A stretch of DNA of 64,000 nucleotides. Source: Escherichia phage ERS-1. The position numbers and the translations under genes are program-made. The stretch is from the sequence record PP337211, one strand, 5' to 3'. Positions within the stretch are counted from its first letter, which is position 1. Every line of letters starts with the position of its first letter. Below, piece after piece: positions 1 through 64,000 of this stretch. The notes below the pieces were generated by a model. That model had not been told where the DNA came from and did no database searches. It saw only the letters and a list, made by a program, of their open reading frames with translations.

Positions 1-49
1 TGTTATTGCTAAGGTTAACCTGGTAACTGGGACACAAGACTCCAGCACC
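1..49. repeat. Partial copy (3' half) of boundary repeat element E: inner-stem arm ATTGCTAAGGTTAA (5-18), 24-nt variable segment (19-42), outer-stem arm CAGCACC (43-49); cut by window start
   Basis: Matches the 3' half of the complete copy at 57,996-58,128 (same arm sequence, same spacing, same terminal CAGCACC). T4-like DNA starts immediately after pos 49. Confidence 0.6.
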
Positions 50-127
50 ATTCCTATAAATAGCAGACATTAGATATTTCTTTTCTTCGCCTTCACGAAT
101 ACGATACTTCTTACCGATTTTAAACAT
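50..127 (-). pseudogene. Truncated CDS: 26 N-terminal codons (MFKIGKKYRIREGEEKKYLMSAIYRNG) whose reading frame runs into the repeat at 1-49
   Basis: ATG at 125-127 on minus strand; no stop before the repeat or window edge; the body of the gene is absent. Confidence 0.3.
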
Positions 128-129
128 AA

Positions 130-306
130 TTACCCTTTAAGTAAGTCGTAAAAACCACCGTTCACATGCTTAGGAGCAGAAGGCCGACGAGTAGACAGAC
201 GATGACATTTAGGGCAAACATCATTTTCTCGTTCAGAAATCTTTTTAATTTTTTCATATTCATGCCCGCAATCTTCGGATTGGCATTTATAATCATACAT
301 TGGCAT
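130..306 (-). CDS. Small zinc-ribbon protein (58 aa; CxxC..17..CxxC)
   Basis: Own translation of minus strand: MPMYDYKCQSEDCGHEYEKIKKISERENDVCPKCHRLSTRRPSAPKHVNGGFYDLLKG; two Cys pairs typical of a Zn ribbon. Below the 60-aa cut-off of the ORF track. Confidence 0.4.
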   Translation of the reverse strand: MPMYDYKCQSEDCGHEYEKIKKISERENDVCPKCHRLSTRRPSAPKHVNGGFYDLLKG

Positions 307-308
307 AA

Positions 309-545
309 TTATTCCTTAAAGTGTGCTTTCAACATCTGATACAAGGACCATGCCTGTTCATTATTTTCAATAGTAACTTTCATGACAGGAAATGCTGTGA
401 AATCTTCTATTTGTTCTTGCTCTTCCTGCTCTTGTTCTTCAGCAGCCTGATATGGATTTTCAACTTCATCAAAGAATTCAGCTTCGTTAGTAGAAAGCCA
501 CGATAAAGTTTTCGTCAATGACTGTATCACGTGTTGAATATCCAA
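309..545 (-). CDS. Hypothetical acidic protein
   Basis: 78-aa ORF, phage-like AT-rich codon usage, part of a tightly packed minus-strand array; no motif recognised. Confidence 0.35.
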
Positions 546-729
546 TTATGCCAGCAGATGTCACAATTTCAGTAGGACGCCCGTAATAGTCAACATCTAA
601 AATTTTAAAAGGTTCCATACCTAAACGTCGTGCATAGATTCCGTTATCAGTATGGTCTTTAATAAAATTTTCTTGAGCCTGTTTATTTTTAAATTGATAC
701 CATTTATTAACTTCAAATTTAATAGCCAT
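487..729 (-). CDS. Hypothetical protein
   Basis: 80-aa ORF, packed in the same operon-like array; ORF overlap at the 5' side suggests a frameshift or alternative start. Confidence 0.35.
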
Positions 730-944
730 TAATAAATTTCCTTCCAGTAAGTTGTGCCATCTTCAGTGATTTCACGGAATACACCATAAATCGGTTGTTT
801 ATCACCAACCTTTTCATACACATAAACCGAAGTCAAGTGAGTAAACTTAGCAGTGTGTTCCTTTTGAACTACTACCAAATCTGGATCAAATAATATATCT
901 TCAAATTCGTCATTAGTGCAGTTCTGAACAATTTTACGTTTCAT
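729..944 (-). CDS. Hypothetical protein
   Basis: 71-aa ORF with ATGA start/stop overlap with the downstream ORF, typical of T4 early gene packing. Confidence 0.35.
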
Positions 945-1214
945 TACAATTTCCTCATTAATTGAACATTGGAGCGATGCGTTTCAGAAGAGTAGCAGCA
1001 CCTTTGGCGAATTTTCCATTTTATTCTCCAAGTTGTTTTCTGTATCGGTAGTTGATATTGATATAGTACCATAATCAACTACCGATGTATATAGTTTTAT
1101 GAAAAAATTTTAAACTTTATGCATAGCGGGCTTTGCTATAGTGTTTAATCCAACTTTCAGGAATGACTTTGTATGTTCCTAAAAATACCGCGTTGTACAA
1201 CTTAACGCCATCTT

Positions 1215-1484
1215 CTACCCACTGATCGGTAATGTATGCACACATAGCGCGAGTACGGTGTTTTTGAACAACCCCTTCCTCATCTTCAGTAAATTAAATT
1301 CATAAGGAGCAACGAACTTAATAGCCTGACCGAGTTTCCACTTAAAGTCTACACCTACGTGCGAAGTATCAATCGTTTCAATTCCTTTAGCAGGAACAGC
1401 TTTCAAAAACGCAGACTCAAGAAATTTCGCGCGAACATATCCAAACTGGGGTTTAGACTTTCCATCTTTAGGAATGATACGCAC
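1215..1484 (-). CDS. Hypothetical protein (motB-region)
   Basis: 89-aa ORF; position relative to dexA corresponds to the motB/motB.x region of T4; the product itself not recognised. Confidence 0.3.
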   Translation of the reverse strand: MRIIPKDGKSKPQFGYVRAKFLESAFLKAVPAKGIETIDTSHVGVDFKWKLGQAIKFVAPYEFNLLKMRKGLFKNTVLALCVHTLPISG

Positions 1485-1701
1485 TTTTACTTCAGAATCT
1501 TCATCTTATAACACCATGTTTAAGCTGAATGCTTACAATTTCAACCAATTTTCCTGCTGCTTTAGAACGGGATTTATCAGATACACGAGCAATTTCACCA
1601 ATATTAATAATCATAGTTATCTCTCACTTGTTAAAAAGATTTTATACTCCACAGGACCATTATACTCTGGTGAAGAGTTGTAAACTATTAATTCAAAATA
1701 G

Positions 1702-2019
1702 CTACCACTGCACTACGAGGTATACGCTAAAATCACCTGCATGAACAATGTTCAGAAGTTCAACACCATCTTCAATCCACTGGTCTGTTACCCAACCACA
1801 GACCGAAACAAATGGGGTCTTAATAGCTACTGCACGAGTCAAAAGGTCAGTAGGATCGCATTCTTGGAAGAGGATAAGCTCTGCTTCAAAGACTATAGTT
1901 TTAATTACTTCATCATTATCTAAGCGTTGTTTTGAATCACATAAGTTTTTTTTATTCTTATCATACCAATTACTTTTTGAAAAACTTTTAACCACAAACT
2001 CGCCTTTCACCCAAAACAC
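1702..2019 (-). CDS. Hypothetical protein
   Basis: 105-aa ORF on minus strand. Confidence 0.3.
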   Translation of the reverse strand: MFWVKGEFVVKSFSKSNWYDKNKKNLCDSKQRLDNDEVIKTIVFEAELILFQECDPTDLLTRAVAIKTPFVSVCGWVTDQWIEDGVELLNIVHAGDFSVYLVVQW

Positions 2020-2234
2020 CGGTCAATTTTATAACCCAAACTTAGTTCAGTAGTTTTAATTTCAGTTTTCAACCAGTTTGTAGATTTTACCAATTTCTGA
2101 TGGTCCGAGCAGTCATAAAGGTTTCCTTAATTTCTAATGGTTTAACAAGAGTGCCATACATGCTTGCTATATCCATATCAAGCAGCTTATATACAGGATT
2201 CGTGCGTATTCAGAATTATAATTAAATTTCATAA

Positions 2235-2483
2235 TTATCTCATTTCAATAAAATCTACAAGTTCAGCATGGGATTTGCGGAACATTACTTGGTGCCCGCC
2301 AATGATAACTTGGTCATCTGGCACTTCGTATACAGCAAGATAAAATCCTTTAGAAGATAATTCTTCATGCTCTTCTCGTGTGAACCATCTCATCATATCA
2401 TATTCACTAGCGAAAGCAAAATGATAAAGAGCTATAAACCATCCTGGAATATAATGATTACGCCTACATATTCTCTTTCTCAA
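2235..2483 (-). CDS. Hypothetical protein
   Basis: 82-aa ORF on minus strand. Confidence 0.3.
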   Translation of the reverse strand: MRKRICRRNHYIPGWFIALYHFAFASEYDMMRWFTREEHEELSSKGFYLAVYEVPDDQVIIGGHQVMFRKSHAELVDFIEMR

Positions 2484-2792
2484 ATTTAGTATTAATTGCT
2501 ATATTAGCATTTTTAACTAATAATTTGTCTTGCGCGGAGAGGAATTCTTTGTTATCATTACTATGATGCATAAAATTAGGTCTATCATAACCTACGTGTA
2601 ATAACCACTCTTGCTCCATGAATCTATTATACTCCTGTATGGTGTTATTTGAACATAAGACTTTGATGAATTGTTATAGCATCTTCACAATTAAGAATAC
2701 TAAAAGATGACTTTAAGACAAATTTTCATTTTATTATCCTCAGAGTGATGGTGTTTATAATACCACAACTAACCGAGGAAGTAAACAACTTT

Positions 2793-3479
2793 TTATCGTT
2801 TTGTTGGAAGAGACAGAGGATCGCACTCTTCCTCTGACGGAGCATCTTCAAGACCCATAGCATACCGCAAAGCATACTTCATCATCAGGATGTCTTTTGC
2901 ACAGTCATGAATAGAATCATGTGCAACGAATCCATCTAAAGTTCCCTTTGGAAGAGGACATGTAGTCATATCACGAACAAGCAGAAGTGCTTCAATTCTG
3001 GATTTACGAATATCACGCTGATTCCAGAATTTACATGGTTCTAACTTAAATGTATCAAGCTCATTCTCGGAAACGCCGTTAAGACGTTGAATATCACGAA
3101 TGAGATCAACTAAAATAGGAAAATCAAACGACATTCCACGGCACCAGCCATGAGATTTCCAAGGATCGATATTATGCGCATTGATGTAATCATTAAATTT
3201 TGCAATACCATCGATAGTGCTTACATCTTCATCTGATGGCGCAATATTTTTTCGAGCTTCAGGAGATTGATTTTTCCACCATTCGATAGTGCTTTTAGTA
3301 AAAAGACGATGTCCTTTTTGGCTTTTTAAATCAAACTTGATTTTAATGCCGCGTGAAACTAATTCATCAAATGTTTCAACTACTTCTGGATTAGGGTCAA
3401 AGGCAATAACAGCCAAATCAATAACAGCTGCCTTTTCACCGCTTCCCATTGTTTCAAAATCTATAATAAAATCAAACAT
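2793..3479 (-). CDS. dexA: Exonuclease A (3'-5' DnaQ-like exonuclease)
   Basis: 228-aa intact ORF; N-terminus MFDFIIDFETMGSGEKAAVIDLAVIAF matches recalled T4 DexA including the DFET Exo I-type motif; T4 synteny (upstream of dda). Confidence 0.8.
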   Translation of the reverse strand: MFDFIIDFETMGSGEKAAVIDLAVIAFDPNPEVVETFDELVSRGIKIKFDLKSQKGHRLFTKSTIEWWKNQSPEARKNIAPSDEDVSTIDGIAKFNDYINAHNIDPWKSHGWCRGMSFDFPILVDLIRDIQRLNGVSENELDTFKLEPCKFWNQRDIRKSRIEALLLVRDMTTCPLPKGTLDGFVAHDSIHDCAKDILMMKYALRYAMGLEDAPSEEECDPLSLPTKR

Positions 3480-3492
3480 TAAATTTTCCTCG

Positions 3493-3756
3493 CTAAATCG
3501 CGAAAATTTGACCTACAGTATAATCTTGGATATAAACTTTATTAATAGGCTCATCAATAAATTTTGCCATAGATTCAATATCTTTTTGTATCTCTTCAAG
3601 ACTGTATACTATCTTTAAAGCTTTTTCGCGAATAGTAACATTATCAGGTCCTGAATTTTCTTGGATGACAGCTTTAACATTTGTCATAAGAGATTTAAAC
3701 TGCTGCAAACTTAATTCAATCATTAATAACCGCCTTGTAAAGATGGCTAATTTCAC
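3493..3756 (-). CDS. Hypothetical small protein (dexA.1/dexA.2 position)
   Basis: 87-aa ORF between dda and dexA. Confidence 0.35.
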   Translation of the reverse strand: MKLAIFTRRLLMIELSLQQFKSLMTNVKAVIQENSGPDNVTIREKALKIVYSLEEIQKDIESMAKFIDEPINKVYIQDYTVGQIFAI

Positions 3757-3976
3757 CTAAAACATAATCACTGATTGTAACAGTTTTCACTTCGCCGCAA
3801 AAGAATTCTAACGCAATCAAATCTCGTTCAATTTCTTCCAATTGAAGCATTAACTTGCCTGATTCAATTTTCACGTTTTTGCGATTTTTACTATAAGCTA
3901 TTTCATAAATTTCACTCACTTTATCTTGAAGCAGATAAAACTGGTCTTTAGTTATTTCCACGAATAGCTTCCTCAA
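3716..3976 (-). CDS. Hypothetical small protein
   Basis: 86-aa ORF between dda and dexA. Confidence 0.35.
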   Translation of the reverse strand: MRKLFVEITKDQFYLLQDKVSEIYEIAYSKNRKNVKIESGKLMLQLEEIERDLIALEFFCGEVKTVTISDYVLGEISHLYKAVIND

Positions 3977-4208
3977 ATTTAATCAGCAGCTTACAGACAC
4001 TTTCATCTAATGTAATTACCGTATCTGTATTACTGTGATATGATTGTTTTTCAATTCGTTTAATTGCTAGTATAGTATCACTTATAAGATTAAGCTTATA
4101 AAGGAGCTCAGCTCCTGTTACCATAACACTGAGGTTATCTTGCTTATCAGTATGCTTCTTTATACCATCTATTAGACGATTTAAATATTTTGAATTGATG
4201 TTAATCAT
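3948..4208 (-). CDS. Hypothetical small protein
   Basis: 86-aa ORF between dda and dexA. Confidence 0.35.
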   Translation of the reverse strand: MININSKYLNRLIDGIKKHTDKQDNLSVMVTGAELLYKLNLISDTILAIKRIEKQSYHSNTDTVITLDESVCKLLIKFEEAIRGNN

Positions 4209-4214
4209 ATATCC

Positions 4215-5537
4215 TCACACATAAAACACATCATAACGACCACGAGTGACACCAACATAAAGAAGCTGCTGAGCTAATTCAGCATCTGCATAATGAATAC
4301 AAGGCGTATAAATGAAAGCACGGTCTACAGACATACCCTGCGCTTTATGGAATGTTGATGCAGGAAGTGCTTTCACTTTACTAAACTGTGATTTAGCATC
4401 CCAAAAATCGCTCCACGGAGCTTTTCCGCCTTTGTTCCAATTTTTATAAGTTTCTGCCGTTTTACCTAAAAATAGGTTAAACTTATACAATTCTTCATCG
4501 GATTTGAAATTATTTTAATCTTTTCACGATAATATTCATCATCGCCGTAAGTTTCTACTGTTAAATCCCAATGACGAATTAGATATTCTCCAGAAACACC
4601 ACGAGCTTTAACAAATGTTGATGTATACTCTGCTTCTATAATACGAACTAATTGTCCGTTATTAAAAATAATTTCTGACACAGGCTTTCCGTCAATTTTA
4701 TATGTTTTAATTAATGGTTCCTGCATTACAATAATTTCACCAACGATAAAATCTTTATCAGTTTCAAAAATCTTTTTGCGAATAATGCTATTTAACTTAT
4801 CAACAGATTTATTCGTAAATGCCATTACGCGATTTTCAAACAAATCATCTAGTGATTTTACAATTGAAAAATAATTTACCATAAAATCACGTAAAGCGGT
4901 ATCACCAGTAAATCCACGTACTCCATGCCCGTCAACAACTTTATCATAAATCCACTTACCGTTGCGAACATCAGTAGCTACATCAATAATAGGAGCATTA
5001 CTGCGTTTAACTTCAGTGAGTTCACACTGATAAAAATCTTTATGCGTAAAGAATGGACTGATATAAGCAGTGTTTTCTCCTGGGTCAACAGGTCTAATTT
5101 GCTTATTATCGCCTATTCCAATTATAGTACACCACGGCGGGATAGTTGAAAGCAGAATTTTAAATAGCTTTCTATCATACATTGACACTTCGTCGCAGAT
5201 TAATACTCTGCATTTAGCTAAATCCGGTACTTCTTTTGTTCAAAAAGAACGTTTTCTTCATATGTTACTGGGTTAATTTTGAGAATACTGTGAATAGTAC
5301 TCGCTTCTTTCCCTGACAGTTTTGAAAGAATCTTTTTAGCTGCATGAGTAGGAGCTGCTAAAATAATGCCAGTTTCACCCGTAGATATTAAAGCTTCAAT
5401 GATGAACTTAGTAAGAGTAGTCTTACCAGTACCGGCAGGTCCATTAATAGTTACATGATGTTTCTTTTCTTTAATAGCCCTCATAACGATGTTAAAGGCA
5501 TTCTTTTCTGGCCTTCGGTCAAATCATCAAATGTCAT
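4215..5537 (-). CDS. dda: Dda SF1B 5'-3' DNA helicase; reading frame broken at least three times
   Basis: ORFs 5218-5484 (Walker A GPAGTGKTT), 4466-5188 and 4215-4490 together match recalled T4 Dda almost residue for residue; N-terminus MTFDDLTEGQK found in a fourth frame at 5537. Confidence 0.85.
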
Positions 5538-5615
5538 CGTAAATTCCCTGCAATTGGTATACTAACAATACGCCCAGTATCTAAAATTTGCCTATATAAT
5601 CTTTGTGTGTCTACA

Positions 5616-5846
5616 TCAAGGCTTAACATGTTTAACTTCTATTTTATTAAACCAAAACTTGCGTGGAGTCTCAACTAATCTCGGAATTCCCATACCTAAA
5701 GCTAGTTTATACTGCTCTTTAAGAGTAGTAAATACTTTATCAGCAATCTCCCTTTCAAAAAATACAGCAGGACGATGTTCATCAAGAGGAACAGGCACCG
5801 CAAATCCATCTTTATCTCTATACACTATCGCATATACATAAAACAT
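5616..5846 (-). CDS. Hypothetical protein (dda.1 position)
   Basis: 76-aa ORF immediately upstream of dda. Confidence 0.35.
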   Translation of the reverse strand: MFYVYAIVYRDKDGFAVPVPLDEHRPAVFFEREIADKVFTTLKEQYKLALGMGIPRLVETPRKFWFNKIEVKHVKP

Positions 5847-5999
5847 ATTATCCTCGGATAAGTTTAAAAATTGAACAATTTAGCGGGTATCCTCTTTTCA
5901 GTTTAAGTTTATCAATAAAAGACAAGTTTTGATACCGCTCTACACCTTGAATAATTTTATCACACATATCATATTGCATTTCTGCTTCTGACAGCTTTT

Positions 6000-6596
6000 T
6001 CAAACAGTTTTCCAATCAGAGCCCTTAAGAAGAACGTTCAATTTAACAACTTCAGTGCCTTCTGCTATACGAGAACCATCAATACGAGCTTTGAGTGCTA
6101 CAATCGTTAGCTTAATGTCTGAGGTTTGTTTTGATTTAGAAAGCTGAGAAATGTGTTCAATTCGGTTTTCACGTTTTTTCTGTATAGCTTTAATTTGATT
6201 ATAAGTCTTTTTGATTTTAGCCCATTTCTTTTCATCTAAATTTAGTTTATGAACTTTTTTCGCAGATGAACGACCAATTCGCAAAGCAAATAAATCACGC
6301 TTTTCAATCAACTCTTCTAAAGTATAATCAGAACGAAATGTGTTGTACTTTTTCTTTACTGCAATAACATTCCCTTTAATGTATCCAATATTATTATCAA
6401 AACGTTCTAATGATAATTTCTCTCCTTCAATACGATTATCAAAAGGTTCTCCCGAGTAAGCGCAAACTTTCTGATCTAAAATGTTCTTAATGTAATTGAA
6501 GTCTAAGTTAAAATCTTTAGAACGTCTTTTAGCAGATGCCTGAGTATGCTCTAGACGACGTGTAATTTTACGAATTTGATTTTTAGACAGTTTCAT
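6000..6596 (-). CDS. Hypothetical basic protein (srd position); possible degenerate HNH-like CxYSG..N..N segment
   Basis: 198-aa ORF; segment CAYSGEPF..LSLERFDNNIGYIKGNVIAV resembles an HNH core with the catalytic His replaced; weak. Confidence 0.3.
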   Translation of the reverse strand: MKLSKNQIRKITRRLEHTQASAKRRSKDFNLDFNYIKNILDQKVCAYSGEPFDNRIEGEKLSLERFDNNIGYIKGNVIAVKKKYNTFRSDYTLEELIEKRDLFALRIGRSSAKKVHKLNLDEKKWAKIKKTYNQIKAIQKKRENRIEHISQLSKSKQTSDIKLTIVALKARIDGSRIAEGTEVVKLNVLLKGSDWKTV

Positions 6597-6712
6597 ATTT
6601 TTCTCACGGACGGGTTAACTACTTATACTATAACATTTTTACTTCAGTTTGTAAACAACTTTATGAAAAATGCTTTAAAACTTTCGTGGTATAATGAATC
6701 TAAGTCCTTCCA

Positions 6713-7315
6713 TTATAGATTAAATCCTTCAAAATCAAGAGTATAGATAGTGTATGTTGAATACTTTTTATACTCGTACCTATCCGCAATTCTAAATACA
6801 CTTCCAGCTGGTATCATTACTTCTTGTTCATCTGAAACTAATTCCATATTGCGATAACGATGGCTATCCGGAAATTTAAAACTTGGACTATATTCTTTAC
6901 AACGTAGAGCTTTTATAGCATACTTCTGGAAATTAAACACCATAGGAGCTTTGAATTCAAAAATAACTTGTGTGTTGTATTCTAATCCAGAAGCAAAGTG
7001 TAGAGCTATATTTTTATCATATGAAGCTGATACTACTTTATCAAATGTAATAATATCAATTCCTTGATTTAACACCTGTTTAGTCTCAACTGGAACACCT
7101 CTCCAAAGAGGTTTATCGTTTGGAACCAAATGAGATTTGATTATTTCATTTAACCAAGAATGATCGTCTGGCTTATTAGTAATACAATGAATTAAAAGTT
7201 CAATTTCGGATAAATTAAATCCTTCAGAAAGTAATTCTTCACGAATAGAAGCACGCACCGATGCATCCATTGATTCGTTTTTAAAATCTTTTAATTGCAT
7301 TGCTGAATATTTCAT
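6713..7315 (-). CDS. ADP-ribosyltransferase, ModA/ModB family
   Basis: 200-aa ORF with ordered R (LWRGV), S-x-S (VSASY) and Q/E-x-E (DEQEV) elements of the R-S-E ADP-ribosyltransferase fold; position matches modA/modB of T4. Confidence 0.55.
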   Translation of the reverse strand: MKYSAMQLKDFKNESMDASVRASIREELLSEGFNLSEIELLIHCITNKPDDHSWLNEIIKSHLVPNDKPLWRGVPVETKQVLNQGIDIITFDKVVSASYDKNIALHFASGLEYNTQVIFEFKAPMVFNFQKYAIKALRCKEYSPSFKFPDSHRYRNMELVSDEQEVMIPAGSVFRIADRYEYKKYSTYTIYTLDFEGFNL

Positions 7316-7319
7316 TCAA

Positions 7320-7935
7320 CTACCTCAACATCATACACTTTAAATTTTCCAAATGAATCGTGTAATTTTTCTTTTGAAATAGAAGTTATTTTATACTTTC
7401 CAATTGGAATCATCCATTCTTGTTCACGTACAATCATCATTAAGTTATCAGTACGTTCTGAATCTAATCCATCAGTATCTTCATATGTATACTTAAACCT
7501 CAGTATTAGGAGAAGAAAGTATAATATCGCTGATATGGTCAGAATAATTAAAAGCTTTATCAGTTTTTAAGCGAAATATTATTTCAGTGAAATATTCAAC
7601 ATAAGAAAAAGAACACGCTGTGTGCAAACTAGTAGTAAATGAATCTACTCTGCTGTTGAAAACACTTCTCCGACTTGTAAATCTTTAATGAGTTCTTTTG
7701 TCGATTTTGATATACCACGATATAGCTGATAAGGCGATTTAGTTAAATGCTTTTTAACGATTTTATTCAACTGCTGATGAAGAGCTTCATTCTTTTTGGC
7801 TTCCATACATTGCCAAAGAATTGACTGTTCAAAGTCAGTAAATTTTTCACAGACCTTTTTATACATATCATATTGAAAATCGACACTTTCAGCTTTTATA
7901 GATAACTGTTCAACATCTGCAAGATTAATAATCAT
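7320..7935 (-). CDS. Second ModA/ModB-like ADP-ribosyltransferase paralogue, frame-disrupted
   Basis: ORF 7645-7935 (..KHLTKSPYQLYRGISKSTKELIKDLQVGEVFSTAE) parallels the N-terminal half of the 6713-7315 product; the remainder is in other frames down to ~7320. Confidence 0.4.
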
Positions 7936-8196
7936 GATAGCCTCCGTATACTTCAGAAGCTATCATATCATTGTTAGGAAGGAAAGTAAACAACTTTTTT
8001 TTGAATTATTTTGCCCAGGGAGCCCAGGGCGGAGGGTCAAGATGGTATGAAGCTAGTTCTTCTAGAAGAGCATCTGGGGCTTCAATTCCATAATTCTGTA
8101 ATACTATACGGTACTCTTTCTTATAATCACTAGAATCATTCTGGATATTCGTAGAATGATTATCTTCTAACATCTCAAATAAATCCATATTAATTC

Positions 8197-8592
8197 CTAG
8201 CGATAAAAACCAAAATAACGATTAGCTTCAATAATCTTTCTTTCTTCTTCGGACATTCTCCAGCGTAGTCCAACATCAAAATGAGCCCAGACCATCTTAA
8301 CAAATGCATTTATATCTTTAATATCTTCAATAATGAATGTTTTACTTTTAGAAGGTTGACTAGCTAATTTAACTTTATCGTCTTCAAACAGGTCAAAAAG
8401 ACCATATTCATGGGCTCTTTTATAGCCTTTAATAGTTAAAGCTTCAGAAGAAGAAAATGGTGAATCAGTATTCTGCAAAATATCTTCAGTATGCTCCTTT
8501 ATAATTAGAATAACATTTTCTGGATATTTTCTTTCTTTTATATCTTTAATTAAAGATCCGGATTTTCTGCTAAAGGAATAATTAATGAGCAC
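8197..8592 (-). CDS. Hypothetical protein
   Basis: 131-aa ORF in the modB-soc interval. Confidence 0.3.
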   Translation of the reverse strand: MLINYSFSRKSGSLIKDIKERKYPENVILIIKEHTEDILQNTDSPFSSSEALTIKGYKRAHEYGLFDLFEDDKVKLASQPSKSKTFIIEDIKDINAFVKMVWAHFDVGLRWRMSEEERKIIEANRYFGFYR

Positions 8593-9000
8593 TTTTTATC
8601 AAGTGTATTTACTGATTTACCTTCTTTAGACATAAATTCTATTGAATAATGTTTTGCTACTTCAATCATGTGATTTCCTCTTGCCTACTAACGGACCGTC
8701 AGGAATTTTGGTTTCCTGGATATATTTCTCATTTTCTTCCATCATTTTACTGCCAATTTTAAGAAGCAAATCCAGTGCTTCGTTTGCTTTAGCTTTAGCC
8801 TCTTCTAACGTCATATCTCTGTTCACGATTTATCCCCATAGATGTCTCTCATTAATTTAAGCGCTGAGCGTTCTAATTTCTTTTCTTTCTCAGCACTAAT
8901 CATTGATTTCATCCATTCTTCTGATTCGTTCTGCATTTCTTTATTTGCTTGTTCAACCCAACCATCATCAATATACATTGAGTTTGGTCTATTGAACCAT

Positions 9001-9486
9001 TCAAGCATCTTCTTCAGAACTTTCATTTGTTTTACCTAAAACAACAGTAGGAGCATCATCAAATTCATGAATTTTTAGCAAATTTGGATGTAAACTATTC
9101 CATACAGAAGAAATAAAGTATGATAAAGCATCTTCGTCCACAATTATAAATTTATTTCCTTTATCTATTTTCCAGTCATATACTGAATCGTACGAATAAA
9201 AAGATAAAGGTTCATCATTATATTTTTCTGTGTTAACATTAATGTATTCTGATTTAGTAAATGCTTCAATTGCTCTAAATGGAATATTTGGCACAGTTTC
9301 AATAATACCAATCTTTTTAAGTTTTATTTCAGCATCCTCTGGAACTGGCATTGAAACGAAATTTTCTACGAGATACATTGGGTCGCAATAGCCCTTATCA
9401 ATCATTACTGCTACGGTAATTGGAACGTCTTTAGCAAACGACAAACTATTACTGCTAATATACATTTCAAACAAAATCGCTTCCAT
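9001..9486 (-). CDS. Hypothetical protein
   Basis: 161-aa ORF in the modB-soc interval. Confidence 0.3.
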
Positions 9487-9835
9487 AATTTTCCTTCAAT
9501 CACAAGATGTAGATGAACAACTAGAATCACAAGAACTTCCACATGAATCGCCTGCCCACACATGAACAGGAACATTAGTGTCATATGAATCAGAACTAGA
9601 CTGTGCATTCTGTGTGTTAGATGATGCAGTAGGTACTGACCAGCGCCAAGGATTTTTATATATTCTTGGGCTTCTTCATAAGTCATAGTAACTGCTTCTA
9701 CTGTTCCATCTCCCATATAAACATATTCAACTACAGTTAAAGGAAGATTGTCATTTGAAATAGGAACTACACCTTCTCCAGGAGTTGTAGAGAAAAAATC
9801 CGTAAAGAAACTTTTAAACCAATTAAAGATAAACA

Positions 9836-10042
9836 TTACAAAAAGCCTCTTTTGAATTCGACTTGCTTTTCGCCATAATCATATCGAATCTCTGCATTAA
9901 ATTCGACAGAACCATCTGCATACATCATAAATGAATGCACAACAACTTCTGTAGACCATGGCTGTAGTTCATATTTCTTCATTACATGCCGTGAAATGAT
10001 AATATCTAAATCTTCATTTGGTTTAATCCAACGATTTAACAT
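9836..10042 (-). CDS. Hypothetical protein
   Basis: 68-aa ORF upstream of soc. Confidence 0.3.
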   Translation of the reverse strand: MLNRWIKPNEDLDIIISRHVMKKYELQPWSTEVVVHSFMMYADGSVEFNAEIRYDYGEKQVEFKRGFL

Positions 10043-10138
10043 AGCGCTCTCCTCTATAAGATAATTTTATTATACCATACTCATTTTGGAAAGTAAACTG
10101 CAAAAAAAAAAGGACTCCCGAAGGAGTCCTTAAATTAT

Positions 10139-10387
10139 TTAACCACCAATAGTTACTTTCCAAAGACCTTCGTTTGCAGTAATCCATGCATCACGTTGAT
10201 TTTCTTCGTATACAGTAGTATATGCTGCTTTTTCTGAAGGGAATGTCTGGTAATGAGCGCCAGAAATTTTGTGAACGTCAGAATAAAGAGGGAAAGCTAC
10301 AGAAATTTCCTTTCCTTCAATTTTCTTATTTCCGTCTAATTTCTGCTCAAATGTTTTAATATTAACATAACCACGAGTACTAGCCAT
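10139..10387 (-). CDS. soc: Small outer capsid protein Soc
   Basis: 82-aa ORF MASTRGYVNIKTFEQKLDGNKKIEGKEISVAFPLY.. matches recalled T4 Soc in sequence and length; consensus-like RBS upstream. Confidence 0.8.
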   Translation of the reverse strand: MASTRGYVNIKTFEQKLDGNKKIEGKEISVAFPLYSDVHKISGAHYQTFPSEKAAYTTVYEENQRDAWITANEGLWKVTIGG

Positions 10388-10600
10388 GTAATTCTCCTTT
10401 TATTTAAATTACATGATTATTTATAATAAATTCTCTGCTGGAATGTTAAAATATCCAATTTTAGTTAATATAACAACATCACCATTAATAATTACCGGAG
10501 AATAATCTTCTGGAGCATTAAATTTCCAATGGCTCTAATATTATATCCATCAGAACCAATGTCTGACTAGCCGGTCTCCCGGCTCTTTGCCATGTAGAAA

Positions 10601-10801
10601 TCAAATTTCATTTTGAATGTCTATAATTAATTTTAAAGCTTCTTCACTGACAAAAATTTTGTCAGGACCTTTCATAACTTCAACCATATGAAGTTGATTA
10701 GTCAAGAGCTCACACACGAGCTCTTTGTTATAATCTTTAAATAGCTGGTCAATACGTTTCTTATGGGCTTTCTTAAGCTGATGTTTATTTAAATGAGCCA
10801 T
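10601..10801 (-). CDS. Hypothetical small protein
   Basis: 66-aa ORF between gene 56 and soc. Confidence 0.3.
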   Translation of the reverse strand: MAHLNKHQLKKAHKKRIDQLFKDYNKELVCELLTNQLHMVEVMKGPDKIFVSEEALKLIIDIQNEI

Positions 10802-11336
10802 TAATAGCCTTGGTCTTGATGAGTGAAGTTTTTAGCATTTTTCAGATAATAAAGTTTAAAGATTTCTTCAGCTGACATTCCAAGAGCAATGAATTTATTC
10901 ATGAAAAAGTGAAATTGGTCAATTAGTTCAAATTTAATTTCAAGTTGATCTTTAGGAGATAAATCTTCTAAATTTATCTTTGGATTGCATTTCAGAATAA
11001 CGTTTCTTCCAAGGTTTCCATACAGCAGAAGCTTCTTTTTGCCATTGCTCATACCACCAAAGAAGTATATAGCTCGCTGTGAGTTTTGTTGTGATATAAT
11101 GTCTTGGTTTCGCAGCCAAGCAAGAACTTCTCCCGCAGTTTCAAGTGAATCGGGATGACGATTTGTTTCTGGTTTATCGTTAGCCAAACGAATCTGTAAA
11201 TGCCGCTGCATGTCAAGCATAACCTGCAATGGGTCAATACTGTGCATACATATATAGCATATGCACGATTTGCTTTATCAACACCTTCGATCAAATGAGC
11301 ACATTCATTAAAGTAAGCCATTATTTTTCCTTTCAA
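10801..11336 (-). CDS. 56: dCTP/dUTP pyrophosphatase (MazG-like dCTPase gp56), one frameshift
   Basis: Two overlapping ORFs (11049-11336 N-terminal, 10801-11247 C-terminal) covering ~175 codons; T4 synteny between dam and soc; total length matches gp56. Confidence 0.7.
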
Positions 11337-11356
11337 TTCATCAATAAGTTAAATAA

Positions 11357-12172
<816 letters not shown>

Positions 12173-12413
12173 TCATTTATTGCAGCAAAAAACGAATTAT
12201 ATAATTCTTCGTCATATGTATTTGATAGTAATACTAACACGTTTTGTGATTTAGCATATTCATTAAACCTTGCTTGGATAGTTGGATTATCAGTAAATGA
12301 TTCTCTTTTTGTCCATTTATTACGCGGATAATATCCGCATGGCAAAAAATCTAATATCATCAATGACACAGGGTTTTCAGTTTTTGTGTATTCTTTTAAT
12401 TTCTCTTTATCTT

Positions 12414-12725
12414 CTAAATATATTCCAACCGAATCAATAGCTGTACCTCCACCAACTTGATGTTTGAATTTTCAATTATATGCTTTTTACCGTTGCGAGA
12501 AATAACAATATCAAATCTTCTAGTACGCTTCTTAGTTATAAAATTAGAACAAAACAAATTATTTGATTTTTCAGTATCATCGGTTAAAACCATTTTTTCT
12601 TGATAATTAACTGAACAATCAGTGAAATATTCTTTTACTTTATTAAGTATGAAATTTTCAACTACGGCAGATATTTTATATGAATCTCCGTTTAAAGCCA
12701 TTTCATGCACAATTTTATTAATCAT
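12414..12725 (-). CDS. Hypothetical protein
   Basis: 103-aa ORF between gene 61 and dam. Confidence 0.3.
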   Translation of the reverse strand: MINKIVHEMALNGDSYKISAVVENFILNKVKEYFTDCSVNYQEKMVLTDDTEKSNNLFCSNFITKKRTRRFDIVISRNGKKHIIENSNIKLVEVQLLIRLEYI

Positions 12726-13014
12726 TATATCATCCTCAGCAATTTATTTTATAATACCATAACAAGCTGAGAAAGTAAACAAATTTATGATAAATATTAA
12801 TTTAAAGGAGGACATATGGTACAAAAATTAATGGCACTTGTTAATGCCATAAAAGGTAATAAAAAACGTATAGCTTTTACTATTTCTGCTATGGTAGGAA
12901 TTTTACTTTGGAATTTTATTTTATCGCCAGTTGCTATTGCTCATGGTGTTAATATTCCAGTAATTACTCATTTGATACATTCGTAGATTTAGCATTTGCT
13001 TTGGTTGGGTTAAT

Positions 13015-14042
13015 TTAAATCTTAGCATATTTAGATAGCCGCATTTTAGCCATCAACCCCTGGGCAATATTATTTTTCATATATTCCATAATTTGTTTAG
13101 GGGTTGCACCTTCCTTTCTAATCATATCATTAACATCTTTTGATTTCCAGGGAGATTTATCCCAAAACATAACCCTTTCTCCTGCATCAACTAATTTAGT
13201 CATTCGTTTAATAGTGTCAGGGTGACGGGGTTCATTATCTAAAACCCACACACGTCTATCTTTAAATGGAACAATTTCTAGGTCTAATTGACTGCCCGTA
13301 ATAGCTATACCATTTTCAATAAAAAGTGAATCTATAGGTCCTTCTAGAACATATACATCACCATCTTTGACTGTTCAACTCCATAAATTTTTGTTGCCTC
13401 AGGATAAGCTTTGATGGTGATATATTTTTGAGGAGCATCTTTCTTTAATGCACGTCCTTGAAAAGACTCAGGCTTTTCCATTAGCATTATAAATTGGAAT
13501 AACAAGACGAGGCTCAGAAATTTCCTTTTTATATGTTCCCGGTGCTATGCTATTAACCAATTTAGGCCATTCGGTTGTAAACCAAAGATATTTCCATTTA
13601 TCCTTTGGAATACAACGAGCTTTTACATATTTTATAATTGGATGGTCTTCCGCCAGTTTATCTAATCTAACACATGACGGAAGAGATTTAATTATTTTCT
13701 TCTCAGGTTGTTTAGGAAGTTCTTTAGGTTTTTCTACTGGACGACTTTTACCTTTTTCTTTTCTTATTTCAAAGATATACTCACGATATAAATCAGGTTC
13801 AAACTCCTTTAAATATATTCCGATTGGTGCATGATAGTTACAGTTATAACAATGAATATTTCCTTCATTATTATCACCATAATACCATCCACGGGCTTTA
13901 TTTTGGTGGTTTTTGAATCTCCACAAACAGGACATCTAAACCGCAATTTAAAAGTTGAACTATTATTTACTTGTGTGAATTTAGGTAAATGAGCTAATGC
14001 ACGGTATGTGAACTCATTATCAATCCAAGGTATTGATGACAT
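13015..14042 (-). CDS. 61: DNA primase gp61, frame-disrupted into three ORFs
   Basis: N-terminal zinc-binding region (CPVCGDS at 13809-14042; HCYNCNYH at 13468-13935); combined length ~342 codons as in T4; located upstream of sp/dmd/41. Confidence 0.8.
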
Positions 14043-14219
14043 TTTTACTCTTCTTTTTCTTTAGATTTCTCTTTTTTTTTTAGGAATCTGTTCAGGACCT
14101 TTATTTATTACAGCGCCTGATGTTGTTCCAGTAGAGATATTTTCAGGATTACCACCTGAATCTCCAGCGACCATATCTTCTTTGATAAATTCTTTATATG
14201 TTTTCATATTAACCTCTAA

Positions 14220-14513
14220 TTATTCACCTACCACTTCAGCGATGATATTTTTATTATTAAAGTTTTTATCGCAATACAGAACATAATTATACTGCATTAC
14301 ACCACCAGACTTAAGCTGTTTTTGCACTTCAGCTTTCATTTCAGGACGATCACGCTCAACGATATTCATAATATCTGCTTCAATTTGAGTTTCAACCTCA
14401 GTCTGATCTGCAGTCATAGACCATTCGCACAAATCTTTATCATAACCTGCCATAGCAGGCTGAGCAGCACAAGAAGCTAAAGCAAAAATTGCAGCAAAGA
14501 TAAATTTTTTCAT
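14220..14513 (-). CDS. sp: Spackle periplasmic protein (Sp) with signal peptide
   Basis: 97-aa ORF MKKFIFAAIFALASCAAQPAMAGYDKDLCEW..; cleavable signal peptide; size and position as T4 sp. Confidence 0.7.
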   Translation of the reverse strand: MKKFIFAAIFALASCAAQPAMAGYDKDLCEWSMTADQTEVETQIEADIMNIVERDRPEMKAEVQKQLKSGGVMQYNYVLYCDKNFNNKNIIAEVVGE

Positions 14514-14573
14514 GATAATCTCCTCAGTAGTTTATGTTTATATAGTATCTCAATTTCCAACAAAAGTAAACAG

Positions 14574-14873
14574 TTATTTTAAAATTTCTGCGTAATCACA
14601 TGTTACAAACTGTTTCTCTAACTTGACGATTTTACGAAAGTATCTTTTGCATTGACGAATCTGCCGCTTCGTAGGACGCACAGCAAACTTAATAAATTCC
14701 ACTCGACCAAATGGAGGACTTTCTTCTGCTGGAATATCTAACACCAATTCCCACGTATCTGCAATAAGTGCTTTGAATTGAGTATTTTTCCTGACGCTAT
14801 ACGGTGTAGGTTTAAATAAAACAATATGCATATTATCCTCGGCAATCCACTTCGCATACTTTCTTGTCATCAA
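14574..14873 (-). CDS. Hypothetical protein (61.x position)
   Basis: 99-aa ORF between dmd and sp. Confidence 0.3.
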   Translation of the reverse strand: MMTRKYAKWIAEDNMHIVLFKPTPYSVRKNTQFKALIADTWELVLDIPAEESPPFGRVEFIKFAVRPTKRQIRQCKRYFRKIVKLEKQFVTCDYAEILK

Positions 14874-15018
14874 TGAAAGCTTTAACTAGTGCTTTATTAA
14901 CTTCAGCATATTGAGCAGTAGCCCATTGAACGTCATCTTTCATCATTGTGATTTCTTTAGTAAACATGCTTTTTTCGTTCTTAAACCACCCCATAAAAAC
15001 TACCTTTACCAATTCCAT
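14833..15018 (-). CDS. dmd: Dmd (discriminator of mRNA degradation; antitoxin against RnlA/LsoA)
   Basis: 61-aa ORF MELVKVVFMGWFKNEKSMFTKEITMMKDDVQWATAQYAEVNKALVKAFIDDKK..; size (60 aa in T4) and position immediately downstream of gene 41. Confidence 0.6.
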   Translation of the reverse strand: MELVKVVFMGWFKNEKSMFTKEITMMKDDVQWATAQYAEVNKALVKAFIDDKKVCEVDCRG

Positions 15019-15076
15019 AACAATCTCCTCATTTAACCGACAAGACTACTATACCATAATCTTGTCGGCTTGTAAA

Positions 15077-16509
15077 CTAAAATTTTAATTCATTCGCTAA
15101 AGCATCTAACTGAGCTCGAGCAGATTCGTTTCTTTGATAGCGATTCTGTTCAGCCTGAATCTGCTGTGAACCTGCTACTTCGTTCACTTCAGTTGGAGTA
15201 GAATCTTGCTCAATTTCTACCCATTTCTGATTTCCTTTTTGAACACCCATCAAAAACTTATTCCATTTGTTCTTATCACCATATCGTGATTTGATTTGCT
15301 TAATGAGTTGTTGTTCAGCAGCTGCTAGCTCCTCGGTTTCAATGACCGCAAGCATAAAATCGGCTGTTGCTGGAAGACCGGCAGATTCTGCAATATCGCT
15401 CATGTTAACATCAGAAGAGTCCCAAGCTTGCTTACCAACCTGTGCTGCAGTCCAAAGAACAGTTTCGGTTTCAAACAGCCAGAGCACGCAATTCTTCTGC
15501 GATGGCTTTAACAGTTGTGTAACTATTTTCTGAATAAACTCTGATGCGGCAAGATTTACAAATACCCAGATAGTCAACAATAATGATTGTTGGAACAAAA
15601 TTCTTCTTGAGCTTCAATTCGTTCAAAAGAGAACGAAATGTATTAGCGTCTGCTCCACCAGTAGGATATTGCTTAACGATTAAACGTCCAAGAGTAGATT
15701 TCTCACGCCATTTTTCCATTTTTCCTTTATATTCAGCGTAAGAAATATGCCCATCATCAATGTCATCAAGAGAAACGTCAAGCATGTTAGCGTCAATACG
15801 TTTAGCACAGACTTCTTCTGCCATTTCCATGGAAATGTAAAGAACATTATGTCCGAGCTGCAAATAATCTGCTGCCAATGAACACAGACCTAATGACTTA
15901 CCAACGTTAACACCAGCCATTAAAACGTTCAGTGTTCCAGTTTCAGCTCCGCCTTTAGTAATTTTATTTAGAAGTTTTTGAGTTTAAATGGAACCTTACG
16001 AGCTTTATTCATATAAGATAGCCAACGTGCTTCGTAGTCATCCATCCAATCATGACCAACGTAGCTATCAAATGAAATTGATAATGCTTGACGCATGATG
16101 TCAGGAATAGCACCTACATCTGGCATTTTCTTATTTCGTTTTTCTGGAGGAAGCTCAGCATTAGTTTGAATTTCAATTATTTTAGACGTAGCATTAAACA
16201 TCGCCCTTTGCTGAACATATTTTTCTGTTTCTTTTACTAACCAGCTGTGGTCTTCTGGAGAATCAGCTAGTTTTGAAATAAGTGTTTTTACACCAGAATA
16301 TTCTGTTTCAGTAAATGAACTATTTTCTAATGCAACATTTAACGCATTAATAGATGGAACGCTATGGTATTCATTAACATGAGATTTAATTAATTTGAAT
16401 GTATTTTTAGCTGGACCACTTTCAAAATATTCTGAATCCATATATGGCCAAACTTTTGAAAAATAAGCTTGATCAGAAATATGAGATGAGAAAGAATAAT
16501 TTCTACCAC
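15077..16509 (-). CDS. 41: Replicative DnaB-like helicase gp41, frame-disrupted (at least 3 frames)
   Basis: ORFs 15968-16441, 15471-15920 (Walker A GVNVGKSLG) and 15077-15598 match consecutive parts of recalled T4 gp41; a 1-nt insertion is visible near codon 12 relative to the recalled T4 N-terminus. Confidence 0.85.
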
Positions 16510-16846
16510 ACTTACTCCTTAAAAGAATTTAAATTTTTTCTTTGACCTTTTATTAAATGCATCTTGTAGTTGCATTGTAATACATTTTTCTACATGAGGA
16601 GCTAACTCAGCTTTTCTTTCTTTTTCAAGAACAGCAAAGTTTGATTACTGCTTTTCCATCAACCCAATCTAATTTTTTACATACACAATTTGTGTAGAAC
16701 CATTTTCTGTTTAATGACAATTTCCTGGATAACATTTTCCATGGTTTAATTATCTAAGAGATTCATTAAAGTTTTTTTCTTTTCTTTCTCTCTCCCCTGT
16801 TTTTTTTTCATTTCATAATTTCTAGATCTAAATCTAAATCATCTTT

Positions 16847-18027
16847 ATTCATTAAATTCTTCCATATCACTTAACTGATCTAGGTCAGTTTCTAAATCAG
16901 CTGCTGATTTACTTTTACTTTCTGGAGATTTAAATTTTTCAACCTTTGAGTTAATCAATTCATCAACTTCCAGCTTCAACAATTTCATTACTATCAATAG
17001 CACCTAACTGATAAGCACGTTTAATAGCGTCTCGGAATGGTTGATGCTTAAATAAAGGACCCCAGAATGTAGTGCAGTTGGTATCTTTTGCACGCCAAGA
17101 TTTTTCTTCGCGAATCATCTCGCCGGTTTCTTCGTCAAGAAATTCACGAGCATACCAGCCATTTTTAGGTTTTACCACAAATCCTAATTCAAGAGCCATA
17201 TCTAACAATCCAGAATAAGGATCGATACCACCGTCAAATTTAACATCAATAAAGAATTTACTTTTTTCTTTAACGGTACGAGATTTTTCTACATTTAGAA
17301 CAAATTGATACCCCTGAAGATCAGAACCATCTTTAATCTGGCGCTTACCGATAATGAATACAGTATCAGCCGAATACATTACGCCTGTACCACCTGTCAT
17401 CACGGTTTTACTAAACATTTCAATTTTTTCAATTGTATGGTTAACCGCAACACATGGAATATTTTTAATGCTAAAATAAGGAGTAACAATACGGAATAAT
17501 GACTTCAGTGATTTAGCACGAGTCATATCTGCCACAGATTTTTCATTCAAGGCATCTTCCGTTTCTTTCTTAGAAGCCATATTACCAATTGAGTCGATGA
17601 ATACAATAACTTTTTCACCACGCTCAATAGCTTCAAGCTGATTCACCATATCAATTTTCAGCTGTTCAACTGACTGGATTGGTGTATGAATTACTCGTTC
17701 CGGGTCAACTCCCATGGATCGCAAATAAGCTGGAGTAATACCAAATTCGCTATCATAGAATAGACAAACCGCGTCAGGATATTTGTTCAAATACGCCGCA
17801 ACCATAGTCAAAGACATATTTGATTTAAAGTGTTTAGAAGGACCTGCAAAAATGGTTAAACCAGACTGCATACCGCCATCAATCGCACCAGAAATAGCGA
17901 TATTGAGCATTGGAATTTTTGTACGGATTACATCCTTTTCATTAAAGAATTTAGATGTAGTCAGTTCAGCAGTCATTTTAGAAGTGGAAGCTTTAATCAA
18001 ACGGGATTTTAAATCTGCAATAGACAT
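16847..18027 (-). CDS. uvsX: UvsX RecA-like recombinase, C-terminal frameshift
   Basis: 354-aa ORF MSIADLKSRLIKASTSK..GPSKHFKS.. (Walker A) matching T4 UvsX; acidic C-terminal tail (..LSDMEEFNE) continues in another frame to ~16847. Confidence 0.9.
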
Positions 18028-18104
18028 TCATTTTTTCCATAGGCATCATTATATTTTCCTCACTGGTTAAAGATAGGGTAATTATAACACAATAAATTTA
18101 GGCA

Positions 18105-18955
18105 TTAATCAACTGCTATTGGATGAATAGCATTAAACTTATGAAATGCTTCTGATTTTTCTTTGCGCGAAACACACATACGAAGAACCTTTAATGGCTC
18201 GTCTTCTTCACCCAACGATTTTCTCTTTTCGATATTCGATGTTTTCCAACGAGCTTGCTCTGGAAATTCTCTATTGATTTGCTCAAGCGCTCTATTATGT
18301 TTAGAATTACTACGAATTGAACTACACCCGCCAGGAGCTTGTGATTTTCCAGATACAACCAAATATTTGAACAAGGCCAAATGCGGATAACCTTGATTAA
18401 TTAAATTGAGAAATGCATACATATCTTCGCATAAATCAATTTTTCCATACCCAATTTGTTCTGTTGTTTAAGTTTTCCGAGGTCATACCAGGTATTCGTG
18501 AATCCATATGAATTTTCACGATAATTACCCCAAGATGAAGTAATTTTAAAAATTGGTAGACGAGCATGACCGTGATAATACCCGCAATCCATTGCATCCT
18601 CAACGTATTGAATTAATTCATAGAATTGCTCACGAGTCAATTGATTGACTTTATCTACACGCCGTTTATCGTCTCTCTTTCGTATTGAACTCATACGAAT
18701 AGTAGTATCATCATCAATCATCCAGATTCGTTGACCTGCATACATATCAGTAATTGCTTTACGAGTACCAGCAATTCCGTTAACATCATCAGGAATAGTT
18801 ATAATTTTAGCTCTAGACCCGTAAGCGTCATAATAAGCTTTTTCTTCGTGTTCACGTACTACAATATGAGGTTCATAATCAGTCGGAAACATATCAAGGG
18901 CAGAAACTGCCCCGACACGCTGATAACTTGGAATTACGAATTGAATCATTTCCAC
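18105..18955 (-). CDS. GT-A fold (family-2-like) glycosyltransferase at the locus where T4 carries beta-glucosyltransferase; split into two ORFs
   Basis: N-terminal VIPSYQR and DxD motif (RIWMIDDDTT); ~280 codons; does not resemble the T4 bgt N-terminus as I recall it. Confidence 0.5.
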
Positions 18956-19685
18956 TCACCGTTATAATCTTTTTATAATATGAGTTTTCACCAGTGTTCC
19001 ACCAATGGTCAACTAAATAAAACTGATTTTCGTACACATGAAGACTTCCAACGTTCCATATAATAGAACCTGCTTTATATTGCCGCGATGGGTCGCCTGC
19101 ATTCAAATCAGATACTAATTTATCTAGTACGTATTTTTGCCATGCATAATCATTACGATAGCCTGCCCAGCAGTCATTGCTTCTCATATTAACAACTGCA
19201 TTGACTTTCTTGTCACGAATCAGATACTGTACTGTATTCGTACACATGAAATCTGACATACCATCTTTATTGTAGTCAAACTGCATGGATGGACGAGTAT
19301 AAATCATGATACCACGCCGAGAATCAGGATTTTGACCAAGCTCAGCTAAACACATATCATACTGGGCATAGTTATCTTCTGACCAGATGGCCCAACCATA
19401 ATTCGAGTTAATTTCGCCTTTAGAAGATGCTACCTGTTGCCAAATCTTTGGTGTTTCACCTGGAATATCTTTAACAAACAGACTTTGAGACTTATACCAT
19501 TCAAGTTCACGTTGAATGTATTCATCATTAAGAGCGCCAAAAATAAACGGTTCATCTGCTACAAATGATGCACCAATAATTTCAATAGTTTTAACACCAG
19601 TTTTATCAACTACGAAATCTTTTTCCTTTAATGCAAGCCCCAAATGAAGACGGATTTCTTCAACTGTCATAGAGTCACTAATCAT
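18894..19685 (-). CDS. 42: dCMP hydroxymethylase gp42 (C-terminal frameshift extends the ORF)
   Basis: MISDSMTVEEIRLHLGLALKEKDFVVDKTG.. matches recalled T4 gp42; thymidylate-synthase-like fold residues present; T4 gp42 is 246 aa so the true stop is probably near 18945. Confidence 0.85.
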   Translation of the reverse strand: MISDSMTVEEIRLHLGLALKEKDFVVDKTGVKTIEIIGASFVADEPFIFGALNDEYIQRELEWYKSQSLFVKDIPGETPKIWQQVASSKGEINSNYGWAIWSEDNYAQYDMCLAELGQNPDSRRGIMIYTRPSMQFDYNKDGMSDFMCTNTVQYLIRDKKVNAVVNMRSNDCWAGYRNDYAWQKYVLDKLVSDLNAGDPSRQYKAGSIIWNVGSLHVYENQFYLVDHWWNTGENSYYKKIITVSGNDSIRNSKLSACRGSFCP

Positions 19686-19861
19686 TTAAACCTCAATTGA
19701 TACATTCATATTTAACTTGTAACAGTAATAAACCCCAACCTATAATAAGTGTCGGAATCATACAAGGAACCGTTACGCTATAGTATATACTTATTATAAT
19801 CATCAAGATTAAAAGCAATACTGTTAAAATTTTGCTTTTCATTCCTTCTCTCTGATGATAA

Positions 19862-20092
19862 TTACTTGGTTTTGTTGTGCAGATTTTTTAGTTTCACCTG
19901 CAATTGACCAAATAAAGGTAATAAACCAACCAATAATTGACCAATTAAACAGTAAAGATGTGAAAAAAAGATTCCTACTGTCGATTTTGACCCGCGCATC
20001 AAGGCGATGAACCACGGAAGCATGTATATAATAATAGCCAACACGCCTGAAACTAAAACCATAAAAATTGAACCTGCTACTAAAGTTTCCAT
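19862..20092 (-). CDS. imm: Small polytopic membrane protein; Imm (superinfection immunity) by position
   Basis: 76-aa ORF with two hydrophobic helices; located between 42 and 43 as imm in T4. Confidence 0.45.
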   Translation of the reverse strand: METLVAGSIFMVLVSGVLAIIIYMLPWFIALMRGSKSTVGIFFSHLYCLIGQLLVGLLPLFGQLQVKLKNLHNKTK

Positions 20093-20099
20093 GTTTTCC

Positions 20100-20465
20100 T
20101 CACTTAGTCAAATTTTTTACACATGAATTATAAGAATTCACTACATACTCCATTGGAGCATTTTTACCAGTACGCCATTGGTAATTATTAGCCCAATTAG
20201 CCCAAAGTTCAGCACAGTAGTTTTCAATTTTTTCTTCGCGTGTAATTACATCTGAATTACGATATGCTTGAGCAGATTCATCTGGACGAATAGCTTCGTC
20301 AAAATTCGCCTGCATTTGTTCTACTGTCTGTTTTGGAGCTTCTTTATAACACTTAACATTAGGATTATAAAATTTGCTTGAACAATTTACAATTTTTCCT
20401 GCATCAGACTGATTTACTACTGGTCCTTGAGCTACACAGCCAGTAAGACCCAATGTAATAACCAA
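20100..20465 (-). CDS. Putative lipoprotein (imm.1 position)
   Basis: 121-aa ORF starting MVITLGLTGCVAQG (lipobox-like LTGC). Confidence 0.35.
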   Translation of the reverse strand: MVITLGLTGCVAQGPVVNQSDAGKIVNCSSKFYNPNVKCYKEAPKQTVEQMQANFDEAIRPDESAQAYRNSDVITREEKIENYCAELWANWANNYQWRTGKNAPMEYVVNSYNSCVKNLTK

Positions 20466-20492
20466 AGGATAGCAATTTTCATAATAATTTCC

Positions 20493-20750
20493 TCAAATAC
20501 AAGTAGTAATTACTCCAGTAGTGCTTACACAGGTATTACCTAATTGAACACCAAGCGTTCCATTAGTATTCATATGAAGATTATCATCAATTTTTGTTGA
20601 TACTTTACCATTCATGTGAATAACAGTATTAGATTCAATCACATTCTGAGTGTCATTTTCAATATCAATAAATGGAACAGCTGCTAATGCAACTAGAACA
20701 ACTGCTAATGCAACTAAACACGCTGCTAAACAACCATAAACAATTTTCAT
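20493..20750 (-). CDS. Putative membrane protein (43.1 position)
   Basis: Hydrophobic helix MKIVYGCLAACLVALAVVLVALAAVPF within ORF 20493-20939; true start uncertain. Confidence 0.3.
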   Translation of the reverse strand: MKIVYGCLAACLVALAVVLVALAAVPFIDIENDTQNVIESNTVIHMNGKVSTKIDDNLHMNTNGTLGVQLGNTCVSTTGVITTCI

Positions 20751-20931
20751 TTTATTCTCCAAATCCGTATCAGTTGATAGTTGTATAGTACCATGGAAGA
20801 ACAGAGATGTAAACCGTTTTGTGAAAAAATTTTTAATGAATTTACAGGACCTAGAATCATCTATTTTTCCTAAGTATAGATTTATATTACTTGTATGAAA
20901 AAGGGACCTGGAGGTCCCTAGATTTATTCTA

Positions 20932-23630
20932 TCAGCCAAACAGGAAGTCTAACGAAGCTTTTTCCTCATAGTCCATACCTGCCGATTCACACATACCCGC
21001 AAGTGGTTTAACAAACGATTTTTGGAACAAAGTTGAGTAGTCAATCCAAGACAGTACGTCAGAACGAATTTCTTTTGGAAGTTCTGTGCCTGATGGCCAA
21101 GCAATGCACTTGTCACCAAATGGATTTCCTTCACGTAATGGAAGAACCATTACCTTATTTCCATCCAAAATTGGAGCTACACCTAAACCACTAACAGCTC
21201 GACGATAAGTTAGTACGCCACGAATATGGAACGGGCATTTAAATCCTGGCCAACCTTTATCATCATATTTCGCTATATCGTTCGCAGTTTTTACTTCAGC
21301 AATAACTTTATAGTCAAGTTGACGATATTCTTTCTCAAAGTTCTTGTAGTATTCTTGGACAGACTCTTCACCTTCCTGAAGAATACGACGAATACTTTCT
21401 TCGAGAGCTTCTTGTACTGCTTTTGGTGTTGAACTCTGTTGAGTTTCCATACCCATAATTTTTAGATGCGGTTCAGCAAATCGTTTATCTTCCATATCAT
21501 AAACGTTCAGAGCATAACGTTTTTTCGCTTTCCAAAATCCACCAACACCCTTTGAACCAAGCGGAGGGCAAGAAATAGCTTCACGGTCCATATGCATCAG
21601 ATGCTCGCGGTTATTCATATAATCACATAACTCACGATATGCAACATCAATCATAGGTTCCATCTTTTTCTTACCAAACTGATTCATGAATTCAACTAAA
21701 TCATTTTGTTCTTTAAAGCGGTCAAGACCTACTTTTTCAATTACTTTATCTACACAAACATATACCGAATCAGTATCACCTGCTGCGATGAAATCTTCAC
21801 CATTAGTTCCACATACTTTATTCAGATATTCATTAATTTTGCGAGCAATCCACTGAATACCGACTTGACCGAAAATTGTGATAGCAGTAGCATTTCGCAA
21901 ATCATAGTAACGGAAATGAATATTACCAAGAGCACCATAAAGACTGTTAATAAGAATTTTACGGTTTCAGCTGATTTGTGTTAGCAAGTGTAGCGGCTTT
22001 TTCACATTCTTCAATCAGACTATTGAGAACAGATTCGGTGTAATTCGATAATTCGTTTAAGAAATCATCACTGAACTTAACATATCGTTCAACTTCTGGT
22101 TTAGTTGAACAAGACCCTGCACCTTTCATAATAATCTTTTTAATAGCTTCGGCATTCATTTCTTCAGCGAACATTTTCTTTTCCAATCTTTACGCTGGAA
22201 AAATACTTTAGCGATTTCCTTTGGAATGATACCTTCTTGGTGCTTATCATACATCCATCCATTCGGAGAGCAAGAATATTCATCACTTGGCTTAGGAGCT
22301 GTTCCTGCGATATATTCATGAATTGGATGAACTTTAAACTGCCCACGAATAGTCTCAGGACTAATGTTAACCTGACGAATAATGCTAGGATACAGAGACG
22401 TCAAGTCAAAACTCATAATGTATCGACGAGCAATCGGTTTAGGTTCAAACACAAATGCACCTGGCAAAAACTGTTTAACGTGCGAACCTTGTTGAGGAAT
22501 AACCTTATGTTCACCTTTCAGTGAGTTAAAAATAATAGCATCCCAAGTTTTAATAGGACTCATTACACCAGAAAAAGGCATTTTAGCATAATAAGACATA
22601 CTTAAAACTAGATCGATAAACCCACGAATTTTATCAATTGCTTGAACTGATTCTACGTCAATGATGTTATAACTAATGTATCGTTGATGATTAGTCTCAC
22701 GAAGTTTATTAATAGGACCGTCGTATGGTAATTTACCTTTTTTGGTTTCATGTTGAGCAACTGATTCCAAAGAGAATGACGGCAAATTAGTAAATGCGAA
22801 TTTCTTGTACAAATCTAAATAATCAAGAATAGATACGCCATCAATAGAATAAATTTCTTTGCTACCGTACACATTTTGAATTAGTTTAGATTTTACACGA
22901 CCGATTGGAGAGAAACGTTTCATACTGCGTTCACCCAGAATCATTTTAACGCGATTCATGATATATATGGAACGTCAAACCCCTCAATATTCCAACCTGT
23001 AAAAATAGCAGGTCGTTTCTGTTCCCAGAGATTGATATATTCCATGAGCATATCACGCTCATTATCGAACGGCATATAAATTACTGGTCAAGAATTTCTT
23101 GAGGAACTTCATCACCACCTTCACAGTCAAGCTTAGCAGCTAACTTTGCATCCCATTTTGATACTGAACCGTACATTGAATTCAAAAGGTCGAAAACATA
23201 AAAACGATCATCAATTGAATCGTAATGAGTGATAGCATCAATTTCATATTCTGCTTTCATTGGGTCAGGAAATTTATCACCAGTAACCTCAATGTCACAG
23301 TTAGCTATACGAACAAATTTTCGGTCATAAATAATTTCTGAACCATATGTATCACTGATATAAGCGAGTTTAAAATCGTTCATACCGAGAGCTTCGAGAC
23401 CGATGTCTTCCATTTGTTTCATCCAATCTCGTGCATCTTTCATTGATGGAAATTTTTGAGGAGCACAAGTTTTTACCATAAATGTCTTTGTATTTTGACT
23501 CTTCCTTACAATGCCTAAACATAGTTGGAAGATATTCTACTTCACGAGTACGTTCCTTTCCGTTTTCATCAATATAACGTTCAACAATGTTATTTCCGAC
23601 TGTTTCAATAGAGATATAAAATTCTTTCAT
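20932..23630 (-). CDS. 43: Family B DNA polymerase gp43, reading frame broken ~5 times
   Basis: ORFs 23370-23630 (MKEFYISIETVGNNIVERY..), 23081-23479, 22156-22959, 21959-22186 and 20932-21900 (..DTDSVYV.. polymerase motif C, KKRY) follow the T4 gp43 sequence in order; 3'-5' exonuclease (FDIE) and polymerase motifs present. Confidence 0.95.
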
Positions 23631-23708
23631 AGATATTCCTTAGTTTATAGCCCGAGTTATTAGGCTCTTGATATATTATACTCCAAATAAGGGGCCGAAG
23701 CCCCTTGC

Positions 23709-24077
23709 TTAATTACCAATCGTATATTTAGGAACGAGTTTCCATTCATGTTTTTGTTTAAAAGAAATAACTCGGAAGTTATTAGTTAAATCTTTCATAA
23801 AAGTTCTTTGACCAGGAACGATTTCAATCAGTCCCCAATCTTCTAACAGCCATGCAATCGAATCACGACGAACTTCATCTTCTTCTGTCATTTCAACTTG
23901 ACGACCATCCATACGAAGCATTTCTTTAAAATGAACGATATAGTATAGTCCTTTTTTCTGAAGAATGTGGCAGGACTGATACAGAACTTTATCTTTATTA
24001 TTAGCAATTCCCATACGAGTCAAGGTTTCTTTTACTTTCAGAAAATCTTCAGGTTTTTTAAGAGTAATTTCAATCAT
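23709..24077 (-). CDS. regA: Translational repressor RegA
   Basis: Intact 122-aa ORF MIEITLKKPEDFLKVKETLTRMGIANNKDKVLYQSCHILQKKGLYYIVHFKEM.. matching T4 RegA in sequence, length and position. Confidence 0.85.
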   Translation of the reverse strand: MIEITLKKPEDFLKVKETLTRMGIANNKDKVLYQSCHILQKKGLYYIVHFKEMLRMDGRQVEMTEEDEVRRDSIAWLLEDWGLIEIVPGQRTFMKDLTNNFRVISFKQKHEWKLVPKYTIGN

Positions 24078-24078
24078 T

Positions 24079-24637
24079 TTACCATTCCAATGCTAGTTTT
24101 TTGAGTTGTTTCTGTTCTTTTACATTCTTAGTCACTTCTTTTAAAAAATCATCCGTGACTAAACCTTTTAGTTCTTTTAATACTAAAGGAAGTTTTCCAT
24201 TTTTAGTAAGAATTGATTTATAGTTAATTGCATCATTTGTATTAACTTGATACCGCTTAGCAAGTAACTTAATAATCAATACTTCGGTAGAATCTTCGAC
24301 CAGTTTTGCCCATTTACCATATCTTTACCACGAGGAACAGCAGCCATCAGATAATTAAAATGGGCTTCATCGCTTAAACCTGATCCAATTAAATTCATCG
24401 CATATACAGCTGGCATGCATTCAGGAAATTGTGATAATGCATTCTCAACCATGTATTTTGAATAAATCTTTTTGAGCAATAGAGCATTTAGTTTTATTAT
24501 TAATAGCTCCAATTATTTCAAAAAATTCATTTTCAGCTTTTTCCTTAAAAGAATCAGCAGCAGATTGGACAGCTGTCCAATCTTTTGAATACCAAGCAAC
24601 TTGATTTTTTTTAATTGAATATCATCTTCAAATAAGT
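24079..24637 (-). CDS. 62: Clamp-loader small subunit gp62, frame-disrupted
   Basis: Two ORFs (24276-24512, 24079-24279) plus upstream coding signal fill the ~187-codon interval between gene 44 and regA; the 4-nt ATGA stop/start overlap with regA is conserved. Confidence 0.65.
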
Positions 24638-24643
24638 TTGATA

Positions 24644-25618
24644 TCACTTCCACTGCATTTCGCATGCTAATTGAATGAAAAGATATGCTAAATGTAATTC
24701 CGTATTAGCCGCAATTCCATGATACTGGTTATTTTCACCAACAATTTCATACATACGAATAATACTTTGCGGAGTTACGCGTGTATAAATTTCTTCGGCA
24801 AGTTTACCTACGAACCACGAATAATCAGCTGCATATTTTGGCGCTAAAGCTCTGAGTTGTTTAACATCTTTATTTTTGAGAGATTCAAGAACATCATCAA
24901 TAGCACCACGATCGTTAGTAACCAATGATAAAATACCAGCATCCAAAACACCTTTAGATGAATAACTATCGAGCTCGCCAATAGTTTTACGAAAATCAGG
25001 AAAATTCTTTTTAACCAAAGCTGCTACAACTTTCATATCAGCTATAGCAATTCCTTCATGCTTACAGATTTCAGTCAATCGACGAATCATCTGCTTCATC
25101 ATTTCAATTTTATCTTCATCGGTTGGTTGACCGAATGTAATAACTCGGCAGCGTGACTGAAGCGGTTTAATAATACCATCAATATTGTTAGCAGTAATAA
25201 TAATACTACAGTTTGAACTATAAGCTTCCATAAAGGAACGAAGATGTCGCTGAGACTCTGCTAACCCTGAACGGTCAAATTCATCAATAACGATTACTTT
25301 TTGACGACCATCAAATGAAGCTGCACTAGCAAAATTAGTCAAAGGACCACGAACGAAATCAATTTTACAATCTGACCCATTCACAAACATCATATCAGCA
25401 TTTACATCATGACACAATGCTTTTGCTACAGTTGTCTTACCTGTTCCTGGAGAAGGAGAATGAAGAATAATATGTGGAATTTTACCTTTACTTGTAATAG
25501 ATTTAAAGGTTTCTTTATCAAAGGCGGGAAGAATACATTCATCGATAGTAGATGGACGATATTTCTGTTCAAGAATGTGTTCTTTTTCATTTACAGTAAT
25601 CATAATTTCCTCATTCAA
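24644..25618 (-). CDS. 44: Clamp-loader ATPase gp44 (AAA+)
   Basis: Intact 324-aa ORF; Walker A SPSPGTGKTT, Walker B VIVIDEFD, SRC motif (QSRCRVI). Confidence 0.85.
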   Translation of the reverse strand: MNEEIMITVNEKEHILEQKYRPSTIDECILPAFDKETFKSITSKGKIPHIILHSPSPGTGKTTVAKALCHDVNADMMFVNGSDCKIDFVRGPLTNFASAASFDGRQKVIVIDEFDRSGLAESQRHLRSFMEAYSSNCSIIITANNIDGIIKPLQSRCRVITFGQPTDEDKIEMMKQMIRRLTEICKHEGIAIADMKVVAALVKKNFPDFRKTIGELDSYSSKGVLDAGILSLVTNDRGAIDDVLESLKNKDVKQLRALAPKYAADYSWFVGKLAEEIYTRVTPQSIIRMYEIVGENNQYHGIAANTELHLAYLFIQLACEMQWK

Positions 25619-25652
25619 GTTTTAGTGTAAATTTAAGGGCCGAAGCCCTTTA

Positions 25653-26340
25653 TTAAAAATCGTGGGTAGAATCAGCTTCAAGAGCTACTACATAATTCGC
25701 ATGTTCACCTTCAAATTTAGCAGCACCTTGTTTACCTTTTGCCCAGAGCAGAAGTTTATAATTTCCTGGTTGCATTTTCATATTTGCCATATTGATAATG
25801 AAATTAAATGTATTTTCACCATCATAATCACCAAGAGTCAAAGAATATTTAACACGGGTCAAAGCAGAATCTTCTACTTTGTTAAAACCGTTAATTACAA
25901 TTTTACCTTCTTTTACTGTGATAGCAATTGTATCAATCTGCAGACCACGAGATACACGCAACAAAGTTGTTGAAGGTCTTCAGCTTTAATTTCAGTAACA
26001 ACAGATGCTACCGGGAATGGAATTGGTTTATTAGGAGCAACTACTGTACTCGGATCGGCTGCTGGCCAAAAAATTGTTGAACGAGCATCAGCAATTTTAA
26101 TATTTCCATCTTCTGACTGGGAAATTTCTGCATCATCATTAACTAGAGACAGAATACCGAGAAAACCGTTCAAATCGTAAATTGCTACATCGAAATCAAT
26201 AACGTCAGAAATATTTGCTTCCGCATAAGTTGTACCATTAACTGCGCGAGTCATAATAAATTGACCAGATTTAAGCATAATACCAGAGTTAATAGTAGCG
26301 AAATTTTCAAAATATTCAGAGTGTCTTTAGATAATTTCAT
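25653..26340 (-). CDS. 45: Sliding clamp gp45, frame-disrupted
   Basis: ORFs 25913-26278 and 25653-25964 match recalled T4 gp45 (..MLKSGQFIMTRAVNGTTYAEANISDVIDFDVAIYDLNGFLG.., C-terminal ..ALEADSTHDF); N-terminus MKLSKD at 26340 lies in a third frame. Confidence 0.8.
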
Positions 26341-26457
26341 TTAATTTCCTTCAATTCAAATGAGAATTTAATTTTATAACTAATCTAATAAAGCAATTAA
26401 CGATTAAAATCGGCAGCAATTGTTTCCGCAACAATTTGAGCAGCAACAATTAGACGT

Positions 26458-26787
26458 TCATCTCGCATTGCCACAATAATCATCTTCAAGGCGTTCACCA
26501 CATGAAGTCATAATAAATTTAGCACCAGCATTTAAAGATTCTGTCGTATGTTTGCGCATTAGTTCAATCCATTTATTACTTACTTCACGATCGATAGCTT
26601 CATAATACGCATGACGAGCAGGTGCAGATTTAATTTTGCTCTGAATAACTTCCATCGCGTTATCAGAAAGAGACAAAACCCATGCTCGACGAATTTTATT
26701 TTGGTTTTGCGGATTTGATTCAGAACGCACGTGTTTTGGCTGAATATCTTTTACATCAACAGTATAATTCACAGTAATTTTAGTCAT
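26458..26787 (-). CDS. rpbA: RNA polymerase-binding protein RpbA
   Basis: 109-aa ORF immediately downstream of gene 45, as in T4; sequence only partly recalled. Confidence 0.5.
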
Positions 26788-26796
26788 AATACACCT

Positions 26797-26985
26797 TTAG
26801 TCATAATAATCAGTAACAGTCCAAGCTTCATTTCTGTTGGACATTATTTTCGTATATTCTGATTTAAATGCATTCTTAAGCATAGATTCAGTAACTATAT
26901 GCTCTTCATTAGAAAAATTATTTCTCAGAATATATCGTTTTATTTCAGGAATAGTTAATAGATGCTGTCCAGTTGAATATTCCAT
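26797..26985 (-). CDS. Hypothetical small protein (45.2 position)
   Basis: 62-aa ORF. Confidence 0.3.
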   Translation of the reverse strand: MEYSTGQHLLTIPEIKRYILRNNFSNEEHIVTESMLKNAFKSEYTKIMSNRNEAWTVTDYYD

Positions 26986-27040
26986 GTTTTTCCTCCATAG
27001 AGATTATACTCTAATAAATTAAAGCATAATCTCTTATAAA

Positions 27041-28724
27041 TTAAACCATTACAGTAAACCGACCAACTTTCTTCATTTGAAGATGCTGACCATATTCTTG
27101 CGGGTCATGGTCTTTATGCGAAATTATAAAAACATTAGTATTTTTCATTGAATTTATAATATTAGCTACACCTTTAATACCTTCGGCATCAAATGACCCA
27201 TCAAACACTTCATCAAGAATTAATGTACTAATACTAACACCAGATACGATAGAAGCAATATCACGCCAAGTAAATAAAAGAGCAATATCGATTCGTGCTT
27301 TTTCACCTTCACTAAATGAAGCATAACTAAAATCTTCACGACCACGGGATTTAATTGTCTCATTAAATTCTTCATCTAATGTAAACACATAATCCGCTTC
27401 CATTATTTTAAGATAATGGTTAATCTGCTTATTAAATAATGGAATGTACTTTTTAATAATAGCACCTTTAATACCAGAATCTTTGAGCATATCAGTCAAA
27501 ATTCCTCTGTGGTATTTTTCCATTACTAAATTAGTTTTCGTCTTAACAATTTTATCAAGTTCTTCTTGAAGCAGTGCTATTTCATCAGCATGGTCAATAA
27601 ACTCGGATGATGCTTTTTCTATAGCTGCTTTAACTTTTTTAGCTTTATCTACCGTCGTGATTAGAGATTGCTTTTTATTGCGAATATCATTCGCCAACGT
27701 CTGCTGGGTTTTAATATTATCTCGGTATTCATCAACGAGAACTTTTAAATTATCACGATGTGTTGAAAGCTGTTCAAACGAATGTGTGCATTCAGAAACT
27801 TTATCTTTAATTTTAGAAACAACTTTATCACCGGAACTTAATTGTGACAAACAGGTTGGACATAATCCACCTTCGTGATACATATTAATGACTTTATTAT
27901 ACGAGTCAATTTTTGATTTAATTAAAAATGCTTCTTGACCGATTTTATTAAATGCATCAGTCTGGGTCTTCATCCAAAACAATATTAACTAATCTTTCAT
28001 TAGTTTCTTCTATTTCCGATTTTAATTTTCTAGTTTCTTTTGCCAAATCATCATACATATTCTGCAGACGAGTAAGGTTATCACCAGTTAATTTTTTCTG
28101 GCGTTCAACGTTATCATTATATATTTTAATTTGTTGGATAATACTATCTTTTTTAACATCAAGCACTTGGTTTTGTGAATTTAATTCACGTATTAGTGCT
28201 TTATTAAGCTTATCCATTTCAGCTAATGTTCCTACCTCGAGCAGGTCTTCCACAAGCTTTCTTCGCGCAGGGGTCGACAAACCCATGAAAGGGGTATACC
28301 CTGCTGTACCAAGGACAACAATCTGTTTGAAACTGGCATATGACATTCCGATAAGCTGTTCAAATTCTGCTTGGAAATCTTTACTGCTGGCAGATTCATT
28401 AAGACGTGTACCGTTAACGGTGATTTCGAAAACGTTTGGTTTTTGTCCTCTTTTGATATAGTACTTTTTCTCATCATATTCCATCCACAGTTCAACTAAA
28501 AGTTCTTTCTTATTTGTGCTGTTTATTAATTGGCCTTTCTTTACATCACGGAATGGCTTGCCAAAAAGCCCAAATGTGATGGCTTCTAACATAGTAGACT
28601 TACCACCGCCATTTCGTCCAGTAATAAGAGTTTTTTGAACCTTATCTAATTGAATGTCAACTCCATTTTGACCAACTGACATTATATTTTTATATTTTAC
28701 TCTATTAAGTTTAAAATTCTTCAC
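27041..28724 (-). CDS. 46: Recombination endonuclease subunit gp46 (SbcC/Rad50-like ATPase), one frameshift
   Basis: N-terminal ORF with Walker A GRNGGGKST; C-terminal ORF with coiled-coil region, signature motif (SFSEGEKARIDIALLF) and Walker B (LILDEVFD); total ~560 codons. Confidence 0.85.
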
Positions 28725-28984
28725 AAAAGATTCCTTTTAATGTATCTTTTAGACCATTCTATCATATCATCATAATCTAAAAAGTATTCATCAAATTCAG
28801 CCATGCAAACAACACCTTGCGCTGCTTTTGATGTGATATAAATTATTCCAACATATCTAGAATCTTCTTCGGTGTAATCAATATTTGCTATGAATTCATC
28901 GTTAATGTCAAATGTCGAAAACTTCACAGTATGCATCCTTAATACAAGATACAGCCATATCTTGTAATGATTTAGGTGTATCAT
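28721..28984 (-). CDS. Hypothetical small protein (46.1 position)
   Basis: 87-aa ORF. Confidence 0.3.
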   Translation of the reverse strand: MIHLNHYKIWLYLVLRMHTVKFSTFDINDEFIANIDYTEEDSRYVGIIYITSKAAQGVVCMAEFDEYFLDYDDMIEWSKRYIKRNLL

Positions 28985-29171
28985 TATCTAAAATGTTGAA
29001 GTTAAAAGATACAGCCCAGTCAGTGCAGACCGTAACCTTTTTAATACAATTATCTTCAACCTCTAGCGGTTCAAACCAATATTCAATAATTTCTTTATGC
29101 CCAATATCATCTTTTACTTCGCATTCAAAATGCTGACTCATCATAACATTTTTAAATTCATCAAAAGTCAT
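28908..29171 (-). CDS. Hypothetical small protein (46.2 position)
   Basis: 87-aa ORF. Confidence 0.3.
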   Translation of the reverse strand: MTFDEFKNVMMSQHFECEVKDDIGHKEIIEYWFEPLEVEDNCIKKVTVCTDWAVSFNFNILDNDTPKSLQDMAVSCIKDAYCEVFDI

Positions 29172-30191
29172 TGTGTTGCCTCTACATATAACTGATTTGC
29201 ATATTGAATAAGTGCTTCGCGGTCAGAATCAGTGATGTCTGGAATTGCATTAATGTATTCTTCCATCAACGTCTGAAGAGATTGAACTTCAACTTCTTCA
29301 CTATCATCTGACTCGACAGAGTTATCAATCTTTGACACAACTCGTAATGAATGCACAACTTTTTCTAGTTCAGATTCGAACTTCGTTAGATTTTTGTCTA
29401 CTTCAGTTACTATAACACGTACTGATAGATTTGTAAAATCTTTATAGTCAATTTTTCCCTTAAATGGATATTGAATTCGACGATGCCAGGTGGTGTTGTT
29501 TGGAATAAATTCCATTCGTTCTGTTTCTGTATCAAACATCCAGAACCCGCGAGGGTCATTCTCGTCACCTGCAGTTAGTGTCCATGGTGTCCCAATATAT
29601 CTGACGTTAGCAGCCTCAGAGATAGTATGGAAGTGACCAGACCACACCTCTTTATAAGTCTTAAGGAAATCAGGTTCAAGACCGTGAGATTTCATTCCTT
29701 TATAAAAATAAAATCCATTCAGTTCCCAGTGACCAACACAAAAAGAAGCAGATGAAGTTTTGATGTGTTCAAGAATTTCACCAGTATTTTCTTCACACAT
29801 CCAAGGAATTAAATCAATCAAACATCCGTCAAAATCTACTGTAGTAGGCTTATCATATACTTTAACATTAGGATATTTAGCCAAAAGCTCAGTAGAGGCA
29901 TTTGGATGCATTACATTTTTATAGTGGAGATCGTGATTTCCTACAATAGTGTGTAATGTAGACAATTCCAGCATCATCAAGCGTTTGAACTATTTCACGA
30001 GCAAACTCCATAGTTTTATGTGTGATTGCTTTTCGCACATCAAAAATATCACCGTATTGAATCCAGGTAGTAATTCCATTTTTCTTAGAATATTCTATCG
30101 CTTGCTTAATTCCGTCAATTTGAATACCGCGAATCCACTCATCATCAGCTTTAACGCCTAAATGCCAATCACCTAAATTTAAAATTTTCAT
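29168..30191 (-). CDS. 47: Recombination nuclease subunit gp47 (SbcD/Mre11-like metallophosphoesterase), one frameshift
   Basis: N-terminal ORF MKILNLGDWHLG (phosphoesterase motif I), downstream ORF with ..VGNHDLHY.. (GNHD motif); total ~340 codons. Confidence 0.85.
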
Positions 30192-30206
30192 GGTGTCTTT
30201 TCCATC

Positions 30207-30900
30207 CTAATTTAGCTGCTTTTGAAACCAGTTCTTTAATTTTTCCTTTGTCCATTCAGGACCAGGAGGTTCATGACATAACATTTGCTTAACTCCGTTA
30301 TTATACCATTTTTTACCTTTATTATGTGATGAAGCTTTAAATTTATTTGACCTTCCTTTTACATAACCTTCTGAATATAAGGCAAAAAGGGCAGATTTTC
30401 CTGTTAATGGATCATGTGAATGTATATTTCCTTTACAATTATGAGAACCATATAATGGATGATTTTTGTCCTTTATTATCTCTTCCAAATGAACCTTTTG
30501 GAGCAGCATATGACATATTAAAGAATAATGGATTTTTAACTGCATCATGCAATCGTTGATAATATAACTCGCATTTAATAGCTTCTTCACGCGTATCAAA
30601 TTCAGCTAAAATGCATGAATCAAATAAGTGAGGATTATCTGAAAGCTCTTTATTATAAATTTTCTTATACTTTTTAGATAAAAACTGAACCATGATATCC
30701 AGCTAAATGCCTATCTAAAGACGTAGATCCAATATAAAAAGGAGGAAGTTTATCTCCACTATATATTGTTAAATAAGTTATATATTTTTCATATATCAAG
30801 AACCGTCATTGAAATGCAAAATAAAATTATTGAAATAAATCCATCTGGAGTGCTAAAGAACCCAATCCAACATGCTCTGGTGAATAGATAAAATGCAAGA
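30207..30900 (-). CDS. Homing-endonuclease-like protein (GIY-YIG/Seg-type features), frame-disrupted
   Basis: ORF 30439-30693 ends in a GIY-YIG-domain-like segment (..AEFDTREEAIKCELYYQRLHD..); ORF 30207-30599 carries a KxWYNNG-type motif common in phage GIY-YIG endonuclease linkers; free-standing position between 47 and a-gt. Confidence 0.35.
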
Positions 30901-30970
30901 AAAAGTATCACATATCCAAGAAATATCATTATATCAAACTCCCGTATAAAGCTAAAGGGCCGAAAGCCCT

Positions 30971-32173
30971 TTATTTTGTAATAATGTCAAACTGTTCTTT
31001 AAAGCAGAAGCTTGAATCTTGATGCTGATACAAAAATTCATACGCTTTTTCGCGTTCACGGTCATAAAGAGCTCGGTCAGATGACAGTTCTTTAATACGT
31101 TCGAATGTCGATTCCATGTCATTTTCATCAAACCAAATGATACCGCTATCATGTGAGGTCAAAGGAGTATTATCAACACGGAATTTTAAATTTTCGCCAG
31201 TAGATTTCCAAAAACAGGAATTGTACCGCAAGCACCTAATTCAAGATGAGTATATTCGAGTGAGCGTTGTAGATATTTTTATCTAATTTACTCAGCTGAT
31301 AACCAAAGCCGGATTTACTCATGCGTTCAAGCATTTCGCTATTTACATAACGGTCAAGAATTTGCGTTGGCAAATTAGGAGCAATTTTAATTTGATCTAC
31401 TTGATGAAGACCGTAATATTCATACGGAATACCTTTTTCCTTAATTGCAATAAAAGCAGGGGAAACGTTCAAGACCTTCCAATACAGTGGATTTACCAGC
31501 AGGTTTTAAGAATTTTTCATGAAAATCAAACATCTGATAAAAACCTTTCCATGTAGTCGTACGACCAATCCAACGGTTGACATTCATGTTAATTTCAGAA
31601 ACATCTTTCCAGTAGGTTGATCGAACTTTCGCAATATCCATAGGAGGCTGAAAGTTGTATACGGTCGGTGCTTCTTCAATATCATCAAACAGAGAAACCG
31701 TTTCTGGATACCATTCTTTCATCAGAACTTTATTAAAATCGCCATTATCAGAATGACTAAAAATAACATCAGCTCGACGAACAGTTTCTTCTAATCCCAA
31801 ATTTCGGCGCAAAGAAAGCACAGAATGATCATGTTGATAAACTACAACACGAATAGAAGGTTTAATATTATCTAAAAGTTTTTTATAGTTATTAATCGTA
31901 GCTTCTTGAACGGAAGTAGCAGGAACAGAATTAATAATTAGAATATCACAATCATTTACCAGTCTTAAGTGCTTTATCGTATTCTTTAGCTAAAATAACT
32001 GGAATTGAAAATGATTTGTGGTCATGAGAACTTGTACGAGTAAATGATTTATCTTTAGCATAAACCAAAGTTACTTCATGACCATTTTTAATAAACCAAT
32101 CACGTTGCTCAAGAGAAAATTTAGTTACGCCACAACCTTCAAGACCTCGAGCCATAAAAATACATACTTTCAT
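30971..32173 (-). CDS. agt: DNA alpha-glucosyltransferase, frame-disrupted into at least 4 ORFs
   Basis: ORFs 31952-32173 (MKVCIFMARGLEGCGVTKFSLEQRDWFIKNGHEVTLVYAK..), 31441-31821, 31236-31472 and 30971-31231 follow recalled T4 alpha-gt in order; total 1203 nt matches the 400-aa protein. Confidence 0.7.
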
Positions 32174-32197
32174 TTAATATCCTCATTGTTTTGGTTT

Positions 32198-32224
32198 ATT
32201 TTACCAAAAAATTTATAAAGCAAT
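32198..32224 (-). promoter_or_regulatory. Candidate T4 middle (MotA-dependent) promoter upstream of a-gt
   Basis: Minus strand reads ATTGCTTTA (MotA-box-like) then 12 nt then TAAAAT (-10); ends ~25 nt upstream of the a-gt start with a GAGGA RBS between. Confidence 0.4.
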
Positions 32225-32587
32225 ATAGGAGCCGAAGCTCCTATCCGCATAATACACCATACAGAGGCTCATTAGAGCTTCTAAATTTTATACGCTTATA
32301 TGTTATAGTTCCTTCCGCTTTAGCTTTATCATGCGCCTCTTTAAAGCGCCTCATCATTTCTACTTTAGAGGAACGAATTTTATTATAATCTATTTCAGAA
32401 GTCTGGATGTTCATCTTTCACAGTTGCCACCATTTTTTGACTTGATAAGAATCAACCCACACTTTTATTAGGGTCTGCTCTTACAATAGGAGGATTAACT
32501 TCTTTAATTGAACTATCGTGGTATTCTTTTTCAGAAATTTTCACGCAAAGATGACCATTCAAAGATTCAGTAAATCCTGCATTAATT

Positions 32588-32905
32588 TTAAGACGCTTGA
32601 ATTTTACGTGTGTAAGCATCAATCATATCCTCAATCTGCGATCTAGTAGTCTTCCAAAGAATACTAATAAGTTCATCGTTATATGGCTGTTTTAGAATAT
32701 CCCGACTTTTCTTGATAGCATATTCGTATTGAGCAAAATTATTGTTTTCAGCTGCAATCTGAGCGTGCTTATAAAGACGGTTCAGTTCGCGTTTGTTTTT
32801 AGACAATAACTTATTTGCTTTTCTTTCTGCTTCAAGACGGTTCTTTTCTTCAATAGAAGAAATAAGCTTTTCCACTTCATCATTAATTTCGGGTTTATCA
32901 GTCAT
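32588..32905 (-). CDS. Hypothetical protein
   Basis: 105-aa ORF between gene 55 and a-gt. Confidence 0.3.
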   Translation of the reverse strand: MTDKPEINDEVEKLISSIEEKNRLEAERKANKLLSKNKRELNRLYKHAQIAAENNNFAQYEYAIKKSRDILKQPYNDELISILWKTTRSQIEDMIDAYTRKIQAS

Positions 32906-33109
32906 ATTATTTCTCTAATATAAAATAAAAATCATCATCTGTTAAATGATACCGATAGTTTAAAATTCTACACCATTAGATTTAAAAGCGGTATCATACG
33001 GATTTTCTGGATCAATATCAATGTCAAGAGCTAAAACTTCCCTGAGATACATTTTAAGTAAATAGGGAATAGCTTCAACTTCAGGTATTTCTTCCAAGAA
33101 TCCGGAGAG

Positions 33110-33667
33110 GTTAATCGTTAGCCTCATATAAAAAATCCAAACTAGGAGAATCGTCTACAACACTTTTCTTTCAGCCCCCGGTGTTCTATAGGTTGATTCT
33201 TCGTAATGCGTCATTTTATCGTAGATGTCTTGAATAAAAGTTTCATCTACTAACGCAACCATATCGTCGTCACGGCTGTCATAGACATTGTGAACGAAGT
33301 AACTATATTTCTTTGCAACTTCCTTACGTTCTTTTTTAATACGTTGGACGAATGCATTAAAACAAGCTTGAGTTATATACGCATGTGGGTTTTTATATTT
33401 CGTTTCATCAAAATTATGAAGCCCCTTAATAGAAGCTTCTATACCATCTGCAATCATTTCTTGTTTCCAAGATTGGGTGTATCCTGAAAAGTTGAAACGT
33501 TTAGATAAGCCTTCTGCAATAAGCATAATGGCTAATCCGATAGTATCATTCTGACGAACTACTTTATTTGGGTCTTTATTATTTGCTAATTCTGTTTTCC
33601 AATCAATAATAGCTTGTAAAAGCTCTTTATTGTTTACGTAATTATATTTAGGCTTAGTTTCTGACAT
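33110..33667 (-). CDS. 55: Late-transcription sigma factor gp55 (C-terminal frameshift)
   Basis: ORF 33155-33673 contains [31 protein letters not shown].. matching recalled T4 gp55; the last ~20 codons appear to continue in another frame. Confidence 0.75.
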
Positions 33668-33749
33668 TTTCACCTCTTAGCTCAATTCATAGATCTATTA
33701 TATCATAATATTTGAAGATCTATCTTAAAGCATAGAGGATGAATCAATT

Positions 33750-33965
33750 TCACACATTCATTAAGTTAGCCGCTTCAAGAGCTGCATCTAGTGAATCAAA
33801 TTGATCGACATATTCAATCAATTCGCCATAATTAGCGTATAACCACCATTGGCTAAATTCATACTCAAGGATGAATCCATTTCCTTCAATTTGAGTTAAA
33901 CCAATGCAGTTTGTATTTACTTCATATCCGGCAAGACGCAAATCGTTAATAAGAGCTTCGTTCAT
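33750..33965 (-). CDS. Hypothetical small protein (55.x position)
   Basis: 71-aa ORF. Confidence 0.3.
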   Translation of the reverse strand: MNEALINDLRLAGYEVNTNCIGLTQIEGNGFILEYEFSQWWLYANYGELIEYVDQFDSLDAALEAANLMNV

Positions 33966-33967
33966 AA

Positions 33968-34168
33968 TTATACCTTAGCAATTTTTAGGTCTGCAAATTT
34001 TTTCTTGCGTTGATTTTTCATGCGACGAATAGTCTTATCGGAAATTTCATGCTTTTGATAAGCTTTAGATTCTACACCAAAAGCTTTAACATCAAATTCT
34101 GACAAGATATATTGAACCAACAATTCACGGACAGTATTGCGTCCAATTTTCTGATCATTCTGTTTCAT
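33968..34168 (-). CDS. Hypothetical small basic protein
   Basis: 66-aa ORF. Confidence 0.3.
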   Translation of the reverse strand: MKQNDQKIGRNTVRELLVQYILSEFDVKAFGVESKAYQKHEISDKTIRRMKNQRKKKFADLKIAKV

Positions 34169-34546
34169 CGTCTGATGAAGCTTTTTCCCATTTATCCAAA
34201 ATTTGAGGAGTTACAATATCGCCTTTTCTAGCAAAGAAACTACTTTATCATATGCGTAAGAATTGATGGCGTTTTTAATTTGAATAGTCATACATTATCC
34301 TCAATTTCATTAAAATTTTATTATCCAAAAAGGGCCGAAGCCCTTAGCTAAACTGTTTGGCACCCTTCCAGCCTTCGTACATCATTGCGGCTGATATTAA
34401 TATTGCTCCTGAGCAACTTGAATATTTGTGATTCCAAAACCAGTTCAGAAAAACTTACCGTCATCAATACCCTGGGCTATCATATTTTCAAAGAACTGGC
34501 GACGAGCTTCAGCAATTCGTTGTGATAATTTAGATTCAGGATTCAT

Positions 34547-34961
34547 TTAAATTTTCCAGTTACCGTTTTCATCAATGAATTTAATCCAGTCATTTACTGA
34601 CCACTTAGTCGTATCGCCTTTTGGAGCAACATTTAAAGTGTATAATCCTTGTTTAAAAAGCATTCGTTTGATATTCATATTTTCCTCAGCTGTAACGATA
34701 GCACTCGTTTGATTTACGCTTAGCAACTCGTTGAGAAGTATTGTAATCAAAATCATCGTCAATGTAAACTGATTTTTTCAACTTTCTTACTTCACTACGC
34801 AATTGACGGTTTAGCTCATCTTTAACTTCTGAATCAATGCCTTTCATTCTACGCCATTTATCAGAGCGAAAAATGTTTTCAACCATATCTTTATGACTTA
34901 CACCATCAGGAGCTTTACGCTTTCCGAAATAGTCATAATCACGTACTTTTAAATCTTTCAA
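34547..34961 (-). CDS. Hypothetical protein(s), two overlapping ORFs, possibly one frameshifted gene
   Basis: ORFs 34686-34961 and 34547-34762 overlap in different frames. Confidence 0.25.
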
Positions 34962-35308
34962 CGGCGATACGTTTTACCCATGGAGTTTAATTTCCTTAGC
35001 AACTGAACTAAATACGGCACGATCGCAAATCATCTGTTTATTCCATTTAAGTACAGTATAATGAACATCTAGATCATCTACTGCTGTAACAATAACAATA
35101 TGTCCATTAACACGATAATACTGATCCCTTTTAATCTCTTTATCAACCATATCAATTCCTCAAAGGCAATTCATATGTTAATAATACCACAGTTTGAACT
35201 TCTTGTAAACAACTTTGTGAAAATTATTTTAGGGAACGATAAGAAGGGAACGATGGCTTAGAATGGTAATATACAGAATGTGAGAAAGAAAGGCCCAGAG
35301 GGCCCGTC

Positions 35309-35617
35309 TTAATCTTCTATGATATCTCTATCATATCCAAGTGAAATGAGAGTTTCTTTGAAGTGTTTAATGTTCTTTTGTCTAGAATCATTGATGAAAA
35401 TGACTGGATAACGAATGTTAAGAGATGTGAATCCAGCGCGTTTAGCAAGAGATACAATCAGTGGACGATCATACTCAATCTTACCATTATTTGTAAGAAC
35501 TTTATAGAAAGTAAAAGGAGCATTAAGCTCCTTTAGAAGTTTTGTAACTGATTGACATCCAGGACAACGACCTACTTCATCTGGAATTCCATAGACTTCA
35601 ATCTTGTTTTGTTTCAC
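35309..35617 (-). CDS. nrdH: Glutaredoxin-like NrdH
   Basis: 102-aa ORF with redox-active CPGC motif near the N-terminus (..VGRCPGCQSV..); immediately upstream of the nrdG/nrdD region as in T4. Confidence 0.65.
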   Translation of the reverse strand: MKQNKIEVYGIPDEVGRCPGCQSVTKLLKELNAPFTFYKVLTNNGKIEYDRPLIVSLAKRAGFTSLNIRYPVIFINDSRQKNIKHFKETLISLGYDRDIIED

Positions 35618-35619
35618 AA

Positions 35620-35832
35620 CTATTCCTTACTAAGAGCAGCATTCAGTTTGTTAGTAATTTTATCCAGACGCTCATTGAACTCGCTAGAAGACAGTCCTTT
35701 TTCTGGAGAAATCAAACTAATCACGAAAAATATAACAATAAAAGGAATAAGGAAAATAGCTCCAACTGTCATAAACAGAAAGAATGTTACAGTTGTAAGA
35801 AAATCAGCTAAACCTTTACGAAATTTATACAT
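35620..35832 (-). CDS. Small membrane protein
   Basis: 70-aa ORF with one long hydrophobic segment (FLTTVTFFLFMTVGAIFLIPFIVIFFVISLI). Confidence 0.35.
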   Translation of the reverse strand: MYKFRKGLADFLTTVTFFLFMTVGAIFLIPFIVIFFVISLISPEKGLSSSEFNERLDKITNKLNAALSKE

Positions 35833-35951
35833 ATTTTACCCTTAATTGATTAACCAAGCATTGATAAGCACTAAACTATACTGCGAATAAAATTCTGGAC
35901 CAAAATGAAAAATCATATCATTTATAGTGTCCACAATATAATTCAATTTAA

Positions 35952-36419
35952 TCATTTTCCCCACACCCCATCGGTATTTGACCAAAGTCGCTGATTATCT
36001 GATCCTCGCCACAACTTTTTGGTCGGAAGATTTTTCTCATACTTCCCATCAATAATAACATCAACATATTTAAGCATTTCTAGTTGTTTAATATCTTCAA
36101 ACTTATATCCTGTCCACAACCAAATGCTTTTATTGGGATAAAGATTTTTTACTGTTTGAACGATGCAATGAACAACATCTCGGTTATCAGGATAGAGAGG
36201 GTCTCCTCCAGTTATAGTTAATCCTTCTATATAATCATTATTCAAACATTCAATTAATTGCTCCAGTGTTTCACCAGTGAATGGAACGCCATTTCTAGCA
36301 TTCCAAGTACTACGATTATAACAACCTTCGCATTTATGCAAACAACCTGTAACGAAAAGAACGACCCTGCAACCAGGGCCATTCACAAAGCAGCACGGGT
36401 ATATTCTGTCATAATTCAT
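35952..36419 (-). CDS. nrdG: Anaerobic ribonucleotide reductase activating protein NrdG (radical SAM)
   Basis: 155-aa ORF; cysteine cluster CLHKCEGC (CxxxCxxC); length and position as T4 NrdG. Confidence 0.8.
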   Translation of the reverse strand: MNYDRIYPCCFVNGPGCRVVLFVTGCLHKCEGCYNRSTWNARNGVPFTGETLEQLIECLNNDYIEGLTITGGDPLYPDNRDVVHCIVQTVKNLYPNKSIWLWTGYKFEDIKQLEMLKYVDVIIDGKYEKNLPTKKLWRGSDNQRLWSNTDGVWGK

Positions 36420-36446
36420 TGGTGTTTAATCCTATGCATGATTTCT

Positions 36447-36674
36447 TTATTTTTGCCTAAGATTAAATCCGCGTTCGTTCGGATTTCCCAAATATCCGCA
36501 TGTTCTTCTTATTGTGTTCATCTTTTTAGGATCAGTTTCTCCACAAATAGAACAAACAAACCCGTTTTCAGTAGGAGTCATTTCATGGGTACTTCCACAC
36601 GTAAAACATTTATCTACTGGCATATTAACGCCAAAATAATCTAAATGTTGTGCAGCATAATCCCATAGGTTCAT
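36447..36674 (-). pseudogene. nrdD: 3' fragment (last ~75 codons) of anaerobic ribonucleotide reductase nrdD; the 5' ~85% of the gene is missing
   Basis: Translation ..CFTCGSTHEMTPTENGFVCSICGETDPKKMNTIRRTCGYLGNPNERGF.. contains the C-terminal Zn ribbon and glycyl-radical motif (RxCGYLG) of class III RNR; upstream codons (KKKKKG, from the T-run) are not NrdD-like. Confidence 0.8.
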
Positions 36675-36676
36675 GC

Positions 36677-36780
36677 CTTTTTTTTTTTTTTTAGGTGCTG
36701 TCGATTCTGTTTGTAGTCGTCTGTTTAACCTTAGCAATACTAACTGAACCAAGTACAAAACAGTCAATTGCTAAGGTTAA
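36677..36780 (+). repeat. Boundary repeat element E, copy A: T16 run, AGGTGCTGT, 23-nt segment, 14-bp inverted repeat with 28-nt loop; lacks the 3' CAGCACC arm
   Basis: Direct comparison with copies at 36,927-36,971, 57,689-57,776 and 57,996-58,128. Confidence 0.7.
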
Positions 36781-36819
36781 GTCAATTGCGTAGTGAAGTA
36801 AGAAAGTTGAAAAAATCAG

Positions 36820-36848
36820 TTTACATTGACGATGATTTTGATTACAAT
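36820..36848 (+). promoter_or_regulatory. Sigma70-type promoter candidate (TTTACA, 17 bp, TACAAT) pointing into high-GC block 1
   Basis: Read directly: -35 at 36820-36825, -10 at 36843-36848, 17-nt spacer; AT-rich context between repeat copies A and B. Confidence 0.4.
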
Positions 36849-36926
36849 ACTTCTCAACCAGTTTAAGTTTAAATTAATCTTTTGAGGTTTGTCGGAACAA
36901 TTTATATTAAACTGGTTCTTTTTAAA

Positions 36927-36971
36927 CAGGTGCTGTCGATTCCGTTTGTAGTCGTCTGTTTAACCTTAGCA
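36927..36971 (+). repeat. Repeat element E, copy B (5' half only): CAGGTGCTGT + CGATTCCGTTTGTAGTCGTCTG + TTTAACCTTAGCA; left terminus of high-GC block 1
   Basis: Differs by 1 nt from copy A over 32 nt; near-identical inverted copy at 57,689-57,720. Confidence 0.7.
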
Positions 36972-39900
36972 TATGTCTAATGTCGAAGCCACACACCACC
37001 GCCAGAGTTAAAGGATCGACTCCCATGGAACACCAGCACCTTCGGCATCAAGCTGAGCAAGATCTTCCCGTGGCTGGTTCAGGAAGGAGCTGCCGGGATC
37101 AATCGACTTCCCGTGGCGGACCTCCTCAACGCGCCCGGAAGGTGAACAGGCCTGCGCATGACCTTCGCCCAGCTCCGTCCAGGATGACCTGGCGGTGAAC
37201 GGTCGCCTTGGCGGGACGTTCAACCTGCTTCGCCGCCGGAAGGATGACGAAAGCGACGGGACCGCGGGCGCCGCCGCACGGGCGACTGTCCGTGAATGCC
37301 CGAACCTCCCTGGCCGGCTCGGCATGAGTTCGCCCTTCACGTGGTGGGGCCTTCCACCTCCCGGAGGAAGGCCGGGCGTCTGGGCGTCCGGACGATGTCA
37401 CCTGCCTGGAGCTGCGGCGGCGGCTCGTCACGCCTGCTCGGCGAAGGACCTGATTGGTGGGGCCTGGCTGTCTGGGTTGAAGCCCGGGACAGGTACTGTA
37501 CGAACACCGAGCATCCGAGGACCCTCCGGTGATGGTGGACATGGCGGGGATCAAGCGCAAGGACGCCAAAGGAAACTACCTGGGCCGTCCTACGGGATGG
37601 GCGGGGCGAAGATGTGCCTGGGCTCGGGCTCCCGACGATGATGGCCGTGCGCGGCCCCCGCTTCCGCTGTTCGACGCGGCACCTGCCCGGAGGGTCGGCG
37701 CCTGGTCGCGGAAGGGGCGCGGAGGTTCGAGGCCGCGGGGCCGGAGGGTCAGGCCCTCCTGGACACCCTCCACCCGGGTGCCCGTTCGCATCGGAGAAGC
37801 TGGCGAAGGCTTGCGAAGCCCGGGCGAAGGCCGTGGGCGGCGTCACATGACCTGAGCGGTCGCCGCTGCCGCTTCCCGAAGGAGGGGACGGGAACTACGA
37901 CTGGGACCCGGCGACCAACCGGCTGATCGGGCTCCTCCCGCGGACCGGGTCAAGATGGCGATGGTGGCCTGCGCGGAAGCCGGACTGGGGCGTCCCGGGG
38001 CCGGCGATGAGATCGCCTTCGGCTAGGCGAGGCGGAGGAGGCCGCGGAAGCTGCCTGGTTGCGGACGTGTACGCCGCCCCAACTCCCGTCAAGGTGGACG
38101 TGGAGATTGGGCAGGCTGGGGTCATCGCTTGGGCTGGACGGGAGCCGCCTTTGCGGTTCCGCTACGGGTGACGTGGGTGTCGGCTCACTCGTTTGCGGAT
38201 CGCTGCGGGTGTACCCGCTCGACCCCGCAGGAAGTCCGGGCGAACCCCTGGAGAACGATATGCGCCGTGGCAACGACAGCGTCCGTGGACCTCGAAGTGT
38301 TGGCGAGCGTGAGAAAGGGGGCCCTGGTCGACGGCGGCGGTGAGGAGGAAGTCTGGATGCCGGGTTGGTGTCCGCGCGGTCGAGAAGAAGGGCCTGCGGC
38401 CACCTGGACCGTCACCGAATGGATCGCCGGGTCAGAAGGGGCTGATATGAATGATCGCTGTGCGCTGGGAAGTTCTGGGCGGCGATGATCTGGGAGGCGG
38501 TCCTGGTCTGGCTCCTGGTAGGCGGTTGCCGGTGGACGCCTTCGAGTCCTTGACCTGGCCTCCTGCTGGGCGGCACTTCCTCGGAACGTTGCCCGGTTTC
38601 CGCTGAAGGAGGAGGTGAAATGAGCGAACGTCAAGACCGCCTGGGACCGCCGCGATGTTGGGCTGGCCGGTCGTCGCGGGCTGGAAGGGGTGATCAAGGT
38701 CGGAGCCGTCCTGGTCGGCCGGGCGGTGGCGCGGCTTCGACCGGGTTCAACGGCTTCCCGCCCGGTGCGATGACTCGCCGGAGCTGTACGCTGACCGCGG
38801 TGTACCTGCCGTCGGTGGCGGAGGCGTTGGCTCTTTAGGCTCGCCTGCGACGGCTTCGCTCTACATTCTTTCCCTGCTGTCCGAACTGTATGGAGGCCGC
38901 GGGGAAGGCGGGCGTGAAGCGGGTCGCCTTCCCGGTCGACTACGGGCTGCGATCCGGGGTGGGTTGCTGAGTGGAATTCGACGGTTGATGAGGCTTTGGA
39001 AGTCGCCCGCCGTTAGGGGTTGAAGCGAGGTGGGTAGATGTCTGAAGCCGGGCGCGGGACTCCCTCCGCCCCGTCATCCGGTCGCTGGACCCGGTGCGCG
39101 TGGAGAACCCCTTTCGCGCCCGGGACCCCGGATGTGAACTATGCCGGGCTGGATTGAATTGAAGTTCGCTGAACGCTGGCCGCCCTGGGCGGACCGCTTC
39201 CGAGTGGACCGACTCCACCTGCCCAGCACCTGGCTCACCCGTCGCCGGGTGCCGGGGCCGGGCCTTCCTCCTGCTGAAGGTCGGGAGACGGAGTGGTTGC
39301 TGATTCGATGGAGCGGTGGCCGCTGCGACGCCGGGCCGGGTTCCGCGAGAACGCCTGTATGAGGTCTGCGCTGCCGTTGGATGCCTTCCAGAAATGAGGA
39401 GATTTGTAAATGTCGCCGCGGTGAGGCGGGCGGAAGGTGAAAGCCCACCGCTACACCGCCGCTGGCAGGGTTGAACCAAATTGAGGCCGCGAAGGAGTAC
39501 GGGGTCCTTGCACCGCTACCGTGATGGGAAGCGGACCGCCGCCTGGACGATGAACCGTGCCTGTCCCGGCGAGGTCCGAGCCCGAGGTCTGCTTGCTGTT
39601 CCGCCGCCGCTCGGGCAAGACCTGCGCGAAATCGCCGCCGCTCTGGGCTGACTCGCCTCGGGTTGTCCAGATGGCAGGACGGAAAGCGCCGGTTGAGCGC
39701 CTTCGTGAATATTGGGGCTTTTGAGGGGGATCGGAAATGGCGGAACTGCCGAAGTGGAGACGAGGATGGTTGACTTCCTGAAGAAGCGGTGCCGGAGGGG
39801 CCGTGGGTCCTGACGGCCATCGTCCGGACGGGAAAACGGAGACGGTACCGTCTTGTTGCCCACTGCTTAAGGCCGCGGAGTGGATCGAGGGCATCAGGGC

Positions 39901-42900
39901 AAGCGGGCCCCGGATACTTCCTCGCCAACCCGGCTCCGCCGGGCGATGGACGTGAAAGCCTCGAAGGAGGGATGGCCCGCCTCGCCTGGCTTCGCGTCCA
40001 CCCCGCGAGCCGGGAGGACTTCGAGGAGGAGCGGGCGCGGGCGCTCAGCTGCTCCGGTCTGACCGCCGGAGCCGGCGGTCATCGTTGACTCGGGCGGGGG
40101 CTATCCGGGCTTTTGGCGTCGAACCCGTCCGAGGCCTGGAGATTGCTGGATCGGCGGCGAAGGCTGGAGCTGGAAGCGTAGGTGTTCGGCTGGAGAAGGT
40201 GTTTCAGGCGGACCAGTTGCCGGCCACGTGGACCGCATCATGCGCCTCCCGGGCGATCAACATGCCCCGCGAAGAAGGTGGAGAAGGGTCGCCTGCCGAC
40301 CCTCGCCCGTCTGCGTGGAGTGGAATGAGGCCGCTACCCCATCGAGGTTTACCCCCGCGGTTCGAGTCCAGATGGCGGAGCAGGGCCTGGCCGGGGGCCG
40401 TCCGAAGGTGAGATTGGGGCACGTCCGGAGGTTCGGGGACGGAGGAGCTGCGGAGCGGGCCCTTTAGGCGCAAGGCCATCCGTTACCCGCGCTGGCGCTG
40501 ATCGCTACTGGGCAGGGACCCGCCGGACCGACCAAGTACCCCTCCCGGTCGGAAGCCCTGTTCGGGTGCTCGCTGCGACCTCGTGCGGGCGGAGGTCCCT
40601 GATGAACGACTTCGCGGGTGATCGCCGGCTTCGGCGAAATCGCCGCGCAGCCTGTCCGGTAGGGCCCAACTGGGAAGGCTACGCCTGCGGGGGTTCGAAC
40701 GTGCCCTTGAGGAGGCGGTGCACCCTCGGCCTGGGCGGACCAGAAAGCTCGCCGTCGGTGGAGGTTGGCGGAAGTGCCGGGCGGTGAGGTCTGGGACCCG
40801 GCGATGAAGCGGTACGGGTCTGGGGGTCCTTCGAGGACTTCCGGCACGCTACCGCCGGAGGTAGTGGTTGGTCGGAGGAGGGGGTAGCCGTTGAGAAGGC
40901 CGCGGGAGCCTTCTGGATCGATCACCCGTGCTGCCCGGCACGAGACGGTTGGTTCGCCCCCGGCCTGAGGTCGAAGAAGCCTATGCCTCTGGCGCGGGTT
41001 CGCGCGCGATCCTCCCGGCGAGAGCTGCGCCCTCCCGGCACCTTCGTGAGGGCGCCGCCGGGGAACCCGGCTACCACGGTCACCTGGTCGGGTGGATGGC
41101 GCGGATGGTCCCGTTGCACGGCCCGGCGAGTGGCCGTGGTCCTCCGCGGTCGCCGCGGGCCGGGTTCTCTTCCTTCGCCGGTAGTCCTGGCGCGATGTTC
41201 GGGGGCGTCACGACTTCCGGCTTGCGACGAGCTGGTGGGCTCCTCAAACGCTTACCTTTGCATACCGTCCTGCTGTTCGGTGATGAGGCTTTCTTCGCCG
41301 GGAGGAGGCGAAAGCGTGCCGAGACCTCGCGACCGAAGAACGCCTGGTGATCGAGGGTAAGGGCGTGGACGCGGAAGCGGCCCCAACCATGTCCCTGGTC
41401 CTCGCCTCGAACGAAGATTGGGCGGTGCCCGCGGGTCTGGATGAACGCCGGTCTTCGTTGGTGGAGGTGGCGAGGGCCCGGTGACCCCGCCTGATTTCAG
41501 CGGTTGGGTGATGATCTGGAGGGCGCAGGACGCAGCCCGCCCCAGCCTTTCTCCCACCTATGACCTGAGCGCCTTCGAGGTTCGCCAGTTAACCGGGCGC
41601 TGCAGGACCAGAAGATCATGAGCATGTCGCCGGAAACCTGTGGATGTATGAGAAGCTGTGGGAGGGCCGGTCGCTCAAAGACCGACCAGGACTGGCGAAG
41701 CAAGGTGGTGAAGGACAGCTGCTGCCGCATGACGACGACGCAACGACCTCCGCGACCAGGGCCGGAACTTCCGCATGAGCCGCACCCGGCTTCGGCGGCT
41801 GGCTGCCCGGGCCTTCCCGGACGGCTGGCCGCGAAGTGAAATGGCGGAGATCGCTTGGACGGGTCAAGGTTGGCTTCGAGGTGATGATCGAAGAAGCGCG
41901 TGGCCACCACCCGCCGCCGGAGGTGTCCGGCGCCTGGGAGAACTTTGGCGGCCCGTTCGAGTGGCCCGGGGTCCAACCTACCAGGAGCCTCTGAGGACGG
42001 CCCGAAGTCGGAGGCCGTCCCTTCCCAGGATGCCCCCATGAGTGAGCACGCTGTAAGCGACGAAGCGGGAGCTGGAGGGGGCGGGGATCGCCTACACGGT
42101 GGAGCTGGCCGGAGAGGTCAGGAGGCCGCTTCGCCGTGAGGGGGAAAGCCCCGATGGTGACGTGCTCGCGGACTTCCTCCACGTCGCGTGGCCCTCGGTC
42201 GCTCGCCTTCGCGTCTGGTGGAAGACCGCCGCGCGCTGGAATTGACCTGAACCGCTTTACTTCTTCGGACTCTATCACTTCTTTGCCAGTTTGAGAAATG
42301 AACTGGTCCGGCCAGGTCGCGATTCGAGATTGGAAAGGAGCTGACCCTTAAATTAGGAAGAAGCCTTCCGCTGGTGCGGCTTCCCGATCCCGCGCGGTGG
42401 GGGTCCTGGTAAGTTGGGCGAGGACTCGCTGCGCGAAGCCCGTTGCGATTCGAGTTTGAAGTCGGTTCGCCTTCGGGCTATGCGTGGACGCTGACGAGGT
42501 TGTGTGACCGCCCGCTGGGCTGCTCCGCTCGCCTTCGCCGTCCTGCTGCTCTGGGGCCTGGCGGGGGTCTTTGCGGACTATCCTGGACCGCCCGGAGGTT
42601 TGTATCAGCTACCTGACCCGGGAGTGTGTGCGCGTGGTGAACGCGGACGGCTCCCCCGGGATCGTGTGGAGCCCTCCCGGACCGCTATGAGCGAGTGTGG
42701 GTGGAGAAGATTCTGTTTCAACCCTGAGAAAGGAGTTGCGCTACGTCTTTTTGGGTAGGGTGCCGCTTCACTCAGCGGTTGTTGCCTTTGGGGTGGCTGA
42801 GGAGAACCCCGGGGCCGTCGGTTTTCGGGACCGGCCTCAAGACGCCATCGCCTCCTCCTCCGCGAGGGCTGCGCATCCCTTCACGCTGGGAGTGCAAGCT

Positions 42901-45900
42901 GGAGTTCGGCATCAAGCGGATCGCGTCCGGGTCGATGACTTCAACGTGGTCACGATGAACAACCGCCGTCTGGGCTTCACCACGGAGGTCGGCAAGACCT
43001 GGAAGTGTGGCCTTCCGCGAGCTGTATGGCGATGGACGAACGGGGCGAAGTGTTCGAGGCCTGTGAGGTCCCGGAGGTCGCCGCGGACGAAACCGTGATT
43101 GTGGTCCGGGGCGAAAGTTCCTGGATGTCTGGGCTCCCGCTCCACCCTTCCCGTCCTCCTGAACCGCTGGAGTGCGCGAGGCTGTCCGTGCCCTTCCCGG
43201 CCGTCTCGGGTTTCGCGCACGACCGGGGCGCGAGCTACCGGCTGGAGGACCCTTGGGCCGAGGTGTCCGGAAGAAGGTGGACCTGACGGAGGATCGGACC
43301 TTCGGAAGTGGTCCTGGACATGCGCCGCCGTCCGCCGCGGGCTCTGCGAATCCGGCAGGCTCCTCTGATCAAGAAGGCCGCCACCGCGCCCAAGGTGACC
43401 TTCAGCGTGCGCTGGAGTTCGAGGGCGTGGAGCCGTCCTAGCCCTTCCTGGCGACCGTCTCCGAACTCGCCTGCTTCGACTCCTCGCCGCCGCTCCGCGC
43501 CGAAGGCTTCGCGCCTGGACGCATGGATGGCTCCCGCCAAGGAGGCGACCCCGACGCGCCTGAGCGAGCTGGAACGGACCCGGCTGGAGAAGGCCGCGGG
43601 CTTCTGCGAGCGGCTGGGCTTCGCCGTCCAGGAGTACCCGATCCGTTGCTGTGAGTTCCTGGGCGAGGAAGTCCTGGGCCGGCGGCGAGAGGGGGATCAG
43701 GTCCGGGAGCCTGGTCCTTGATGATGGGTACACGCTGGCCGGCACGCTGATCGAGGAGTTTCGCCTTCGCCCCTCCGCTGGACCATGAAACCTGCCGCGG
43801 GTTCCTGATGGACACGTTCGTGTCCTTGGGCGGAACAGACGTTGCAGAACCGCTATGAGCTGGAACACGCCCTTCCGTCTCACCGGAGATGCCTGACCGC
43901 CGCCCGGGCCGTCCGCATCCACGGCCACGCCCAGAAGGCGGAGCTGGAACGCGAGTTTCAGGAGCGACTGAACGAACTCGGCGGACGCCCAGGAGCAGAC
44001 CAGCCGGGCCTGGCCGGTGCTCTGAACGCCGCGGACCTCCCGATGGAGGAGCTGGGCGAGTGGGAGCTGGACGCGAGCTATTGGATGACCCCGGCTGCGC
44101 CTTCCTGAGCAAGCGCGAGGCGGAGGACGCCCGCCCCTCCTTGGGCGACCTCCTCCGTCGTTGCACGGCCTCGGCTAGGCACCTCCGAGGAGCCCGACTA
44201 TGACAAGGAGCCCGATCAGAAACCGCTGCCGATCTTCGCCCTCGCCCTGCTGCCCCTCGCCCGCTCGCGGTCCGGAGGACCGCCCCCGCAGAACGCCGGG
44301 AGACGGTCCGGCGTGCGGGTTGGCGGCTCCTCGCCTCGCCTCGCCCCTCCGTCCCGGGTCCTCCCGGCGGAGGTCGGGGCGAAGCCGGACCCGGCCCGCT
44401 TCGAGCGGCTGGAGTGCTGCCGCGACCCGCCCGACCCCTGGGTGCCGTATCGTTTGCGAACCTCGGAGAAGGGGTCAGAAGATGGAAAACCGGAAGAATT
44501 ACCCGCCTGGGCTGACGAAACCTTCGGCAGTGAAGCACCCGGTGGAAGTCGCCGCCGCGGATGAACGTGGAGGTGGCGGAGCTGGTCGCTGGCCTTGCCA
44601 CCGTCGCCGCCGTCCCGGTCGGAGGATGGACCCGGAGCTGGTCCGGGAACTCCGGAAGGAGTGCGCGGACGTGTTCGGTTGCTCGCCCGTCGCGGAGAAG
44701 CTGGACGTGGACCTTTGGGTCTGTGGTGAACTTAGGGATGGGGGTGCACCGCTGCTGGGCTGGACCCGGAGCCCGTCCGGAAGATGTGCGTGGAAACCTT
44801 CCTGGACCCCGGAAGCGGGCTGAAATGGAGCTGGAAGGTTGACCTTCCCCTGCGACTCGGGGCTCTTTGCTGGGCTTCCACTCCGCCGACGTAGCCCTGA
44901 ACTGGGTCGGTCCGCGGCAGGGGATCGCCGCCGAGCGGAGGACGCCGTGGTGCCGACCTTCCGGCCGGGGCTTCTTCGAGGGCCTGACGGGCGTGAAGGT
45001 TGTACCTGGGCCGCGAGCTGCGCGCCTTCTGGAAAGCCGGACCCTGTGCGAAGGAGAACCTGGGACGTCACGATGGCGGGTGTCCAGGCCCGCCTCGGGC
45101 GCAACCCGGAGGACCCCCGCAAGTACCAGGTGACGGTCCTGGTGTATAGCCAGTTTGCCCCGGCCTGAGCCTCCACGGACATTGACCTGGCCAGTGCGCG
45201 AGCCAGCACCCCTTCCAGCCGATCGGGACGGCGGAGCCGCTTGCGCGGAGTACCTGGGGAGAAGTACGGCGACAACGACCCCGCGGCGGCCTCCCGGGAT
45301 GCGGTCCGCGCCTTCGGGAGGAGTGCCGCTTGATGGCGGAACTCGCCCGCGACGTACCCGGAGAAGCTGAAGCGCCTCGAAGCCGACGTGGCCAAGCTGT
45401 CCGGTCAGAACCCGGCCCGCCGCGCCGCCTGCGCCACCCGTGGATCCCCGCGGAGAAGCTGCTGCCCGCGGGAAGTCGCGTGGCTGAATCAGCGCCTCGG
45501 GAACTCGGAGGGCCTGCTGTGACGGACCTGGACGAAGCGGCCCTGGCCGTTCTGTTCGAGGAGTAACCGGTACGCTTTCCGGTCGCGGACTGGGAGGAGT
45601 TCCTGGTCATTGCCCGGGCGTCCTCGCCTCGGAGCGGGTCCGCTGCCGGTCGGCGCTGGGAGTATTTTGTGGAGGACTACCTGGAAGCCGATCTGCGCCG
45701 CCTTCTCCTCGCCGGCGGTTGTCGTTTGCATCGCCCGCCTGGCGATCCCGGGACCGCGACCGCTCCGCTGAAGGAACTCCCGTGGTGGAGACGCCGGGCG
45801 CTGCTCGCCCTCCTCCCGAAGCCGGATGACGAGGGTCCTGATCCGGGGCGGGAGAGGTTGATGATCGAGAGAATGGCACCCGGGCGGCGGTTTTTCGGCA

Positions 45901-48900
45901 ACCTACGCCCTGAAGAGGGCGAGGAGGCTGCGCGGGTGCTTGGGCCGCGGCCTTCGAGGCGATTGCCCTGATCCCCTCCGCGAAGCCGGAGGAGGTCCTG
46001 GGTTACCTGGACCTGCGCGTATGGGCGTCCCACCGCGGATGAAGTTCTGACGGTACCCGGTCGCCCGCCGGGTGGAGTTCCGCCGGGCTCGCCTCGCGCG
46101 TGCCCTTCGCGGAGATTCAACGCCAAACCGCCCGCGGGGCCTTCGAGGACTGACCATGATACGCTTTGACAAGTCGAAGCCTACGTGGGCGACTTCCTGA
46201 GCGAACTCCGCGGGACGGGGCCTGGGCGGAACATCGTGAAGGACTCGCCCGCCCAGCTCGGCCCTACCCGGAGCGGGCGCTGTGGACCGGGAGGCGGCTC
46301 GCCTTCCTGGGCGAGCCCGGGACTACCGCCTGGAGCTGCGCCGGATCGAAGGCGGGCACTGGGAGGCGATCCGCGAGGAGCGCGACCCGGACCGCTTCAA
46401 CCTGCTGATGAGTCGACCTCGCGTAAGGAGGGCGACGCCATGAAACCAAGACTGAAGCGTAGCGCCCCAAACGGGATGCAGGAGCCGGAAGGCGCAGCGG
46501 GTGCCGCCGGTGAACCTTGACGCGGCGATCGCGGGGCCTCCGCCTTCTCGCCTTCGCCCTGTTCCGTCCGGGCTGTCGTGGAGGCTATCGTGGACCTGCG
46601 CGTAGACGGCCCGGTGTCCGACGGCGACGGCTCCGCGGCGACCTCCTGGGAGGAGCTGGAGCGGTCCTGGGGAGGAGACGGTGGAAGGTATGAGGGCCGG
46701 AACTTGAAGGAGAACCGGGCTGGGAGCTGTGCTGGCATCGTCCCGGAGGTTCCCTTTGTTGGAAGAGGTGACGGGCTACGCCCGCGCCTGCCCTGGAGGC
46801 CAGAATTCCGTTTCGGGATGCGGGGTACCGAAGGAGTGAGAGATGGATCGGAGCGAGTTCTGAGCTGGCTGCGGAGCCTGTTCGGCGGACGCCCGCCGCC
46901 CCGCCGCCGGAGTCGGACTGATCGCCTGGCCCGGATGATGGCCCCGGGCTTCGAACCTTGGCTGCCCCTACCCGGAGAACTTCCCCTTGGAACTTATCGA
47001 ACTGTGGGGGCGTGGTGAAAAATGATTCGACCGGTGACCTTCTCTGGGCGACCGCCTGGGGTTCGGAGTCGCCCGCCTGGTGCACCCGCCCTCCGGCGGA
47101 GGCACTGCCTTGTGGCTAAGGTCGAAAACCACCGCCAGTCCTTCCGGATGTCGCGGAATGGCCGTGGCCAGTCCAGTTTGCCCCTGGGCGCGCCTGGTCG
47201 CCCCGCGTCGCCGCCTGGCCCCGCGGCATCGTCCTGATCCAGGAGCGGACGCGACCCCTGCCCCGGCGGCGAACTGCCGAAGGCAGCTGCCCGACTTCTT
47301 CACCGACCTGAAGCCGGAGAACTTCGGCCTGATCGACGGTGGTGGCGGTGCGGCATACGCCCTCCGCCTCGCCTCCTCGAACCTGGTTGGGGAAGGCGAA
47401 GATGAAGAAGGTGAAGAAGGACGAATGGCGACTGCCTGACAAGATCCATGCCCGATGGGAACGGAGCTGGGGCGGAAGTGTTGAGGCGACGGCACGCCGC
47501 TGCTGAGTTCGGTGATCCGGGCAGGCGCGGCCGACTTCGCGGACGCGATGCGCCTGGAAGTGGAGAAGAAGCGGGCGGAGGGCCGGCGGTTGGACGATCT
47601 TACCCGGTGCCGGCTGGATTCCCTCGCGGTGATGCTGCTGGATCGCCTGGAGAAGGGCGACCCCGTGGACGGTGCCTTCGCCGGCGCCGCAGACCTACCG
47701 CGGCGACGGAGCGGACGGGTGGGCCCTCCGTCCTCGGGGCGACCTTCCGCGAATGGCTGGATCTCCGCCTGGAGGCCCGGGACATCGTTGCCTCAACCTC
47801 CAAGCCGCTTGGAAGGCCGCGGCCCGGATCGCGGAGCTGGAGGGGATCGCCGGACGCCTCGAAGGCGAGCGCAACGAGGCCCGCCGGTCGCTGGAGGAGG
47901 AGCGGGAGGTGTTCGGGCAGGAGCTGGAGGCGGAGCGGACGCCCGCCGCCGGTCGGAGCTGAACCTGGCCCGTGCCGGAGGGGTTCACCGCGTGACGGAA
48001 GGCGAACCGCCGCTGCCGGGAGTGCGGGCGAGGTCGGCGCAGCGGGTCGGAGGTCGGCCGGGCGGTACCGGATCGCCGCGGACCGCGCCTTGACCTGGGC
48101 GAACCCCGCGACCCCTATCAATTCCGCCGATGGCCCGCCGGAAACCCCGCCGCGGGGAGTACGTCTGCCGCGGGGCCTATCCGGTTCCCGCACCGCTTCG
48201 CAGGCGGTCGCTGCTCGGGCTACTTCATCGCCGTGGAGCAGCGGAGTTGGCACTAGGGGACCGGCGACTGCCGCCTACTGTAACTGCCTCAACCGGACGG
48301 AGGCCGTGCCCACTGCGAAGTGGTGGAGGGCGGCGAGTCGGTCCAGGAATGCCCCGTGTGGCAAGAGTTTGTACGATTCAATGAGATCAAACTGAAGAAG
48401 GAGAAGTGAGATGAGTGATGACAACACGATGGACAGGCGTGATGATCGACCTGGAGACGATGGCGACCGGCCCCAGCGCCGGGGTCGTTTGTCGGGGCCA
48501 TCCGTCGTTCAACTGCCGAACCGGATTGGTGAAGCCGGACCTGTTCGAGGTGGACGTGGACCTTCACGCCGACGCTGGGCGGCGAGGTCGATGCTTCCGG
48601 CGGTCGGTCTGGCGGGACCAGGTGGACCCTGCCCAGCGCTGGCCGAAGGCGATGCGCTCCGCGCTGACCGACCTCGCCCTCCTGGTCGGGGTACCCGGAC
48701 CGAAGCGGGTCTGGGCCGGGGCTGTCCTTTGACGTTGCCATCTAGGGTTACTATCGCCGGCGGGCGTCCCGATCCCCTGGCATACTCCGCGCTGATGCTG
48801 ACACCCGAACCGTGTATGACCTGGCGAAGGAGCGGGGCTGGTCGAAGCCGGAGGGGGAACGGGGCCGTTCTGCCGCCTGGAGGACTGCCGCTGCCGTACC

Positions 48901-51900
48901 CTTGCCGTCCATCAGCGCCCTGAACGTCCTCCGGGGCAGCCTGAAGGAGAACCCGGTAATTGGCTGACGAATCGACTTGAAGGATGGAATTCCCTTCCCC
49001 CCTTGCGGACCGCGAAGTGGCCCGGATCGCGGAGGAGGCGGCGACACACCGCCCGGGAGCCGGCGACTGTGACCTGTGTGGCGAATGGAGCGGGAGGCTG
49101 GTGGAGGAGTCTGTGCGCCCTGTCGGACCGCCCGGGCTTTGCCGGTGAATCGAAGAAGTTGTATGAGGGCTCTACTTCTTGCAGGCCCCCCGCCACTCTC
49201 CTTCGTTGCAGGTACCGGCCTGAAAATGGAGAACGGCGATGACCTGGATTTCCGCCTCCAACCCGACACCCGCGCCACTGCCCCGCTTCGTGGCCGGTTT
49301 CACTGTCCTCGCCTCTGGCGGTAGCCCTCCGCGACCCTCGGCTACGCCTTCAGCCGCTAGAGCGTGGTTCCTGGCCTGGTCCGGCGACTCTGCATGGCAT
49401 GCTGGAGGATGTACCGTGAAGGACGTGTACTGGAACCTGGCCCACTACCCCCGTCTGGAAGGCTCGGGTGCCCCCGCCCTCGCCCTCCGAAGTTCCTGGC
49501 GTCATCCCCGACCGTCGCCCGAATTGAAGCCCTGGGTGGAGTTCCGCGCCCCGAAGGCTGCGCCGGTGGTGAAGGCGGGAGCGCTTCTGCCAGGGGCGCC
49601 GGGTGCCCGCCCCGCGCCCGGGCTGGCCAGTCCTGATGGAGCTGGCAAGCCCTGGTCCGCCGCTGCTCCATGGTCCAGCCCCGCGAAAGTCCGGTCGGCG
49701 TAGGAAGGACGGAACCGATCCTCGCCGGCGAGCGCCTGGGCTCGCCGCGGGCCTTCGACCACCACCCGGGTTGAAGGAGCCCGCGTGTATCTGGAAGGAT
49801 GAGCCGCCGCTGGAGGGAAAGGCCCGAGGAAGATGGAAGCGAGTACCAGAAGCGGGAGGGCTCCGGCCCTCCCCCCCGCGGGTCGAAAAAAGTTGTCTGC
49901 TGGGCTGACCTTCTTCGGGTTGGGTCACTTTTTGTTAGGCCGTAGAAATGGAGAACTGAAATCAGCCGACTCCCGCCCAGGTCGCTGCCCGCGAACTGAT
50001 CGCAGGCTGGGGCTCGCCTCGCTGGGCGATGTCCGGGTTGTCAAGCCGCTGACCCTCCCGGCCGGAGTACCTCCGCGGCCCGCTCCTTCGCCGGTGACCG
50101 CGCGATCCGCCGGATCGGTGCCGGTCCTCCGCGGGACGTCCCCCTGGCAGCTGATCGGCTTCGGACCTCGCGGAGGTCGCCGGGCCCTCTGGAAGTCGGC
50201 TGCCGTTGACCGGGAGGGCCTGGCTCTCCCCCTCCCGGAGAAGGAGCCCCTTGTGAACCGGTGGCCGCCTTCCCCACCCCCTCCCCTCGTCCCCACTCCT
50301 GTTCATCGGAGTCGGGGAGCTGGGGCTGCTCTTCACCCTCCGCGAGACGGAGCTGAAGGCCGTCCCGGGTCCTGGCCCACGGACGCGGTGGTGAATGGCG
50401 TGTATCGGGGTCCTCCGAGGTCCGTGCTCCCGTGAAGAACCTGAGCCGGGACCGACGAAGCCTTCGAGAAGGCCCGGAAGCCTCTGCAGCGTATGGGCCG
50501 AGCCGGTGACCTCCCGCGACTCCCTGCGCGAGGAAATGAACGCGATTCACCGCGTGACGCTGCGGAGCTGGAGCGCCGGGAGCGCGAGCGGAAGGAGCGC
50601 GAGGACCGCCTGGGCCGCGGAACGGGCCGCGGAGGAGGAGGAGAAGCGCCTGTACCTTCCTGGGCTGGAAGTTTGCCTTCGGACCTACGCGTGGCGAGTT
50701 CCCAGGCCCCGCGGGCTGGCCTCCGCCGGTCGATCCAGCCTCCGGACTTCGAGGAAGGTGGCCTGATGCGCCTGACCGCCCGTGAGGTCGCCCGCCGGGT
50801 CCCTGTCCTCGCCCGCCGAAGCCGAAGCCCGACCTGTACGTGGGCGAGCCGAGAGTGCATCACCTTCGACGTGACCGTGGTGCGCCGTACCCTTGCGCCC
50901 GTGACGCCTGGAACGGCTACGGTATCGAGACGGTCCAGGCGTTGCGATGATCGACCGCGCGACCGGGGCCTGCCTCGTGTCCAAGTCCGGGGCCTTCTAC
51001 GCGGAGGAAGGCGAGGAGCTGAAGATCAAGGCCACCGTGAAGGAGCACGCGGAGCACCGCGGCCAGGCCCAGACCGTTGTCCAGCGGGTCGCGGTGCTGG
51101 AGGACTACCGGATGCGCCGGGAACCTCTCAGCTCGCGGTTGTTCGGAGGGCGAGCTGTACGCCGCCTGCACCAGGACCCCCTCACCGGGGCTCTTACGCA
51201 GTGGCCTTTGCCGGAGCCCTCGGGGAGGCCCGGCCGTCGCCCTCGTTGACTGGACTCGCTGAAGTGGACGGGTCACCTGCCCGGGCTTACCGCGTGGGTG
51301 ATTAAGCTTCGCGCTTGGCGGACGCCCTCGTGCGATCCTTCGGAGCTGACCGGGCGTTCCGCGCGTCGGGCGATGAGTTCGCCGTTATGGGTGATAGCCG
51401 TGAACGTCTGCCCGGGCTCGCTTCTCCGCGCGAGGGTCCGGGTTTCTGCTTCGGACGGGGATCGGAGGCGGCGGAGGCGGACGGCGACCTGGCGCGTCGA
51501 GGGGCGGAGGGGGAGCGGTCCGGCCTTCGGGGCCGCGCGAGGGCTCCTCGACCGCCTTGGGGTCGATCATCGACCTCCGGGGGGCTTTACTTCTTCGGAG
51601 GCCCCCCGTCACACTTCTTTGTCGGGCGGTCCGGACCCGGAGAACGGCTGCCGGGGCGGCTGGGCATTTACTGTCTCCCCTGTCCAGGCCACGGACCTGC
51701 GCCTCCAAAGTTCTCCCGACCTTCTTTCGGGCGTGACTTCCTCCGGGTCCAAACGGCCCTGGACCGCCTCCTTAGATGGCGGAGGAGTAGGACGGTGCGC
51801 ACTGGTTCATGTACAAGCTGTCCAACGGTGCGACTGACCTGGCCCCGGCGATCACCGACCGGAAGCTGCGACTGACCGTGGACACCAACGGCTACGGGCG

Positions 51901-54601
51901 AGGTCAGCGGAGACGCCGCGGGCCTGATCGCCTGCCTGTTCGTGTCAACGCCCTCGCTGGAATACCCGCAGCGCCAGGACTACGTGGACCTGTCTACAAG
52001 CCGCGCGACTTCGCCTTCGACCGCCGCAGGCTGAGGAAATCACCGCTGCCTTCGACCTGATACCCTCGGCGCAGCCGACCGCCCCAACTTCCCGGCAAGG
52101 AGCAGATGACCGGTAGACCGCCCCCGGACCAAACCTCCTGCAGGAGACTTTCGTTGGTGTCGCCCCTGACGTGACCGCCCGCCGCGTCCGTCCTGGGCGA
52201 CTTCAGGTGCGCCTCGGCGACCGAGTCGATGCCGGCTTCCGTCCTTCGCCCCGGGCGGAAGTCGGACCCGGCGACCCTGAGCTGGAACCCGTTGGCCCGT
52301 TCACGCTGAAATGGCGACCCCGCAGGGCCTGCACATCCCGGCCGAGGTCCGGCTGGAACATCGCCTTGCCCGCCACTTCGACCGCCTGCTTACGATGGTC
52401 GGTGGACCCCCTCTGTAAGGTAGAAAAGGAGCCCGCGATGGCTGGGCGAGCCACCGCCGTTGGGAGAACCCTCCGTCACCTCCGCGACTGCGCGGAGCCG
52501 CGCACCCCCTGGGCGGATCCGGAAGCCCGCGCCCGGGCGTCCTCCTCCAACTCGCCGTGGAGGCGGCTGGAGGAGGTCGGGTGACGATCACCGCCGCGAG
52601 CTGGACGAAGCCCGAGCAACGCGGGAGGTGAGTGATGAGCGGACGCTACAAGGTCCTGGCCGGGTCCCAGTGCCCGGCCACCGCCGCTCGACTACACCGT
52701 GGTGGATGTCCGGAGCCTTTGCCCGCGGGCGCCTCGGGTGCCGTCGATGCGACTGCGAGACGTTTGGCGAGGAGGAAGCCCTGCGGTTGCCCGCGCCCGA
52801 ACGCGGCGATCGGCGAGTTGAAGTGTACCCTCGCCCGGGCCGCTCGCCTGTTCGAGGAGGCCCTGCCGAAGTCGTGCTGGGCGCCAGCGCCCTGGACGCC
52901 GGCGTGATCCGCTGCTTGGTCAGGTCCCGGCGAAGTCCGCGCGGCCCTGAAGGCTTGCGCCCTTGTGCGGAGGGGAAGTGCCCCGTACGGCCCCGAACCG
53001 CCCCTGGGCGAAGGAGGGCGGAGCATCACCCCCGGGCGCTGACGCCCTGATCCTGAGTTCGTGTCGACCTGGGCGGCTAGGGGTCAAGCGGCTGAAGGAC
53101 CGCCGGGCGAAGATCGCCGGCTGTTCGCCCCGGGACGGACGGAAGGCGACCGCCTGGCCCTGTACGTCGCCGGGCGGGCGACCCTCCCGCTTCGACGCGG
53201 CCCGCTGCGCCGGTACGCGCCCGCCGCCCGTTGGACCTCTGCCGCGTGACGACCTAGGTAACGGCTCCGCCCGCGTGGTGCCGAAGTCGTAACGAGACCG
53301 GAGAAGGAGAAGCGGCGAAGCGGGGAATCTACCGCGGCCCGATCCCTGCCCGATTCGGCAGACCTGCGCTGCTGCGCGAGGCGACCCGGCCATGCTCGTG
53401 GCGGTTCGATGACGGAGCCTGACCCGGAGCGGCGACCCGATCCCGGCGGAGAAGCCCGAAGGCCCGCCCGCGGACGCCCTGGGCTACGGCTCGCGCCTTC
53501 CCGGCGGAGGACTTCGAGGAGAACCGGACCTGCCCGACCTGCGAGGCGACCGGCTTTCGGCGGCTCGCGCCGGGTCCTGACCGCTGTACCTTCTGCGACG
53601 GGACGGCAAGGCGGGAACCCGCCGGAGGAGGACGGCGAGGCTGCCGGGGTGCCCCGCCCGACCGCCCGCGCGCGGTCGGTGACCTCCTCCGTGGGCATGA
53701 CCCGCGACGGCTACCGGCTCGCCGGGTGGTTGTCGAGTGCGAGGACGGCGCTGTGGCGAACTCCGCCAGGAACGAAGCCGGGACTGATCCTGGGTCCGGC
53801 TCCCGGTGATCCCGGGAGGTGAACGATGTCCCTGGCTGAGTTCGAGGACCGCGTGGCGGATCCCCTGCCTCATCGTGGTCACCACCGGGAGCCCTGACGT
53901 GCCCGCGAAGTGCTGCGGCCCGCCTGAAGATCGCTACCCGGCGGAAGGCGGATGCGGTGAATGGGAAGTCCGCGACCGCCGCGGACGCCCGCCCCCTGGC
54001 CTGGAGCGGGGTATGACGGAGGCGGAGCGCGAAGCGGTTGACCTGGCCGTGTTCGATCCGTGCGGAGGACCGGCGATGACCTGCGTGCGCGTCCCCGGGG
54101 GTCGCTTGCCGTCGCCCTCTTCCGGCTCCGCCTCGCGGACGGCTCCTGCGCGTCGGAGCCCTGCCACCTGCGGGCTGCCTCTTCCGCGACCGGCGGCTGG
54201 CGTCTTCACACGAGTGGTGGAGGACCCCTGCGATCTGCGCCGCCCTGGACTGGTCCTTCAACGAGGAAAACGGGCCGACCGCCCTCGCCGCGGGATGCCC
54301 CGCCGGGTGGTCCCGCGGTGCCGACTGGTCGAGTCGGAGGCCGAAGGCTGCGGAAAACCGGCGGGCTCCCCCTCCTTCTCCCTTCCACCGGGTGCGCTTG
54401 GGTTACGGGAGTGCGCTTGGGTTCGGCTCCAAAAGTATGAAGGGGTGCGTGGCGGGAAGTTGTAGCCGTCTGGGGTTCCTGCCTTGCGCTTAGGTTACTT
54501 GGGATTCTTACCTGAAACAAATTTGCCCAGGGTTGACCCGGCGGACCGGCCTGAGAATCCTTGTTGAGGCTTCCGGCTGTCCGAGGGCTTCCTGGGGCTA
54601 A

Positions 54602-54648
54602 GGTAAGTAAGTTAAGTAAGTTAAGTATCTATCTATCTATCTATCTAT
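54602..54648. repeat. Simple-sequence repeats: (GTAAGTTAA)-like units followed by (TATC)5
   Basis: Read directly: GTAAGTAAGTTAAGTAAGTTAAG then TATCTATCTATCTATCTATCTA, inside a lower-GC island (~54,470-54,700) within block 1. Confidence 0.8.
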
Positions 54649-55479
54649 AAAGGGCTGTTTTATATGGCCTTTTTGCCCGCTTGACTTTTTACTTTTTCGG
54701 ACGTGGAAGTGAAGCGCGACCCCTCGAACCTAAGCGGAGGACGCCGCGTGCCTGCTTGGGTCTGTTGCCCGTCGCTCCCGCGCCTCCCCCGCGGGCGAGC
54801 GCGACCCGCCCTTGGCGAACGCAGGCTTCGCCAGACTCGCGGCGAGGATGTCCTTGGGCGTGAGGCCGGGACGGATCGCCGCGTGATGCGCGATTGACGG
54901 GCGGTGCTGCCCAAGGGGGAGGTGATGTGCCCATTGAGAAACTGAAGCCGAAGCCGATGGTGCCCTTGCCCTTGGATGGAAGCAGTACCTGGAGTTGTTC
55001 CGCACGTCCCGACCTGGGTGGGTGGAAGTACCGTGCGCGGAGGCGTGGGCGTCTCCGGCTCCGCCGTTCCACTATGCCGTTGAAGAATGACCCGGAGTTT
55101 GCCCTGGCTCTGCAGGACGCCCGCCAAGCGTGGATTGATGAGATCCTGTTGCGCGGCCCTGAAGCGGGCGCGGGACGGCGCGGCAGCGCCCGATCGGTCG
55201 GGGAAGTTCAAGGACGAAATTATTGGATGAGCGGGTGTACTGTGATTCGCTGATGGCCTTGACGCTCCGCGCCCGCCGTGCGGAGTTCGGGAGGACGGGA
55301 GGACGTGGCCTGTATCACTGCCCTCGGCCCGGTGGGCGCCGATCGTCCCGGGCCCCGGCGTCGACCGGACGACTGGGAATTGTTTGGGACCTCGCCCGCG
55401 GGACCGTGGGCCGTCCGACCGGGAGGGCGATGTTCGCCTGGTCCCAAGCGGGCAGGCGGTTGCCATCGCCGCCCGCCCG

Positions 55480-56072
55480 GACTACCCGATCGAGCGGCGC
55501 GAGGCGGAGCCCGGCGAGCTGCGGGCACCACGTGGACCCGGAGACGGGAAGGAGTCGGAGGCGACCTGGTGCGGGTACGGGTTGCAGCTCGCCTTCCTCG
55601 GCGTCCCGATCTTCGAGGTGCTGTATGAGGGGACGCGCGGCCCGGGCAAGACCGACTGCCGATGGACTTCCTCCAGCACGTGGGGAAGGGCTACGGTTGG
55701 AGCGGCGGGGTCCCCGTTCCGTCTGGCAGGGACCCCCGCTGTCGGACGTGATCAGACACAAAACCAACAAGTGGTTCAAGCGTTTCTTCCCGGCTAAGTA
55801 CAGGCAAGGTGGGTTGGCGACCTTCCCGGCACGGCGAGGAGCTGCTGCTGTGTCGGCGGTCGCCGGAGGATTATTGGAACTACCCACGGCCACGTGCCCG
55901 TGGATTGGCTGGGAAGAACTCTTGGGCTGGGCCTGACAGCGCCACCGTTGCGACGTCCTGCCGCCGCTCCCAAGCCGGGGATGCCCCGCCGCGACCCGGG
56001 CGACCGGCCCCACGGCCCCGCCCCTGGCTGGGTCAGGCCCGCTCCCGCCTCCCCCGTTGCGCGGTCGGGTGA
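55480..56072 (+). CDS. Candidate P-loop NTPase, frame-disrupted; function unassigned
   Basis: Walker A-like GTRGPGKT at 55,630-55,653 in context ..GVPIFEVLYEGTRGPGKTD..; protein-like continuation in other frames (..FLQHVGKGYGWSG.., ..LSDVIRHKTNKWFKRFFPAKY..). Boundaries arbitrary. Confidence 0.2.
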
Positions 56073-57688
56073 TCCTGGACGCGATGCGAGACGGCGAGCG
56101 CGAACCGCCCCGGGTCGCCTTCCCGGTTCCTTTCCCATGAGAACCGGGTTGCTCCTCGCTGACCCGGAGGGCCTGGTATTCGAGCCGCGGCCCGGAACCC
56201 CTCCGACTCGCCGCCTGGCTCCACGGCTCCTGCAGGTTGTTTGCGGGAGGATGTTGTACGAGGCTTGCACCGCGGGACGCACCGCGGCGCCCTCCGTCCC
56301 GCTGTCGGTGATCCCGAAGCGGTGGAAGATCGACCTGCGGCTTCCACCGGGCCGGAGCCCTTTGCCGTCCTGTGGTGGGCGGAGTCGAATGGGAGCCGTT
56401 CGAGCGGAATGGCCGCGTGTACGGAAGGTGCGGGGGCGATCTGTACCTGATCCTGTAGCGGGTACGGCTGGAACGGGAACGCGAGCAGGGCGTCCTGCGG
56501 CTCGCCTCGGAGGTCGCCCAGTGGGTGAAGGACCGGGAGGAGGATTGGGCGCTGGAAGGTCGGGTCAGCCCTGGCCCCCGCGACCTTCTCCTCACGTGGA
56601 GGTATGGGGCCTGGATTGCTGTGGAGGCGGAGAGAGGGTGTGCGCCTGGACGCCCGCGGGAGGCTGGGCTCGCGGGTGGGCTGGGAGGGGTTGGCTGTCG
56701 GAGGGCGCTGCCTCCGGCGGCGGGGACCGCGCCAGGTCCCTGGGCTGTTCGGTTTTTTCGACCCGTGCTGGTGTCGTCCAGACGGTCCCGCGCTGCCCCG
56801 CGATGAGGTGTACCTGGGATGACGTGAAGGCGGAGGCGGAGGACCGGTTGGTGACGCGACCGCTACCGCGTGCGGGGTAAGCTGCGTGGTGCGGTGGTGG
56901 CCCGCAGAGGCTCGGCCGGGTCCTCGCCTTCGGGCGAGAATCCGCGAACCTGGAGAACCGACGGCCGGCGAGACGGCAGCCCTGCCGACCTGCGGGGCGT
57001 ATTAACCGCGCTCCCGCGCTGGCCCACGCTCCAGACGCCGCCTGGGCGGGACCGAAGGGCGCGCGAGGCGGGCGAGACGTACCTACCCCGCCCTCGGAGG
57101 AGACGGCAGGGTGGGCTATCGGGAGCGCCTGGCCTCCGCCGCTCCTCCTCGGCGGTTGAACCTGGGCGCCTGGACCTGCCCTGCAGCGGAGCCCTTTGCC
57201 AGCCGATCAAGCCGGCCAGGACGTGCCCGGAGGCGATCCAGGAGATGATCCTGCCTGACGTGGACCTCCTGGGGCTGCCCACGCGTTCGCCCGTCCTGTG
57301 GTTCCGCCAGCCTATCCGGTGAGGCCCTGGCCTCCTCGTCCAGACCGCCTCGCCCGGCCCCGCGGAGGATGGCCTACCCGGACCTGGCGGATGACCGCCG
57401 GGAGGGCCTGCGCCCTGACTGGGTGATGATCCAAGCCGGAGGCGCCCGCTGTTGGCCCGGTCGGAGGTGATCAAATGGGGCCCGAGTCCTCTGCGTGCTG
57501 CTGTCCAAGTTACGAGGCGGAGGCAGGACGGCTTCGCGCAGGCTTGGGAGCGCTGTCCGCGTCCTGGAGCTGGGCCTTGTCCCGGCTCTGGCAGCCGGTG
57601 AGAAGTTGGTGGTCCCGCAAGGAGGAGTGGGTGCTGGCGGATGAGCGGGCCATGGGGCTGAACCACGTCCCTGTGGTTGCCTTTACGC

Positions 57689-57776
57689 CAGACGACTACA
57701 AACGGAATCTACAGCACCTGAGTATGTATTGCTAAGGTTAGAGGGAAACACGATAGAATCCAACAGCACCTAAAAA
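57689..57776 (-). repeat. Repeat element E copies D2 (57,689-57,720, right terminus of block 1, inverted relative to copy B) and D1 (57,721-57,776, 5' half plus inner-stem arm), both in reverse orientation
   Basis: Reverse complement reads TTTTAGGTGCTGT-TGGATTCTATCGTGTTTCCCTC-TAACCTTAGCAAT-ACATACT-CAGGTGCTGT-AGATTCCGTTTGTAGTCGTCTG. Confidence 0.7.
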
Positions 57777-57995
57777 GGTTCAACTTTTTACTAAATAATA
57801 AATGTTGTAGTATCTTCTTAAAACGAAAAATTTAATTTGCTTTAAAACCTTCCCAATTTTTTTTGCCTTTTTTTAACATACGTCAGAACATGGAAGAATG
57901 GTGGCCGTTTTTTACACTGTGAAGAAACAATTTTGAACTTTTAAATGACTTCCATTTATATTGTTTTAATTTCCTTTTTTCCCGTTTGTTGTTAA

Positions 57996-58128
57996 TTTTT
58001 TTTTTTAGGTGCTGTTCCGGATTTATCGTGTTTCCTGATTAACCTTAGCAATACGTAACTGAACGAAGTACATAAAAACACCAATTGCTAAGGTTAAAAG
58101 GTTACACAAACCCTGGACAAGCAGCACC
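57996..58128 (+). repeat. Repeat element E, complete copy C: T11, AGGTGCTGT, 23 nt, TTAACCTTAGCAAT, 31-nt loop, ATTGCTAAGGTTAA, 24 nt, CAGCACC; abuts high-GC block 2
   Basis: Nested inverted repeats (outer 7 bp GGTGCTG/CAGCACC; inner 14 bp) read directly; loop similar to copy A loop. Confidence 0.7.
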
Positions 58129-61100
58129 CTCCCTTTGCGGTGTTCTCCGGCTCCGCCTTGTCCTTTGAGAGCGGAGGGGTGTCGCTTGTTGATGCAGCGG
58201 GCGATGGCGAACATGGACCAGAGGTGCGGGTGGTCCGCGAGGGCTGACGGATGCTTCTCGTCCGGTCCTGGTCCCACCCTTCCGGTTGGCTCCTGGAAGA
58301 TGTTGGGTACTGCCTGTTCCAGACCGGGTCCGCGGTCGGGCCGGGGCTTCCCGGCCTTGCGGTCCGGTAGATGTCGCGCCGGGCCTTCAAGGCGGCGACG
58401 TCGTCGACGCGCGGGGTGGTCGGTGCTGGGTCCTGGTCGGGCCCTCCGATGACGGCCTTGATGTCCTTCAGGGCCGTCTCCCTGTGGATGTCGCGGACCG
58501 TCTCGCCGTCCGCCAGGGCCTCCCGCGGACCTGGGCGATGGCGCGGTGCTTGTTGGTCCTTCCCTGGTCCTCCTCGACGGGCTTCCCGCCGTCGCGCTCC
58601 TGGATGTGCTTTGGCTTCCAGCGGCGTGTCCTGAAGGCCGGGTCGCCGCCGTTCGCCTTCGACCGCCACCCTGCGTTGGTACCTGTAGATGGTGCTGATG
58701 GCCGCCCTCAAACCTTACCGCCTTCACGTCCGGGTCCCGCCCAACCAGCTCCGCGACGGCCTTGGCGGCGGCTTGGGTCTTGATCCGGTCTGGGCCGGCG
58801 GTGGTCGCTCCGGCGGCGGCGGTGTAGTCCCCGATGATGGCGATGCCGTCCGGGGCGTGTTGCCGGGATCGGCTTGTGGTCCGGGGACGATGACGTTGAT
58901 GACGCGGGCGGATCGCGGGCCAGGCTGCGCGGGGGTGTGCTCTGCCGGAGCCGTATGCCCTGCCCGTCGATGTACTTCGGTTGGTTTTCCAGTTTGGTTG
59001 AAAACGGCGGAGCCGGAGCCCCCGCCTGGGGTTGCTGTTGGACCCTGCGCGATCGGATGATCTTGCGCTCGCCGCCGTCCTCCTCCGGCGGGGCTGGTTT
59101 CCCGACCTCTGAGTCTGGGCGAGCGGCCTTCGCCGCCCCAGGTTCCGAACCGCGGGCTCGGCTCGTCGTCGTCCGCGCGGTGGAGACCTGGCCGGTGGGG
59201 GGCGGCTTCCCCTCACCTCCTGGAGGGCTGGCCCGTCGGTCCGGGTGAAGGTTCGGGACGCGCTGGCCGTGGCGGCCCCGCGGCGATCATTTCACGCCTT
59301 CCAAAGCCAGTGCCGGTTCGCCGGTTCCGGGCTTCCCGCGGCGGTCCAGGCGTGTCGTCGCGTAGGTCGTTGCCGCGCTCCGTCGCCGGTTCGGTACCTG
59401 CCGGCGGGCTTCGACCCGGCACGGCTCGCGATGGTCTTTCCGGGCTCCGGCCTGGTTCTCCGCGGGCTGTCGGCGAAGGCTTTGGTGCGCCCCGGGCTGA
59501 ACCGCTTTTGGAGGTGTTCGATCATTGCTGGAGCCCTGCTGTAGCCCGCTTCCCGAATTTTGCGATTGCGTGGTCGTTGCCGACCGCGGCCTGGCGCTCG
59601 AAGCTGTGGCGGATGTCGTCGTGGGTGACGATCCCCGGGATTACCGGATTGACCTGATGGAGGTGTACATGCCCGACGCGCGCTCGCGATTTCGTCGGGA
59701 TGGTCCTGAAGGCTGATGGCCCCGGAGGCTCGTGCCGTTGTGGTCGTTGCCGGTGTTCGGTGACTTCTGGGCGTAGCTGTAGGGGTTCCGCTTCGGAGGT
59801 CGATGGCCGGATGGGGTAGCAGACGGCCGGGAAGAAGACTGGGCCGGGAGTTGGCGAAGGCTTCCGCCCCCGCCTGGGTGTTATGGGGCGCTTTGAAACG
59901 GTGAAGGGGTCCGTGAAGCTGGAGAAGCAGCCCGCGGCGGAGGTCCGGACTTCGAGAGGCATTTTGCGGACCTGCTCGCCGTAGTTCACCGGGACGCTGA
60001 TGAGGCCGGTGCCGCGGTAGCCCCGGAACCCGCTGTCGACGTAGAAGGCGCAACCCACTGTAGCCCCATAAGGCTCCGTCAGGATCGCCTCGCTGCAGGG
60101 GCGGGCGCGGGAGCCTCGCTTGTCGTTGTGCTTGTCCTGGCACCTGCCCTGAAGGGGCTTGGCGTTCGGGATGCGGATGTGCGGGAGGTAGGTGACGACC
60201 CTTTGAAGCCGGTAGGCCCAGCCCTTCACCTCCTTCTTGTCGTCTCTCCTTCGCGTTGCGGACCGTCCCCCCTGCCTTGCCGGAACTTCGCGCGCTGGCG
60301 CCGGTCCTGCACCCTTCTCCCCCATCGGGCCCGGAACTCCCGTTGGTTCGGTCCGGCGGCGAAATACTTGTAAGCCTCCTGAGCGGCTTCGCCGGTGCCT
60401 TCCTGCCCTTGCCTGCGTGGTCCGGTCATTCTCCTTCAACTGTGAAAAAAGTCTTGAGCGCCTTACCCGGAAGAAGTAAGCGGCGTTAATCGGCCCCGGC
60501 TCGCCACGTTGTTTCCGGGAGGTCCCCTGGCCTTCGCTCCTCCGAATGCCGGCGACCGGCGAACTGCCGGAACCGCGCGGCGACCCTTCCGCGTCATATC
60601 CTCCAGGTTGTCCTTTTGGGACCCGAGGGAACAAATGCTCGGGGTTGACGCACAACGGTCGGTCGCAGCGATGAACTTACGTTATCGCCGTCGGGATGGA
60701 CCGTCGAACCTGGCCGAAGGATAGCCGATGAGTGCCGTCTTAGTCTCATGTTGGCGTGCTGCTTATCATTGACTGGGAGCCGTTGGTTGGTCCCGTCTCC
60801 GGTCTTGATAGTGGGCGTCGAAGTAGGTGAGCCGGTCCGTCGATTACCCCATGTTCGGAATGATGGGGCGTGGGATGGACGAAGCCCGTTGAGCGGTTGC
60901 TGCGCTTTAGCTTTTGGGTTGGTAACGGGTTGGGGGAACGGGGCGGAGGCGTCCCGGGCTGCGTCCGCGTACCCGTAGCCCTCGTCGTATTACCGGTCAC
61001 CCGGTTGCCGGGTGCCTGGCCGCGGCCTTCCCCATGTACTCCCGGGTGGCGTCCTGGCTCTGCAGTATCCTTGTGGAGGATGACGTTGTAGTTGCGGGCC

Positions 61101-64000
61101 CGCCCCCTCCAAGCCCTCTTCAGTGCCCGGCGGCGACCGTCCCCGAGCTGAGACTGATGACCGGGGTCCCGGAGTCCGGGAGGTGCGGGGCGGTGCGGAC
61201 GGCCTCCGCGGGCGTTCTCCGTGATCGACTCCGGGAGCTTCGGGTGTTCGGCTGTAGCTGTCGTGGGAGTTCTCCCGTGCTTCTTGGCCGGACGGGGATC
61301 GCGGAGCGGCCCGCCGGCATGTCCAGGTCCGCCCCGAGCTGGCGAGCGCGCCCGCCGCCGGACGCGCGGGGCGTCCGCGGCCCCGTCGCGCTTGAAGCGG
61401 GGCCAGTAGTCCACGGCCTGTTTCCCAGCTGCTGGCAGGCGACCGCCCGGCCCGCCTTCGAGCGGTACGTGTCCGGCTGCCGATGGTGGTTCTTGTGGTC
61501 TCGATATGGGCGAGGCCCCGCCAATCTCGCTGAAGGACGGCACCGGGAGCGGGTGCTCTCCCCGCTTCAGGATCGGACCCCGTTGAGCGGGCGTTTGACC
61601 GGGCGTCGTTGACGACGTTGCTGCCTGGCGTGGTCGAGGAAGGCCCGTGCGGCGGAGGGCGGCCTGCCCGGTTCGAGCCCGCCGTCGATTTCCCGGATGT
61701 TGTTCCGTGGGTAGTGGCCGTTCGACGGTGGGGATTTTCCATTTACACAGCACCGTTCTACCTCTGCATGTTCGGCGGGTGGTTGCCCGGGTGGGCGGGG
61801 CGAGGTCCGCGAACCGCTGGTTTGCAGTCCGCCACCCGGACGCTTGATCGCCTCGCGCTTGGGCTTCGCGTTCTCCGGGTACTGTGAGCCTCGCGCTGCT
61901 CCGCGTTGCGGCCTTCTCCGGGTCCTTGAAGGTTAAGGCGGCGTCGTGCCGAAGTCGGCCGCACTTCACCGGTTCGACCTGTCCGCGATCTTGAAGCCGA
62001 TCCGGTCGGACCGAAGCCGTCGTGCTCCTGGGCGCGGGCGGAGACGGTGCGGAAGGGCAGGCGCTCCTCCGTCGCCCGGGCTCTCCCGTGCCCCGCCTCC
62101 GGGCGGTCGCCGTAGCGGGCCTGGAGGGAGGTTGCGGAGTCACGGTATCGGCCTGTAGCGGCGGTGCTCGCGTCCCCGGGGGCCTGTGCTCCCCCGGCGG
62201 GCGTCTCCTCCTCGTCGCGGGCCGCGACCTTCCCGGTGCGGCAACTCCTCGCCCTCCTCCACCAGGAAGGAGGCCACCCGGCGTGGTAGCTCCAGAATAA
62301 CCGAGGAGCCCGGGAGCTGCGGCACGGAGAAGTCCCCCGCCTCCTCCGCCCGAACCAGGGCCGTGTACACGGGTCCAGATCGCCGGTGGTGATCAGGTGT
62401 CGGCCGGGGTCGTCTCGATGTCCGGTCGCGGGGCAAGTTCTGCTCGGCTTTTTCTGGGTATGCGTGACTGATTTTCCCGGCTCAGGTCTTTGCGATGTCC
62501 GGTTCAGAGAATTGGCGACGAAGGAAGGCTCCGGCGGGACTTTTCGTCACGTGATACGGGAATGGACTTGTCTGGCGCCGCCGTCGCCGTCCTCCGTGAT
62601 CCCTGGTGAACCCGGCAGGAGCTTGAAGGGCTCCGTTCTGTATCCCCGCTCCGCCGGGCACCTGCCCGGCGGGGGTGCGGTGTGCGCTCCGAGGCTCCCG
62701 TTACCCTTGCCCTTGTCGGCCTGGCGGGTCTGGCGGGCGTCTGCCTTCGGCGGACTTTGCGGCTCGTGGGCCGGGATCGCGTGGCCTTCCGGGACCTCCG
62801 ACGTGGAACCGCTCGTGCCGTCCGCGTCGAAGGCGGAGCGGACCCCGCAGCCCTTTGGTCGCTTGTCCTGCTGAAGCCGGAGTGGGCGGTGGCTTCGGTC
62901 CTGGGCTTGTTGCTGCCCTTGGGCTTCGACCTGTTCGGCCGGTCCTCCTGTTTGGGCGGGACCCCCTACGTCGGGAGACGGCCGCTCCGAGCCCTCGCGG
63001 CGGGGGATCGGGGCGTGGCCCGGGCGGCAGGTTGGCGCCGCGCGGGCGCGGGCCTTCCTCCTCCGCGGACTTCGGAGCCTTCTGGGCCTTCGGAGGCGAC
63101 GGGCGGGGGTTGCGGTTTGTTTGCGGTTTCGACCTTCTGGGTTCGGCCTGCTGCTGCTCGGCACTTCCGGGCGCGCTTCGGCGGCGCCAGGCTTCTGTGT
63201 GGGGGTATGGCGGTGGTCTTGTCGGCAAGCGGTGGACGTTCGGGACGGACTTGCCGTTGCGGAAGGTGCCGATGACTTCGTCGGGACCTGCTCGACCGGG
63301 CCGGGCTGGACCTCGCTGGGAGGCTTCGGTGTAGGCGACGTTGTTGAAGTTGATGGTGTTCATGGTAGGCTCCTTCTGGGGTTGAGGTGCGATCTTGTTC
63401 GACCGTGAGAGAAATCTTAACCCTGCCCCCGAAGAAGTAAAGTGGTTTGACTAAACTTTTTCAGTTTCCCGTCCGAAGGCCAGGTGCCCGTTGGACGGCG
63501 GAGGGCGAACCGTTGGCGCCTCTTCCCAGAAGGCCCGGGCGGCGTCTCGTGCCCTGTTCTCCTGTACCAATGGTTGCGCCCCGAGGTGTGCGGGAACCCA
63601 GCGACCTCGAAGCCCCAGCGATGTTGGGTTGCACTGGTGGAAGTCCAGGTGCTGGGCCGGGTAGCCGAAAGCCTCTGCGACGTTCCGCCCAACGAGGATG
63701 ACGTGCCGACCGCCCAACAAGGGCTTCCCTCGCGGCTGCGGGCCCCGCGTCCCGGGCGGGCCGCTGTCGTCCCGCTTCCAGCGCCCCGGGAAGGTGTGGA
63801 GCAGGTGGTGCGGTCGAAGGTCTTGAGGTAGTCCTTGGGCGATAGGCCTGCCTGCTCGCCCGACGCCCTCCCGCGGAGGACCGCGGAGGGGAGCCAGGGG
63901 CCGGTCCGGGTCCGCGTTAGGTCCTGGCGCTGGCCGATCTGGGCTTGTTCGTTCTTTCGGGCACATTTCTCTGGGTGACGTTCTGTTTGAGGTCCGCTCC
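58129..64000 (-). other. High-GC block 2 (at least 5.9 kb, continues past window end): frame-drifting protein-like coding signal on the minus strand
   Basis: Minus-strand translations contain protein-like stretches (e.g. ..PDGIAIIGDYTAAAGATTAGPDRIKTQAAAKAVAELVGRDPDVKAVRFEGG.., ..AILTEPYGATVGCAFYVDSGFRGYRGTGLISVPVNYGEQV..); plus-strand ORFs are low-complexity. Confidence 0.5.
58440..59000 (-). CDS. Candidate protein-coding segment in block 2, frame-disrupted; function unassigned
   Basis: Protein-like segments in two minus-strand frames (..EALADGETVRDIHRETALKDIKAVIGGPDQDPAPTTPRVDDVAALKARRDIY.. and ..DGIAIIGDYTAAAGATTAGPDRIKTQAAAKAVAELVG..); no catalytic motif recognised; boundaries arbitrary. 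Confidence 0.2.

Follow-up and report, generated by a model that had tools for sequence, protein, structure and literature searches.

A repeat family at the segment boundaries of the Escherichia phage ERS-1 record PP337211 matches Oxford Nanopore adapters and barcodes and is a laboratory artefact

The closest described counterparts of the repeat element treated here are the native-barcoding adapters (BC01-BC24) and the ligation Y-adapter of Oxford Nanopore (ONT) sequencing, together with the reads in which such adapters appear internally. Two papers give cutadapt patterns for the trimming of ONT reads, namely -g AAGGTTAA-N24-CAGCACCT and -a AGGTGCTG-N24-TTAACCTTAGCAAT, and the Y-adapter and barcode sequences, BC07 included, are confirmed in print. 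Chimeric reads with internal adapters are described in the literature, with reference to White et al. (2017) and to the middle-adapter check of Porechop, and are put down there either to rapid reloading of the pore or to joining mediated by adapters. Untrimmed ONT adapters are also encountered as contamination in deposited assemblies, where the same composite is terminal and single.

In the window, that is the whole stretch of 64,000 nucleotides analysed from record PP337211, the composite is internal and repeated. As in the in silico chimeras of White et al. (2017), a class of read that Porechop either splits or discards, the window contains dissimilar fragments in one sequence with an internal adapter between them; such chimeras as described typically comprise two fragments, whereas here there are at least five molecules, five barcodes and one molecule with mismatched barcodes. 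The repeat family almost certainly consists of synthetic ONT ligation-library oligonucleotides in an uncorrected read with untrimmed adapters, in which unrelated phage molecules follow one another in series. As such it is an artefact of the laboratory rather than a feature of any genome, and the element itself is already known as a commercial set of sequencing adapters and barcodes whose sequences are published. The earlier note on this DNA, which had suggested the seams of an artificial concatenation as one of several readings, was correct in this respect, as adapters and barcodes separate unrelated phage molecules; the known cloning linker that it had set against its own proposal is in effect what was found, in the form of this set.

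The anatomy first described for the element, with a T-run, GGTGCTG, about 24 nt, an arm, a loop of about 30 nt, a second arm, about 24 nt and CAGCACC, is accurate, and the six copies listed at that time are all present, in place or within a few bases, while a seventh, degraded copy at about 36972-37041 had been missed. In the element, native-barcode flanks enclose a 24-nt sample barcode and the Y-shaped sequencing adapter lies externally, the flank pair reading AAGGTTAA-N24-CAGCACCT on one strand and AGGTGCTG-N24-TTAACCTTAGCAAT on the other. With up to 2 mismatches, the 14-nt arm TTAACCTTAGCAAT occurs 7 times at the listed sites of the 64-kb window and once more, as a chance match, at 33969. 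The expectation is about 0.5 matches, and 100 shuffles never yielded as many as 8. The 5' flank pair AAGGTTAA ... CAGCACCT surrounds a 24-nt slot at 11-49, 57734-57771 and 58090-58128 and, in degraded form, at 37004-37041, and the 3' flank pair AGGTGCTG ... TTAACCTTAGCAAT does so at 36693-36738, 36928-36971 and 58007-58052. Y-adapter sequence lies outside the barcode flanks at 36739-36765, 57720-57733 and 58053-58083. Within the loop, 58053-58069 is the ONT read-end adapter GCAATACGTAACTGAACGAAGT without an edit, a second match of which (2 edits) ends at 36754, and on the minus strand the loop equals 33 nt of the published Y-adapter top strand, ...TTTTTAATGTACTTCGTTCAGTTACGTATTGCT, the minus-strand matches to this top strand having 1 and 4 edits. 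The variant present is the older one with the AATGTACTTCG... top strand, not the Kit 14 version with CCTGTACTTCG... Compared with the ONT set, the flanks are identical, the Y-adapter strands are ordered and oriented as expected, BC02-BC05 agree fully or almost fully and BC07 is degraded; the only differences are basecalling errors (0-5 edits per barcode), truncations and the T-runs next to AGGTGCTG.

All adapter features are given as read on the plus strand. The window opens at 1-49 with TGTTATTGCT, which approximates ...ACGTATTGCT at the end of the top strand of the ONT adapter, followed by AAGGTTAA (11-18), the reverse complement of BC03 (19-42) and CAGCACC (43-49). Library molecule 1 (50-36677) is a 36.6-kb T-even, Tequatrovirus-like fragment whose ends lie in the dda/modA and nrd regions, and a run of 15 T (36678-36692), which is found in no published adapter, lies between this insert and AGGTGCTG. 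At 36693-36780 a 3'-type adapter adjoins a 5'-type adapter, with AGGTGCTG (36693-36700), BC02 (36701-36724), TTAACCTTAGCAAT (36725-36738), the Y-adapter sequence ACTAACTGAACCAAGTACA (bottom strand, 2 edits) and AATTGCTAAGGTTAA (36766-36780). Library molecule 2 is a short T-even fragment (36781-36927), and no recognisable barcode was found after the left-hand AAGGTTAA of its adapter at 36766-36780; on its right, the 3'-type parts at 36928-36971 comprise AGGTGCTG (36928-36935), BC02 (36936-36959) and TTAACCTTAGCA (36960-36971). The degraded 5'-type adapter at 36972-37041 contains a stretch without assignment, AGAGTTAA (approximating AAGGTTAA), a BC07-like slot in reverse complement that ends at 37033, and CAGCACCT (37034-37041).

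Library molecule 3, termed block 1 (37042-57688), is a 20.6-kb fragment of a Yuavirus-like Pseudomonas phage that runs from the DNA polymerase to the terminase. It had been said to begin directly after a copy, which holds for the degraded copy at 36972-37041 but not for the one at 36927-36971, as the homology starts at 37042. A partial copy (57689-57719), composed of the reverse complement of BC02 (57689-57711) and CAGCACCT (57712-57719), directly adjoins the Yuavirus homology and is without a AAGGTTAA flank. It is followed by a 5'-type adapter (57720-57771) with GAGTATGTATTGCT (approximating CAGTTACGTATTGCT), AAGGTTA, the reverse complement of BC04 (57741-57763) and CAGCACCT (57764-57771), and then by library molecule 4 (57772-57995), a short T-even fragment from the gene 59 helicase-loader region. 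The fullest copy (57996-58128) consists of 11 T (57996-58006), AGGTGCTG (58007-58014), BC04 (58015-58038), TTAACCTTAGCAAT (58039-58052), the Y-adapter sequence ACGTAACTGAACGAAGTACAT (58053-58073; bottom strand, 0 edits), AAAAACACC, AATTGCTAAGGTTAA (58083-58097), the reverse complement of BC05 (58098-58121) and CAGCACC (58122-58128). Library molecule 5, or block 2 (58129-64000), is a Yuavirus-like Pseudomonas phage fragment from another genome region with its genes on the opposite strand, and runs past the right end of the window. The sequences that separate adapter copies, 36781-36926 and 57772-57995, are short T-even inserts and lie outside the element proper, which corrects the earlier description. 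The run of 15 T (36678-36692), to which the 11 T at 57996-58006 are comparable, is probably a basecalling artefact.

The segments of 23 nt had been regarded as diverged versions of one another, a view that does not hold, as they represent four or five different barcodes of synthetic design, placed in one orientation or the other. Against the published ONT barcodes, the slots match BC03 with 0 edits, BC02 with 1, 0 and 2 edits (at 36701, 36936 and, in reverse complement, 57689), BC04 with 2 and 4 edits (57741, in reverse complement, and 58015) and BC05 with 0 edits, whereas 480 shuffled barcodes, sought throughout the window, usually had 6-7 edits at their best match. The eighth slot is BC07-like with 5 edits; its anchored distance to BC07 is 6, as opposed to 9 for the next-best barcode and to a minimum of 7 and a mode of 11 at 400 random sites. 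Barcode orientation agrees with the flank, being reverse complement after AAGGTTAA and forward after AGGTGCTG, and copies with the same barcode resemble one another apart from basecalling errors, while copies with different barcodes do not. The 224-nt T-even fragment carries one barcode at both ends (BC04 on each side), whereas the ends of the 36.6-kb T-even molecule (BC03, BC02) and of block 1 (BC07-like, BC02) are unlike, which is compatible with cross-ligation after pooling or with insert-less barcode molecules in between.

Between the copies lie independent library molecules, namely the 36.6-kb T-even fragment, the two short T-even fragments and the two Yuavirus-like fragments. Molecule 1 is collinear with GADU22 and vB_EcoM_Lutter at 94-96% identity, 36781-36877 matches hundreds of T-even records (best 93.9%), and 489 T-even records share about 87% identity with 57779-57846. 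Block 1 aligns to PaTs-2 in a single collinear alignment at 81.7% identity with homology beginning at 37042, and block 2 is 82-83% identical to PSP2, LKO4 and Luminis. Each segment is internally collinear, and the two sources, Tequatrovirus and Yuavirus, are unrelated. The copies coincide with breaks in composition between T-even coliphage (about 35% GC) and Yuavirus-like Pseudomonas phage (about 68% GC), because adjacent molecules derive from different samples.

The position of the copies at composition breaks, and the folding of the 133-nt copy into a hairpin of -25.7 kcal/mol that is better than its shuffles (z = -5.9), as the earlier note had proposed to check, could also be taken to favour a true biological boundary of mobile modules in a genome of the T4 type, whether this served as a site of recombination or insertion, as a structured RNA or as a signal for packaging or replication. 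The probability of this is negligible. Published synthetic oligos account for the element, the T-runs excepted. Neither a family of recombination or insertion sites nor an RNA structure or a replication or packaging signal, as the earlier note had offered, is supported, and the search of the whole window against Rfam 15 at gathering thresholds gave 0 matches. The supposed modules are frameshift-ridden fragments of unrelated phages with different hosts. The pattern had been suspected not to be a feature of T4, and indeed, among 50,697 phage records, no ordinary T-even record contains the 133-nt element, which has 13 matches, all in unrelated phages; in 12 of these records it is terminal, at the first or last 30-65 nt, GenBank entries OQ790081.1 (42457-42521) and OR809231.1 (5-40) being two instances. 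It was not found in IMG/VR. In JACADM01 it follows telomere repeats at three contig ends with an exact BC01, so that elsewhere the same sequence sits on record termini and eukaryotic telomeres. Its occurrence elsewhere is contamination only, and no biological reading of the repeat itself is left.

The synthetic and modular nature of the element might also suggest a construct engineered on purpose, in which cloning linkers separate cassettes, but this is likewise exceedingly improbable: the would-be cassettes are random genome fragments with broken genes, the linkers are irregular and degraded by errors, and different sample barcodes would be purposeless in a construct. Searches of phage, viral-contig and metagenome data gave no construct record with these junctions.

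The window is nanopore read sequence without correction, and at least five DNA molecules and one insert-less barcode remnant stand in succession in it with their adapters untrimmed. The molecules stem from a pooled, multiplexed phage sequencing run with the barcodes 02, 03, 04, 05 and probably 07. Each 'hairpin' arises because the 3' adapter of one molecule adjoins the 5' adapter of the next, its arms being reverse-complementary since one duplex oligo supplies both, each read from a different strand. The identities of the motifs, the assignment of the barcodes, the separate origin of the segments and their raw-read error level are demonstrated by the analysis; the way in which the molecules were joined is inferred. 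As sequencing-adapter sequence lies between the barcodes, each molecule had its own adapter, and hence the consecutive passage of molecules through one pore without splitting of the read, the type of read known as 'in silico chimera' or 'middle adapter' read, is the most likely route of joining and is favoured here with moderate confidence.

The outer arms of the Y-adapter are non-complementary and carry the motor protein, and therefore are not substrates for end-to-end ligation. The Y-adapter between the barcodes at 36739-36765, 57720-57733 and 58053-58083 thus points to separate, fully adapted molecules and makes improbable a physical ligation chimera, in which adapter or barcode oligos would have linked the fragments covalently while the library was being prepared and a single molecule would have gone through the pore, even though BC03 and BC02 on the same T-even molecule and the flank-less BC02 at 57689 suggest some irregular ligation after pooling, and chimeras of dissimilar fragments with an adapter ligated between them are described in a summary of White et al. 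(2017). Slightly less improbable, yet still unlikely, is a join after sequencing, either by concatenation of reads at file level or in an unpolished assembler contig from untrimmed, non-demultiplexed reads. Five different barcodes on at least five molecules in series are many for one unsplit read, and the adapter at window position 1 is placed as at the start of a read or record. However, an overlap-based assembler would have had no reason to link T-even and Yuavirus reads, as these have no common sequence, and each adapter copy still has its own basecalling errors (1-5 edits), which shows that no consensus had been formed.

Passage through one pore remaining the preferred route, several features deviate from the textbook structure of a read, namely the T-even molecule with BC03 and BC02, the flank-less copy at 57689-57719, the barcode-less adapter at 36766-36780 and the T-runs; none of these speaks for a biological origin. 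At least five molecules is also an unusually high number for one unsplit read.

All segments are of raw-read, uncorrected quality, and the Yuavirus-like blocks are very poor. Molecule 1 has 93 indel events, 86 of which are not multiples of 3 (7/93 are), and in every essential gene tested (T4 gp43, gp41, gp46, dda and a-gt) the reading frame is broken, each being spread over 2-5 frames in pieces with mostly 90-100% protein identity; the longest stop-free stretch is 354 aa, as opposed to 901 aa in the reference. Relative to PaTs-2, block 1 has 888 indel events (43 per kb) and its protein identity drops to 31-37%, and the proteins of block 2 are fragmented across frames. In the Yuavirus-like blocks, A on the window strand matches in 63-68% of cases compared with 81-92% for the other bases, with values for the two blocks of 0.68 and 0.63 for A and 0.92 and 0.91 for G. 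The asymmetry tracks the window strand rather than the coding strand, as blocks 1 and 2 behave alike with genes on opposite strands.

The sequenced strand is probably the minus strand of the window, in which case the errors centred on A would be errors at T. Tentatively, they may be the footprint that an M6-type hypermodified thymidine, 5-(2-aminoethyl)deoxyuridine, leaves in basecalling, and two more Yuavirus-like phages would then carry this base. DNA with glucosyl-hydroxymethylcytosine could have left a comparable footprint in the T-runs that adjoin the adapters on the T-even molecules.

The repeat at the junctions of the window is a known technical artefact, Oxford Nanopore (ONT) adapter and native barcode sequence, and no genomic feature. 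That a structured repeat is present was borne out on reading three regions of the window, in which the motifs described earlier were seen. With up to two mismatches allowed, its 14-nt arm, TTAACCTTAGCAAT, occurs seven times at the sites of the copies and once more by chance at 33969, while ~0.5 matches were expected and none of 100 shuffles attained eight. The earlier note had allowed that the copies might prove to be a known linker, and this is what they are, as the element corresponds to published ONT sequence. Two genome papers without relation to each other use cutadapt patterns for ONT reads with "-g AAGGTTAANNNNNNNNNNNNNNNNNNNNNNNNCAGCACCT" as the 5' and "-a AGGTGCTGNNNNNNNNNNNNNNNNNNNNNNNNTTAACCTTAGCAAT" as the 3' adapter (PMC11984142; PMC11727664), and in the Porechop_ABI preprint the ONT ligation adapter is AATGTACTTCGTTCAGTTACGTATTGCT where a read begins and GCAATACGTAACTGAACGAAGT where it ends. 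The full 60-nt adapter top strand with its leader is printed in PMC11533379, the newer Kit 14 variant in PMC12886913, and the barcodes BC01-BC11 in PMC8643650 and PMC9229804.

When 24 barcodes and the adapters were compared with both window strands by vectorised Sellers alignment, a barcode was found in every 24-nt slot. BC02 ends at 36724 (1 edit) and 36959 (0 edits) and BC04 at 58036 (4 edits), while the reverse complements of BC03, BC02, BC04 and BC05 end at 42 (0 edits), 57711 (2 edits), 57763 (2 edits) and 58121 (0 edits), respectively. The orientation always fits the flank: barcodes that follow AAGGTTAA are reverse-complemented, and those that follow AGGTGCTG are in forward orientation. 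Among 480 shuffled barcodes, the best match in 64 kb lay 6-7 edits away for 448 and 4 edits away for only one. The "loop" of the element is the read-end adapter, found at 58053-58069 (0 edits) and 36739-36754 (2 edits). A seventh copy, overlooked among the six listed before, lies at ~36972-37041. Its slot resembles BC07 (5 edits, against an anchored null with a minimum of 7 and a mode of 11), CAGCACCT comes next at 37034-37041, and right behind this the homology of block 1 starts at 37042. The by-eye idea that 36972-37003 is a garbled 60-nt leader was dropped, as the local alignment score was only 12 on either strand.

The hairpin-like appearance can be understood from the chemistry of the library. 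The 5' and 3' read-throughs represent the two strands of one duplex oligo and are mutually reverse-complementary for that reason; where one molecule ends and its successor begins, the outcome is arm, adapter "loop" and arm within outer GGTGCTG/CAGCACC stems. The fullest copy, of 133 nt (57996-58128), folds well (z = -5.9), and the cause of this is purely synthetic; a structured RNA, as had been considered, found no match in Rfam when the whole window was searched at gathering thresholds. Nor are the "semi-variable" segments diverged versions of each other, since they are sample barcodes, of which different ones are unrelated by design, and copies of the same barcode differ through basecalling errors.

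Composition breaks coincide exactly with the copies: at 37 kb GC rises from ~0.33 to ~0.68, and there is a dip at 57-58 kb. The first segment (50-36677) comes from a T-even (Tequatrovirus-like) phage and is collinear, with 94% identity to GADU22 and 96% to vB_EcoM_Lutter, block 1 (37042-57688) gives one single alignment with PaTs-2, a Yuavirus phage (81.7% identity), and block 2 (58129-64000) shows ~82% identity to another Yuavirus genome region. Short AT-rich T-even stretches lie between adapters at 36781-36926 and, from the gene 59 helicase-loader region, at 57772-57995; the latter is flanked by BC04 on both sides and is therefore a complete small library molecule. Barcodes 02, 03 and 04 go with T-even DNA, 05 and 07 with Yuavirus DNA. 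The window thus comprises no fewer than five separate molecules, which derive from two or more kinds of phage whose hosts differ and carry four or five sample barcodes. Within the T-even fragment, gaps among the aligned blocks (e.g. 14223-23709) are expected of T-even mosaicism. The GADU22 alignment ends at 36420, and at that point a putative homing endonuclease lies beside the nrd genes of GADU22 (window 36420-36676 compared with 37260-38099 of the phage match L001).

The window is uncorrected read sequence rather than a genome. Of the 93 indel events in the T-even block, 86 have lengths not divisible by three, and gp43 (DNA polymerase), gp41 (helicase), gp46, Dda and alpha-glucosyltransferase are each spread over 2-5 reading frames, in pieces of mostly 90-100% protein identity; stop-free stretches reach 354 aa at most, versus 901 aa in the reference. 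Stop-free stretches are uninformative in the blocks of 68% GC, because the references too have long ones in all frames, and tblastn frame-switching was used there instead. In the Yuavirus blocks indel events number 43 per kb, and proteins are only 31-51% identical in spite of a DNA identity of 82%. Their mismatches are concentrated on A of the window strand, with the same pattern in both: on the plus strand, the rates at which bases agree with the references in block 1 and block 2, respectively, are 0.68 and 0.63 for A, 0.81 and 0.82 for T, 0.84 and 0.85 for C, and 0.92 and 0.91 for G. As block 1 and block 2 have their genes on opposite strands, this asymmetry tracks the sequenced rather than the coding strand, and hence is technical, not evolutionary.

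Y-adapter sequence lies between barcodes at 36739-36765, 57720-57733 and 58053-58083, so that every molecule had its own sequencing adapter. This favors consecutive molecules that would have traversed one pore and been left unsplit into separate reads over covalent ligation of the molecules; the route of joining is inferred. With lower probability, the joins may instead stem from file-level concatenation or an unpolished contig. Unsplit consecutive molecules are what White et al. 2017, as summarised in PMC7092973, term "in silico chimerism", and Porechop screens for them as "middle adapters". Parsing the adapters does not by itself reveal the direction of sequencing, because the composite is near-symmetric under reverse complement, with about equal scores on the two strands. 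On the minus strand, the loop at 58053-58083 agrees with the adapter top strand over 33 nt, part of the T-rich leader included, and this match together with the T-specific errors makes the minus strand moderately the likelier one to have been sequenced.

If so, T is the base that is poorly called in the two Yuavirus fragments. In Yuavirus M6, 5-(2-aminoethyl)deoxyuridine reportedly replaces thymidine (PMC12191111; PMC6449724), and T-specific errors would fit a modification of the M6 type, provided that the minus strand was sequenced. If true, hypermodification would account for the Yuavirus fragments being basecalled far worse than the T-even DNA alongside.

Several details are irregular, and none of them points towards biology. 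The 36.6-kb T-even molecule carries BC03 (19-42) at one end and BC02 (36701-36724) at the other, which reflects either barcode cross-ligation after pooling or an adjoining insert-less BC02 molecule. At 57689-57719, the reverse complement of BC02 with CAGCACCT adjoins Yuavirus homology and lacks both the AAGGTTAA flank and an adapter, so that the partial copy has the structure expected neither where a normal read begins nor where it ends. No recognisable barcode follows AAGGTTAA at 36780. T-runs of 15 (36678-36692) and 11 (57996-58006) lie between T-even insert DNA and AGGTGCTG and belong to no published ONT adapter. Poly-dA tailing was rejected as their source, since a 3' dA tail would put the runs on the other strand relative to AGGTGCTG; a basecalling artefact where adapter meets modified DNA is their probable origin.

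A search of 50,697 phage records with the 133-nt element matched no ordinary T-even phage. The 13 matching records are of unrelated phages, infecting Klebsiella, Acinetobacter, Enterobacter, Bacillus, Yersinia, Pseudomonas and Xanthomonas, plus one jumbo coliphage. In 12 of them the match is confined to 30-65 bases at one or the other end of the record, as is characteristic of untrimmed adapter. Terminal ONT adapter or barcode is seen, for example, in OQ790081.1 (42457-42521), PP841128.1 (41153-41216), OR487170.1 (1-38), OR809231.1 (5-40), OQ378339.1 (1-35) and OP583592.1 (1-34), and in several GenBank phage records it is annotated as coding sequence ("hypothetical protein"). The adapter pattern had no match in IMG/VR and five in JGI and other metagenome contigs. 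Three of these (JACADM010000169.1, JACADM010000179.1 and JACADM010000192.1) are exact AGGTGCTG-BC01-TTAACCTTAGCAAT-ACGTAACTGAACGAAGT at contig ends, right after eukaryotic (TTTTAGGG)n telomere repeats, and here adapter joined to natural chromosome ends was retained in the assembly. The other two were set aside as chance matches, as their slots fit no barcode and there is no composition break.

Of the interpretations offered in the earlier note, only the seams of an artificial concatenation survive; the repeat-segment-repeat layout, the GC breaks and the apparent mosaic of T4 and Pseudomonas phage result from library chemistry and read splitting. ONT adapter strings leak into public records, the termini of deposited phage genomes among them, and AAGGTTAA-N24-CAGCACCT, AGGTGCTG-N24-TTAACCTTAGCAAT and ACGTAACTGAACGAAGT should be screened for ahead of any scan. 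The importance of the element lies solely in quality control: the window is unfit to be read as a genome, and gene calls, divergence estimates or inferences of horizontal transfer drawn from it would be spurious.

Follow-up and report, generated by a model that had tools for sequence, protein, structure and literature searches.

Multiplexed viral sequencing is known to yield chimeric nanopore reads that contain internal adapters and carry two different barcodes (Xu et al. 2018, PMC6156371); cross-barcode chimeras are reported to arise mainly during sequencing, not during library preparation (PMC6156371). In native-barcoded nanopore reads, the patterns used for trimming are AAGGTTAA-N24-CAGCACCT at the read start and AGGTGCTG-N24-TTAACCTTAGCAAT at the read end (PMC11984142). 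The oligo for native barcode NB03 is given in a methods section as AAGGTTAA-CCTGGTAACTGGGACACAAGACTC-CAGCACCT (bioRxiv 10.1101/2021.06.06.447246), and the read-start adapter is printed as AATGTACTTCGTTCAGTTACGTATTGCT (bioRxiv 10.1101/2022.07.07.499093). On the biological side, the closest described region is that of the Tequatrovirus genomes with the gene order 39 - 39.2 - goF - cef - motB - dexA - dda ... nrdD.

The window analyzed here is a 64,000-nt stretch of the Escherichia phage ERS-1 record PP337211. An earlier note took the sequence at its left edge for a copy of a repeat element that truncates a phage gene. The supposed element is a synthetic Oxford Nanopore (ONT) barcode adapter in an uncorrected chimeric long read, and the gene truncation is a sequencing artefact. 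Like the chimeric reads described previously (PMC6156371; White et al. 2017, cited there), the window has mid-sequence adapters, differing barcodes, and pieces that map to different genomes. In contrast to the usual chimeric reads, which join two molecules, at least five are joined here, and one long insert has discordant barcodes at its ends. The order and orientation of the sequences at the junctions are those expected at read starts and ends from ONT native barcoding (the NB01-NB24 set, with flanks AAGGTTAA and CAGCACCT) combined with the ligation sequencing adapter.

Results

The 49 nt at the left end of the window match a published ONT native barcode. They read TGTTATTGCTAAGGTTAACCTGGTAACTGGGACACAAGACTCCAGCACC and are followed by AT-rich DNA from position 50. 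Positions 11-49 correspond on the plus strand to NB03 in its 5' form, made up of AAGGTTAA (11-18), CCTGGTAACTGGGACACAAGACTC (19-42), and CAGCACC (43-49). The agreement with the published NB03 oligo is base for base with 0 errors, except that CAGCACCT lacks its final T. The 24-nt core at 19-42 is BC03 of another source (PMC8342707) in reverse complement. Directly before the barcode unit stands the 3' tail of the read-start adapter. Positions 1-10 (plus strand) read TGTTATTGCT, while the top strand of the sequencing adapter is expected to end in ...ACGTATTGCT. The ATTGCT is exact, and the first four bases deviate from ACGT at three positions; errors in the bases ahead of ATTGCT are usual at read starts. 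The same arrangement of AAGGTTAA, a 24-nt ONT barcode, and CAGCACCT is found with NB04 at 57734-57771 and with NB05 at 58090-58128. Shuffled sequences gave 0-1 loose flank matches, compared to the 6 well-formed units observed.

The gene at the left edge is the beginning of a longer Tequatrovirus gene. The earlier note had described a minus-strand gene that starts at 127 and is cut after 26 codons at 49/50, and both the translation and the alignments bear this out. Its ATG (127-125) lies two bases past the stop of an intact 58-amino-acid zinc-ribbon gene (130-306). The product is MFKIGKKYRIREGEEKKYLMSAIYRN over 26 codons, and it then continues with unrelated residues encoded by 1-49. Its first 26 residues agree with the N-terminal end of a 123-amino-acid Tequatrovirus protein, MFKIGKKYRVREGEEKKYLFSAIHRNGSINAV... 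Alignment of the left edge to T-even genomes, which the note had proposed as a check, identifies the truncated gene as a 123-codon gene of phrog_622. Its first 26 codons occupy 50-127 on the minus strand (tblastn, amino acids 1-28, 86-93% identity), and the full-length 123-amino-acid relative is assigned to phrog_622 (function unknown) with an E value of 2e-28. In alignments with eight relatives, nucleotide homology ends at window positions 44-50. This places the left break at 49/50 with a precision of ±3-6 nt, because by chance the adapter flank ends in a few bases similar to those of the phage (AGAACCATTCC versus CAGCACCATTCC).

The neighboring gene at 130-306 (minus strand) is an intact homologue of T4 gene 39.2, encoding an FmdB-like zinc ribbon of 58 amino acids (phrog_1076; PF09723), and many T4-like contigs encode the identical protein. 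The goF homologue (309-729, minus strand) is split into ORFs of 78 and 80 amino acids. In most of the relatives read it is a single ORF of 139-141 amino acids, while in phage GADU22 it is also annotated as two pieces. The split in the window is most likely one of many indel errors.

The truncated gene is complete in natural relatives. It has the full 123 codons in all eight Tequatrovirus relatives examined, and both the gene and the genome run on leftwards without the element. The order in all eight is the 123-codon gene, a gene for an 86-amino-acid protein, and topoisomerase gene 39; rIIA.1 and rIIA are reached in six of them, where the stretch that was read extends that far. For example, in SholemSchwarzbard and GADU22 the gene downstream of the 58-amino-acid zinc-ribbon gene is 372 nt long (123 amino acids) and is followed by the 86-amino-acid gene and the topoisomerase large-subunit gene 39, and the GADU22 stretch continues to rIIA.1 and rIIA. 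The truncated gene is the counterpart of this 123-amino-acid ORF, which lies between the 39.1-like and 39.2 genes of the two phages. T4 itself has no 123-amino-acid ORF between 39.1 and 39.2. Six loci with an identical 58-amino-acid protein were also read; the 123-amino-acid gene, the 86-amino-acid gene, and gene 39 are present in all six, and rIIA.1 and rIIA in five. The NB03 sequence is absent from each of these six loci, and no adapter-like insertion was found at the homologous site in the eight T4-like relatives.

In contrast to its relatives, the window has only 26 of the 123 codons, and many of its genes are frameshifted by sequencing error. Since 1-49 consists of ONT barcode NB03 and an adapter tail and the gene is complete in eight relatives, the claim that a repeat element truncates it does not hold. 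Only the first 78 nt of the gene are in the window because the sequenced DNA fragment ended at 50, and it is for this reason alone that the gene looks cut. The truncated gene and the element are not a real feature.

Positions 50-36680 are a single fragment of T4-like (Tequatrovirus) DNA with uncorrected indel errors. It begins in the region of gene 39.2 and ends inside nrdD, in the 3' part of that gene. The fragment is collinear with the Tequatrovirus region, with 98-100% of 50-36667 aligning to T4-like phages at 94-97% identity. The reading frames, however, are not intact. The genes for gp43, a-gt, gp41, dda, gp46, gp47, uvsX, and gp61 are each spread across two to five frames, and among the essential replication and recombination genes checked only gp44 is intact. 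Relative to other T4-like phages there is about 1 gap per 390 nt, and no ORF is longer than 354 amino acids. The split frames are attributed to sequencing error and not to biology.

At the right end, homology to relatives stops at about 36667-36681; 12 T follow, and the adapter begins at 36693. Runs of 11-12 T are found directly ahead of 3' barcodes at 36681-36692 and 57996-58006. SA20RB, the sole relative aligned at the nrdD end, has no T run at the homologous site. The T runs are probably an end-of-read base-calling artefact. The proposal that both ends of the T4-like segment are clean breaks at element copies is correct in part: both ends cut genes (the 123-codon gene on the left and nrdD on the right), and junction-type sequence is present at each. 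However, the junctions are not copies of one element, and the right end is less clean, with its run of 12 T before 36693. The 36.6-kb insert has NB03 at its 5' end (11-49) and NB02 at its 3' end (36693-36738). A scan of 50-36680, run to explain this discordance, revealed no hidden internal adapter. T4-like DNA also adjoins NB04 (57772-58006).

Related sequences at other borders share only their flanks. They are found at 36693-36780, 36927-36971, 57688-57771, and 58007-58128. The junctions have flanks of 8-14 nt in common, while the 24-nt cores differ. No second copy of the 49-mer was found elsewhere in the window at up to 3 mismatches, which was the first sign of this pattern. No single element sequence recurs at each junction; the cores are five different barcodes.

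The junction at 36693-36780 (plus strand) combines a read end with a read start. It consists of AGGTGCTG, NB02 in its 3' form, TTAACCTTAGCAAT, and the adapter bottom strand with errors, followed by ATTGCT, the tail of the next adapter, and AAGGTTAA. The NB02 unit, with its flanks AGGTGCTG and TTAACCTTAGCAAT, occupies 36693-36738 (plus strand) and has one error in the barcode. Next comes a short T4-like piece (36781-36971, plus strand) that ends in a second NB02 barcode in the 3' form at 36927-36971. Positions 36781-36863 are an 83-nt, 99% reverse-complement copy of 34725-34807, which lies about 2 kb upstream; the copy follows the AAGGTTAA flank without a barcode. The 63 nt between the inverted copy and the NB02 3' unit (36864-36926) had no match in a local BLAST search against the fetched references. 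When 36864-36926, 36972-37010, and 57600-57700 were compared to these references, only the 83-nt inverted copy could be placed. The piece at 36781-36926 has the appearance of a short second read, or else of the same region read back as a fold-back or on the complement strand. A degraded barcode in the 5' form, tentatively assigned as NB07-like with 5 errors in 24 nt, is followed by an exact CAGCACCT (37011-37041, plus strand) and opens the first high-GC fragment.

A second group of junctions lies near 58 kb, with all units on the plus strand. NB02 in its 5' form with CAGCACCT is found at 57688-57719 without an insert, forming a barcode-only unit. It is followed by an adapter tail (TATTGCT), AAGGTTA, NB04 in its 5' form, and CAGCACCT, ending at 57771 (NB04 unit 57734-57771). 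NB04 occurs again in its 3' form at 58007-58052, with four errors and with AGGTGCTG before and TTAACCTTAGCAAT after the barcode. The exact 5' form of NB05 at 58090-58128 is part of the series ATTGCT, AAGGTTAA, NB05, CAGCACC, and it matches BC05 (PMC8342707). Units of the 3' form at fragment ends, made up of AGGTGCTG, a reverse-complement barcode, TTAACCTTAGCAAT, and ACGTAACTGAACGAAGT, are present with NB02 at 36693-36759 (with errors) and 36927-36971, and with NB04 at 58007-58069, where the adapter is exact. The read-end adapter strand GCAATACGTAACTGAACGAAGT, which comes after the 3' barcodes, matches without error at 58048-58069 but has errors at 36735-36756. The junctions depart from the ONT design in three ways. 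The final T of CAGCACCT is absent at 49/50 and 58128/58129, some barcodes have base-calling errors, and one AAGGTTAA (36773-36780) runs straight into the insert with no barcode.

The remaining DNA comes mainly from a Yuavirus-like phage. GC content rises from about 35% to about 69%, and the change falls exactly at the adapter junction near 37 kb. Positions 37042-57680 are similar to Yuavirus, a genus of Pseudomonas aeruginosa siphophages, with 69% GC, 81-82% identity, and about 1 gap per 25 nt. A second Yuavirus-like fragment at 58129-64000 represents a different genome region than the first. The two are separated in part by a 235-nt low-GC piece (57772-58006), 68 nt of which match the region of T4-type gene 59 (helicase loader). 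In the Yuavirus-like part, matches to the large terminase and the primase-helicase lie in frames that overlap and have an identity of only about 33%, so there is no coherent reading frame. The frameshifted essential T4 genes and the lack of a coherent Yuavirus frame mark the sequence as uncorrected long-read data. True divergence was rejected as the meaning of the 82% identity to Yuavirus, since the proteins fall to about 33% in overlapping frames and there is 1 gap per approximately 25 nt.

Base-calling is far worse in the Yuavirus-like DNA (37042-57680 and 58129-64000) than in the T4-like DNA, and A makes up 0.11-0.15 of the bases versus 0.17-0.21 for T. Thymidine hypermodification (5-NedU) has been described for Yuavirus M6 (PMC8989533, PMC6449724). 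It is possible that this modification caused the miscalls in the Yuavirus-like fragments. The value of 69% GC may be inflated by miscalls.

The adapter sequence is found in long-read assemblies of unrelated bacteria. The 31-mer TTAACCTTAGCAATACGTAACTGAACGAAGT (window 58039-58069) is present in 29 stretches of GTDB representative genomes, from lineages that include Gaiellales, Mycobacterium, Chitinophagaceae, Burkholderiales, a cyanobacterium, and Aquificaceae. Most of these stretches belong to assemblies labeled long-read or ONT. The 31-mer lies within 15 nt of a contig end in 23 of the 29, and AGGTGCTG and a 24-nt barcode, which varies, stand before it. Four cases inside contigs show a few junk bases after the 31-mer and then ...CGTATTGCTAAGG, which is the layout of end adapter and start adapter at 36.7 kb and 58.05 kb in the window. 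None of the 29 stretches is the window sequence itself. Among 2.9 million viral contigs there were 0 matches to either the NB03 unit or the 31-mer, and the NB03 junction string had 0 matches in metagenome contigs. The product of the DexA ORF likewise had no exact match on record. Thus the adapter occurs in the long-read assemblies of unrelated organisms, mainly at contig ends, and is absent from the homologous locus of the natural relatives examined.

Discussion

The sequence and distribution of the junctions make it nearly certain that window 1-49 is the start of a native-barcoded ONT molecule, that the T4-like DNA is its insert, and that the whole window is a series of chained molecules. Positions 1-49 represent an adapter tail, AAGGTTAA, NB03, and CAGCACC(T), with the Tequatrovirus insert ligated from 50. 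The chain contains at least five molecules, with barcodes NB03, NB02, NB07-like, NB04, and NB05. Two unrelated phages, a Tequatrovirus and a Yuavirus-like Pseudomonas phage, were sequenced in one multiplexed run, and the adapters were left untrimmed and the errors uncorrected. The molecules may have been joined by passing consecutively through one pore without being split by the software. Unsplit consecutive reads are the most likely route of joining because each internal junction has the full read-end adapter, followed by no more than the final 6-10 nt of the read-start adapter, which is how genuine reads begin. The earlier idea that the T4-like DNA is one module among several, and not the backbone of a single insertion, survives in a different sense. 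It is one of at least five pieces placed end to end, with junction-type sequence at each border, but what looked like modules are library molecules that are independent of each other and come from different barcoded samples.

Several observations are at odds with this explanation. A single cleanly barcoded molecule would not show both NB03 and NB02; for that, barcodes must have been cross-ligated once the samples were pooled, or the insert must contain a hidden join. For software chimeras, a run of several unsplit molecules is unusual. In addition, neither the first two of the short T4-like pieces nor the unit at 57688-57719, which consists of a barcode alone, is fully accounted for.

The discordant ends of the long insert and the barcode-only unit favor other ways of joining the molecules. 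The window could be a contig from an unpolished assembly of untrimmed reads that had not been demultiplexed, with the assembler keeping or creating the joins. Tiling from several reads would easily explain the differing end barcodes of the T4-like segment, and the barcode-only unit also counts in favor of this possibility, as does the fact that public long-read assemblies carry the same adapters at contig ends and occasionally inside. However, up to 4-5 errors per 24-nt barcode and about 1 gap per 25 nt in the Yuavirus-like DNA have the look of a single read, although systematic errors from modified bases could survive consensus. We consider an assembly origin possible but rather doubtful.

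It is also unlikely that barcoded molecules were physically ligated to each other after pooling in library preparation and read as a true concatemer. Such ligation would account for the mixed barcodes on one insert (NB03 on the left and NB02 on the right), and the barcode-only unit followed directly by another barcode (57688-57771) resembles barcode-barcode ligation. On the other hand, an internal adapter joined by ligation should be read over its whole length, yet both at 36725-36780 and at 58039-58097 the read-end adapter is complete and just the final 6-10 nt of the read-start adapter come after it. Ends that bear an adapter also have the motor protein on them and cannot be ligated, which also argues against this route. 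Furthermore, cross-barcode chimeras have been found to form during sequencing (PMC6156371).

A separate question is whether the fragment end at 50 is a natural physical DNA end, such as a preferred packaging or nicking site, that was caught by adapter ligation instead of being a random shear. T4-type headful packaging produces near-random ends, and a single molecule provides no positional statistics. A natural end and a random break look the same here, and we regard a natural end as very improbable.

There is practically no chance that the junction is a real repeated element, be it a mobile element, a recombination site, or the boundary of a module, that joins T4-like and high-GC modules in a mosaic genome and truncates a gene, since, although related sequences mark all of the composition boundaries and a gene is cut at either end of the T4-like DNA, the junctions are exact or near-exact synthetic ONT oligos with a different barcode each, their units of 40-90 nt have no ORF or coding capacity, the same sequence is found at contig ends of unrelated bacteria and in no viral contig, and a coliphage and Pseudomonas phage genome of 35% and 69% GC with frameshifted essential genes is not viable. 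Related genomes are uninterrupted at the site, and the junctions encode no mobility functions. A real hybrid phage or mobile element was rejected on the identity to ONT oligos, the bacterial contig-end matches, and the frameshifted genes.

As a chain of barcoded library molecules, the window matters only for quality control. The window, and presumably the whole record, is an untrimmed and uncorrected chimeric nanopore sequence of at least two phages from differently barcoded samples. Findings that rest on the element copies, the jump in GC content, the truncated genes (the 123-codon gene and nrdD), the inverted repeat at 34725 and 36781, or the broken frames should be read as artefacts. The patterns AAGGTTAA-N24-CAGCACCT and AGGTGCTG-N24-TTAACCTTAGCAAT offer an inexpensive way to detect this problem in other windows.

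ONT barcode and adapter sequences are also found inside contigs of several public bacterial assemblies. One example is the chromosome of Chlorogloeopsis fritschii PCC 6912 (NZ_CP170746.1), which is described as complete. The internal adapters suggest that chimeric joins or adapter insertions are present in deposited bacterial genomes.

Follow-up and report, generated by a model that had tools for sequence, protein, structure and literature searches.

Reads of ONT native-barcoded ligation libraries begin with the adapter, AAGGTTAA, a 24-nt barcode and CAGCACCT, and end with the reverse complement and GCAATACGTAACTGAACGAAGT. The sequence of barcode NB03 with its flanks (bioRxiv 10.1101/2021.06.06.447246) and that of the ONT adapter (bioRxiv 10.1101/2022.07.07.499093) have been published. 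As regards consensus building, Racon by default splices non-overlapping windows, overlapping ones raising identity by up to 0.06% (PMC5411768), and in published pipelines the Racon window length is set to 500 (PMC12484256). No explicit account of boundary insertions by Racon turned up in a literature search, which returned only the comparison of overlapping and non-overlapping windows made in the Racon paper. The ONT read order was matched in the stretch of DNA analyzed here, the 64,000 nt of sequence record PP337211 of Escherichia phage ERS-1, hereafter the window. NB03 and its flanks match the published ones, and the nanopore origin of the record is certain.

Split genes of the T4-like segment

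The first large segment of the window is colinear with positions 5.66-43.78 kb of T4 (39.2 to the start of nrdD), with every gene on the minus strand (Table 1). Alignment of T4 proteins to the window by tblastn bore out an earlier note, made from the sequence alone, according to which the T4-like genes are split over several frames and remain close to T4 in protein: the ten genes that it named (dda, 41, 61, dam, 43, 45, 46, 47, a-gt and 62) are all broken across 2-3 frames. The proteins of dda, 41 and 43 are each found as 4 pieces in 3 frames and that of a-gt as 5 pieces in 3 frames, while gp61, dam, gp45, gp46, gp47 and gp62 occupy 2 frames apiece. Also split are srd, modB, 56, 40, uvsX, imm, rpbA and 55, whereas 44, regA, dexA, nrdH and modA are unbroken; gene 42 aligns in a single frame, but its final 7 codons are lost through indels. 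Frame breakage extends beyond positions 4215-32173, to the entire T4-like segment (51-36687). Within pieces, protein identity to T4 is mostly 88-100%, and reaches 97-100% for dda, 41, 45, 46 and 47; it drops where pieces overlap or another phage is closer than T4. In nucleotide alignment to phage JK23, 40 frameshifting indels were counted across 19 core genes totalling 18.6 kb. As a control, the count was repeated in real genomes and gave, for these 19 genes, 0 frameshifting indels in S2_01, 6 in T4, 2 in PinkRuby and 2 in T2.

Table 1. Segments of the record and frameshifted genes, in window coordinates (nt). Signed numbers give the length of each indel; "lattice" marks those on the ~500-nt lattice described in the text.
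Feature	Coordinates	Strand	Remarks
ONT ligation adapter tail (..TTGCT), AAGGTTAA, native barcode NB03, CAGCACC	1-50	+	Record start; AAGGTTAA-NB03-CAGCACC at 11-49, behind the adapter tail
Polished T4-like (Tequatrovirus) segment	51-36687	-	97 private indels: 53 insertions and 44 deletions
dda helicase	4218-5537	-	Frameshifts 4503 (+2, lattice), 5233 (-1, C), 5502 (+2, lattice)
dam methyltransferase	11385-12163	-	Frameshifts 11475 (+2, lattice), 11731 (-1, G), 11919 (+1)
Gene 61 primase	13018-14042	-	Frameshifts 13373 (-1, T[C]G), 13471 (+1, lattice), 13908 (-1, T[C]G)
Gene 41 helicase	15080-16509	-	Frameshifts 15473 (+1), 15974 (+2), 16475 (+2); all lattice, 501 nt apart
Gene 40	16522-16852	-	7-8 small indels packed at 16640-16810; no ORF of at least 40 aa remains
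uvsX	16848-18021	-	Frameshift 16970 (+1, lattice)
Gene 43 DNA polymerase	20935-23630	-	Lattice frameshifts 21965 (+1), 22961 (+2), 23467 (+1); other frameshifts 22179 (-1, T run), 23086 (-1, T[C]G)
Gene 62 clamp loader	24082-24645	-	Frameshifts 24327 (-1), 24466 (+1, lattice), 24610 (-1), 24640 (+1)
Gene 45 sliding clamp	25656-26342	-	Frameshifts 25964 (+2, lattice), 26320 (-1)
Gene 46	27044-28724	-	Frameshift 27963 (+1, lattice)
Gene 47	29171-30191	-	Frameshift 29960 (+4, lattice)
HNH homing-endonuclease gene, between 47 and a-gt	30191-30786	-	6 single-base indels vs teqhad, one at lattice point 30463
a-gt alpha-glucosyltransferase	30974-32173	-	Private frameshifts 31214 (-1), 31281 (-1), 31465 (+1, lattice), 31963 (+1, lattice)
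AGGTGCTG, NB02 reverse complement, TTAACCTT, ONT read-end adapter (AGCAATAC.AACTGAAC.AAGTACA)	36688-36759	+	End of T4-like segment; NB02 reverse complement unit at 36688-36732
Mini-read: adapter + AAGGTTAA, 81-nt T4-like fragment, AGGTGCTG, NB02 reverse complement, TTAACCTT, AGCA	36769-36970	+	T4-like fragment at 36783-36863 (gene 55.5 region, opposite orientation); NB02 reverse complement unit at 36929-36967
Raw-ONT-quality unpolished read, Pseudomonas Yuavirus-like phage	36971-57684	+	
Barcode/adapter chain: NB02 forward; adapter + NB04; 230-nt T4-like fragment; NB04 reverse complement + full adapter; adapter + NB05 (presumed)	57685-58130	+	T4-like fragment of raw quality, gene 59, 87% identity over 68 nt
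Second raw-quality Yuavirus-like read	58131-64000	+	~82% identical, opposite genome strand

Against JK23 alone, ~146 indels were first counted in the segment, and natural divergence accounts for many of them; much of motB and 56, for example, aligns better once PinkRuby or T2 is the reference. Indels were retained as private when their net length agreed against every reference aligning there (at least 3 of 5). As the earlier note had proposed, alignment to T4 and other T-even genomes gave a list of lesions, and the 97 private indels obtained with the five reference genomes have an identical net length against all those that align and are absent from every one. Given this constant net length, natural divergence was rejected as their source. 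Three denser indel clusters (1.67-2.75, 10.4-11.3 and 16.64-16.81 kb) lie in hypervariable regions, where error and divergence are not fully separable. The 2-nt insertions at 15974 in gene 41 and at 22961 in gene 43 were found in 0 of 721 and 0 of 526 matching phage database records, respectively. Likewise, an exact 40-mer across the lattice insertion of dda had no match in viral, genome and metagenome contigs, and the protein of the truncated uvsX ORF gave no exact hit.

Of the 1474 coding substitutions against JK23, 1016 (69%) fall at codon position 3, which indicates that the genes were under purifying selection. The counts at positions 1/2/3 are 2/0/49 in dda, 2/2/62 in gene 41 and 7/2/70 in gene 43. 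For pseudogenes or a decaying genome an even spread over codon positions would be expected, whereas the essential genes are near zero at positions 1 and 2; this candidate was rejected.

Adapters, barcodes and raw reads in the record

Adapter and barcode units stand at each junction of the record (Table 1). The last barcode of the chain preceding the second Yuavirus-like read is one that we take to be NB05 of the ONT set. The T4-like segment bears NB03 at its start and NB02 at its end, a pairing that requires either an assembled backbone or a chimera formed by ligation.

The two parts of the record differ markedly in quality. The Yuavirus parts show ~82% identity to every relative, with read-strand-specific errors and 539 gap openings in 13.2 kb (~4%), deletion-biased in the first of the two reads. 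Their error amounts to 6-34% in each 250-nt bin, and polished windows or lattice-aligned quality steps, sought throughout the Yuavirus part, gave none: it is raw from end to end. Overall, the raw reads of the record have 13-18% error, the T4-like fragment at 57.8 kb included. The T4-like segment, on the other hand, is ~99.7% correct, with an indel rate of ~0.3%, and is practically free of substitution errors. The same contrast between error types is seen in its HNH segment (~600 nt), where comparison with the closest relative, teqhad, gave 0 substitutions.

Insertion lattice and off-lattice deletions

The insertions recur with a best period of 499.1 nt (Rayleigh R 0.80, against a maximum of 0.44 in 300 random simulations), and deletions tested likewise showed no periodicity. 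Counted from position 1, insertions fill 43 of the 73 lattice points, where 5.4 would be expected (p ~6e-30), and one more is seen at the HNH site 30463. The first matches (501, 1508, 2005, 3002) anchor the lattice at window position 1, where the record opens with the read-start adapter. Its phase slips by -19 nt (9.5-11.0 kb) and by -9 nt (11.5-12.5 kb), both in hypervariable regions, and the slips are retained downstream, which fits a lattice set in draft coordinates and not a rule on the final sequence. Between neighbouring points the spacing has an SD of 2.6 nt and is exactly 500 in 2 of 22 cases, alignment placement being ambiguous by a few nt. When exact 500-nt spacing was tested in final and in indel-removed coordinates so as to tell a script from a polisher, this ambiguity prevailed at short range, and the informative part was the long-range slips only. 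The lattice ignores gene boundaries. Programmed frameshifting or bypassing was rejected as a candidate, the frame changes of the 97 indels being unconserved in relatives and their positions tracking a coordinate lattice and not gene features.

Apart from the insertions, the errors are single-base deletions in which C is overrepresented, foremost in T[C]G, and they are asymmetric between strands: T[C]G was deleted 8 times and C[G]A 0 times. The earlier note had also suggested that indels might cluster in homopolymers, but such clustering is a minor component. Homopolymers do contribute, with 7 of 40 single-base deletions in runs of at least 4 (about 10% expected) and 4 of the 6 HNH indels inside runs. 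Nevertheless, they form a minority class, 24 of the 40 deletions affecting non-repeated bases (50% expected), and the main classes are the window-boundary insertions and the C deletions in T[C]G. There is a slim chance that a few off-lattice single-base deletions, the T[C]G ones being candidates, are real variants of a mixed phage population, or a sequence-specific lesion or modification signal of glucosyl-hydroxymethylcytosine DNA, and not pure consensus error. If so, the T[C]G deletions would be a reproducible signature, in nanopore data, of cytosine hypermodification in T-even phages at this motif.

Origin of the indels and comparison with known systems

Taken together, the window is very probably the first 64 kb of an untrimmed chimeric assembly made from ONT long reads only (or of a corrected chimeric read), with consensus artefacts of fixed 500-nt windows. 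The source would be a native-barcoded multiplexed run, neither demultiplexed nor adapter-trimmed, and the backbone would have consisted of the 36.6-kb T4-like stretch, short fragments and two Pseudomonas Yuavirus reads, linked via adapter and barcode sequence. The consensus step would have taken this backbone in fixed non-overlapping 500-nt windows from the first base, and then spliced them. Where T4-like reads gave coverage, substitutions would have been cleared and 1-4 spurious bases left at ~60% of the splices, window-edge bases presumably escaping correction, while other nanopore residue would consist of single-base deletions, chiefly of the C of T[C]G, and of some errors in homopolymer length. 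Windows without coverage, that is the whole Yuavirus part, would have kept the raw backbone. It is these roughly 100 indels that split dda, 41, 43 and others across frames, and in the phage itself the genes are almost certainly intact. The tool was probably Racon or a Racon-based pipeline (Raven, Unicycler long-read mode, pomoxis). Racon leaves windows lacking read support as unpolished backbone; windows of ~500 nt are not restricted to it, being found also in CONSENT and in the 500-nt chunks of PacBio GenomicConsensus. The view that the indels come from sequencing or assembly and not from biology is supported by the embedded adapters and barcodes, by purifying selection, by the privacy of the indels and by the 500-nt lattice.

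It is very unlikely that the T4-like part is instead a raw or lightly processed read with homopolymer errors, its periodicity coming from the stitching of basecaller chunks. Nanopore origin would suit such a reading and some indels do sit in T or A runs, but an indel rate of ~0.3%, with essentially no substitution errors, is far from the error of the raw reads in the same record, and long runs hold few of the single-base deletions. Also, the length of a basecaller chunk is set in time rather than in bases, and as pore speed varies such chunks would not yield spacings of 500 +/- 3 nt.

Less probable still is a deliberate or synthetic perturbation, for instance a benchmark decoy or simulated data, in which indels were scripted at 500-nt steps and at random elsewhere in a clean T4-like sequence. 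A script could produce the ~500-nt regularity, adjacent lattice spacings lie within +/-5 nt of 500 (with placement ambiguous by a few nt), and ONT adapters and chimeras are also produced by read simulators, Badread among them. On the other hand, just ~60% of the lattice points are occupied, and the deletions off the lattice follow a specific chemistry that is asymmetric between strands. The record further contains mini-reads, four different native barcodes that are genuine and correctly flanked, and raw reads whose error profiles are base-specific; such realism is unexpected from a simple perturbation. The phase slips retained past the two hypervariable regions fit the draft coordinates of a polisher and give no sign of perturbation, so that this alternative of the earlier note was not sustained.

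Real biology, in the form of a defective or decaying T4-like genome or of a programmed frameshift or bypass like that of T4 gene 60, has a negligible probability: phage populations do contain mutant genomes and T4 has one translational bypass, in gene 60 (outside the window), but ~100 lesions would strike nearly every essential replication gene, substitutions reveal strong purifying selection, no tested indel is present in any relative, the insertions follow a lattice blind to gene boundaries, and sequencing adapters flank the T4-like segment.

The split genes are a data-quality result and no real biological feature. All apparent pseudogenes, gene boundaries and "split genes" at 1-36.7 kb of the window are unreliable, and the record deserves a flag. 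From 36.7 to 64 kb the sequence consists of raw-read noise attached via adapters, so that the joins between phages have no biological meaning either. Similar records may be flagged cheaply by the ~500-nt insertion lattice and by AAGGTTAA-N24-CAGCACCT motifs.

Compared with Tequatrovirus (T4, T2, JK23, S2_01, PinkRuby, teqhad), the segment shares the gene order given above, with an identity of 92-98% in DNA and of 97-100% in protein for each in-frame piece, and differs by its ~100 artefactual indels. No database genome is closer to it than ~96% overall, because the genome is mosaic. A T2-type beta-glucosyl-HMC-alpha-glucosyltransferase replaces the b-gt of T4, and the HNH endonuclease, absent in T4 and JK23, is present in teqhad and ECO4. 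As in untrimmed or chimeric ONT native-barcoding reads, the adapter tail, AAGGTTAA-barcode-CAGCACCT, the reverse complement and the read-end adapter occur in the expected order at each junction; the record differs from these in chaining four barcodes (NB02-NB05) and two unrelated phages together, and in the unlike barcodes at the two ends of the T4-like segment. With respect to Racon-type splice artefacts, the differences are that nearly all the errors here are small insertions (+1 to +4), at ~60% of the splices, and that they amount to ~0.12% of bases, somewhat above the 0.06% maximum gain from overlapping windows. The record has in common with such artefacts a period equal to the usual window length, an anchor at the first base, errors within a few nt of the splices, and raw backbone in the uncovered windows.

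Split genes and private indels in the T4-like part

The ORF map is fragmented across 4215-32173. When T4 proteins were mapped back onto the window, dda, gp41 and gp43 each fell into four pieces in three frames and a-gt into five pieces, and gp61, Dam, gp45, gp46, gp47 and gp62 were each spread over two frames, the best conserved genes being 97-100% identical to T4 per piece. Genes 44, regA, dexA, nrdH and modA are unbroken. This mapping bears out the earlier note, which had described T4-like genes split over frames with pieces near-identical to T4; the span that it gave, 4215-32173, does hold broken genes but was too narrow, the whole T4-like part (51-36687) being affected. As a frameshift control, 19 core genes (18.6 kb) were compared with the reference phage JK23 by one procedure for all genomes, which gave 40 frameshifting indels in the window against 0 in S2_01, 6 in T4, 2 in PinkRuby and 2 in T2.

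Alignment of the window to five T-even genomes (S2_01, JK23, T4, PinkRuby and T2) left 112 indel clusters without any gap-free reference. Among these, 97 had an identical non-zero net length against all aligning references (at least three), and consisted of 53 insertions and 44 deletions. The 2-nt insertions at 15974 (gene 41) and 22961 (gene 43) were present in none of 721 and 526 phage-collection records, respectively, and the best matches at both sites set 71 query bases against 69 subject bases. An initial count against JK23 alone had given about 146 indels; many were natural mosaic differences, which disappeared with better local references. Three dense clusters of 5-18 small indels each, at 1672-2754 (motB/motB.2), 10436-11260 (soc.1-56) and 16640-16810 (gene 40), far exceed the density elsewhere in the T4-like segment, and all lie in hypervariable regions. 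They may reflect a poor consensus from mixed T4-like strains or barcodes, inseparable here from natural divergence; low coverage and a missing close reference are other possible causes.

The best database matches of the T4-like part reach only about 95.7% identity, and this divergence is natural. Relative to JK23, codon position 3 accounts for 1016 of 1474 coding substitutions (positions 1/2/3: dda 2/0/49, gene 41 2/2/62, gene 43 7/2/70, uvsX 0/1/25, dexA 0/0/32). The HNH insert at 30191-30786 shows no substitution and six single-base indels against the near-identical teqhad. The T4-like genes therefore evolved under purifying selection, and the segment is the consensus of a functional phage from which substitution errors were polished out, indel errors alone being left.

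Nanopore library sequence and raw reads

Base composition shifts at about 37 kb, from 31-37% to 65-72% GC. Inspection of the window ends and of the junction, together with a fuzzy-match scan, located Oxford Nanopore adapters and native barcodes (see table). NB02, NB03 and NB04 with their flanks agree with published oligonucleotide lists (bioRxiv 10.1101/2021.06.06.447246), and the adapter sequences with those given in the Porechop_ABI preprint (bioRxiv 10.1101/2022.07.07.499093). The two ends of the T4-like segment differ in barcode: one has NB03, the opposite end NB02.

For the high-GC parts (36971-57684 and 58131-64000), the matches are Pseudomonas Yuavirus phages, with a uniform identity of about 82% to every relative, PaTs-2 and LKO4 included. 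Both parts together show 539 gap openings in 13.2 kb with a strong deletion bias, and 6-34% error in every 250-nt bin. The errors are read-strand-specific, the two reads deriving from opposite genome strands: in both, reference A is substituted at 19-24% and deleted at 10-17%, and for reference G the error is only about 8%. A hypermodified thymidine is carried by Yuaviruses such as M6 and may be what made basecalling poor here. These parts are unpolished raw reads. Given these raw parts and the adapters and barcodes inside it, the window is the beginning of a chimeric long-read record that was neither trimmed nor demultiplexed. It consists of five or more nanopore molecules strung together via adapter/barcode sequence (NB03, NB02, NB02, NB04 and presumably NB05), and at the T4-like/Yuavirus junctions the chimerism comes from the library or the assembly, not from biology. 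An AT-rich 230-nt fragment at 57772-58004, with NB04 at both sides, can be aligned to the helicase loader gene 59 of T-even phages over only 68 nt (87% identity), and constitutes an in-record sample of raw-read quality for the T4-like DNA of the run.

The 500-nt lattice and the origin of the indels

Private insertions recur with a best period of 499.1 nt (Rayleigh R 0.80, against a maximum of 0.44 in 300 random simulations on the same period grid); the same analysis found no periodicity among private deletions. With lattice points set at 500-nt steps from window position 1, 43 of 73 had a private indel within 12 nt, against 5.4 expected by chance (binomial p about 6e-30), and comparison with teqhad gave a 44th occupied point at 30463. 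Indels at these points are nearly all insertions of +1 to +4 nt, and they make up most frameshifts in conserved genes (examples in the table). The lattice is inexact, its phase moving by -19 nt over 9495-10976 and by -9 nt over 11475-12466. Both slips fall in hypervariable regions and are kept downstream. Such slips fit windows set on a draft that differed locally in length from the final consensus, and do not fit a rule acting on the final or true sequence. The lattice has its origin at base 1 of the record, and the record itself opens with a read adapter. The data show that the consensus was made in fixed 500-nt windows.

Racon has a default window length of 500, and passes windows with too little read support through unchanged. 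It makes a partial-order-alignment consensus for each window, by default without overlap between windows, and then splices the window consensuses, and according to its authors overlapping windows raise identity by up to 0.06% (PMC5411768); published pipelines give a window length of 500 (PMC12484256). From the window-wise lattice, its origin at the first base and the raw stretches, we infer a Racon-type step. This step would be either contig polishing of a miniasm-like unitig or read correction, with untrimmed reads as its backbone, and the raw Yuavirus stretches would be windows with too little read support, emitted as they stood.

Off the lattice, C was removed in 16 of 40 single-base private deletions (C being 19% of bases; p = 0.002). 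Eight have the T[C]G context, found at 0.8% of positions (p = 1e-9), and none of the 40 lies in C[G]A, though this trinucleotide is equally common. The T[C]G deletions are a strand-specific systematic error, and we speculate that they may come from basecalling glucosyl-hydroxymethylcytosine DNA at modest coverage. The earlier note had proposed to look for clustering in homopolymers; some deletions do lie in runs, but with only 7 of 40 in runs of at least 4, homopolymers are a minor component.

Deliberate perturbation of the sequence, which the earlier note had also considered, is unlikely in view of the lattice phase slips, the occupancy of no more than about 60% of lattice points, the specific chemistry of the off-lattice errors and the realistic multi-barcode read structures in the record. 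Raw-read error by itself is excluded, the T4-like part being about 99.7% accurate against 82-87% in the raw stretches of the record. Real biology, whether pseudogenes or recoding, is excluded by the purifying selection on the T4-like genes, the private nature of the indels and a coordinate lattice that pays no heed to gene structure. Adapters, private indels, purifying selection and the 500-nt lattice thus support sequencing or assembly indels, as had been proposed, and now give them a definite cause; the frameshifts are an artefact and no biological feature, and the value of the finding is that of a contamination and quality flag.

Library sequences, lattice frameshifts and T[C]G deletions in the window
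Feature	Position	Detail
Read start	1-50	Read-start adapter tail, then AAGGTTAA-NB03-CAGCACC
Segment end	36688-36759	AGGTGCTG, reverse complement of NB02, TTAACCTT, read-end adapter
Mini-read	36769-36970	81-nt T4-like fragment between barcode sequences
Junction	57685-58130	NB02; a raw T4-like fragment of 230 nt with NB04 on each side; full adapter; a barcode that we take to be NB05
Lattice frameshifts, gene 41	15473, 15974, 16475	
Lattice frameshifts, gene 43	21965, 22961, 23467	
Lattice frameshifts, dda	4503, 5502	
Lattice frameshift, gene 46	27963	
Lattice frameshift, gene 47	29960	
C deletions in T[C]G	2532, 2613, 7655, 11041, 11101, 13373, 13908, 23086	Plus strand

T-even mosaicism

The HNH homing-endonuclease gene at 30191-30786, flanked by gene 47 and a-gt, is missing in T4, JK23 and S2_01 and found in teqhad, ECO4 and G2540 (98.5% identity); as a mobile insertion it is nothing unusual for a T-even genome. 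At about 18030-18951, a T2/T6-type beta-glucosyl-HMC-alpha-glucosyltransferase stands in place of the T4 b-gt, and the seg-type endonuclease adjoining gene 42 in JK23 is missing from this phage; both differences are normal T-even mosaicism.

What the first reader, a model, noticed from the sequence alone, without database searches (positions are those of the whole stretch)
36675..57776. A 20.7-kb high-GC block replaces most of nrdD and is bounded by inverted ~31-bp repeats
T4-like synteny is unbroken up to the last ~75 codons of nrdD and stops at ~36,675. About 300 bp later a block of very different composition begins. It is flanked on the left by CAGGTGCTGTCGATTCCGTTTGTAGTCGTCTG (36,927-36,958) and on the right by the reverse complement of CAGGTGCTGTAGATTCCGTTTGTAGTCGTCTG (57,689-57,720): one mismatch over 32 bp, inverted orientation, like terminal inverted repeats of a transposable or cargo element. 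T-even genomes are AT-rich throughout, so a block like this is not expected there. It is either a novel repeat-bounded cargo insertion, or the sequence is chimeric, engineered or generated.
Basis: partly seen in the sequence, partly recalled or inferred. Interest (0 to 1): 0.85.

Follow-up and report, generated by a model that had tools for sequence, protein, structure and literature searches.

The report
Untrimmed nanopore adapters joining unrelated reads
The "inverted repeats" are Oxford Nanopore barcode-02 adapter sequences, and the window is a chain of separate raw sequencing reads from an E. coli T4-like phage and a Pseudomonas phage, so this is a sequencing artefact and not a mobile element.

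Summary
The sequence features are real but the biology is not. The 32-bp "terminal inverted repeat" is AGGTGCTG plus Oxford Nanopore native barcode NB02 (TCGATTCCGTTTGTAGTCGTCTGT). It occurs three times, not twice. The same window also holds NB03 (at its very first bases), NB04 twice, NB05, a degraded NB07, the flanks AAGGTTAA/CAGCACCT/TTAACCTTAGCAAT, and the ligation sequencing adapter. These adapters split the window into five inserts:
- a 36.6-kb T4-like read that simply ends 250 nt into nrdD
- a 146-bp T4-like fragment from elsewhere, in the opposite orientation
- a 20.6-kb fragment of a Pseudomonas Yuavirus (M6/LKO4-like) genome
- a 235-bp low-quality T4-like scrap (gene 59)
- a second, non-adjacent Yuavirus fragment on the opposite genome strand, running to the window end

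All inserts have raw-read error profiles: non-triplet indels, and 18% error in the Yuavirus parts. There is no target-site duplication and no transposase, and T4 sequence never resumes. The best explanation is a multi-molecule (unsplit/chimeric) multiplexed nanopore read or unpolished contig.

One side observation: Yuavirus miscalls concentrate on T in 5'-TG-3' (72% against 9% at TC), which fits the known 5-NedU thymidine hypermodification.

The parts
1..49 (-). End of a nanopore read (read orientation is the window minus strand): TGTT + ATTGCT-AAGGTTAA (5-18) + NB03 CCTGGTAACTGGGACACAAGACTC (19-42, exact) + CAGCACC
   Evidence: NB03 sequence and flanks as published
50..36678 (-). Insert 1: Tequatrovirus (T4-like) DNA, collinear from gene 41 through uvsX, 42, 43, 45, 46, 47, a-gt, 55 and nrdG into the 3' end of nrdD. 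Raw-read quality.
   Evidence: 94-97% identity to many T4-like phages. Collinear with SA20RB, ending 251 nt into nrdD. 55 of 56 gap runs are not multiples of 3. Longest ORF is 354 aa.
36679..36780 (-). Junction J1: poly-T run (36679-36692), AGGTGCTG, NB02 (36701-36724, 2 mismatches), TTAACCTTAGCAAT, ligation-adapter sequence ACTAACTGAACCAAGTACA, a short spacer, then ATTGCT-AAGGTTAA. This is the third copy of the 'TIR'.
   Evidence: adapter sequences as published
36781..36926 (-). Insert 2: 146-bp T4-like fragment. Its first 97 nt match the gp55.5 region about 15 kb back in the genome, on the opposite strand to insert 1, so it is a separate molecule.
   Evidence: 93% over 99 nt to SA20RB locus 21058-20960, minus
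36927..37041 (-).
37042..57687 (-). Insert 3 (the '20.7-kb block'): Pseudomonas Yuavirus genome fragment, collinear with PaTs-2 35,418 to 13,968 (from part of the DNA polymerase gene through primase-helicase, exonuclease and antirestriction genes to terminase and the start of the next structural-protein gene). About 18% error.
57688..57771 (-). Atypical: the NB02 copy abuts phage DNA directly, lacks the AAGGTTAA flank and faces away from insert 3.
57772..58006 (-). Insert 4: 235-bp AT-rich, low-quality fragment bracketed by NB04 on both sides. 68 nt match T4-like gene 59 (helicase loader). Includes a poly-T run at 57996-58006.
58007..58128 (-). Junction J4: AGGTGCTG + NB04 (4 edits) + TTAACCTTAGCAAT + ACGTAACTGAACGAAGTACA (full ligation adapter, 1 mismatch in 28), a spacer, then ATTGCT-AAGGTTAA + NB05 AAGGTTACACAAACCCTGGACAAG (exact) + CAGCACC
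   Evidence: published sequences
58129..64000 (-). Insert 5: second Yuavirus fragment, collinear with PaTs-2 40,008 to 45,729 on the plus strand. It is not contiguous with insert 3 and lies on the opposite genome strand. It covers the thymidine-hypermodification gene cluster and runs off the window.

Best explanation
The window is a technical concatenation of at least five independently adapted DNA molecules from one multiplexed Oxford Nanopore native-barcoding (ligation) run. These are consecutive strands through one pore that were not split into separate reads, or an unpolished contig made of such a read.

Read on the minus strand, each junction has the standard layout: ...insert-AGGTGCTG-[barcode rev]-TTAACCTTAGCAAT | spacer | ATGTACTTCGTTCAGTTACGTATTGCT-AAGGTTAA-[barcode fwd]-CAGCACCT-insert.... 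The 'terminal inverted repeats' are two of three copies of barcode NB02 with its constant 8-nt flank. They look inverted because every barcoded molecule carries the same adapter in opposite orientation at its two ends.

The T4-like sequence 'stops in nrdD' because that is where the DNA fragment ended. The 'high-GC block' is a fragment of an unrelated Pseudomonas Yuavirus genome from another sample on the same flow cell.

Shown: the adapter and barcode identities, the block identities, the error profiles, and the absence of element hallmarks. Inferred: that the chain arose by failure to split reads in software rather than by ligation.
For: (1) The 24-nt core of the repeat equals ONT BC02/NB02 exactly. 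NB03 and NB05 are present as exact 24-mers, and NB04 (twice, 2 and 4 edits) and NB07 (5 edits) as degraded copies, each with the published flanks AAGGTTAA/CAGCACCT (published tables).
(2) The ONT ligation adapter is present between inserts, with 27 of 28 nt of the start sequence at 58,047-58,074 (published).
(3) The window itself begins with an adapter plus NB03.
(4) The inserts map to unrelated genomes or to discordant loci and strands: Tequatrovirus, a T4-like fragment on the opposite strand, Yuavirus on the minus strand, a T4-like gene 59 scrap, and Yuavirus on the plus strand at a non-adjacent locus.
(5) The error profile is that of raw reads. In the T4 block 55 of 56 indels are not multiples of 3. 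The Yuavirus blocks show 11% mismatches and 7% gaps, against 2.5% and 0.26% between two real Yuavirus genomes. The errors are specific to the read strand and identical in two blocks from opposite genome strands.
(6) At the two junctions where adapter sequence is legible (36,725-36,780 and 58,039-58,097), the start adapter is near-complete and the end adapter truncated when read on the minus strand, as is typical of ONT reads.
(7) There is no target-site duplication.
(8) Cross-sample chimeric reads and barcode switching are documented for this kit.
Against: One junction (57,688-57,733) is not canonical. The NB02 copy abuts phage DNA directly, lacks AAGGTTAA, and faces away from the Yuavirus insert. 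The T4-like read carries NB02 at one end and NB03 at the other. The short T4 fragment lacks a barcode at one end. These are oddities within an artefact and do not support a biological element. Raw signal or read-level data were not available, so I cannot separate an unsplit read from an assembler artefact. The junction sequences were not found in the two public contig collections scanned, so the source record is unknown.
Confidence: 0.97

Rival explanations
1. A real TIR-bounded transposable or cargo element of about 20.7 kb inserted into nrdD of a T4-like phage.
For: A 32-bp inverted pair with 1 mismatch brackets a block of foreign composition.
Against: The repeats are synthetic ONT NB02 barcode plus flank, and a third copy and four other barcodes are present. 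There is no TSD. The block is collinear with an ordinary Yuavirus genome segment and has no transposase; the gene annotated 'integrase' in PaTs-2 is a primase-helicase. nrdD and T4 synteny never resume beyond the block. The block has 18% raw-read error.
Confidence: 0.003
2. An assembler-made chimera: a long-read assembler joined separate untrimmed reads through their shared adapter sequences, rather than one unsplit read.
For: Adapters sit at every junction, and untrimmed adapters are common in public ONT data.
Against: The shared adapter stretches are only about 50-80 nt, far below usual overlap thresholds (my own knowledge). The two junctions with legible adapter sequence and the TG error signature of both Yuavirus inserts all indicate the same read orientation. 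Error rates are at single-read level with no sign of consensus. Two 150-235-bp scraps would not normally be assembled.
Confidence: 0.1
3. A physical ligation chimera: barcoded fragments from pooled samples were ligated end to end during adapter ligation and sequenced as one molecule.
For: Cross-sample chimeras and free-barcode carry-over are documented. The atypical junction at 57,688-57,733 and the mixed NB02/NB03 ends of the T4 read suggest some mis-ligation.
Against: Two junctions (36,725-36,780 and 58,039-58,097) contain recognisable sequencing-adapter start sequence and spacer between the barcodes, and a third (36,960-37,010) has a garbled stretch of the right length in that position. So each molecule had its own motor adapter, and adapter-loaded ends are not expected to ligate to each other (the last point is my own knowledge).
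Confidence: 0.1
4. The sequence is synthetic, simulated or machine-generated.
For: Read simulators such as Badread insert exactly these ligation adapters and make chimeras.
Against: The Yuavirus blocks carry a TG-specific miscall signature on the read strand. It matches the known biology of that phage group and is absent from the T4 block. Generic simulators would not reproduce this. Barcodes with correct flanks and mixed samples are typical of a real multiplexed run.
Confidence: 0.02

Closest known systems
Chimeric or unsplit Oxford Nanopore reads with internal ('middle') adapters, as handled by Porechop, Porechop_ABI and Deepbinner
   Same: Internal ligation-adapter and native-barcode sequences; segments from different samples and genomes; different barcodes within one read; raw error profile.
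   Different: The chain is unusually long, with at least five molecules and five barcodes in 64 kb. One junction (57,688-57,733) has a non-canonical barcode arrangement.
Terminal inverted repeats of DNA transposons or cargo-carrying elements
   Same: Only the geometry: two near-identical ~32-bp sequences in inverted orientation around a compositionally foreign block.
   Different: The repeats are synthetic barcode sequence. There is no TSD, no transposase and no resumption of host sequence, and a third copy and other barcodes are present.
Yuavirus (M6-like) Pseudomonas phages with 5-(2-aminoethyl)-deoxyuridine (5-NedU) hypermodified thymidine
   Same: Both high-GC blocks are collinear with PaTs-2/LKO4. 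Miscalls hit about 29% of T (those in TG), matching the ~30% of T modified in M6 and the TG-containing motif proposed earlier.
   Different: Only about 82% apparent identity to any reference, which I attribute to basecalling errors and not divergence. The base itself was not identified chemically.

Membership tests
TIR-bounded transposable/cargo element | Terminal inverted repeats that belong to the element | tested here: not met
   The repeat is AGGTGCTG + ONT barcode NB02 (exact 24-mer at 36,936-36,959). There are three copies, and NB03, NB04, NB05 and NB07 are also present with the same flanks.
TIR-bounded transposable/cargo element | Target-site duplication abutting the two ends | tested here: not met
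   No shared direct repeat of 3-12 nt at the flanks.
TIR-bounded transposable/cargo element | Host sequence (the rest of nrdD) resumes beyond the far end | tested here: not met
   Beyond 57,720 there are only adapters, a 68-nt gene 59 match bracketed by NB04, and a second Yuavirus fragment.
TIR-bounded transposable/cargo element | Encoded transposase or recombinase | tested here: not met
   The block is collinear with PaTs-2 13,968-35,418, which holds replication, terminase and small genes. The 'putative integrase' there is a primase-helicase according to PMC11946847. No independent HMM scan was run because the block is riddled with frameshifts.
ONT native-barcoded ligation-library read (chimeric/unsplit) | Read start: ligation adapter ...GTATTGCT + AAGGTTAA + barcode + CAGCACCT | tested here: met
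   Minus strand at 58,074-58,007 and 36,757-36,693, and in garbled form at 37,010-36,927 (published).
ONT native-barcoded ligation-library read (chimeric/unsplit) | Read end: AGGTGCTG + reverse barcode + TTAACCTTAGCAAT (+ truncated adapter) | tested here: met
   Minus strand at 58,128-58,084 (NB05), 57,771-57,720 (NB04), 37,041-37,005 (NB07-like) and 49-1 (NB03).
ONT native-barcoded ligation-library read (chimeric/unsplit) | Single-pass error profile (frequent 1-2 nt indels, strand-specific bias) | tested here: met
   with the reference-versus-reference control.
ONT native-barcoded ligation-library read (chimeric/unsplit) | Segments map to unrelated or discordant loci | tested here: met
ONT native-barcoded ligation-library read (chimeric/unsplit) | Raw signal or read IDs show several strands under one read | not testable with these tools
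   No access to FASTQ/POD5. Junction k-mers are absent from the public contig sets scanned.
Yuavirus with hypermodified thymidine (side observation) | Genome collinear with Yuavirus and carrying the modification gene cluster | tested here: met
   Insert 5 maps to PaTs-2 40,008-45,729, which holds the P-loop NTP hydrolase/kinase, the rSAM 'photolyase', the PLP 'threonine dehydratase' and the upstream genes up to the one annotated uracil-DNA glycosylase in LKO4.
Yuavirus with hypermodified thymidine (side observation) | About 30% of T replaced by a modified base in a sequence-specific context | tested here: inconclusive
   T in TG (28.8% of T) is miscalled 72-75% of the time in two independent reads, against 9-11% at TC and 3.5% at TG in the T4 block. 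This is an indirect signature, not chemical identification.

The most novel reading that the evidence does not exclude
The junctions hold no novel biology. The most novel reading left open concerns the side observation. The raw-read miscall pattern in the two Yuavirus fragments may be a single-molecule footprint of thymidine hypermodification. It would show that essentially every 5'-TG-3' (and not TC) on each strand carries the modified base. That would sharpen the TG/TC motif previously inferred only from restriction-resistant sites, and would explain the ~30% modified-T fraction as simply the TG fraction of T.
Probability: 0.55. Interest if true: 0.3.

Novelty: not a real feature. Interest (0 to 1): 0.04.

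Why it matters
The finding matters only as quality control. The record from which this window was cut contains untrimmed ONT adapters and joins unrelated phages. It should be split at the adapters or discarded before any analysis of gene transfer, mobile elements or host range. Otherwise it would look like a spectacular transfer of 20 kb between an E. coli T4-like phage and a Pseudomonas siphovirus. Screening windows for the constant ONT motifs (AAGGTTAA-N24-CAGCACCT, TTAACCTTAGCAAT, GTTACGTATTGCT) would remove this class of false positive cheaply. The TG-specific miscall signature is a minor useful by-product. It suggests that plain basecall errors can map 5-NedU-type modification sites.

Tried and rejected
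- I searched for the source record with junction-specific 40- and 50-mers in viral contigs and metagenome contigs. Both gave no match, so the origin remains unknown.
- I looked for a target-site duplication and found none.
- I considered that the ~82% identity of the high-GC blocks reflects a divergent new Yuavirus species. I rejected this because the differences are 7% gaps, mostly 1-2 nt. They are also biased to the read strand in the same way for fragments from opposite genome strands. Two real Yuavirus genomes differ by only 2.5% mismatches and 0.26% gaps.
- I considered modified adenine (for example A-to-G miscalls from a 2-aminoadenine genome), because on the window plus strand the losses are at A. 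I rejected this once adapter asymmetry showed the true read strand is the minus strand, so the affected base is T, in a TG context.
- I tried to explain the non-canonical NB02 junction at 57,688-57,733 as a garbled AAGGTTAA flank. The alignment shows the adjacent bases are phage sequence, so it remains unexplained.
- I did not run protein-family scans on the block, because frameshifts every ~20-40 nt make ORF-based searches meaningless.
Full report
**Observation**

The composition break is real. GC is 0.29-0.39 over 1-37,000 and 0.58-0.73 from 37,001 to the window end. The 32-mer CAGGTGCTGTCGATTCCGTTTGTAGTCGTCTG is at 36,927-36,958 (+, exact) and 57,689-57,720 (-, 1 mismatch), with none expected by chance.

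There is a third copy at 36,692-36,723 (+, 2 mismatches). The high-GC sequence also does not stop at 57.7 kb. After a 0.44-kb AT-rich patch it continues to 64,000.

**What the repeats are**

Reading the junctions shows constant motifs around 24-nt variable cores: AGGTGCTG-N24-TTAACCTTAGCAAT and ATTGCT-AAGGTTAA-N24-CAGCACCT. A fuzzy scan identified the cores as Oxford Nanopore barcodes:
- NB03 at 19-42 (exact)
- NB02 at 36,701-36,724, 36,936-36,959 (exact) and 57,688-57,711
- an NB07-like core at 37,011-37,033 (5 edits, followed by an exact CAGCACCT)
- NB04 at 57,741-57,763 and 58,015-58,038
- NB05 at 58,098-58,121 (exact)
- the ligation adapter at 58,047-58,074 (27 of 28 nt)

I first recognised these from memory and then verified them in published tables:
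- The layout AAGGTTAA-NBxx-CAGCACCT, with NB02, NB03, NB04 and NB07, is in bioRxiv 10.1101/2021.06.06.447246.
- BC01-BC11, including BC02 = TCGATTCCGTTTGTAGTCGTCTGT and BC05, are in PMC9229804.
- The start adapter AATGTACTTCGTTCAGTTACGTATTGCT and the end adapter GCAATACGTAACTGAACGAAGT are in the Porechop_ABI preprint.

The "TIR" is therefore the constant flank AGGTGCTG plus barcode NB02. It appears inverted because each barcoded duplex carries the same adapter in opposite orientation at its two ends.

**What lies between the adapters**

- **Insert 1 (50-36,678)** is Tequatrovirus DNA, 94-97% identical to many T4-like phages. It is collinear with SA20RB from gene 41 to nrdG and ends 251 nt into the 3' end of nrdD. 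That is simply where the fragment ended.
- **Insert 2 (36,781-36,926)** is a short T4-like piece from the gp55.5 region, on the opposite strand.
- **Insert 3 (37,042-57,687)** is collinear with Pseudomonas Yuavirus PaTs-2 35,418 to 13,968 on the minus strand, at 82% identity. The alignment runs right up to the barcodes at both ends.
- **Insert 4 (57,772-58,006)** is bracketed by NB04 on both sides and has a 68-nt match to T4-like gene 59.
- **Insert 5 (58,129-64,000)** maps to PaTs-2 40,008 to 45,729 on the plus strand. This locus is not adjacent to insert 3 and lies on the other genome strand.

T4 sequence never resumes after the "block". There is no target-site duplication. The block holds no transposase; the PaTs-2 "integrase" is a primase-helicase.

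**Raw-read quality**

The longest ORF in 36 kb of T4-like sequence is 354 aa. Of 56 gap runs against SA20RB, 55 are not multiples of three. The Yuavirus inserts differ from PaTs-2 by about 11% mismatches and 7% gaps, mostly 1-2 nt. LKO4 and PaTs-2 differ from each other by only 2.5% mismatches and 0.26% gaps.

The errors are strand-asymmetric in the same way in inserts 3 and 5, although these come from opposite genome strands. That can only be a property of the sequenced strand and not of evolution.

**Orientation and mechanism**

On the minus strand, the two junctions with legible adapter sequence (58,097-58,039 and 36,780-36,725) read: previous read ...TTAACCTTAGCAAT, a short spacer, then (A)TGTACTTCGTTCAGTTACGTATTGCT-AAGGTTAA-barcode-CAGCACCT-insert. 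So the start adapters are near-complete and the end adapters truncated. This is the usual asymmetry of ONT reads. The TG miscall signature of inserts 3 and 5 points to the same read strand.

A full sequencing-adapter start sits between inserts at two junctions, and a garbled stretch in the same position at a third. The best explanation is therefore several strands passing one pore in succession and reported as one read (inferred), possibly carried into an unpolished contig. Cross-sample chimeras (0.3%) and barcode switching (0.3%) are documented for this kit, and middle adapters are reported in public data.

**Loose ends within the artefact**

- The NB02 copy at 57,688-57,719 abuts phage DNA directly. 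It lacks the AAGGTTAA flank and faces away from insert 3.
- Insert 1 has NB02 at one end and NB03 at the other.
- Insert 2 lacks a barcode at one end.
- Poly-T runs sit next to AGGTGCTG at 36,679-36,692 and 57,996-58,006.

None of these supports a biological element.

**Side observation**

On the read (minus) strand of the Yuavirus inserts, T followed by G is called correctly only 28% of the time (n = 1,449). T not followed by G is correct 84% of the time, and the error at TC is 9-11%. The effect is the same in both inserts, is independent of the +2 base, spills onto neighbouring bases, and is absent from the T4 insert (3.5%).

TG makes up 28.8% of all T. M6-like phages replace about 30% of T with 5-NedU, and this is predicted for LKO4, AN14 and YuA. 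A TG/TC motif was inferred from restriction-resistant sites, with an unpublished note that the M6 kinase modifies TG. The miscalls also inflate GC from 64.5% in the reference to 68% in the read.

This is an indirect signature from two single reads, and the chemistry is unverified.

**Verdict**

The sequence features are real, but they are a library and read-splitting artefact, not a genomic feature. Junction k-mers were not found in the viral or metagenome contig collections, so the source record is unidentified.

Noticed in passing
window 37,042-57,687 and 58,129-64,000 (minus strand): Basecall errors in both Yuavirus fragments concentrate on T of 5'-TG-3'. The error rate is 72-75%, against 9-11% at TC and 3.5% at TG in the T4 block. 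TG is 28.8% of all T, matching the ~30% 5-NedU content reported for phage M6. This suggests near-complete, TG-specific thymidine hypermodification that can be read from raw nanopore errors.
   Followed up: partly
window 37,042-64,000: The apparent 68% GC of the high-GC blocks is partly an artefact. The matched reference regions are 64.5% GC, and read-strand T-to-C miscalls and T deletions raise it.
   Followed up: yes
window 57,688-57,733: Non-canonical junction. An NB02 barcode plus CAGCACCT directly abuts Yuavirus DNA with no AAGGTTAA flank and faces away from it, followed by a remnant of adapter and NB04. It may be a mis-ligated barcode or a basecaller skip. Unexplained.
   Followed up: partly
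window 19-42 versus 36,701-36,724: The single collinear 36.6-kb T4-like molecule carries different barcodes at its two ends (NB03 and NB02). This fits the barcode switching from free-barcode carry-over described for this kit.
   Followed up: partly
window 36,679-36,692 and 57,996-58,006: Runs of 11-14 T (A on the read strand) lie between the CAGCACCT adapter end and the insert at two read starts. They are probably a basecalling artefact at strand entry. Not investigated.
   Followed up: no
window 36,773-36,781: The 146-bp T4-like fragment has AAGGTTAA directly next to phage sequence at one end, with no barcode or CAGCACCT.
   Followed up: no
window ~33,697 and ~36,378: Compared with phage SA20RB, the T4-like phage lacks a ~260-bp segment (hypothetical gene SA20RB_065) and the ~790-bp MobC homing-endonuclease gene between nrdG and nrdD. 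This is ordinary mosaic variation among T4-like phages.
   Followed up: partly
window 58,129-64,000 (about 60,480-60,925): The second Yuavirus fragment has about 335 nt extra relative to PaTs-2 between the rSAM 'photolyase' and PLP 'threonine dehydratase' genes. LKO4 has a small endonuclease gene at this position, so this is probably a homing-endonuclease presence/absence difference.
   Followed up: no

Follow-up and report, generated by a model that had tools for sequence, protein, structure and literature searches.

Frame switching in two high-GC blocks of phage record PP337211: a probable nanopore sequencing artefact, with a likely link to a known type of DNA hypermodification

Layout of the window

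The window, i.e., the whole stretch of 64,000 nt analysed here (record PP337211, Escherichia phage ERS-1), changes from a GC content of ~0.35 to ~0.68 at roughly 36.97 kb and then stays high up to 64 kb. An AT-rich interval at ~57.72-58.09 kb lies between both high-GC blocks, such that the two blocks described by the first-pass annotation are reproduced. Barcode and Y-adapter sequences are found in the zones 1-49, 36693-37041 and 57689-58135, where the native barcodes NB02, NB03, NB04, NB05 and NB07 occur. The block boundaries carry Y-adapter top and bottom sequences as well as AAGGTTAA-NBxx-CAGCACCT units. Barcode sequences were checked against bioRxiv 10.1101/2024.02.26.582005 and Y-adapter sequences against PMC9965538. 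The features are listed below as we interpret them. All barcodes given there match with their flanks at 90-100% identity (blastn-short), except for the noisy NB07 copy, which was located by local alignment.

1-10, minus strand: where the T4-like read ends when followed in its own direction, Y-adapter bottom-strand remnant (sequence)
11-49, minus strand: NB03 with its flanks AAGGTTAA and CAGCACC (39/39 identity to AAGGTTAA-NB03-CAGCACC)
50-36676, minus strand: T4-like (Tequatrovirus) read, used as internal accuracy control (GADU22 and SA20RB alignments)
36677-37041, minus strand: first read junction as a whole (barcode and adapter matches)
36677-36691, first junction: T15, not in the T4 reference
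36693-36732, first junction: NB02, first copy
36733-36780, first junction, minus strand: Y-adapter top strand
36800-36927, first junction: short T4-like read
36928-36967, first junction: NB02, second copy, followed by a noisy adapter-like stretch
37004-37041, first junction: noisy NB07 with CAGCACCT
37042-57688, sequenced strand minus, genes plus: block 1, a single raw ONT read from a Pseudomonas phage of the M6/YuA type, NB07
57689-58135, minus strand: the "spacer", i.e., the second read junction (barcode and adapter matches)
57689-57719, second junction: partial NB02 with CAGCACCT, an adapter remnant next to it
57734-57771, second junction: NB04, first copy
57772-58006, second junction: noisy T4-like read of 235 nt
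58007-58046, second junction: NB04, second copy
58047-58082, second junction, minus strand: Y-adapter top strand with leader remnant, then a bottom-strand remnant
58090-58128, second junction: NB05
58136-64000, sequenced strand and genes both minus: block 2, another raw ONT read, independent of block 1, from an M6/YuA-like phage, NB05, continuing past the window end

Given this layout, the whole window is very probably made up of five or more Oxford Nanopore reads, raw and unpolished, which are joined end to end with barcodes and adapters left untrimmed. The source would be a multiplexed phage-sequencing run with native barcoding and LSK109-type Y-adapters, and the chain appears to be either a single unsplit read or a concatenation made by software. 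The read direction is fixed by the Y-adapter: only the minus strand of the window matches its top strand, including the leader bases, for which the library contains no complementary oligo. That is, the window is the reverse complement of the reads. An exact search for the sequence across a barcode/insert join in three contig collections (viral, metagenome and genome) returned no source record.

Two details differ from a simple chain model. The T4-like read is flanked by mismatched barcodes (NB02 at one end, NB03 at the other), and block 1 starts with an inverted partial NB02 without Y-adapter. Furthermore, a noisy stretch lies at 36782-36799 in place of the terminal NB02 that one would expect, and it could be assigned to none of the twelve barcodes tested (NB01-12).

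The T4-like read is 94.7% identical to phage GADU22 and 97.0% to SA20RB, the latter with 2.6 indel events per kb. Its substitutions are mostly transitions, which indicates real divergence.

Identity of the high-GC blocks and loss of reading frames

Block 1 aligns to Pseudomonas phage PaTs-2 with 98% coverage and block 2 to phages Luminis, 185, PSP2 and LKO4 with 99-100% coverage at 82-83% identity. With regard to Yuavirus membership, both nucleotide colinearity and a common gene order with classified members are present; AN14 is classed as species Pseudomonas virus M6 in the taxonomy of its reference record. Block 1 runs from DNA polymerase A via primase and the small and large terminase subunits to portal. 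Judged by these alignments, the blocks stem from two separate DNA molecules of Pseudomonas aeruginosa phages of the M6/YuA type (Yuavirus), covering adjacent genome regions on opposite strands.

When searched with tblastn, reference phage proteins match in plus frames only in block 1 and in minus frames only in block 2, and every reference gene is scattered across 2-3 frames. In the reference regions that match, all annotated genes lie on the strand of the respective tblastn matches. Both observations agree with the first-pass assignment of coding to the plus strand in block 1 and to the minus strand in block 2, and they supply the protein matches that had been proposed there as a check. The claimed convergence on the spacer stands as far as the opposite coding strands are concerned, but the spacer itself is made up of barcode and adapter sequence together with a short read of its own. 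That is, genes seem to converge on the junction because neighbouring regions were read from opposite strands.

We compared the error load of the blocks with that of the T4-like part and of the references among each other. Against its reference, block 1 shows 81.7% matches, 11.6% substitutions, 1.5% insertions and 5.2% deletions, with 888 indel events. Indel events occur at 40.8 per kb in block 1 and 40.5 per kb in block 2 (82.0% match); they are mainly 1-2 nt long, and deletions outnumber insertions. The respective values are 1.1 indel events per kb between references (96.8% match) and 2.6-4.8 per kb in the T4-like part, with a match of at least 97.0% in the T4-like read. Frames hence switch far more often than in the T4-like part, as had been noted from the letters. 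The interval of 60-250 nt given for the switches was too long: a frame change occurs every 26 nt on average, with a median of 19 and a maximum of 186 nt, a frameshifting indel is found every ~27 nt, and in-frame stretches of at least 60 nt make up just 24-26% of the blocks. The peptide MAPAKEATPTRLSELERTRLEKAAG... quoted as an example is present at 43527 on the plus strand, and the respective example stretch (43537-43692) is the third longest in-frame run of block 1.

The period-3 power is 3-4x the median in the window compared to 55-60x in reference sequences. Thus, 3-periodicity is merely local, i.e., of the signal that was to be checked, the local component is found and the sustained one is not. 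Ten long window ORFs from both strands gave zero Pfam matches, correct-strand ORFs included, for which the broken frames are responsible; for the long opposite-strand ORFs, this bears out their earlier reading as artefacts. Programmed frameshifting or recoding was ruled out, as the frame shifts every ~26 nt in every gene.

We hold with high confidence that the frame switching is a sequencing artefact, i.e., a property of the sequence and not of the DNA. The base-caller would miscall or skip ~17-18% of positions, so that frames break, and the genes themselves would be intact in the phage. Among the three options that the first-pass annotation offered without choosing, this corresponds to the gene array of a high-GC phage with frequent indel errors, in line with 98-100% coverage by Yuavirus and ~41 indels per kb. 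The chain of separate reads, the accidental nature of the convergence, which stems from read orientation, and TG sites as error cause had escaped that annotation.

Errors at the T of 5'-TG-3'

Among the thymines of 5'-TG-3' on the sequenced strand, 71% are wrong in block 1 (n=1178) and 76% in block 2 (n=320), compared with 9% for TC (TG vs. TC, chi-square p = 1e-285 and 8e-74, respectively). Errors are most frequent at the T of TG itself, and a halo of ±3 nt holds 67-68% of the errors and 66-73% of the deleted bases. Beyond TG, the context at -2, -1, +2 and +3 shows no further dependence. The effect is uniform along both reads, remains unchanged with a second reference and with reversed alignment direction, and does not differ between block 1, where the template strand was sequenced, and block 2, where it was the coding strand. 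It is missing in the T4-like read as well as in the comparison of reference with reference. TG sites are spaced at one per 18-19 nt on the sequenced strand. They make up 29% of all T in the read strands; in the references, counted over both strands, their share is 33%.

At positions at least 7 nt away from any TG, the error is still 6.5-7.4% and thus above the 3% divergence of the references, which implies some other contributor as well. This residual error, along with the frequently low quality of chained or unsplit reads, is what one would expect if both Yuavirus reads were plainly poor (bad pore, failed-quality bin, high-GC bias) for reasons unrelated to modification. We regard this as unlikely, since random or homopolymer noise would not produce 71-76% at TG vs. 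9% at TC in two independent molecules, and the T4-like read, which belongs to this chain as well, reaches an accuracy of at least 97%.

In window orientation, the match is 68% and 63% for A and 92% and 91% for G (block 1 and block 2, respectively). A centring of the errors on the window-strand T was rejected: the centre is A in window orientation, and the reads follow the minus strand. If the reads ran on the plus strand instead, the A of 5'-CA-3' would be the affected base and the signal would point to adenine modification; the barcode flanks are symmetric and give no direction in this respect. Such an orientation is very improbable given that the full Y-adapter top strand with its uncomplemented leader bases is found on the minus strand only, while the supposed starts on the plus strand have at most 14 nt of adapter, like read ends. 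In addition, the modification known in M6-like phages sits on T.

A decayed or hypermutated phage remnant with genuine frameshifts, related to the decayed pseudogenes considered by the first-pass annotation, would explain why every gene is frameshifted and why the block ORFs lack Pfam matches. Yet the block limits coincide exactly with sequencing barcodes, and the flanks of the blocks are ONT adapters, not genome. The differences track the T of the sequenced strand in both orientations and not the coding strand, the indels are 1-2 nt long, deletion-biased and as dense as one per 27 nt, and the close relatives are all intact at 1.1 indel events per kb from each other. We consider genuine decay to be hardly credible. 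The same can be said of a synthetic or model-generated sequence that mimics coding statistics, for which the local rather than long-range 3-periodicity would speak, given that the blocks are colinear end to end with real phage genomes, are embedded in a genuine ONT adapter/barcode structure and show a motif-specific, chemically meaningful error pattern.

Probable thymidine hypermodification and relation to known systems

Block 2 contains a frameshift-riddled copy of a thymidine hypermodification cluster, which we located by tblastn of PSP2 proteins and also checked against the AN14 annotation:

58188-62405, minus strand: thymidine hypermodification cluster as a whole
58188-58420, minus strand: 5-hmdU DNA kinase helical domain, partial (coverage 25%, truncated by the read start)
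58448-58977, minus strand: 5-hmdU DNA kinase (HMUDK kinase, coverage 97%)
59056-60405, minus strand: Radical SAM enzyme (coverage 96%)
60537-60845, minus strand: HNH endonuclease
60909-61612, minus strand: PLP-dependent enzyme (coverage 90%)
61630-62405, minus strand: amino acid:DNA transferase (ADDT; coverage 93%)

Pfam domains were taken from the PSP2 reference proteins (HMUDK_hel 1e-55, HMUDK_HMUD1 4e-18, PALP 6e-10, ADDT 1e-46); Radical_SAM scores 1.7e-4 with 22.3 bits, which is under the Pfam cut-off of 29.5 bits. The cluster is of the M6 type and not the PaMx11 variant with FAD oxidoreductase/acetyltransferase, following the distinction made in PMC5889632.

In M6, ~30% of T is replaced by 5-(2-aminoethyl)uracil (5-NedU; PMC5889632). 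Restriction-resistant sites of M6 DNA are enriched in TG/TC motifs, and the M6 kinase is reported to modify TG as an unpublished result (both PMC6449724). A related pathway of an Acinetobacter phage aims at TG (PMC13458397). The target context in M6-like phages is thus known so far by inference, i.e., from sites that resist restriction (TG or TC) and the unpublished kinase result. As to how nanopore base-callers handle DNA of Yuavirus or DNA with 5-NedU, the papers searched yielded nothing specific beyond speculation and general remarks that hypermodified phage DNA sequences poorly.

The TG error signal is most likely caused by 5-NedU, the base known from M6 (Lee 2018, 2021). M6-like phages would convert the T of TG into 5-NedU via the kinase / amino-acid:DNA transferase / PLP / radical-SAM pathway, which block 2 itself encodes, and a base-caller trained on canonical DNA would fail at the modified T. 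Somewhat more tentatively, both reads probably represent a single-molecule, base-resolution map of the hypermodification, in which nearly every 5'-TG-3' is modified and TC, TA and TT are not. Modification of all TG would explain the reported share of modified T (~30%), and the signal favours TG over TC as target in M6-like phages. Motif-specific errors are no strict proof of motif-specific modification, since a base-caller might tolerate random modification outside TG. T4-like DNA is expected to carry glucosyl-hydroxymethylcytosine, and the T4-like read is nevertheless base-called well; hence, modification does not always ruin accuracy.

The frame-broken blocks are an artefact, yet one that reflects a type of DNA hypermodification already known: the TG-specific failure agrees with the sequence-specific thymidine hypermodification known for this M6/YuA-like group. 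The region is unfit for reading as genes, pseudogenes or genome arrangement, as the junctions between T4-like and high-GC parts and the "convergent" layout are joins between reads. Conclusions on gene content, a chimeric phage, horizontal transfer or recoding drawn from the window would be spurious. More generally, hypermodified phage DNA may yield records that resemble decayed coding sequence, and a dinucleotide-resolved error table against a relative tells chemistry-driven error from biology. If the errors indeed map TG modification, archived phage runs could be mined for such modifications via ordinary base-calling errors.

Compared with known untrimmed, chimeric or unsplit ONT native-barcoding reads, the window shares the adapter/barcode units at every junction, the several barcodes per record and the deletion-biased 1-2-nt indels. 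In contrast to typical unsplit reads, the chain is unusually long (at least five molecules) and its barcode arrangement is irregular at two junctions.

The M6/YuA group (Yuavirus, Mesyanzhinovviridae; PaTs-2, AN14, LKO4, PSP2) is colinear with the blocks over 20.6 kb and 5.9 kb and has the same gene order, i.e., DNA polymerase A, primase, terminase, portal and the 5-hmdU kinase/AADT/PLP/radical-SAM cluster. The HNH endonuclease is found in block 2 and PSP2 and is absent from AN14. The raw identity of the blocks to this group is just 82%, which is attributable to read error, such that the true divergence is resolvable only to ~6.5% or less.

Finally, with respect to systems using the 5-HMUDK pathway (5-NedU of M6; resistance to restriction enriched at TG/TC, Flodman 2019; alpha-dapT at TG in Acinetobacter phage SH-Ab 15599, NAR 2026), the evidence presented here is a base-calling error signature and not chemistry. 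TC, the second target proposed from restriction data, is without excess error in our reads (9%). As in these systems, the signal lies on T in TG context. For M6 with its ~30% of modified T, the correspondence extends to the affected fraction, which is 29-33% of T here, and to the gene cluster, which is present in both.

Composition of the window and its chain of reads

Up to 36.9 kb, the window has a GC content of about 0.33, and from 37.0 kb onwards one of about 0.68, with an AT-rich gap inside the high-GC part at ~57.72-58.09 kb. On reading the junctions, we recognised Oxford Nanopore (ONT) library sequences. We searched for the top adapter of ONT and for its native barcodes (NB), the latter with their flanks, i.e., AAGGTTAA-barcode-CAGCACCT. 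Published sources confirm these sequences, namely PMC9965538 (Y-adapter, top and bottom) and bioRxiv 10.1101/2024.02.26.582005 (NB01-NB05 with flanks).

Library sequences (coordinates, strand, identity)
11-49, plus: NB03, 39/39
36693-36732, minus: NB02, 97.5%
36928-36967, minus: NB02, 100%
37004-37041: NB07, noisy, by local alignment
57689-57719, plus: NB02 (partial), 96.8%
57742-57771, plus: NB04, 96.8%
58007-58046, minus: NB04, 90.2%
58047-58073, minus: ONT top adapter, 27/27
58090-58128, plus: NB05, 39/39

Given adapters and barcodes at its junctions, the window consists of distinct nanopore reads in series, with their adapters untrimmed; the chain may be a single physical read left unsplit or may have been concatenated by software. 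Exact matching of the barcode-insert junction sequence gave no source record in three contig collections (viral, metagenome and genome). The base following NB07, 37042, is the first base of the block 1 phage alignment.

Reads of the chain
50-36676: T4-like read, 36.6 kb
36800-36927: short T4-like read, ~130 nt
37042-57688: block 1 read
57772-58006: short T4-like read, 235 nt
58136 to beyond 64000: block 2 read

Barcode units are symmetric and the Y-adapter is asymmetric, its top strand carrying a 5' leader to which no library oligo is complementary. Only the minus strand of the window has this top strand in full, leader remnants included (GGTGTTTTT-ATGTACTTCGTTCAGTTACGTATTGCT), at 58098->58047 and 36780->36733, both times directly 5' of a barcode unit. 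At plus-strand 'starts', the adapter spans at most 14 nt, as at read ends. Thus, the reads run on the minus strand, i.e., the window is the reverse complement of the reads.

Block 1 matches Pseudomonas phage PaTs-2 and many other Yuavirus genomes (98% coverage by block 1, ~83% identity), and block 2 matches Luminis, 185, PSP2 and LKO4 (99-100% coverage by block 2, 82-83% identity). AN14, classified as species Pseudomonas virus M6, is a further near-full-length match; on its map, block 2 lies at ~7.3-13.0 kb and block 1, oppositely oriented, at 17.7-38.7 kb. Within the block-matching regions, all reference genes are on one strand. Opposite-strand reads placed side by side therefore take on the appearance of convergent gene arrays. 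The first-pass annotation had both blocks converging on the spacer between them, a claim that has to be dropped: 57689-58135 consists of barcodes, adapter and the 235-nt T4-like read, and the convergence is without biological meaning.

Some junctions are irregular. The start of block 1 (read orientation, 57689-57733) carries an inverted truncated NB02 unit, i.e., AGGTGCTG plus the reverse-complement NB02 without TTAACCTT. The Y-adapter is absent there and NB07 is at the other end; this start may have arisen by chimeric ligation to a free barcode adapter. In read orientation, the 36.6-kb T4-like read has NB02 (36693-36732) at its start and NB03 (11-49) at its end, and is colinear with T4-like references throughout despite the two different barcodes. 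This mismatch suggests that barcodes were cross-ligated or that a join of two T4-like molecules went undetected. Two T4-like reads have a homopolymer run between the CAGCACCT of the barcode and the beginning of the insert: T15 (36677-36691) and T11 (57996-58006), which are A15 and A11 when read in the direction of sequencing. The T4-like reference has no counterpart of the T15 at this position, the T11 is outside the sole phage-matching stretch of the short T4-like read (57772-58006), and such runs are not seen at Yuavirus read ends; they are probably artefacts of base-calling where a read starts. At 36782-36799, the end of the ~130-nt T4-like read, an NB02 end barcode is expected. Instead, the plus strand shows GTCAATTGCGTAGTGAAGT, for which there is no match among the twelve barcodes tested (NB01-12).

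Error load and frame switching

Alignments (match; substitutions; inserted; deleted; indel events/kb)
Block 1 vs PaTs-2: 81.7%; 11.6%; 1.5%; 5.2%; 40.8
Block 2 vs PSP2: 82.0%; 10.8%; 1.4%; 5.9%; 40.5
PaTs-2 vs AN14 (two references): 96.8%; 2.7%; 0.30%; 0.14%; 1.1
T4-like read (60-20000) vs GADU22: 94.6%; 4.6%; 0.44%; 0.39%; 4.8
T4-like read (20000-36692) vs SA20RB: 97.0%; 2.6%; 0.22%; 0.15%; 2.6

Read error is the cause of the frame switching. In block 1, 800/888 indel events shift the frame (one per 27 nt), such that in-frame stretches have a mean of 25.8 nt (median 19, maximum 186) and only 58 reach at least 60 nt, covering 24% of the read. Frequent switching was thus correctly noticed by the first-pass annotation, while its rate of one switch every 60-250 nt has to be raised several-fold. 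Its example peptide stretch is genuine and ranks third among the in-frame stretches of block 1 by length. A tblastn search with reference proteins recovered all tested genes, each split over 2-3 frames. The respective frames are plus only for block 1 and minus only for block 2, in agreement with the coding strands proposed before. A Pfam search of ten long window ORFs gave 0/10 with a match. A local 3-periodicity is present, but at 3-4x median power (999-nt windows) it is far below the 55-60x of the references. The frame switching does not reside in the DNA itself and is not a real feature of it.

Transitions prevail among the substitutions of the T4-like read, suggesting real divergence. With an identity of at least 97% to a reference and 2.6 indel events/kb, this read contrasts markedly with the Yuavirus reads of the same chain. 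At CG sites (60-20000 vs GADU22, n=512), C->T amounts to 12% and G->A to 10%, compared to 2-6% in other contexts. Both strands show this excess symmetrically, and it could be real divergence or a modified-C effect. T4-like references matching 50-36676 encode alpha- and beta-glucosyl-HMC transferase homologues; glucosyl-hydroxymethylcytosine is therefore expected in the DNA of this T4-like phage, and yet its read agrees this closely with a reference.

Errors at TG and their probable link to thymidine hypermodification

In window orientation, errors are concentrated at A of the reference (68%/63% match in blocks 1/2 vs 92%/91% for G), and are so in both blocks despite the opposite coding strands presented. 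The reads have a reduced A fraction (0.197 -> 0.147 and 0.155 -> 0.110), which explains the AT skew of -0.31 in block 2. In read orientation, the affected base is T, and whether it is miscalled depends almost entirely on its 3' neighbour (chi-square p = 1e-285 for block 1, 8e-74 for block 2).

Error at T by context, read orientation (block 1; block 2)
TG: 71% (n=1178); 76% (n=320)
TC: 9%; 9%
TA: 15%; 27%
TT: 31%; 26%

Of the T in TG, 26-29% come out as C, 13-15% as A and 9% as G, and 21-25% are deleted. The error peaks at this T and declines over ±3 nt; of all errors, 67-68% fall into this halo, as do 66-73% of the deleted bases. Positions -2, -1, +2 and +3 around TG have no effect on the error. 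At least 7 nt from a TG, the error is 6.5-7.4%, i.e., above the divergence among references. TG spacing on the read strand (18-19 nt) agrees with the median in-frame stretch of 19 nt. The TG effect is uniform along both Yuavirus reads, and neither a different reference nor aligning in the opposite direction changes it. It is found neither in the T4-like read nor in the reference-vs-reference comparison.

In phage M6, ~30% of thymidines are replaced by 5-(2-aminoethyl)-2'-deoxyuridine (5-NedU), which is also predicted for YuA, MP1412, PAE1, LKO4 and AN14 (PMC5889632). The pathway leads from 5-hmdU in DNA via a 5-hmdU DNA kinase, an amino acid:DNA transferase and a PLP enzyme to a radical SAM isomerase, and acts "in sequence-specific contexts" (PMC8989533). 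TG and TC are enriched among restriction-resistant sites of M6 DNA, and TG modification by the M6 kinase is reported as an unpublished result (PMC6449724). A related pathway of an Acinetobacter phage has TG as target (PMC13458397). The share of T that lies in TG is 29% for the two read strands and 33% for the references, both strands counted. Block 2 is itself an M6-type modification cluster: Pfam finds HMUDK_hel, HMUDK_HMUD1, PALP and ADDT, with Radical_SAM sub-threshold, on the PSP2 reference proteins, and tblastn located all modification-cluster proteins of PSP2 in the window.

From the 5-NedU literature on the M6 group, the TG share of T and the block 2 gene cluster, we infer that the base-caller would fail at a hypermodified T in TG. 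Alternatively, the modification may be placed elsewhere and miscalled at TG only. With hypermodified TG as the preferred reading, the error signature speaks for TG instead of TC as the context that an M6-like phage modifies, which is the one point of wider interest. In the literature searched, we found no paper linking nanopore data with 5-NedU.

Chimeric ONT reads with adapters left on are a well-known type of artefact. Likewise, Yuavirus genomes and their thymidine hypermodification are already known. Block 2 has an HNH homing endonuclease gene at 60537-60845, between the radical SAM and PLP genes. PSP2 and LKO4 also carry an HNH homing endonuclease within the modification cluster, whereas AN14 lacks it, with an alignment gap at read positions 3154-3522.

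Follow-up and report, generated by a model that had tools for sequence, protein, structure and literature searches.

The window, the 64,000-nucleotide stretch of sequence record PP337211 (Escherichia phage ERS-1) analyzed here, includes a high-GC block that is the genome of a Yuavirus, of the kind represented by the Pseudomonas phages M6, YuA, LKO4, and PaTs-2. Within this block, a lower-GC island was located inside a ~700-bp noncoding gap upstream of the small terminase gene, terS, ~300 nt before its start and collinear with PaTs-2, M6, and LKO4. A module ~450 bp in length has the island as its AT-rich core, and the parts of this module and its surroundings in the window were the following.

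54392 to 54426, + strand: motifs M1a and M1b, two direct copies of GTGCGCTTGGGTT (sequence)
54486 to 54518, + strand: motif M1c, GCGCTTAGGTTACTTGGGATTCTTACCTG, holding the homologue of a sigma70 promoter trapped in YuA (alignment)
54519 to 54599, + strand: GC-rich segment of ~80 nt (multiple alignment of modules)
54600 to 54625, + strand: invariant core AAGGTAAGTAAGTTAAGTAAGTTAAG, three 9-nt direct repeats AAGKTAAGT (Tandem Repeats Finder and module comparison)
54626 to 54645, + strand: (TATC)5, a 20-nt low-complexity AT-rich spacer (Tandem Repeats Finder)
54646 to 54651, + strand: conserved TATAAA, a -10-like hexamer (every module type has TATAAA or TATATA at this place)
54649 to 54673, + strand: imperfect hairpin AAAGGGCTGT-TTTAT-ATGGCCTTTT (minimum free energy fold with a 10-pair stem, including three G-U pairs)
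54680 to 54718, + strand: CTTGACTTTTTACTTTTTCGG followed by GAAGTGAAGCGCG, a small hairpin (ACTTYTTC and GAAGT invariant in the module alignment)
54726 to 54740, + strand: inverted M1 copy GAACCTAAGCGGAGG, reverse complement CCTCCGCTTAGGTTC (AAGCG invariant in all modules)
54810 to 54844, + strand: homologue of the mapped terS promoter P014 of YuA, TTGGCT-N17-TATACT (alignment; consensus match in LKO4)
54925 to 54927, + strand: terS start codon (alignment to the annotated terS of PaTs-2 and M6; the gene is frameshifted here by read errors)

The same gap synteny, namely, accessory genes, gap, and then terS, terL, and the portal gene, was found in M6 (NC_007809), YuA (NC_010116), LKO4 (NC_041934), and PaTs-2 (MH791403). 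Positions 54594 to 54760 were identical to these genomes except at one position, which is itself polymorphic among them; there were no differences in the island, and the flanks of the window copy differed through read errors alone. The sequence that defines the module, the core GGTAAGTAAGTTAAGTAAGTTAAG followed by a 19- to 20-nt AT-only spacer and TATAAA, was matched exactly at positions 54600 to 54651, in the noncoding gap directly upstream of terS. Annotations in the gap comprised the trapped promoter in the YuA record and predicted terminators and a promoter in the LKO4 record, and no description of the repeat core itself was found. Open reading frames of 37 to 63 codons are annotated at the island in some records; no conserved small open reading frame was found, and in the four phages the frame starting from GTGGAAGTG ends differently and shifts after ~20 codons. 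By these comparisons of sequence, the island is a native, strongly conserved noncoding region upstream of the DNA-packaging genes of M6/YuA-type phages. Mimicry of a host sequence was rejected: a search of 185,579 species genomes of bacteria and archaea placed the core solely on phage contigs that had been binned into metagenome-assembled genomes.

The original prediction of a lower-GC island with tetranucleotide and nonamer repeats was confirmed by Tandem Repeats Finder and by GC content in 100-nt windows, and the two strings it had quoted, GTAAGTAAGTTAAGTAAGTTAAG and (TATC)5, were both present exactly as given. Tandem Repeats Finder reported a period-9 array of TAAGTTAAG (3.2 copies at 54599 to 54627, score 51, 95% matches) together with a TATC array free of mismatches (5.8 copies at 54626 to 54648, score 46), the latter ending at 54648 because the TAT that follows (TATC)5 overlaps TATAAA. 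GC content was 0.32 to 0.43 at 54550 to 54699 and 0.70 to 0.77 on either side, with a shoulder of 0.57 to 0.59 starting at 54400; the 59-nt core at 54599 to 54657 had a GC content of 29% in surrounding DNA of ~70% GC. No other arrays with a unit of ≤4 nt were found in the 27-kb high-GC part of the window, for which the chance expectation of a perfect 23-nt period-4 tract is, as a rough estimate, ~1e-6. In the complete 61.8-kb genome of LKO4, such microsatellites were limited to the island tract and its paralogue, and these two were, respectively, the lowest-GC and second-lowest-GC 100 nt genome-wide.

The window consists of barcoded raw Nanopore reads, from two unrelated phages, strung together in a chain. 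Its Yuavirus parts contained ~17% context-specific miscalls, a pattern that fits hypermodified thymidine in TpG. Miscalls partly affected the conserved box AATTCGCCCGAYAAATCG in the GC-rich segment and corrupted both hexamer regions of the P014 homologue; the island was read perfectly because it has no TpG miscall sites on the sequenced strand. The AT core contained neither TpG nor CpA and would therefore escape thymidine hypermodification, if the modification is TpG specific as the read errors suggest. A functional TG/CA-free patch covering the core and spacer is not claimed, the chance probability of such a patch being ~0.1 to 0.25 given the repeat structure. Real evolutionary divergence of the block was also rejected: mismatches to PaTs-2 were spread evenly over the three codon positions (0.18/0.15/0.14), and terL had 88 deletions and 17 insertions, whereas true relatives differ at codon position 3 and show no indels. 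The read error pattern offers an inexpensive lead, open to testing, as to which sequences receive 5-NedU hypermodification.

A tract of this kind might come from noise of the Nanopore basecaller, from leftover adapter, or from a eukaryotic or synthetic source; the window consists of raw reads joined by adapters, basecallers can emit low-complexity runs, and long (GTAA)n tracts occur on unrelated metagenome contigs. However, 167 nt of the island were identical in M6, YuA, LKO4, PaTs-2, and ~50 other independently sequenced genomes, and the read was collinear with the phage on both sides of the island. Because more than 50 independently sequenced phages share these 167 nt, the tract is neither a chance occurrence nor a basecalling artefact; noise and adapter remnants were ruled out by the identity to reference genomes, and the probability of an artefactual or foreign source is negligible. 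A nonprokaryotic or artificial origin, as had been proposed, thus does not apply to the island, which is native Yuavirus DNA, and is half-right, by accident, for the window as a set of barcode- and adapter-joined reads. The odd-looking tract belongs to more than 50 public phage genomes, and it would be a mistake to handle it as foreign DNA or as eukaryotic or synthetic sequence.

The module occurs twice in each Yuavirus genome, as copy A upstream of terS and copy B upstream of the replicative helicase gene, as seen in LKO4, and the Bordetella Vojvodinaviruses carry it at the same two positions with identical cores at both. The 24- to 26-nt (AAGKTAAGT)3 element showed no variation across ~57 natural copies, which included all those examined from Yuaviruses and Vojvodinaviruses at either genomic position, and the flanks diverged. 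Motif GCGCTTRGGNTNC was almost confined to the two paralogous intergenic modules in LKO4. Copy B of YuA (the P002 module) resembles the terS copy in its identical core, the same order of blocks, the same distance to TATAAA, and shared M1 motifs; it differs in having the spacer (AAG)5AA in place of (TATC)5, a GC-rich hairpin, and a mapped antisense transcription start site (TSS). Grounds against the original prediction had been set out as comparable repeats being common throughout related genomes, and these grounds apply only in part: each related genome did have the repeats, but they were confined to the two fixed positions.

Three kinds of microsatellite, (TATC)5, (AAG)5 [as (AAG)5AA], and (TAA)6, were found after the core and were freely mixed between A-type and B-type flanks. 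The distance from the core to TATAAA was 19 to 20 nt in all but two of 57 modules, the spacer tract was equally long in Pseudomonas and Bordetella phages, and the sole copy that had lost an AAG unit had gained compensating TA units. The kind of repeat varies and its length before TATAAA is fixed, and the tract is therefore a length-locked spacer and not a slippage switch; it is a clear natural case of selection on the length of a repeat and not on its sequence. A contingency locus, in which slippage of the microsatellite would switch expression of the downstream operon, had been among the proposals, and a simple repeat between two conserved promoter-like elements is the classic phase-variable layout. 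The comparison of copy number across isolates spoke against it: all ~27 (TATC) copies had the same number of units with no length polymorphism, and the constancy of spacing in 55 of 57 modules, the compensated unit loss, and the equal tract length in the two host groups make such a switch highly improbable. Phase-variable promoters with a simple repeat between their elements include hif of Haemophilus, with (TA)n, and porA and opc of Neisseria, with homopolymers. The island likewise has a microsatellite between promoter-like elements, where its length would set spacing and helical phase; in contrast to these promoters, no natural copy departs from the fixed length and variation is limited to the repeat unit, so that the tract is frozen and not variable.

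The proposal of an intergenic regulatory region proved right: the island is noncoding, lies between the last accessory gene and terS, adjoins the promoter trapped in YuA, and is upstream of the mapped terS promoter. The homologue of the trapped promoter in M1c has the -35 hexamer TTAGGT (54490 to 54495), a 17-nt spacer, and the -10 hexamer TGAAAC (54513 to 54518; TGAAAT in YuA), and the YuA GenBank record places the promoter at 33014 to 33160 with "medium activity (1000 MU)" and annotated -35 and -10 signals. Downstream, the YuA terS promoter P014 has its TSS at 33417 (+) (PMC10914365), and the mapped operon promoters P014 and P003 are 170 to 230 nt downstream of the module islands in YuA. The 5' arm of the hairpin at 54680 to 54718 resembles the TTTACTTCTTCGG box of the YuA "phage promoters" (compare the sequences upstream of P010, P012, and P013).

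On the paralogous copy B of YuA, the antisense promoter P002 was mapped with a TSS at 612 (-) (Putzeys et al. 2024, PMC10914365; bioRxiv 10.1101/2023.10.13.562163 supplement) and gives rise to the antisense transcription units 612->411 and 612->60 (YuA map, PMC10914365). The 50 nt upstream of this TSS match the AAG tract and nonamer core of copy B in reverse complement, with the core at -8 to -38 of the TSS; the P002 call could be an alignment-clipping artefact at the low-complexity tract. At copy A in YuA, no TSS or transcription termination site (TTS) was called on either strand, including downstream of TATAAA, and the published table lists no TSS between 31134 and 33417. The P002-type -10-like hexamer is not conserved at copy A, where it reads TTAACC, TTAAAC, or TTAGCC. 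A sigma70 consensus scan of both strands found no site in the island with near-consensus -35 and -10 hexamers spaced by 16 to 18 nt, the only matches being TTGGCT-N17-TATACT near terS and one - strand site further upstream. The hairpin at 54649 to 54673 carries a predicted "terminator" annotation in LKO4; its stem has three G-U pairs and contains the T run, whereas in an intrinsic terminator the U tract comes after a GC-rich stem-loop, and no intrinsic terminator was called in the island by the consensus scan and no TTS was mapped at the hairpin in YuA.

The favored reading of the island, with chances about even, is a control element for transcription of the promoter or insulator type. The (TATC)5 tract is placed between the nonamer array and TATAAA, and promoter function of the window copy is putative. 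The module comprises, in order, the M1 repeats and a host-type promoter, a GC-rich segment of ~100 nt, (AAGKTAAGT)3, the AT-only spacer, and TATAAA with the hairpin, followed by the phage promoter-like box, the inverted M1, and the operon's own promoter. The array, spacer, and TATAAA would form a promoter-type element where RNA polymerase assembles, probably aided by a putative phage factor bound to the nonamer array. The microsatellite would be a spacer and not a counter: what counts would be its length of about two helical turns and its ease of melting, with the sequence left free. The paralogue appears to fire leftward, giving the antisense transcript of P002, which would counteract transcription running on from the operon before it and thereby insulate the one that follows; alternatively, a short rightward RNA may start from TATAAA. 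The location, conservation, two copies per genome, fixed length, and P002 TSS on copy B are observations, and from there we infer that copy A works like copy B, that a factor occupies the array, and that the role is insulating.

A further possibility is an RNA-level element. In read-through transcripts, pairing between M1 and the nonamer core would give a long stem at which processing or attenuation takes place; alternatively, a short RNA starting from TATAAA, or the A-rich repeats, would bind a host RNA-binding protein such as Hfq. RNA binding by Hfq follows an A-R-N rule, with which the (AAG)n and (TAA)n spacers agree but (TATC)5 does not. A 12-pair M1:core helix was predicted by RNAalifold in 12 of 12 sequences, its G-U pairs work on the + strand only, and conserved hairpins follow downstream; however, the covariation term was -0.55. 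Covariation is absent from this helix because both arms are invariant, and manual comparison with ZC01 found no double compensatory change. Fold energies were no better than those of shuffled sequences (z = +0.58 for the + strand and +0.16 for the - strand), and an Rfam 15 covariance-model search of the whole window gave 0 matches at the gathering score. The cappable-seq pipeline is blind to RNAs shorter than ~80 nt (PMC10914365), a point in favor of a short RNA that is set against the lack of a mapped TSS or TTS at copy A of YuA, and overall an element acting as RNA is quite unlikely.

A stretch of 24 to 26 nt that is perfectly conserved in two phage genera exceeds the conservation usual for promoters and fits a multisite protein-binding array, such as origin iterons, equally well. 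In a replication origin, the three 9-nt repeats would be iterons for a phage initiator (e.g., a primase-helicase), the microsatellite would be a DNA-unwinding element (DUE), and the upstream promoter would activate it by transcription, in the manner of the T7 primary origin. As in iteron origins, which have three or more direct repeats, the three 9-nt repeats lie beside the most AT-rich tract and lowest-GC window of the genome; the repeats are invariant across genera, a promoter is located ~100 nt upstream of the array, and copy B is directly upstream of the helicase gene and the replication module. Against this, no turning point of cumulative GC or AT skew was found at either copy in LKO4, although skew is a weak test there because all LKO4 genes are co-oriented; it would be unusual for a genome to have two equivalent origins, with one located at terS, or for an origin to keep a fixed distance to a conserved TATAAA, and the initiator is hypothetical. 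On this balance, an origin is unlikely.

The position ~300 nt upstream of terS would also suit a pac site, at which the small terminase would bind the array for headful packaging, comparable to the R sites of lambda cosB or to SPP1 pacL. The direct repeats adjoin potentially bendable AT-rich DNA, several depositors' records start or end close to the array, and Yuaviruses are reported to be circularly permuted and packaged by a headful mechanism (PMC11946847). A pac or cos signal would be expected as a single site next to terS that coincides with the packaging cut or termini, whereas each genome has two equivalent copies of the module, the second one equally conserved upstream of the helicase gene ~26 to 35 kb away, and the cores at both sites are identical in the Bordetella phages; a packaging signal is accordingly very unlikely.

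We tentatively propose, as a possibility that is still doubtful, that the twin islands are an undescribed phage control element, in which a phage factor on (AAGKTAAGT)3 would act across a two-turn, exchangeable microsatellite on TATAAA and set off transcription (divergent or antisense) or replication where both main operons begin, with an AT core that would stay free of thymidine hypermodification. Yuaviruses have a use in phage therapy work on Pseudomonas and carry two copies of an unusually strongly conserved noncoding element, and in phage engineering both islands are likely essential cis elements that should not be disrupted.

A related arrangement was found in the Abidjanvirus ZC01 (NC_052965), which has an AT-richer low-complexity patch at the same position upstream of terS, in a 935-bp gap, with two arrays of 9-nt period, ACTTGAGAT (2.8 copies) and CTAGAGTAA (2.8 copies). 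It differs in its repeat sequences and has no perfect microsatellite, so that the likeness is one of architecture and not of alignable sequence; judged from the repeats, the different sequences with a shared period suggest coevolution with a phage-encoded binder.

Among known systems, the island layout resembles iteron-plus-DUE origins, such as lambda ori, and the promoter-linked primary origin of T7. Shared with these are direct repeats beside an AT-rich tract, a position downstream of a promoter, and, for copy B, proximity to replication genes; the differences are the two copies per genome, the short units of only 9 nt, and the lack of a skew signal. Activator-dependent middle and late phage promoters that lack a -35 element, namely, the Mor- and C-dependent promoters of Mu and the MotA-dependent and late promoters of T4, likewise have a -10-like TATAAA without a -35 element. 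If a TSS follows TATAAA, the repeats of the island would be located at about -33 to -58, where an activator would bind; in contrast to those promoters, the island has no mapped rightward TSS, and its activator and geometry are putative.

Direct inspection of positions 54470-54700 agreed with the description of an AT-rich repeat patch in the original prediction, and Tandem Repeats Finder recovered both the nonamer and the TATC arrays.

Tandem arrays recovered in the island by Tandem Repeats Finder
54599-54627: TAAGTTAAG, 3.2 copies
54626-54648: TATC, 5.8 copies, perfect array

The GC content of the island in 100-nt windows was 0.32 to 0.43 versus 0.70 to 0.77 on either side, with 29% GC in a 59-nt core. 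Elsewhere in the high-GC DNA of the window, Tandem Repeats Finder detected no array whose unit was 4 nt or shorter. In the complete genome of the related phage LKO4, microsatellites were confined to the island and its paralogue, and these two module copies were also the two lowest-GC spots.

The GC content shifts from 34% to 68% near position 37000 of the window, which contains five Oxford Nanopore (ONT) native-barcode structures, AGGTGCTG-N24-TTAACCTTAGCAAT (0 expected by chance), and one complete adapter top strand, a sequence found quoted in ONT-related papers. These structures and the adapter indicate that the window consists of several untrimmed raw reads of a multiplexed run joined end to end and does not represent one genome. 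In coordinate order, we take the barcodes to be BC03, BC02, BC02, BC04, and BC05.

Barcode and adapter structures and read segments of the window
5-50, minus strand: native-barcode structure
about 51-36677: read 1, T4-like
36693-36738, plus strand: native-barcode structure
between the T4-like read and the first Yuavirus read: fragment of about 130 nt
36928-36973, plus strand: native-barcode structure
37042-57688: first Yuavirus read
between the first Yuavirus read and the T4-like fragment: barcode without insert
57770-58005: T4-like fragment of about 230 nt
58007-58052, plus strand: native-barcode structure
58047-58072, minus strand: adapter top strand, complete
58084-58129, minus strand: native-barcode structure
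58188-64000: second Yuavirus read

The low-GC block (1-36677) is a Tequatrovirus (T4-like) read with ~95.7% identity to Escherichia phages BYEP02, vB_Eco_BGP, and slur03; its leftover differences peak at CG dinucleotides (13 to 16%). T runs of 15 (36678-36692) and ~11 (57997-58006), not expected in a native-barcoding ligation library, separate T4-like inserts from the barcode flank AGGTGCTG.

The high-GC part is ~80% identical to Pseudomonas siphoviruses of the genus Yuavirus (M6, YuA, LKO4, PaTs-2, and others), with 37042-57688 collinear with LKO4 18435-38913 and 58188-64000 corresponding to LKO4 13845-7752 on the opposite strand. Evolutionary divergence as the cause of the 80% identity was ruled out by the even distribution of terL mismatches between the window and PaTs-2 over codon positions (0.18/0.15/0.14) and by the indels (88 deletions and 17 insertions); the terL genes of LKO4 and M6 differ from that of PaTs-2 nearly always at third codon positions, with 0 indels. 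The two Yuavirus reads instead carry ~17% sequence-context-dependent errors: in window orientation, A in 5'-CA-3' was miscalled or deleted in 71 to 75% of cases versus 9 to 10% in GA, in both reads and for either phage strand; the CA effect was absent from the T4-like read of the same run (6%). Since the adapter top strand is complete and occurs on the minus strand, this was most likely the strand sequenced, in which case the affected base would be T in 5'-TG-3'. Such miscalls fit the thymidine hypermodification to 5-(2-aminoethyl)uridine reported for M6 (PMC5889632, PMC8989533, PMC12191111) and, with the minus strand sequenced, would suggest that the 5-NedU hypermodification of M6-type phages is TpG specific, on which no statement was found in the accessible literature. 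In LKO4, G follows ~37% of T. The AT skew of about -0.3 at 58000-64000 is a read artifact (the real LKO4 plus strand has +0.1), both reads being shifted towards T because A calls were lost in CA context.

The error-free 167 nt at 54594-54760 were read perfectly because they hold no plus-strand CA (0 versus 7.6 expected; P ~1e-4, shuffling; TG, 9), so that one strand would be free of putative modification sites. This asymmetry was not seen in the paralogous copy (copy B) or the Bordetella phage copy and so may be due to chance. The same segment differs from PaTs-2 at one position, where it has the M6 base, and the island is present in 54 phage records with 88 to 98% identity across 201 nt. On this sequence evidence the repeats are native to Yuavirus genomes, which removes, as far as the island is concerned, the early reading of a foreign or artificial origin.

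The island lies in a gene-free gap of ~700 bp between the last small accessory open reading frame and the small terminase gene (terS), which is followed by terL and the portal gene. In LKO4, a paralogous module (~400-840) precedes the DNA helicase gene, and Bordetella phages of the genus Vojvodinavirus carry the module at the same two positions. The order of its parts was taken from an alignment of ten diverse modules.

Parts of the module, in order
1: M1 motifs (GCGCTTAGGTTACTT...)
2: box TTCGCCCGAYAAATCG
3: GC-rich stretch, variable
4: nonamer core AGGTAAGTAAGTTAAGTAAGTTAAG, invariant
5: low-complexity spacer
6: TATAAA or TATATA
7: hairpin
8: ACTTYTTC...GAAGT
9: inverted M1 (YYAAGCG)
10: operon promoter

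A search for the core in IMG/VR, JGI metagenomes, and GTDB genomes yielded ~57 phage-type modules; the other hits were a small number of long (GTAA)n tracts with no relation to them. The spacer was (TATC)5 in ~27 modules, (AAG)5AA in ~23, and (TAA)6 or (AAT)6 in ~5, mixed across flanks of the terS-upstream (A) and helicase-upstream (B) types. The distance from core to TATAAA was 19 to 20 nt in all but two of the ~57 modules, none of which showed a one-unit length difference; in one (L011), an AAG had been lost and TA units gained, restoring 20 nt. A slippage-prone switch, another early reading, is rejected because spacer length is locked across these modules. Two contigs filed as an "Anaerolinea thermophila" metagenome-assembled genome, DYKZ01000001.1 (111.8 kb) and DYKZ01000002.1 (81.4 kb) (L067-L070), hold Yuavirus sequence including the helicase-upstream module and are probably a wrongly binned phage contig or concatemer.

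The YuA GenBank record places a trapped sigma70 promoter of "medium activity" (TTAGGT-N17-TGAAAT) directly upstream of the repeats, and the LKO4 record predicts a promoter near terS as well as two terminators that directly follow (TATC)n. For YuA, the ONT-cappable-seq tables (bioRxiv 10.1101/2023.10.13.562163 supplement) give the helicase promoter as P003 (814, plus strand), the terS promoter as P014 (33417, plus strand), and a further start, P002, at 612 (minus strand), with antisense units 612 to 411 and 612 to 60. The 50 nt upstream of P002 match, as reverse complement, the AAG tract and nonamer core of copy B. The same tables list no start between 31134 and 33417 and no transcript end between 31609 and 33511, leaving copy A without a mapped start or stop; according to its paper, the pipeline misses RNAs shorter than ~80 nt. 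Copy B also contains a long imperfect hairpin, GCGCTTGGG...CCCAAGCGC (LKO4 400-480; YuA 395-471), where the YuA transcript ends T002, T003, and T004 map on both strands; it looks like a bidirectional terminator made from the M1 motif.

The suggestion of an intergenic regulatory region is the one retained, as putative transcription control at an operon head. We give about an even chance to this best-supported function, with firing at copy A in either direction, because the module heads each major operon, mapped and trapped promoters surround the island, the paralogue underlies a mapped antisense start, and the invariant array and the -10-like TATAAA stand a fixed distance apart, roughly two helical turns, as promoter or activator-site geometry would require. 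Such geometry would fix the length of the spacer yet leave its sequence free. A replication origin of the type combining iterons with an unwinding element appears unlikely, and an element acting at the RNA level slightly more so: a helix between M1 and the core is predicted, but it shows no covariation and a thermodynamic signal is absent. A pac site upstream of terS is the most doubtful of these alternatives.

The island sequence became public years ago, and annotation already existed for parts of the gap; our search of literature and records turned up no account of the paired modules, of the nonamer array that never varies, or of a length-locked microsatellite whose sequence can be exchanged. 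In Abidjanvirus ZC01, an island analogous to this one precedes terS, and its arrays of 9-nt period differ from those of Yuavirus. We regard the module as a variant form of ordinary phage regulatory DNA and not as a novel type of system.
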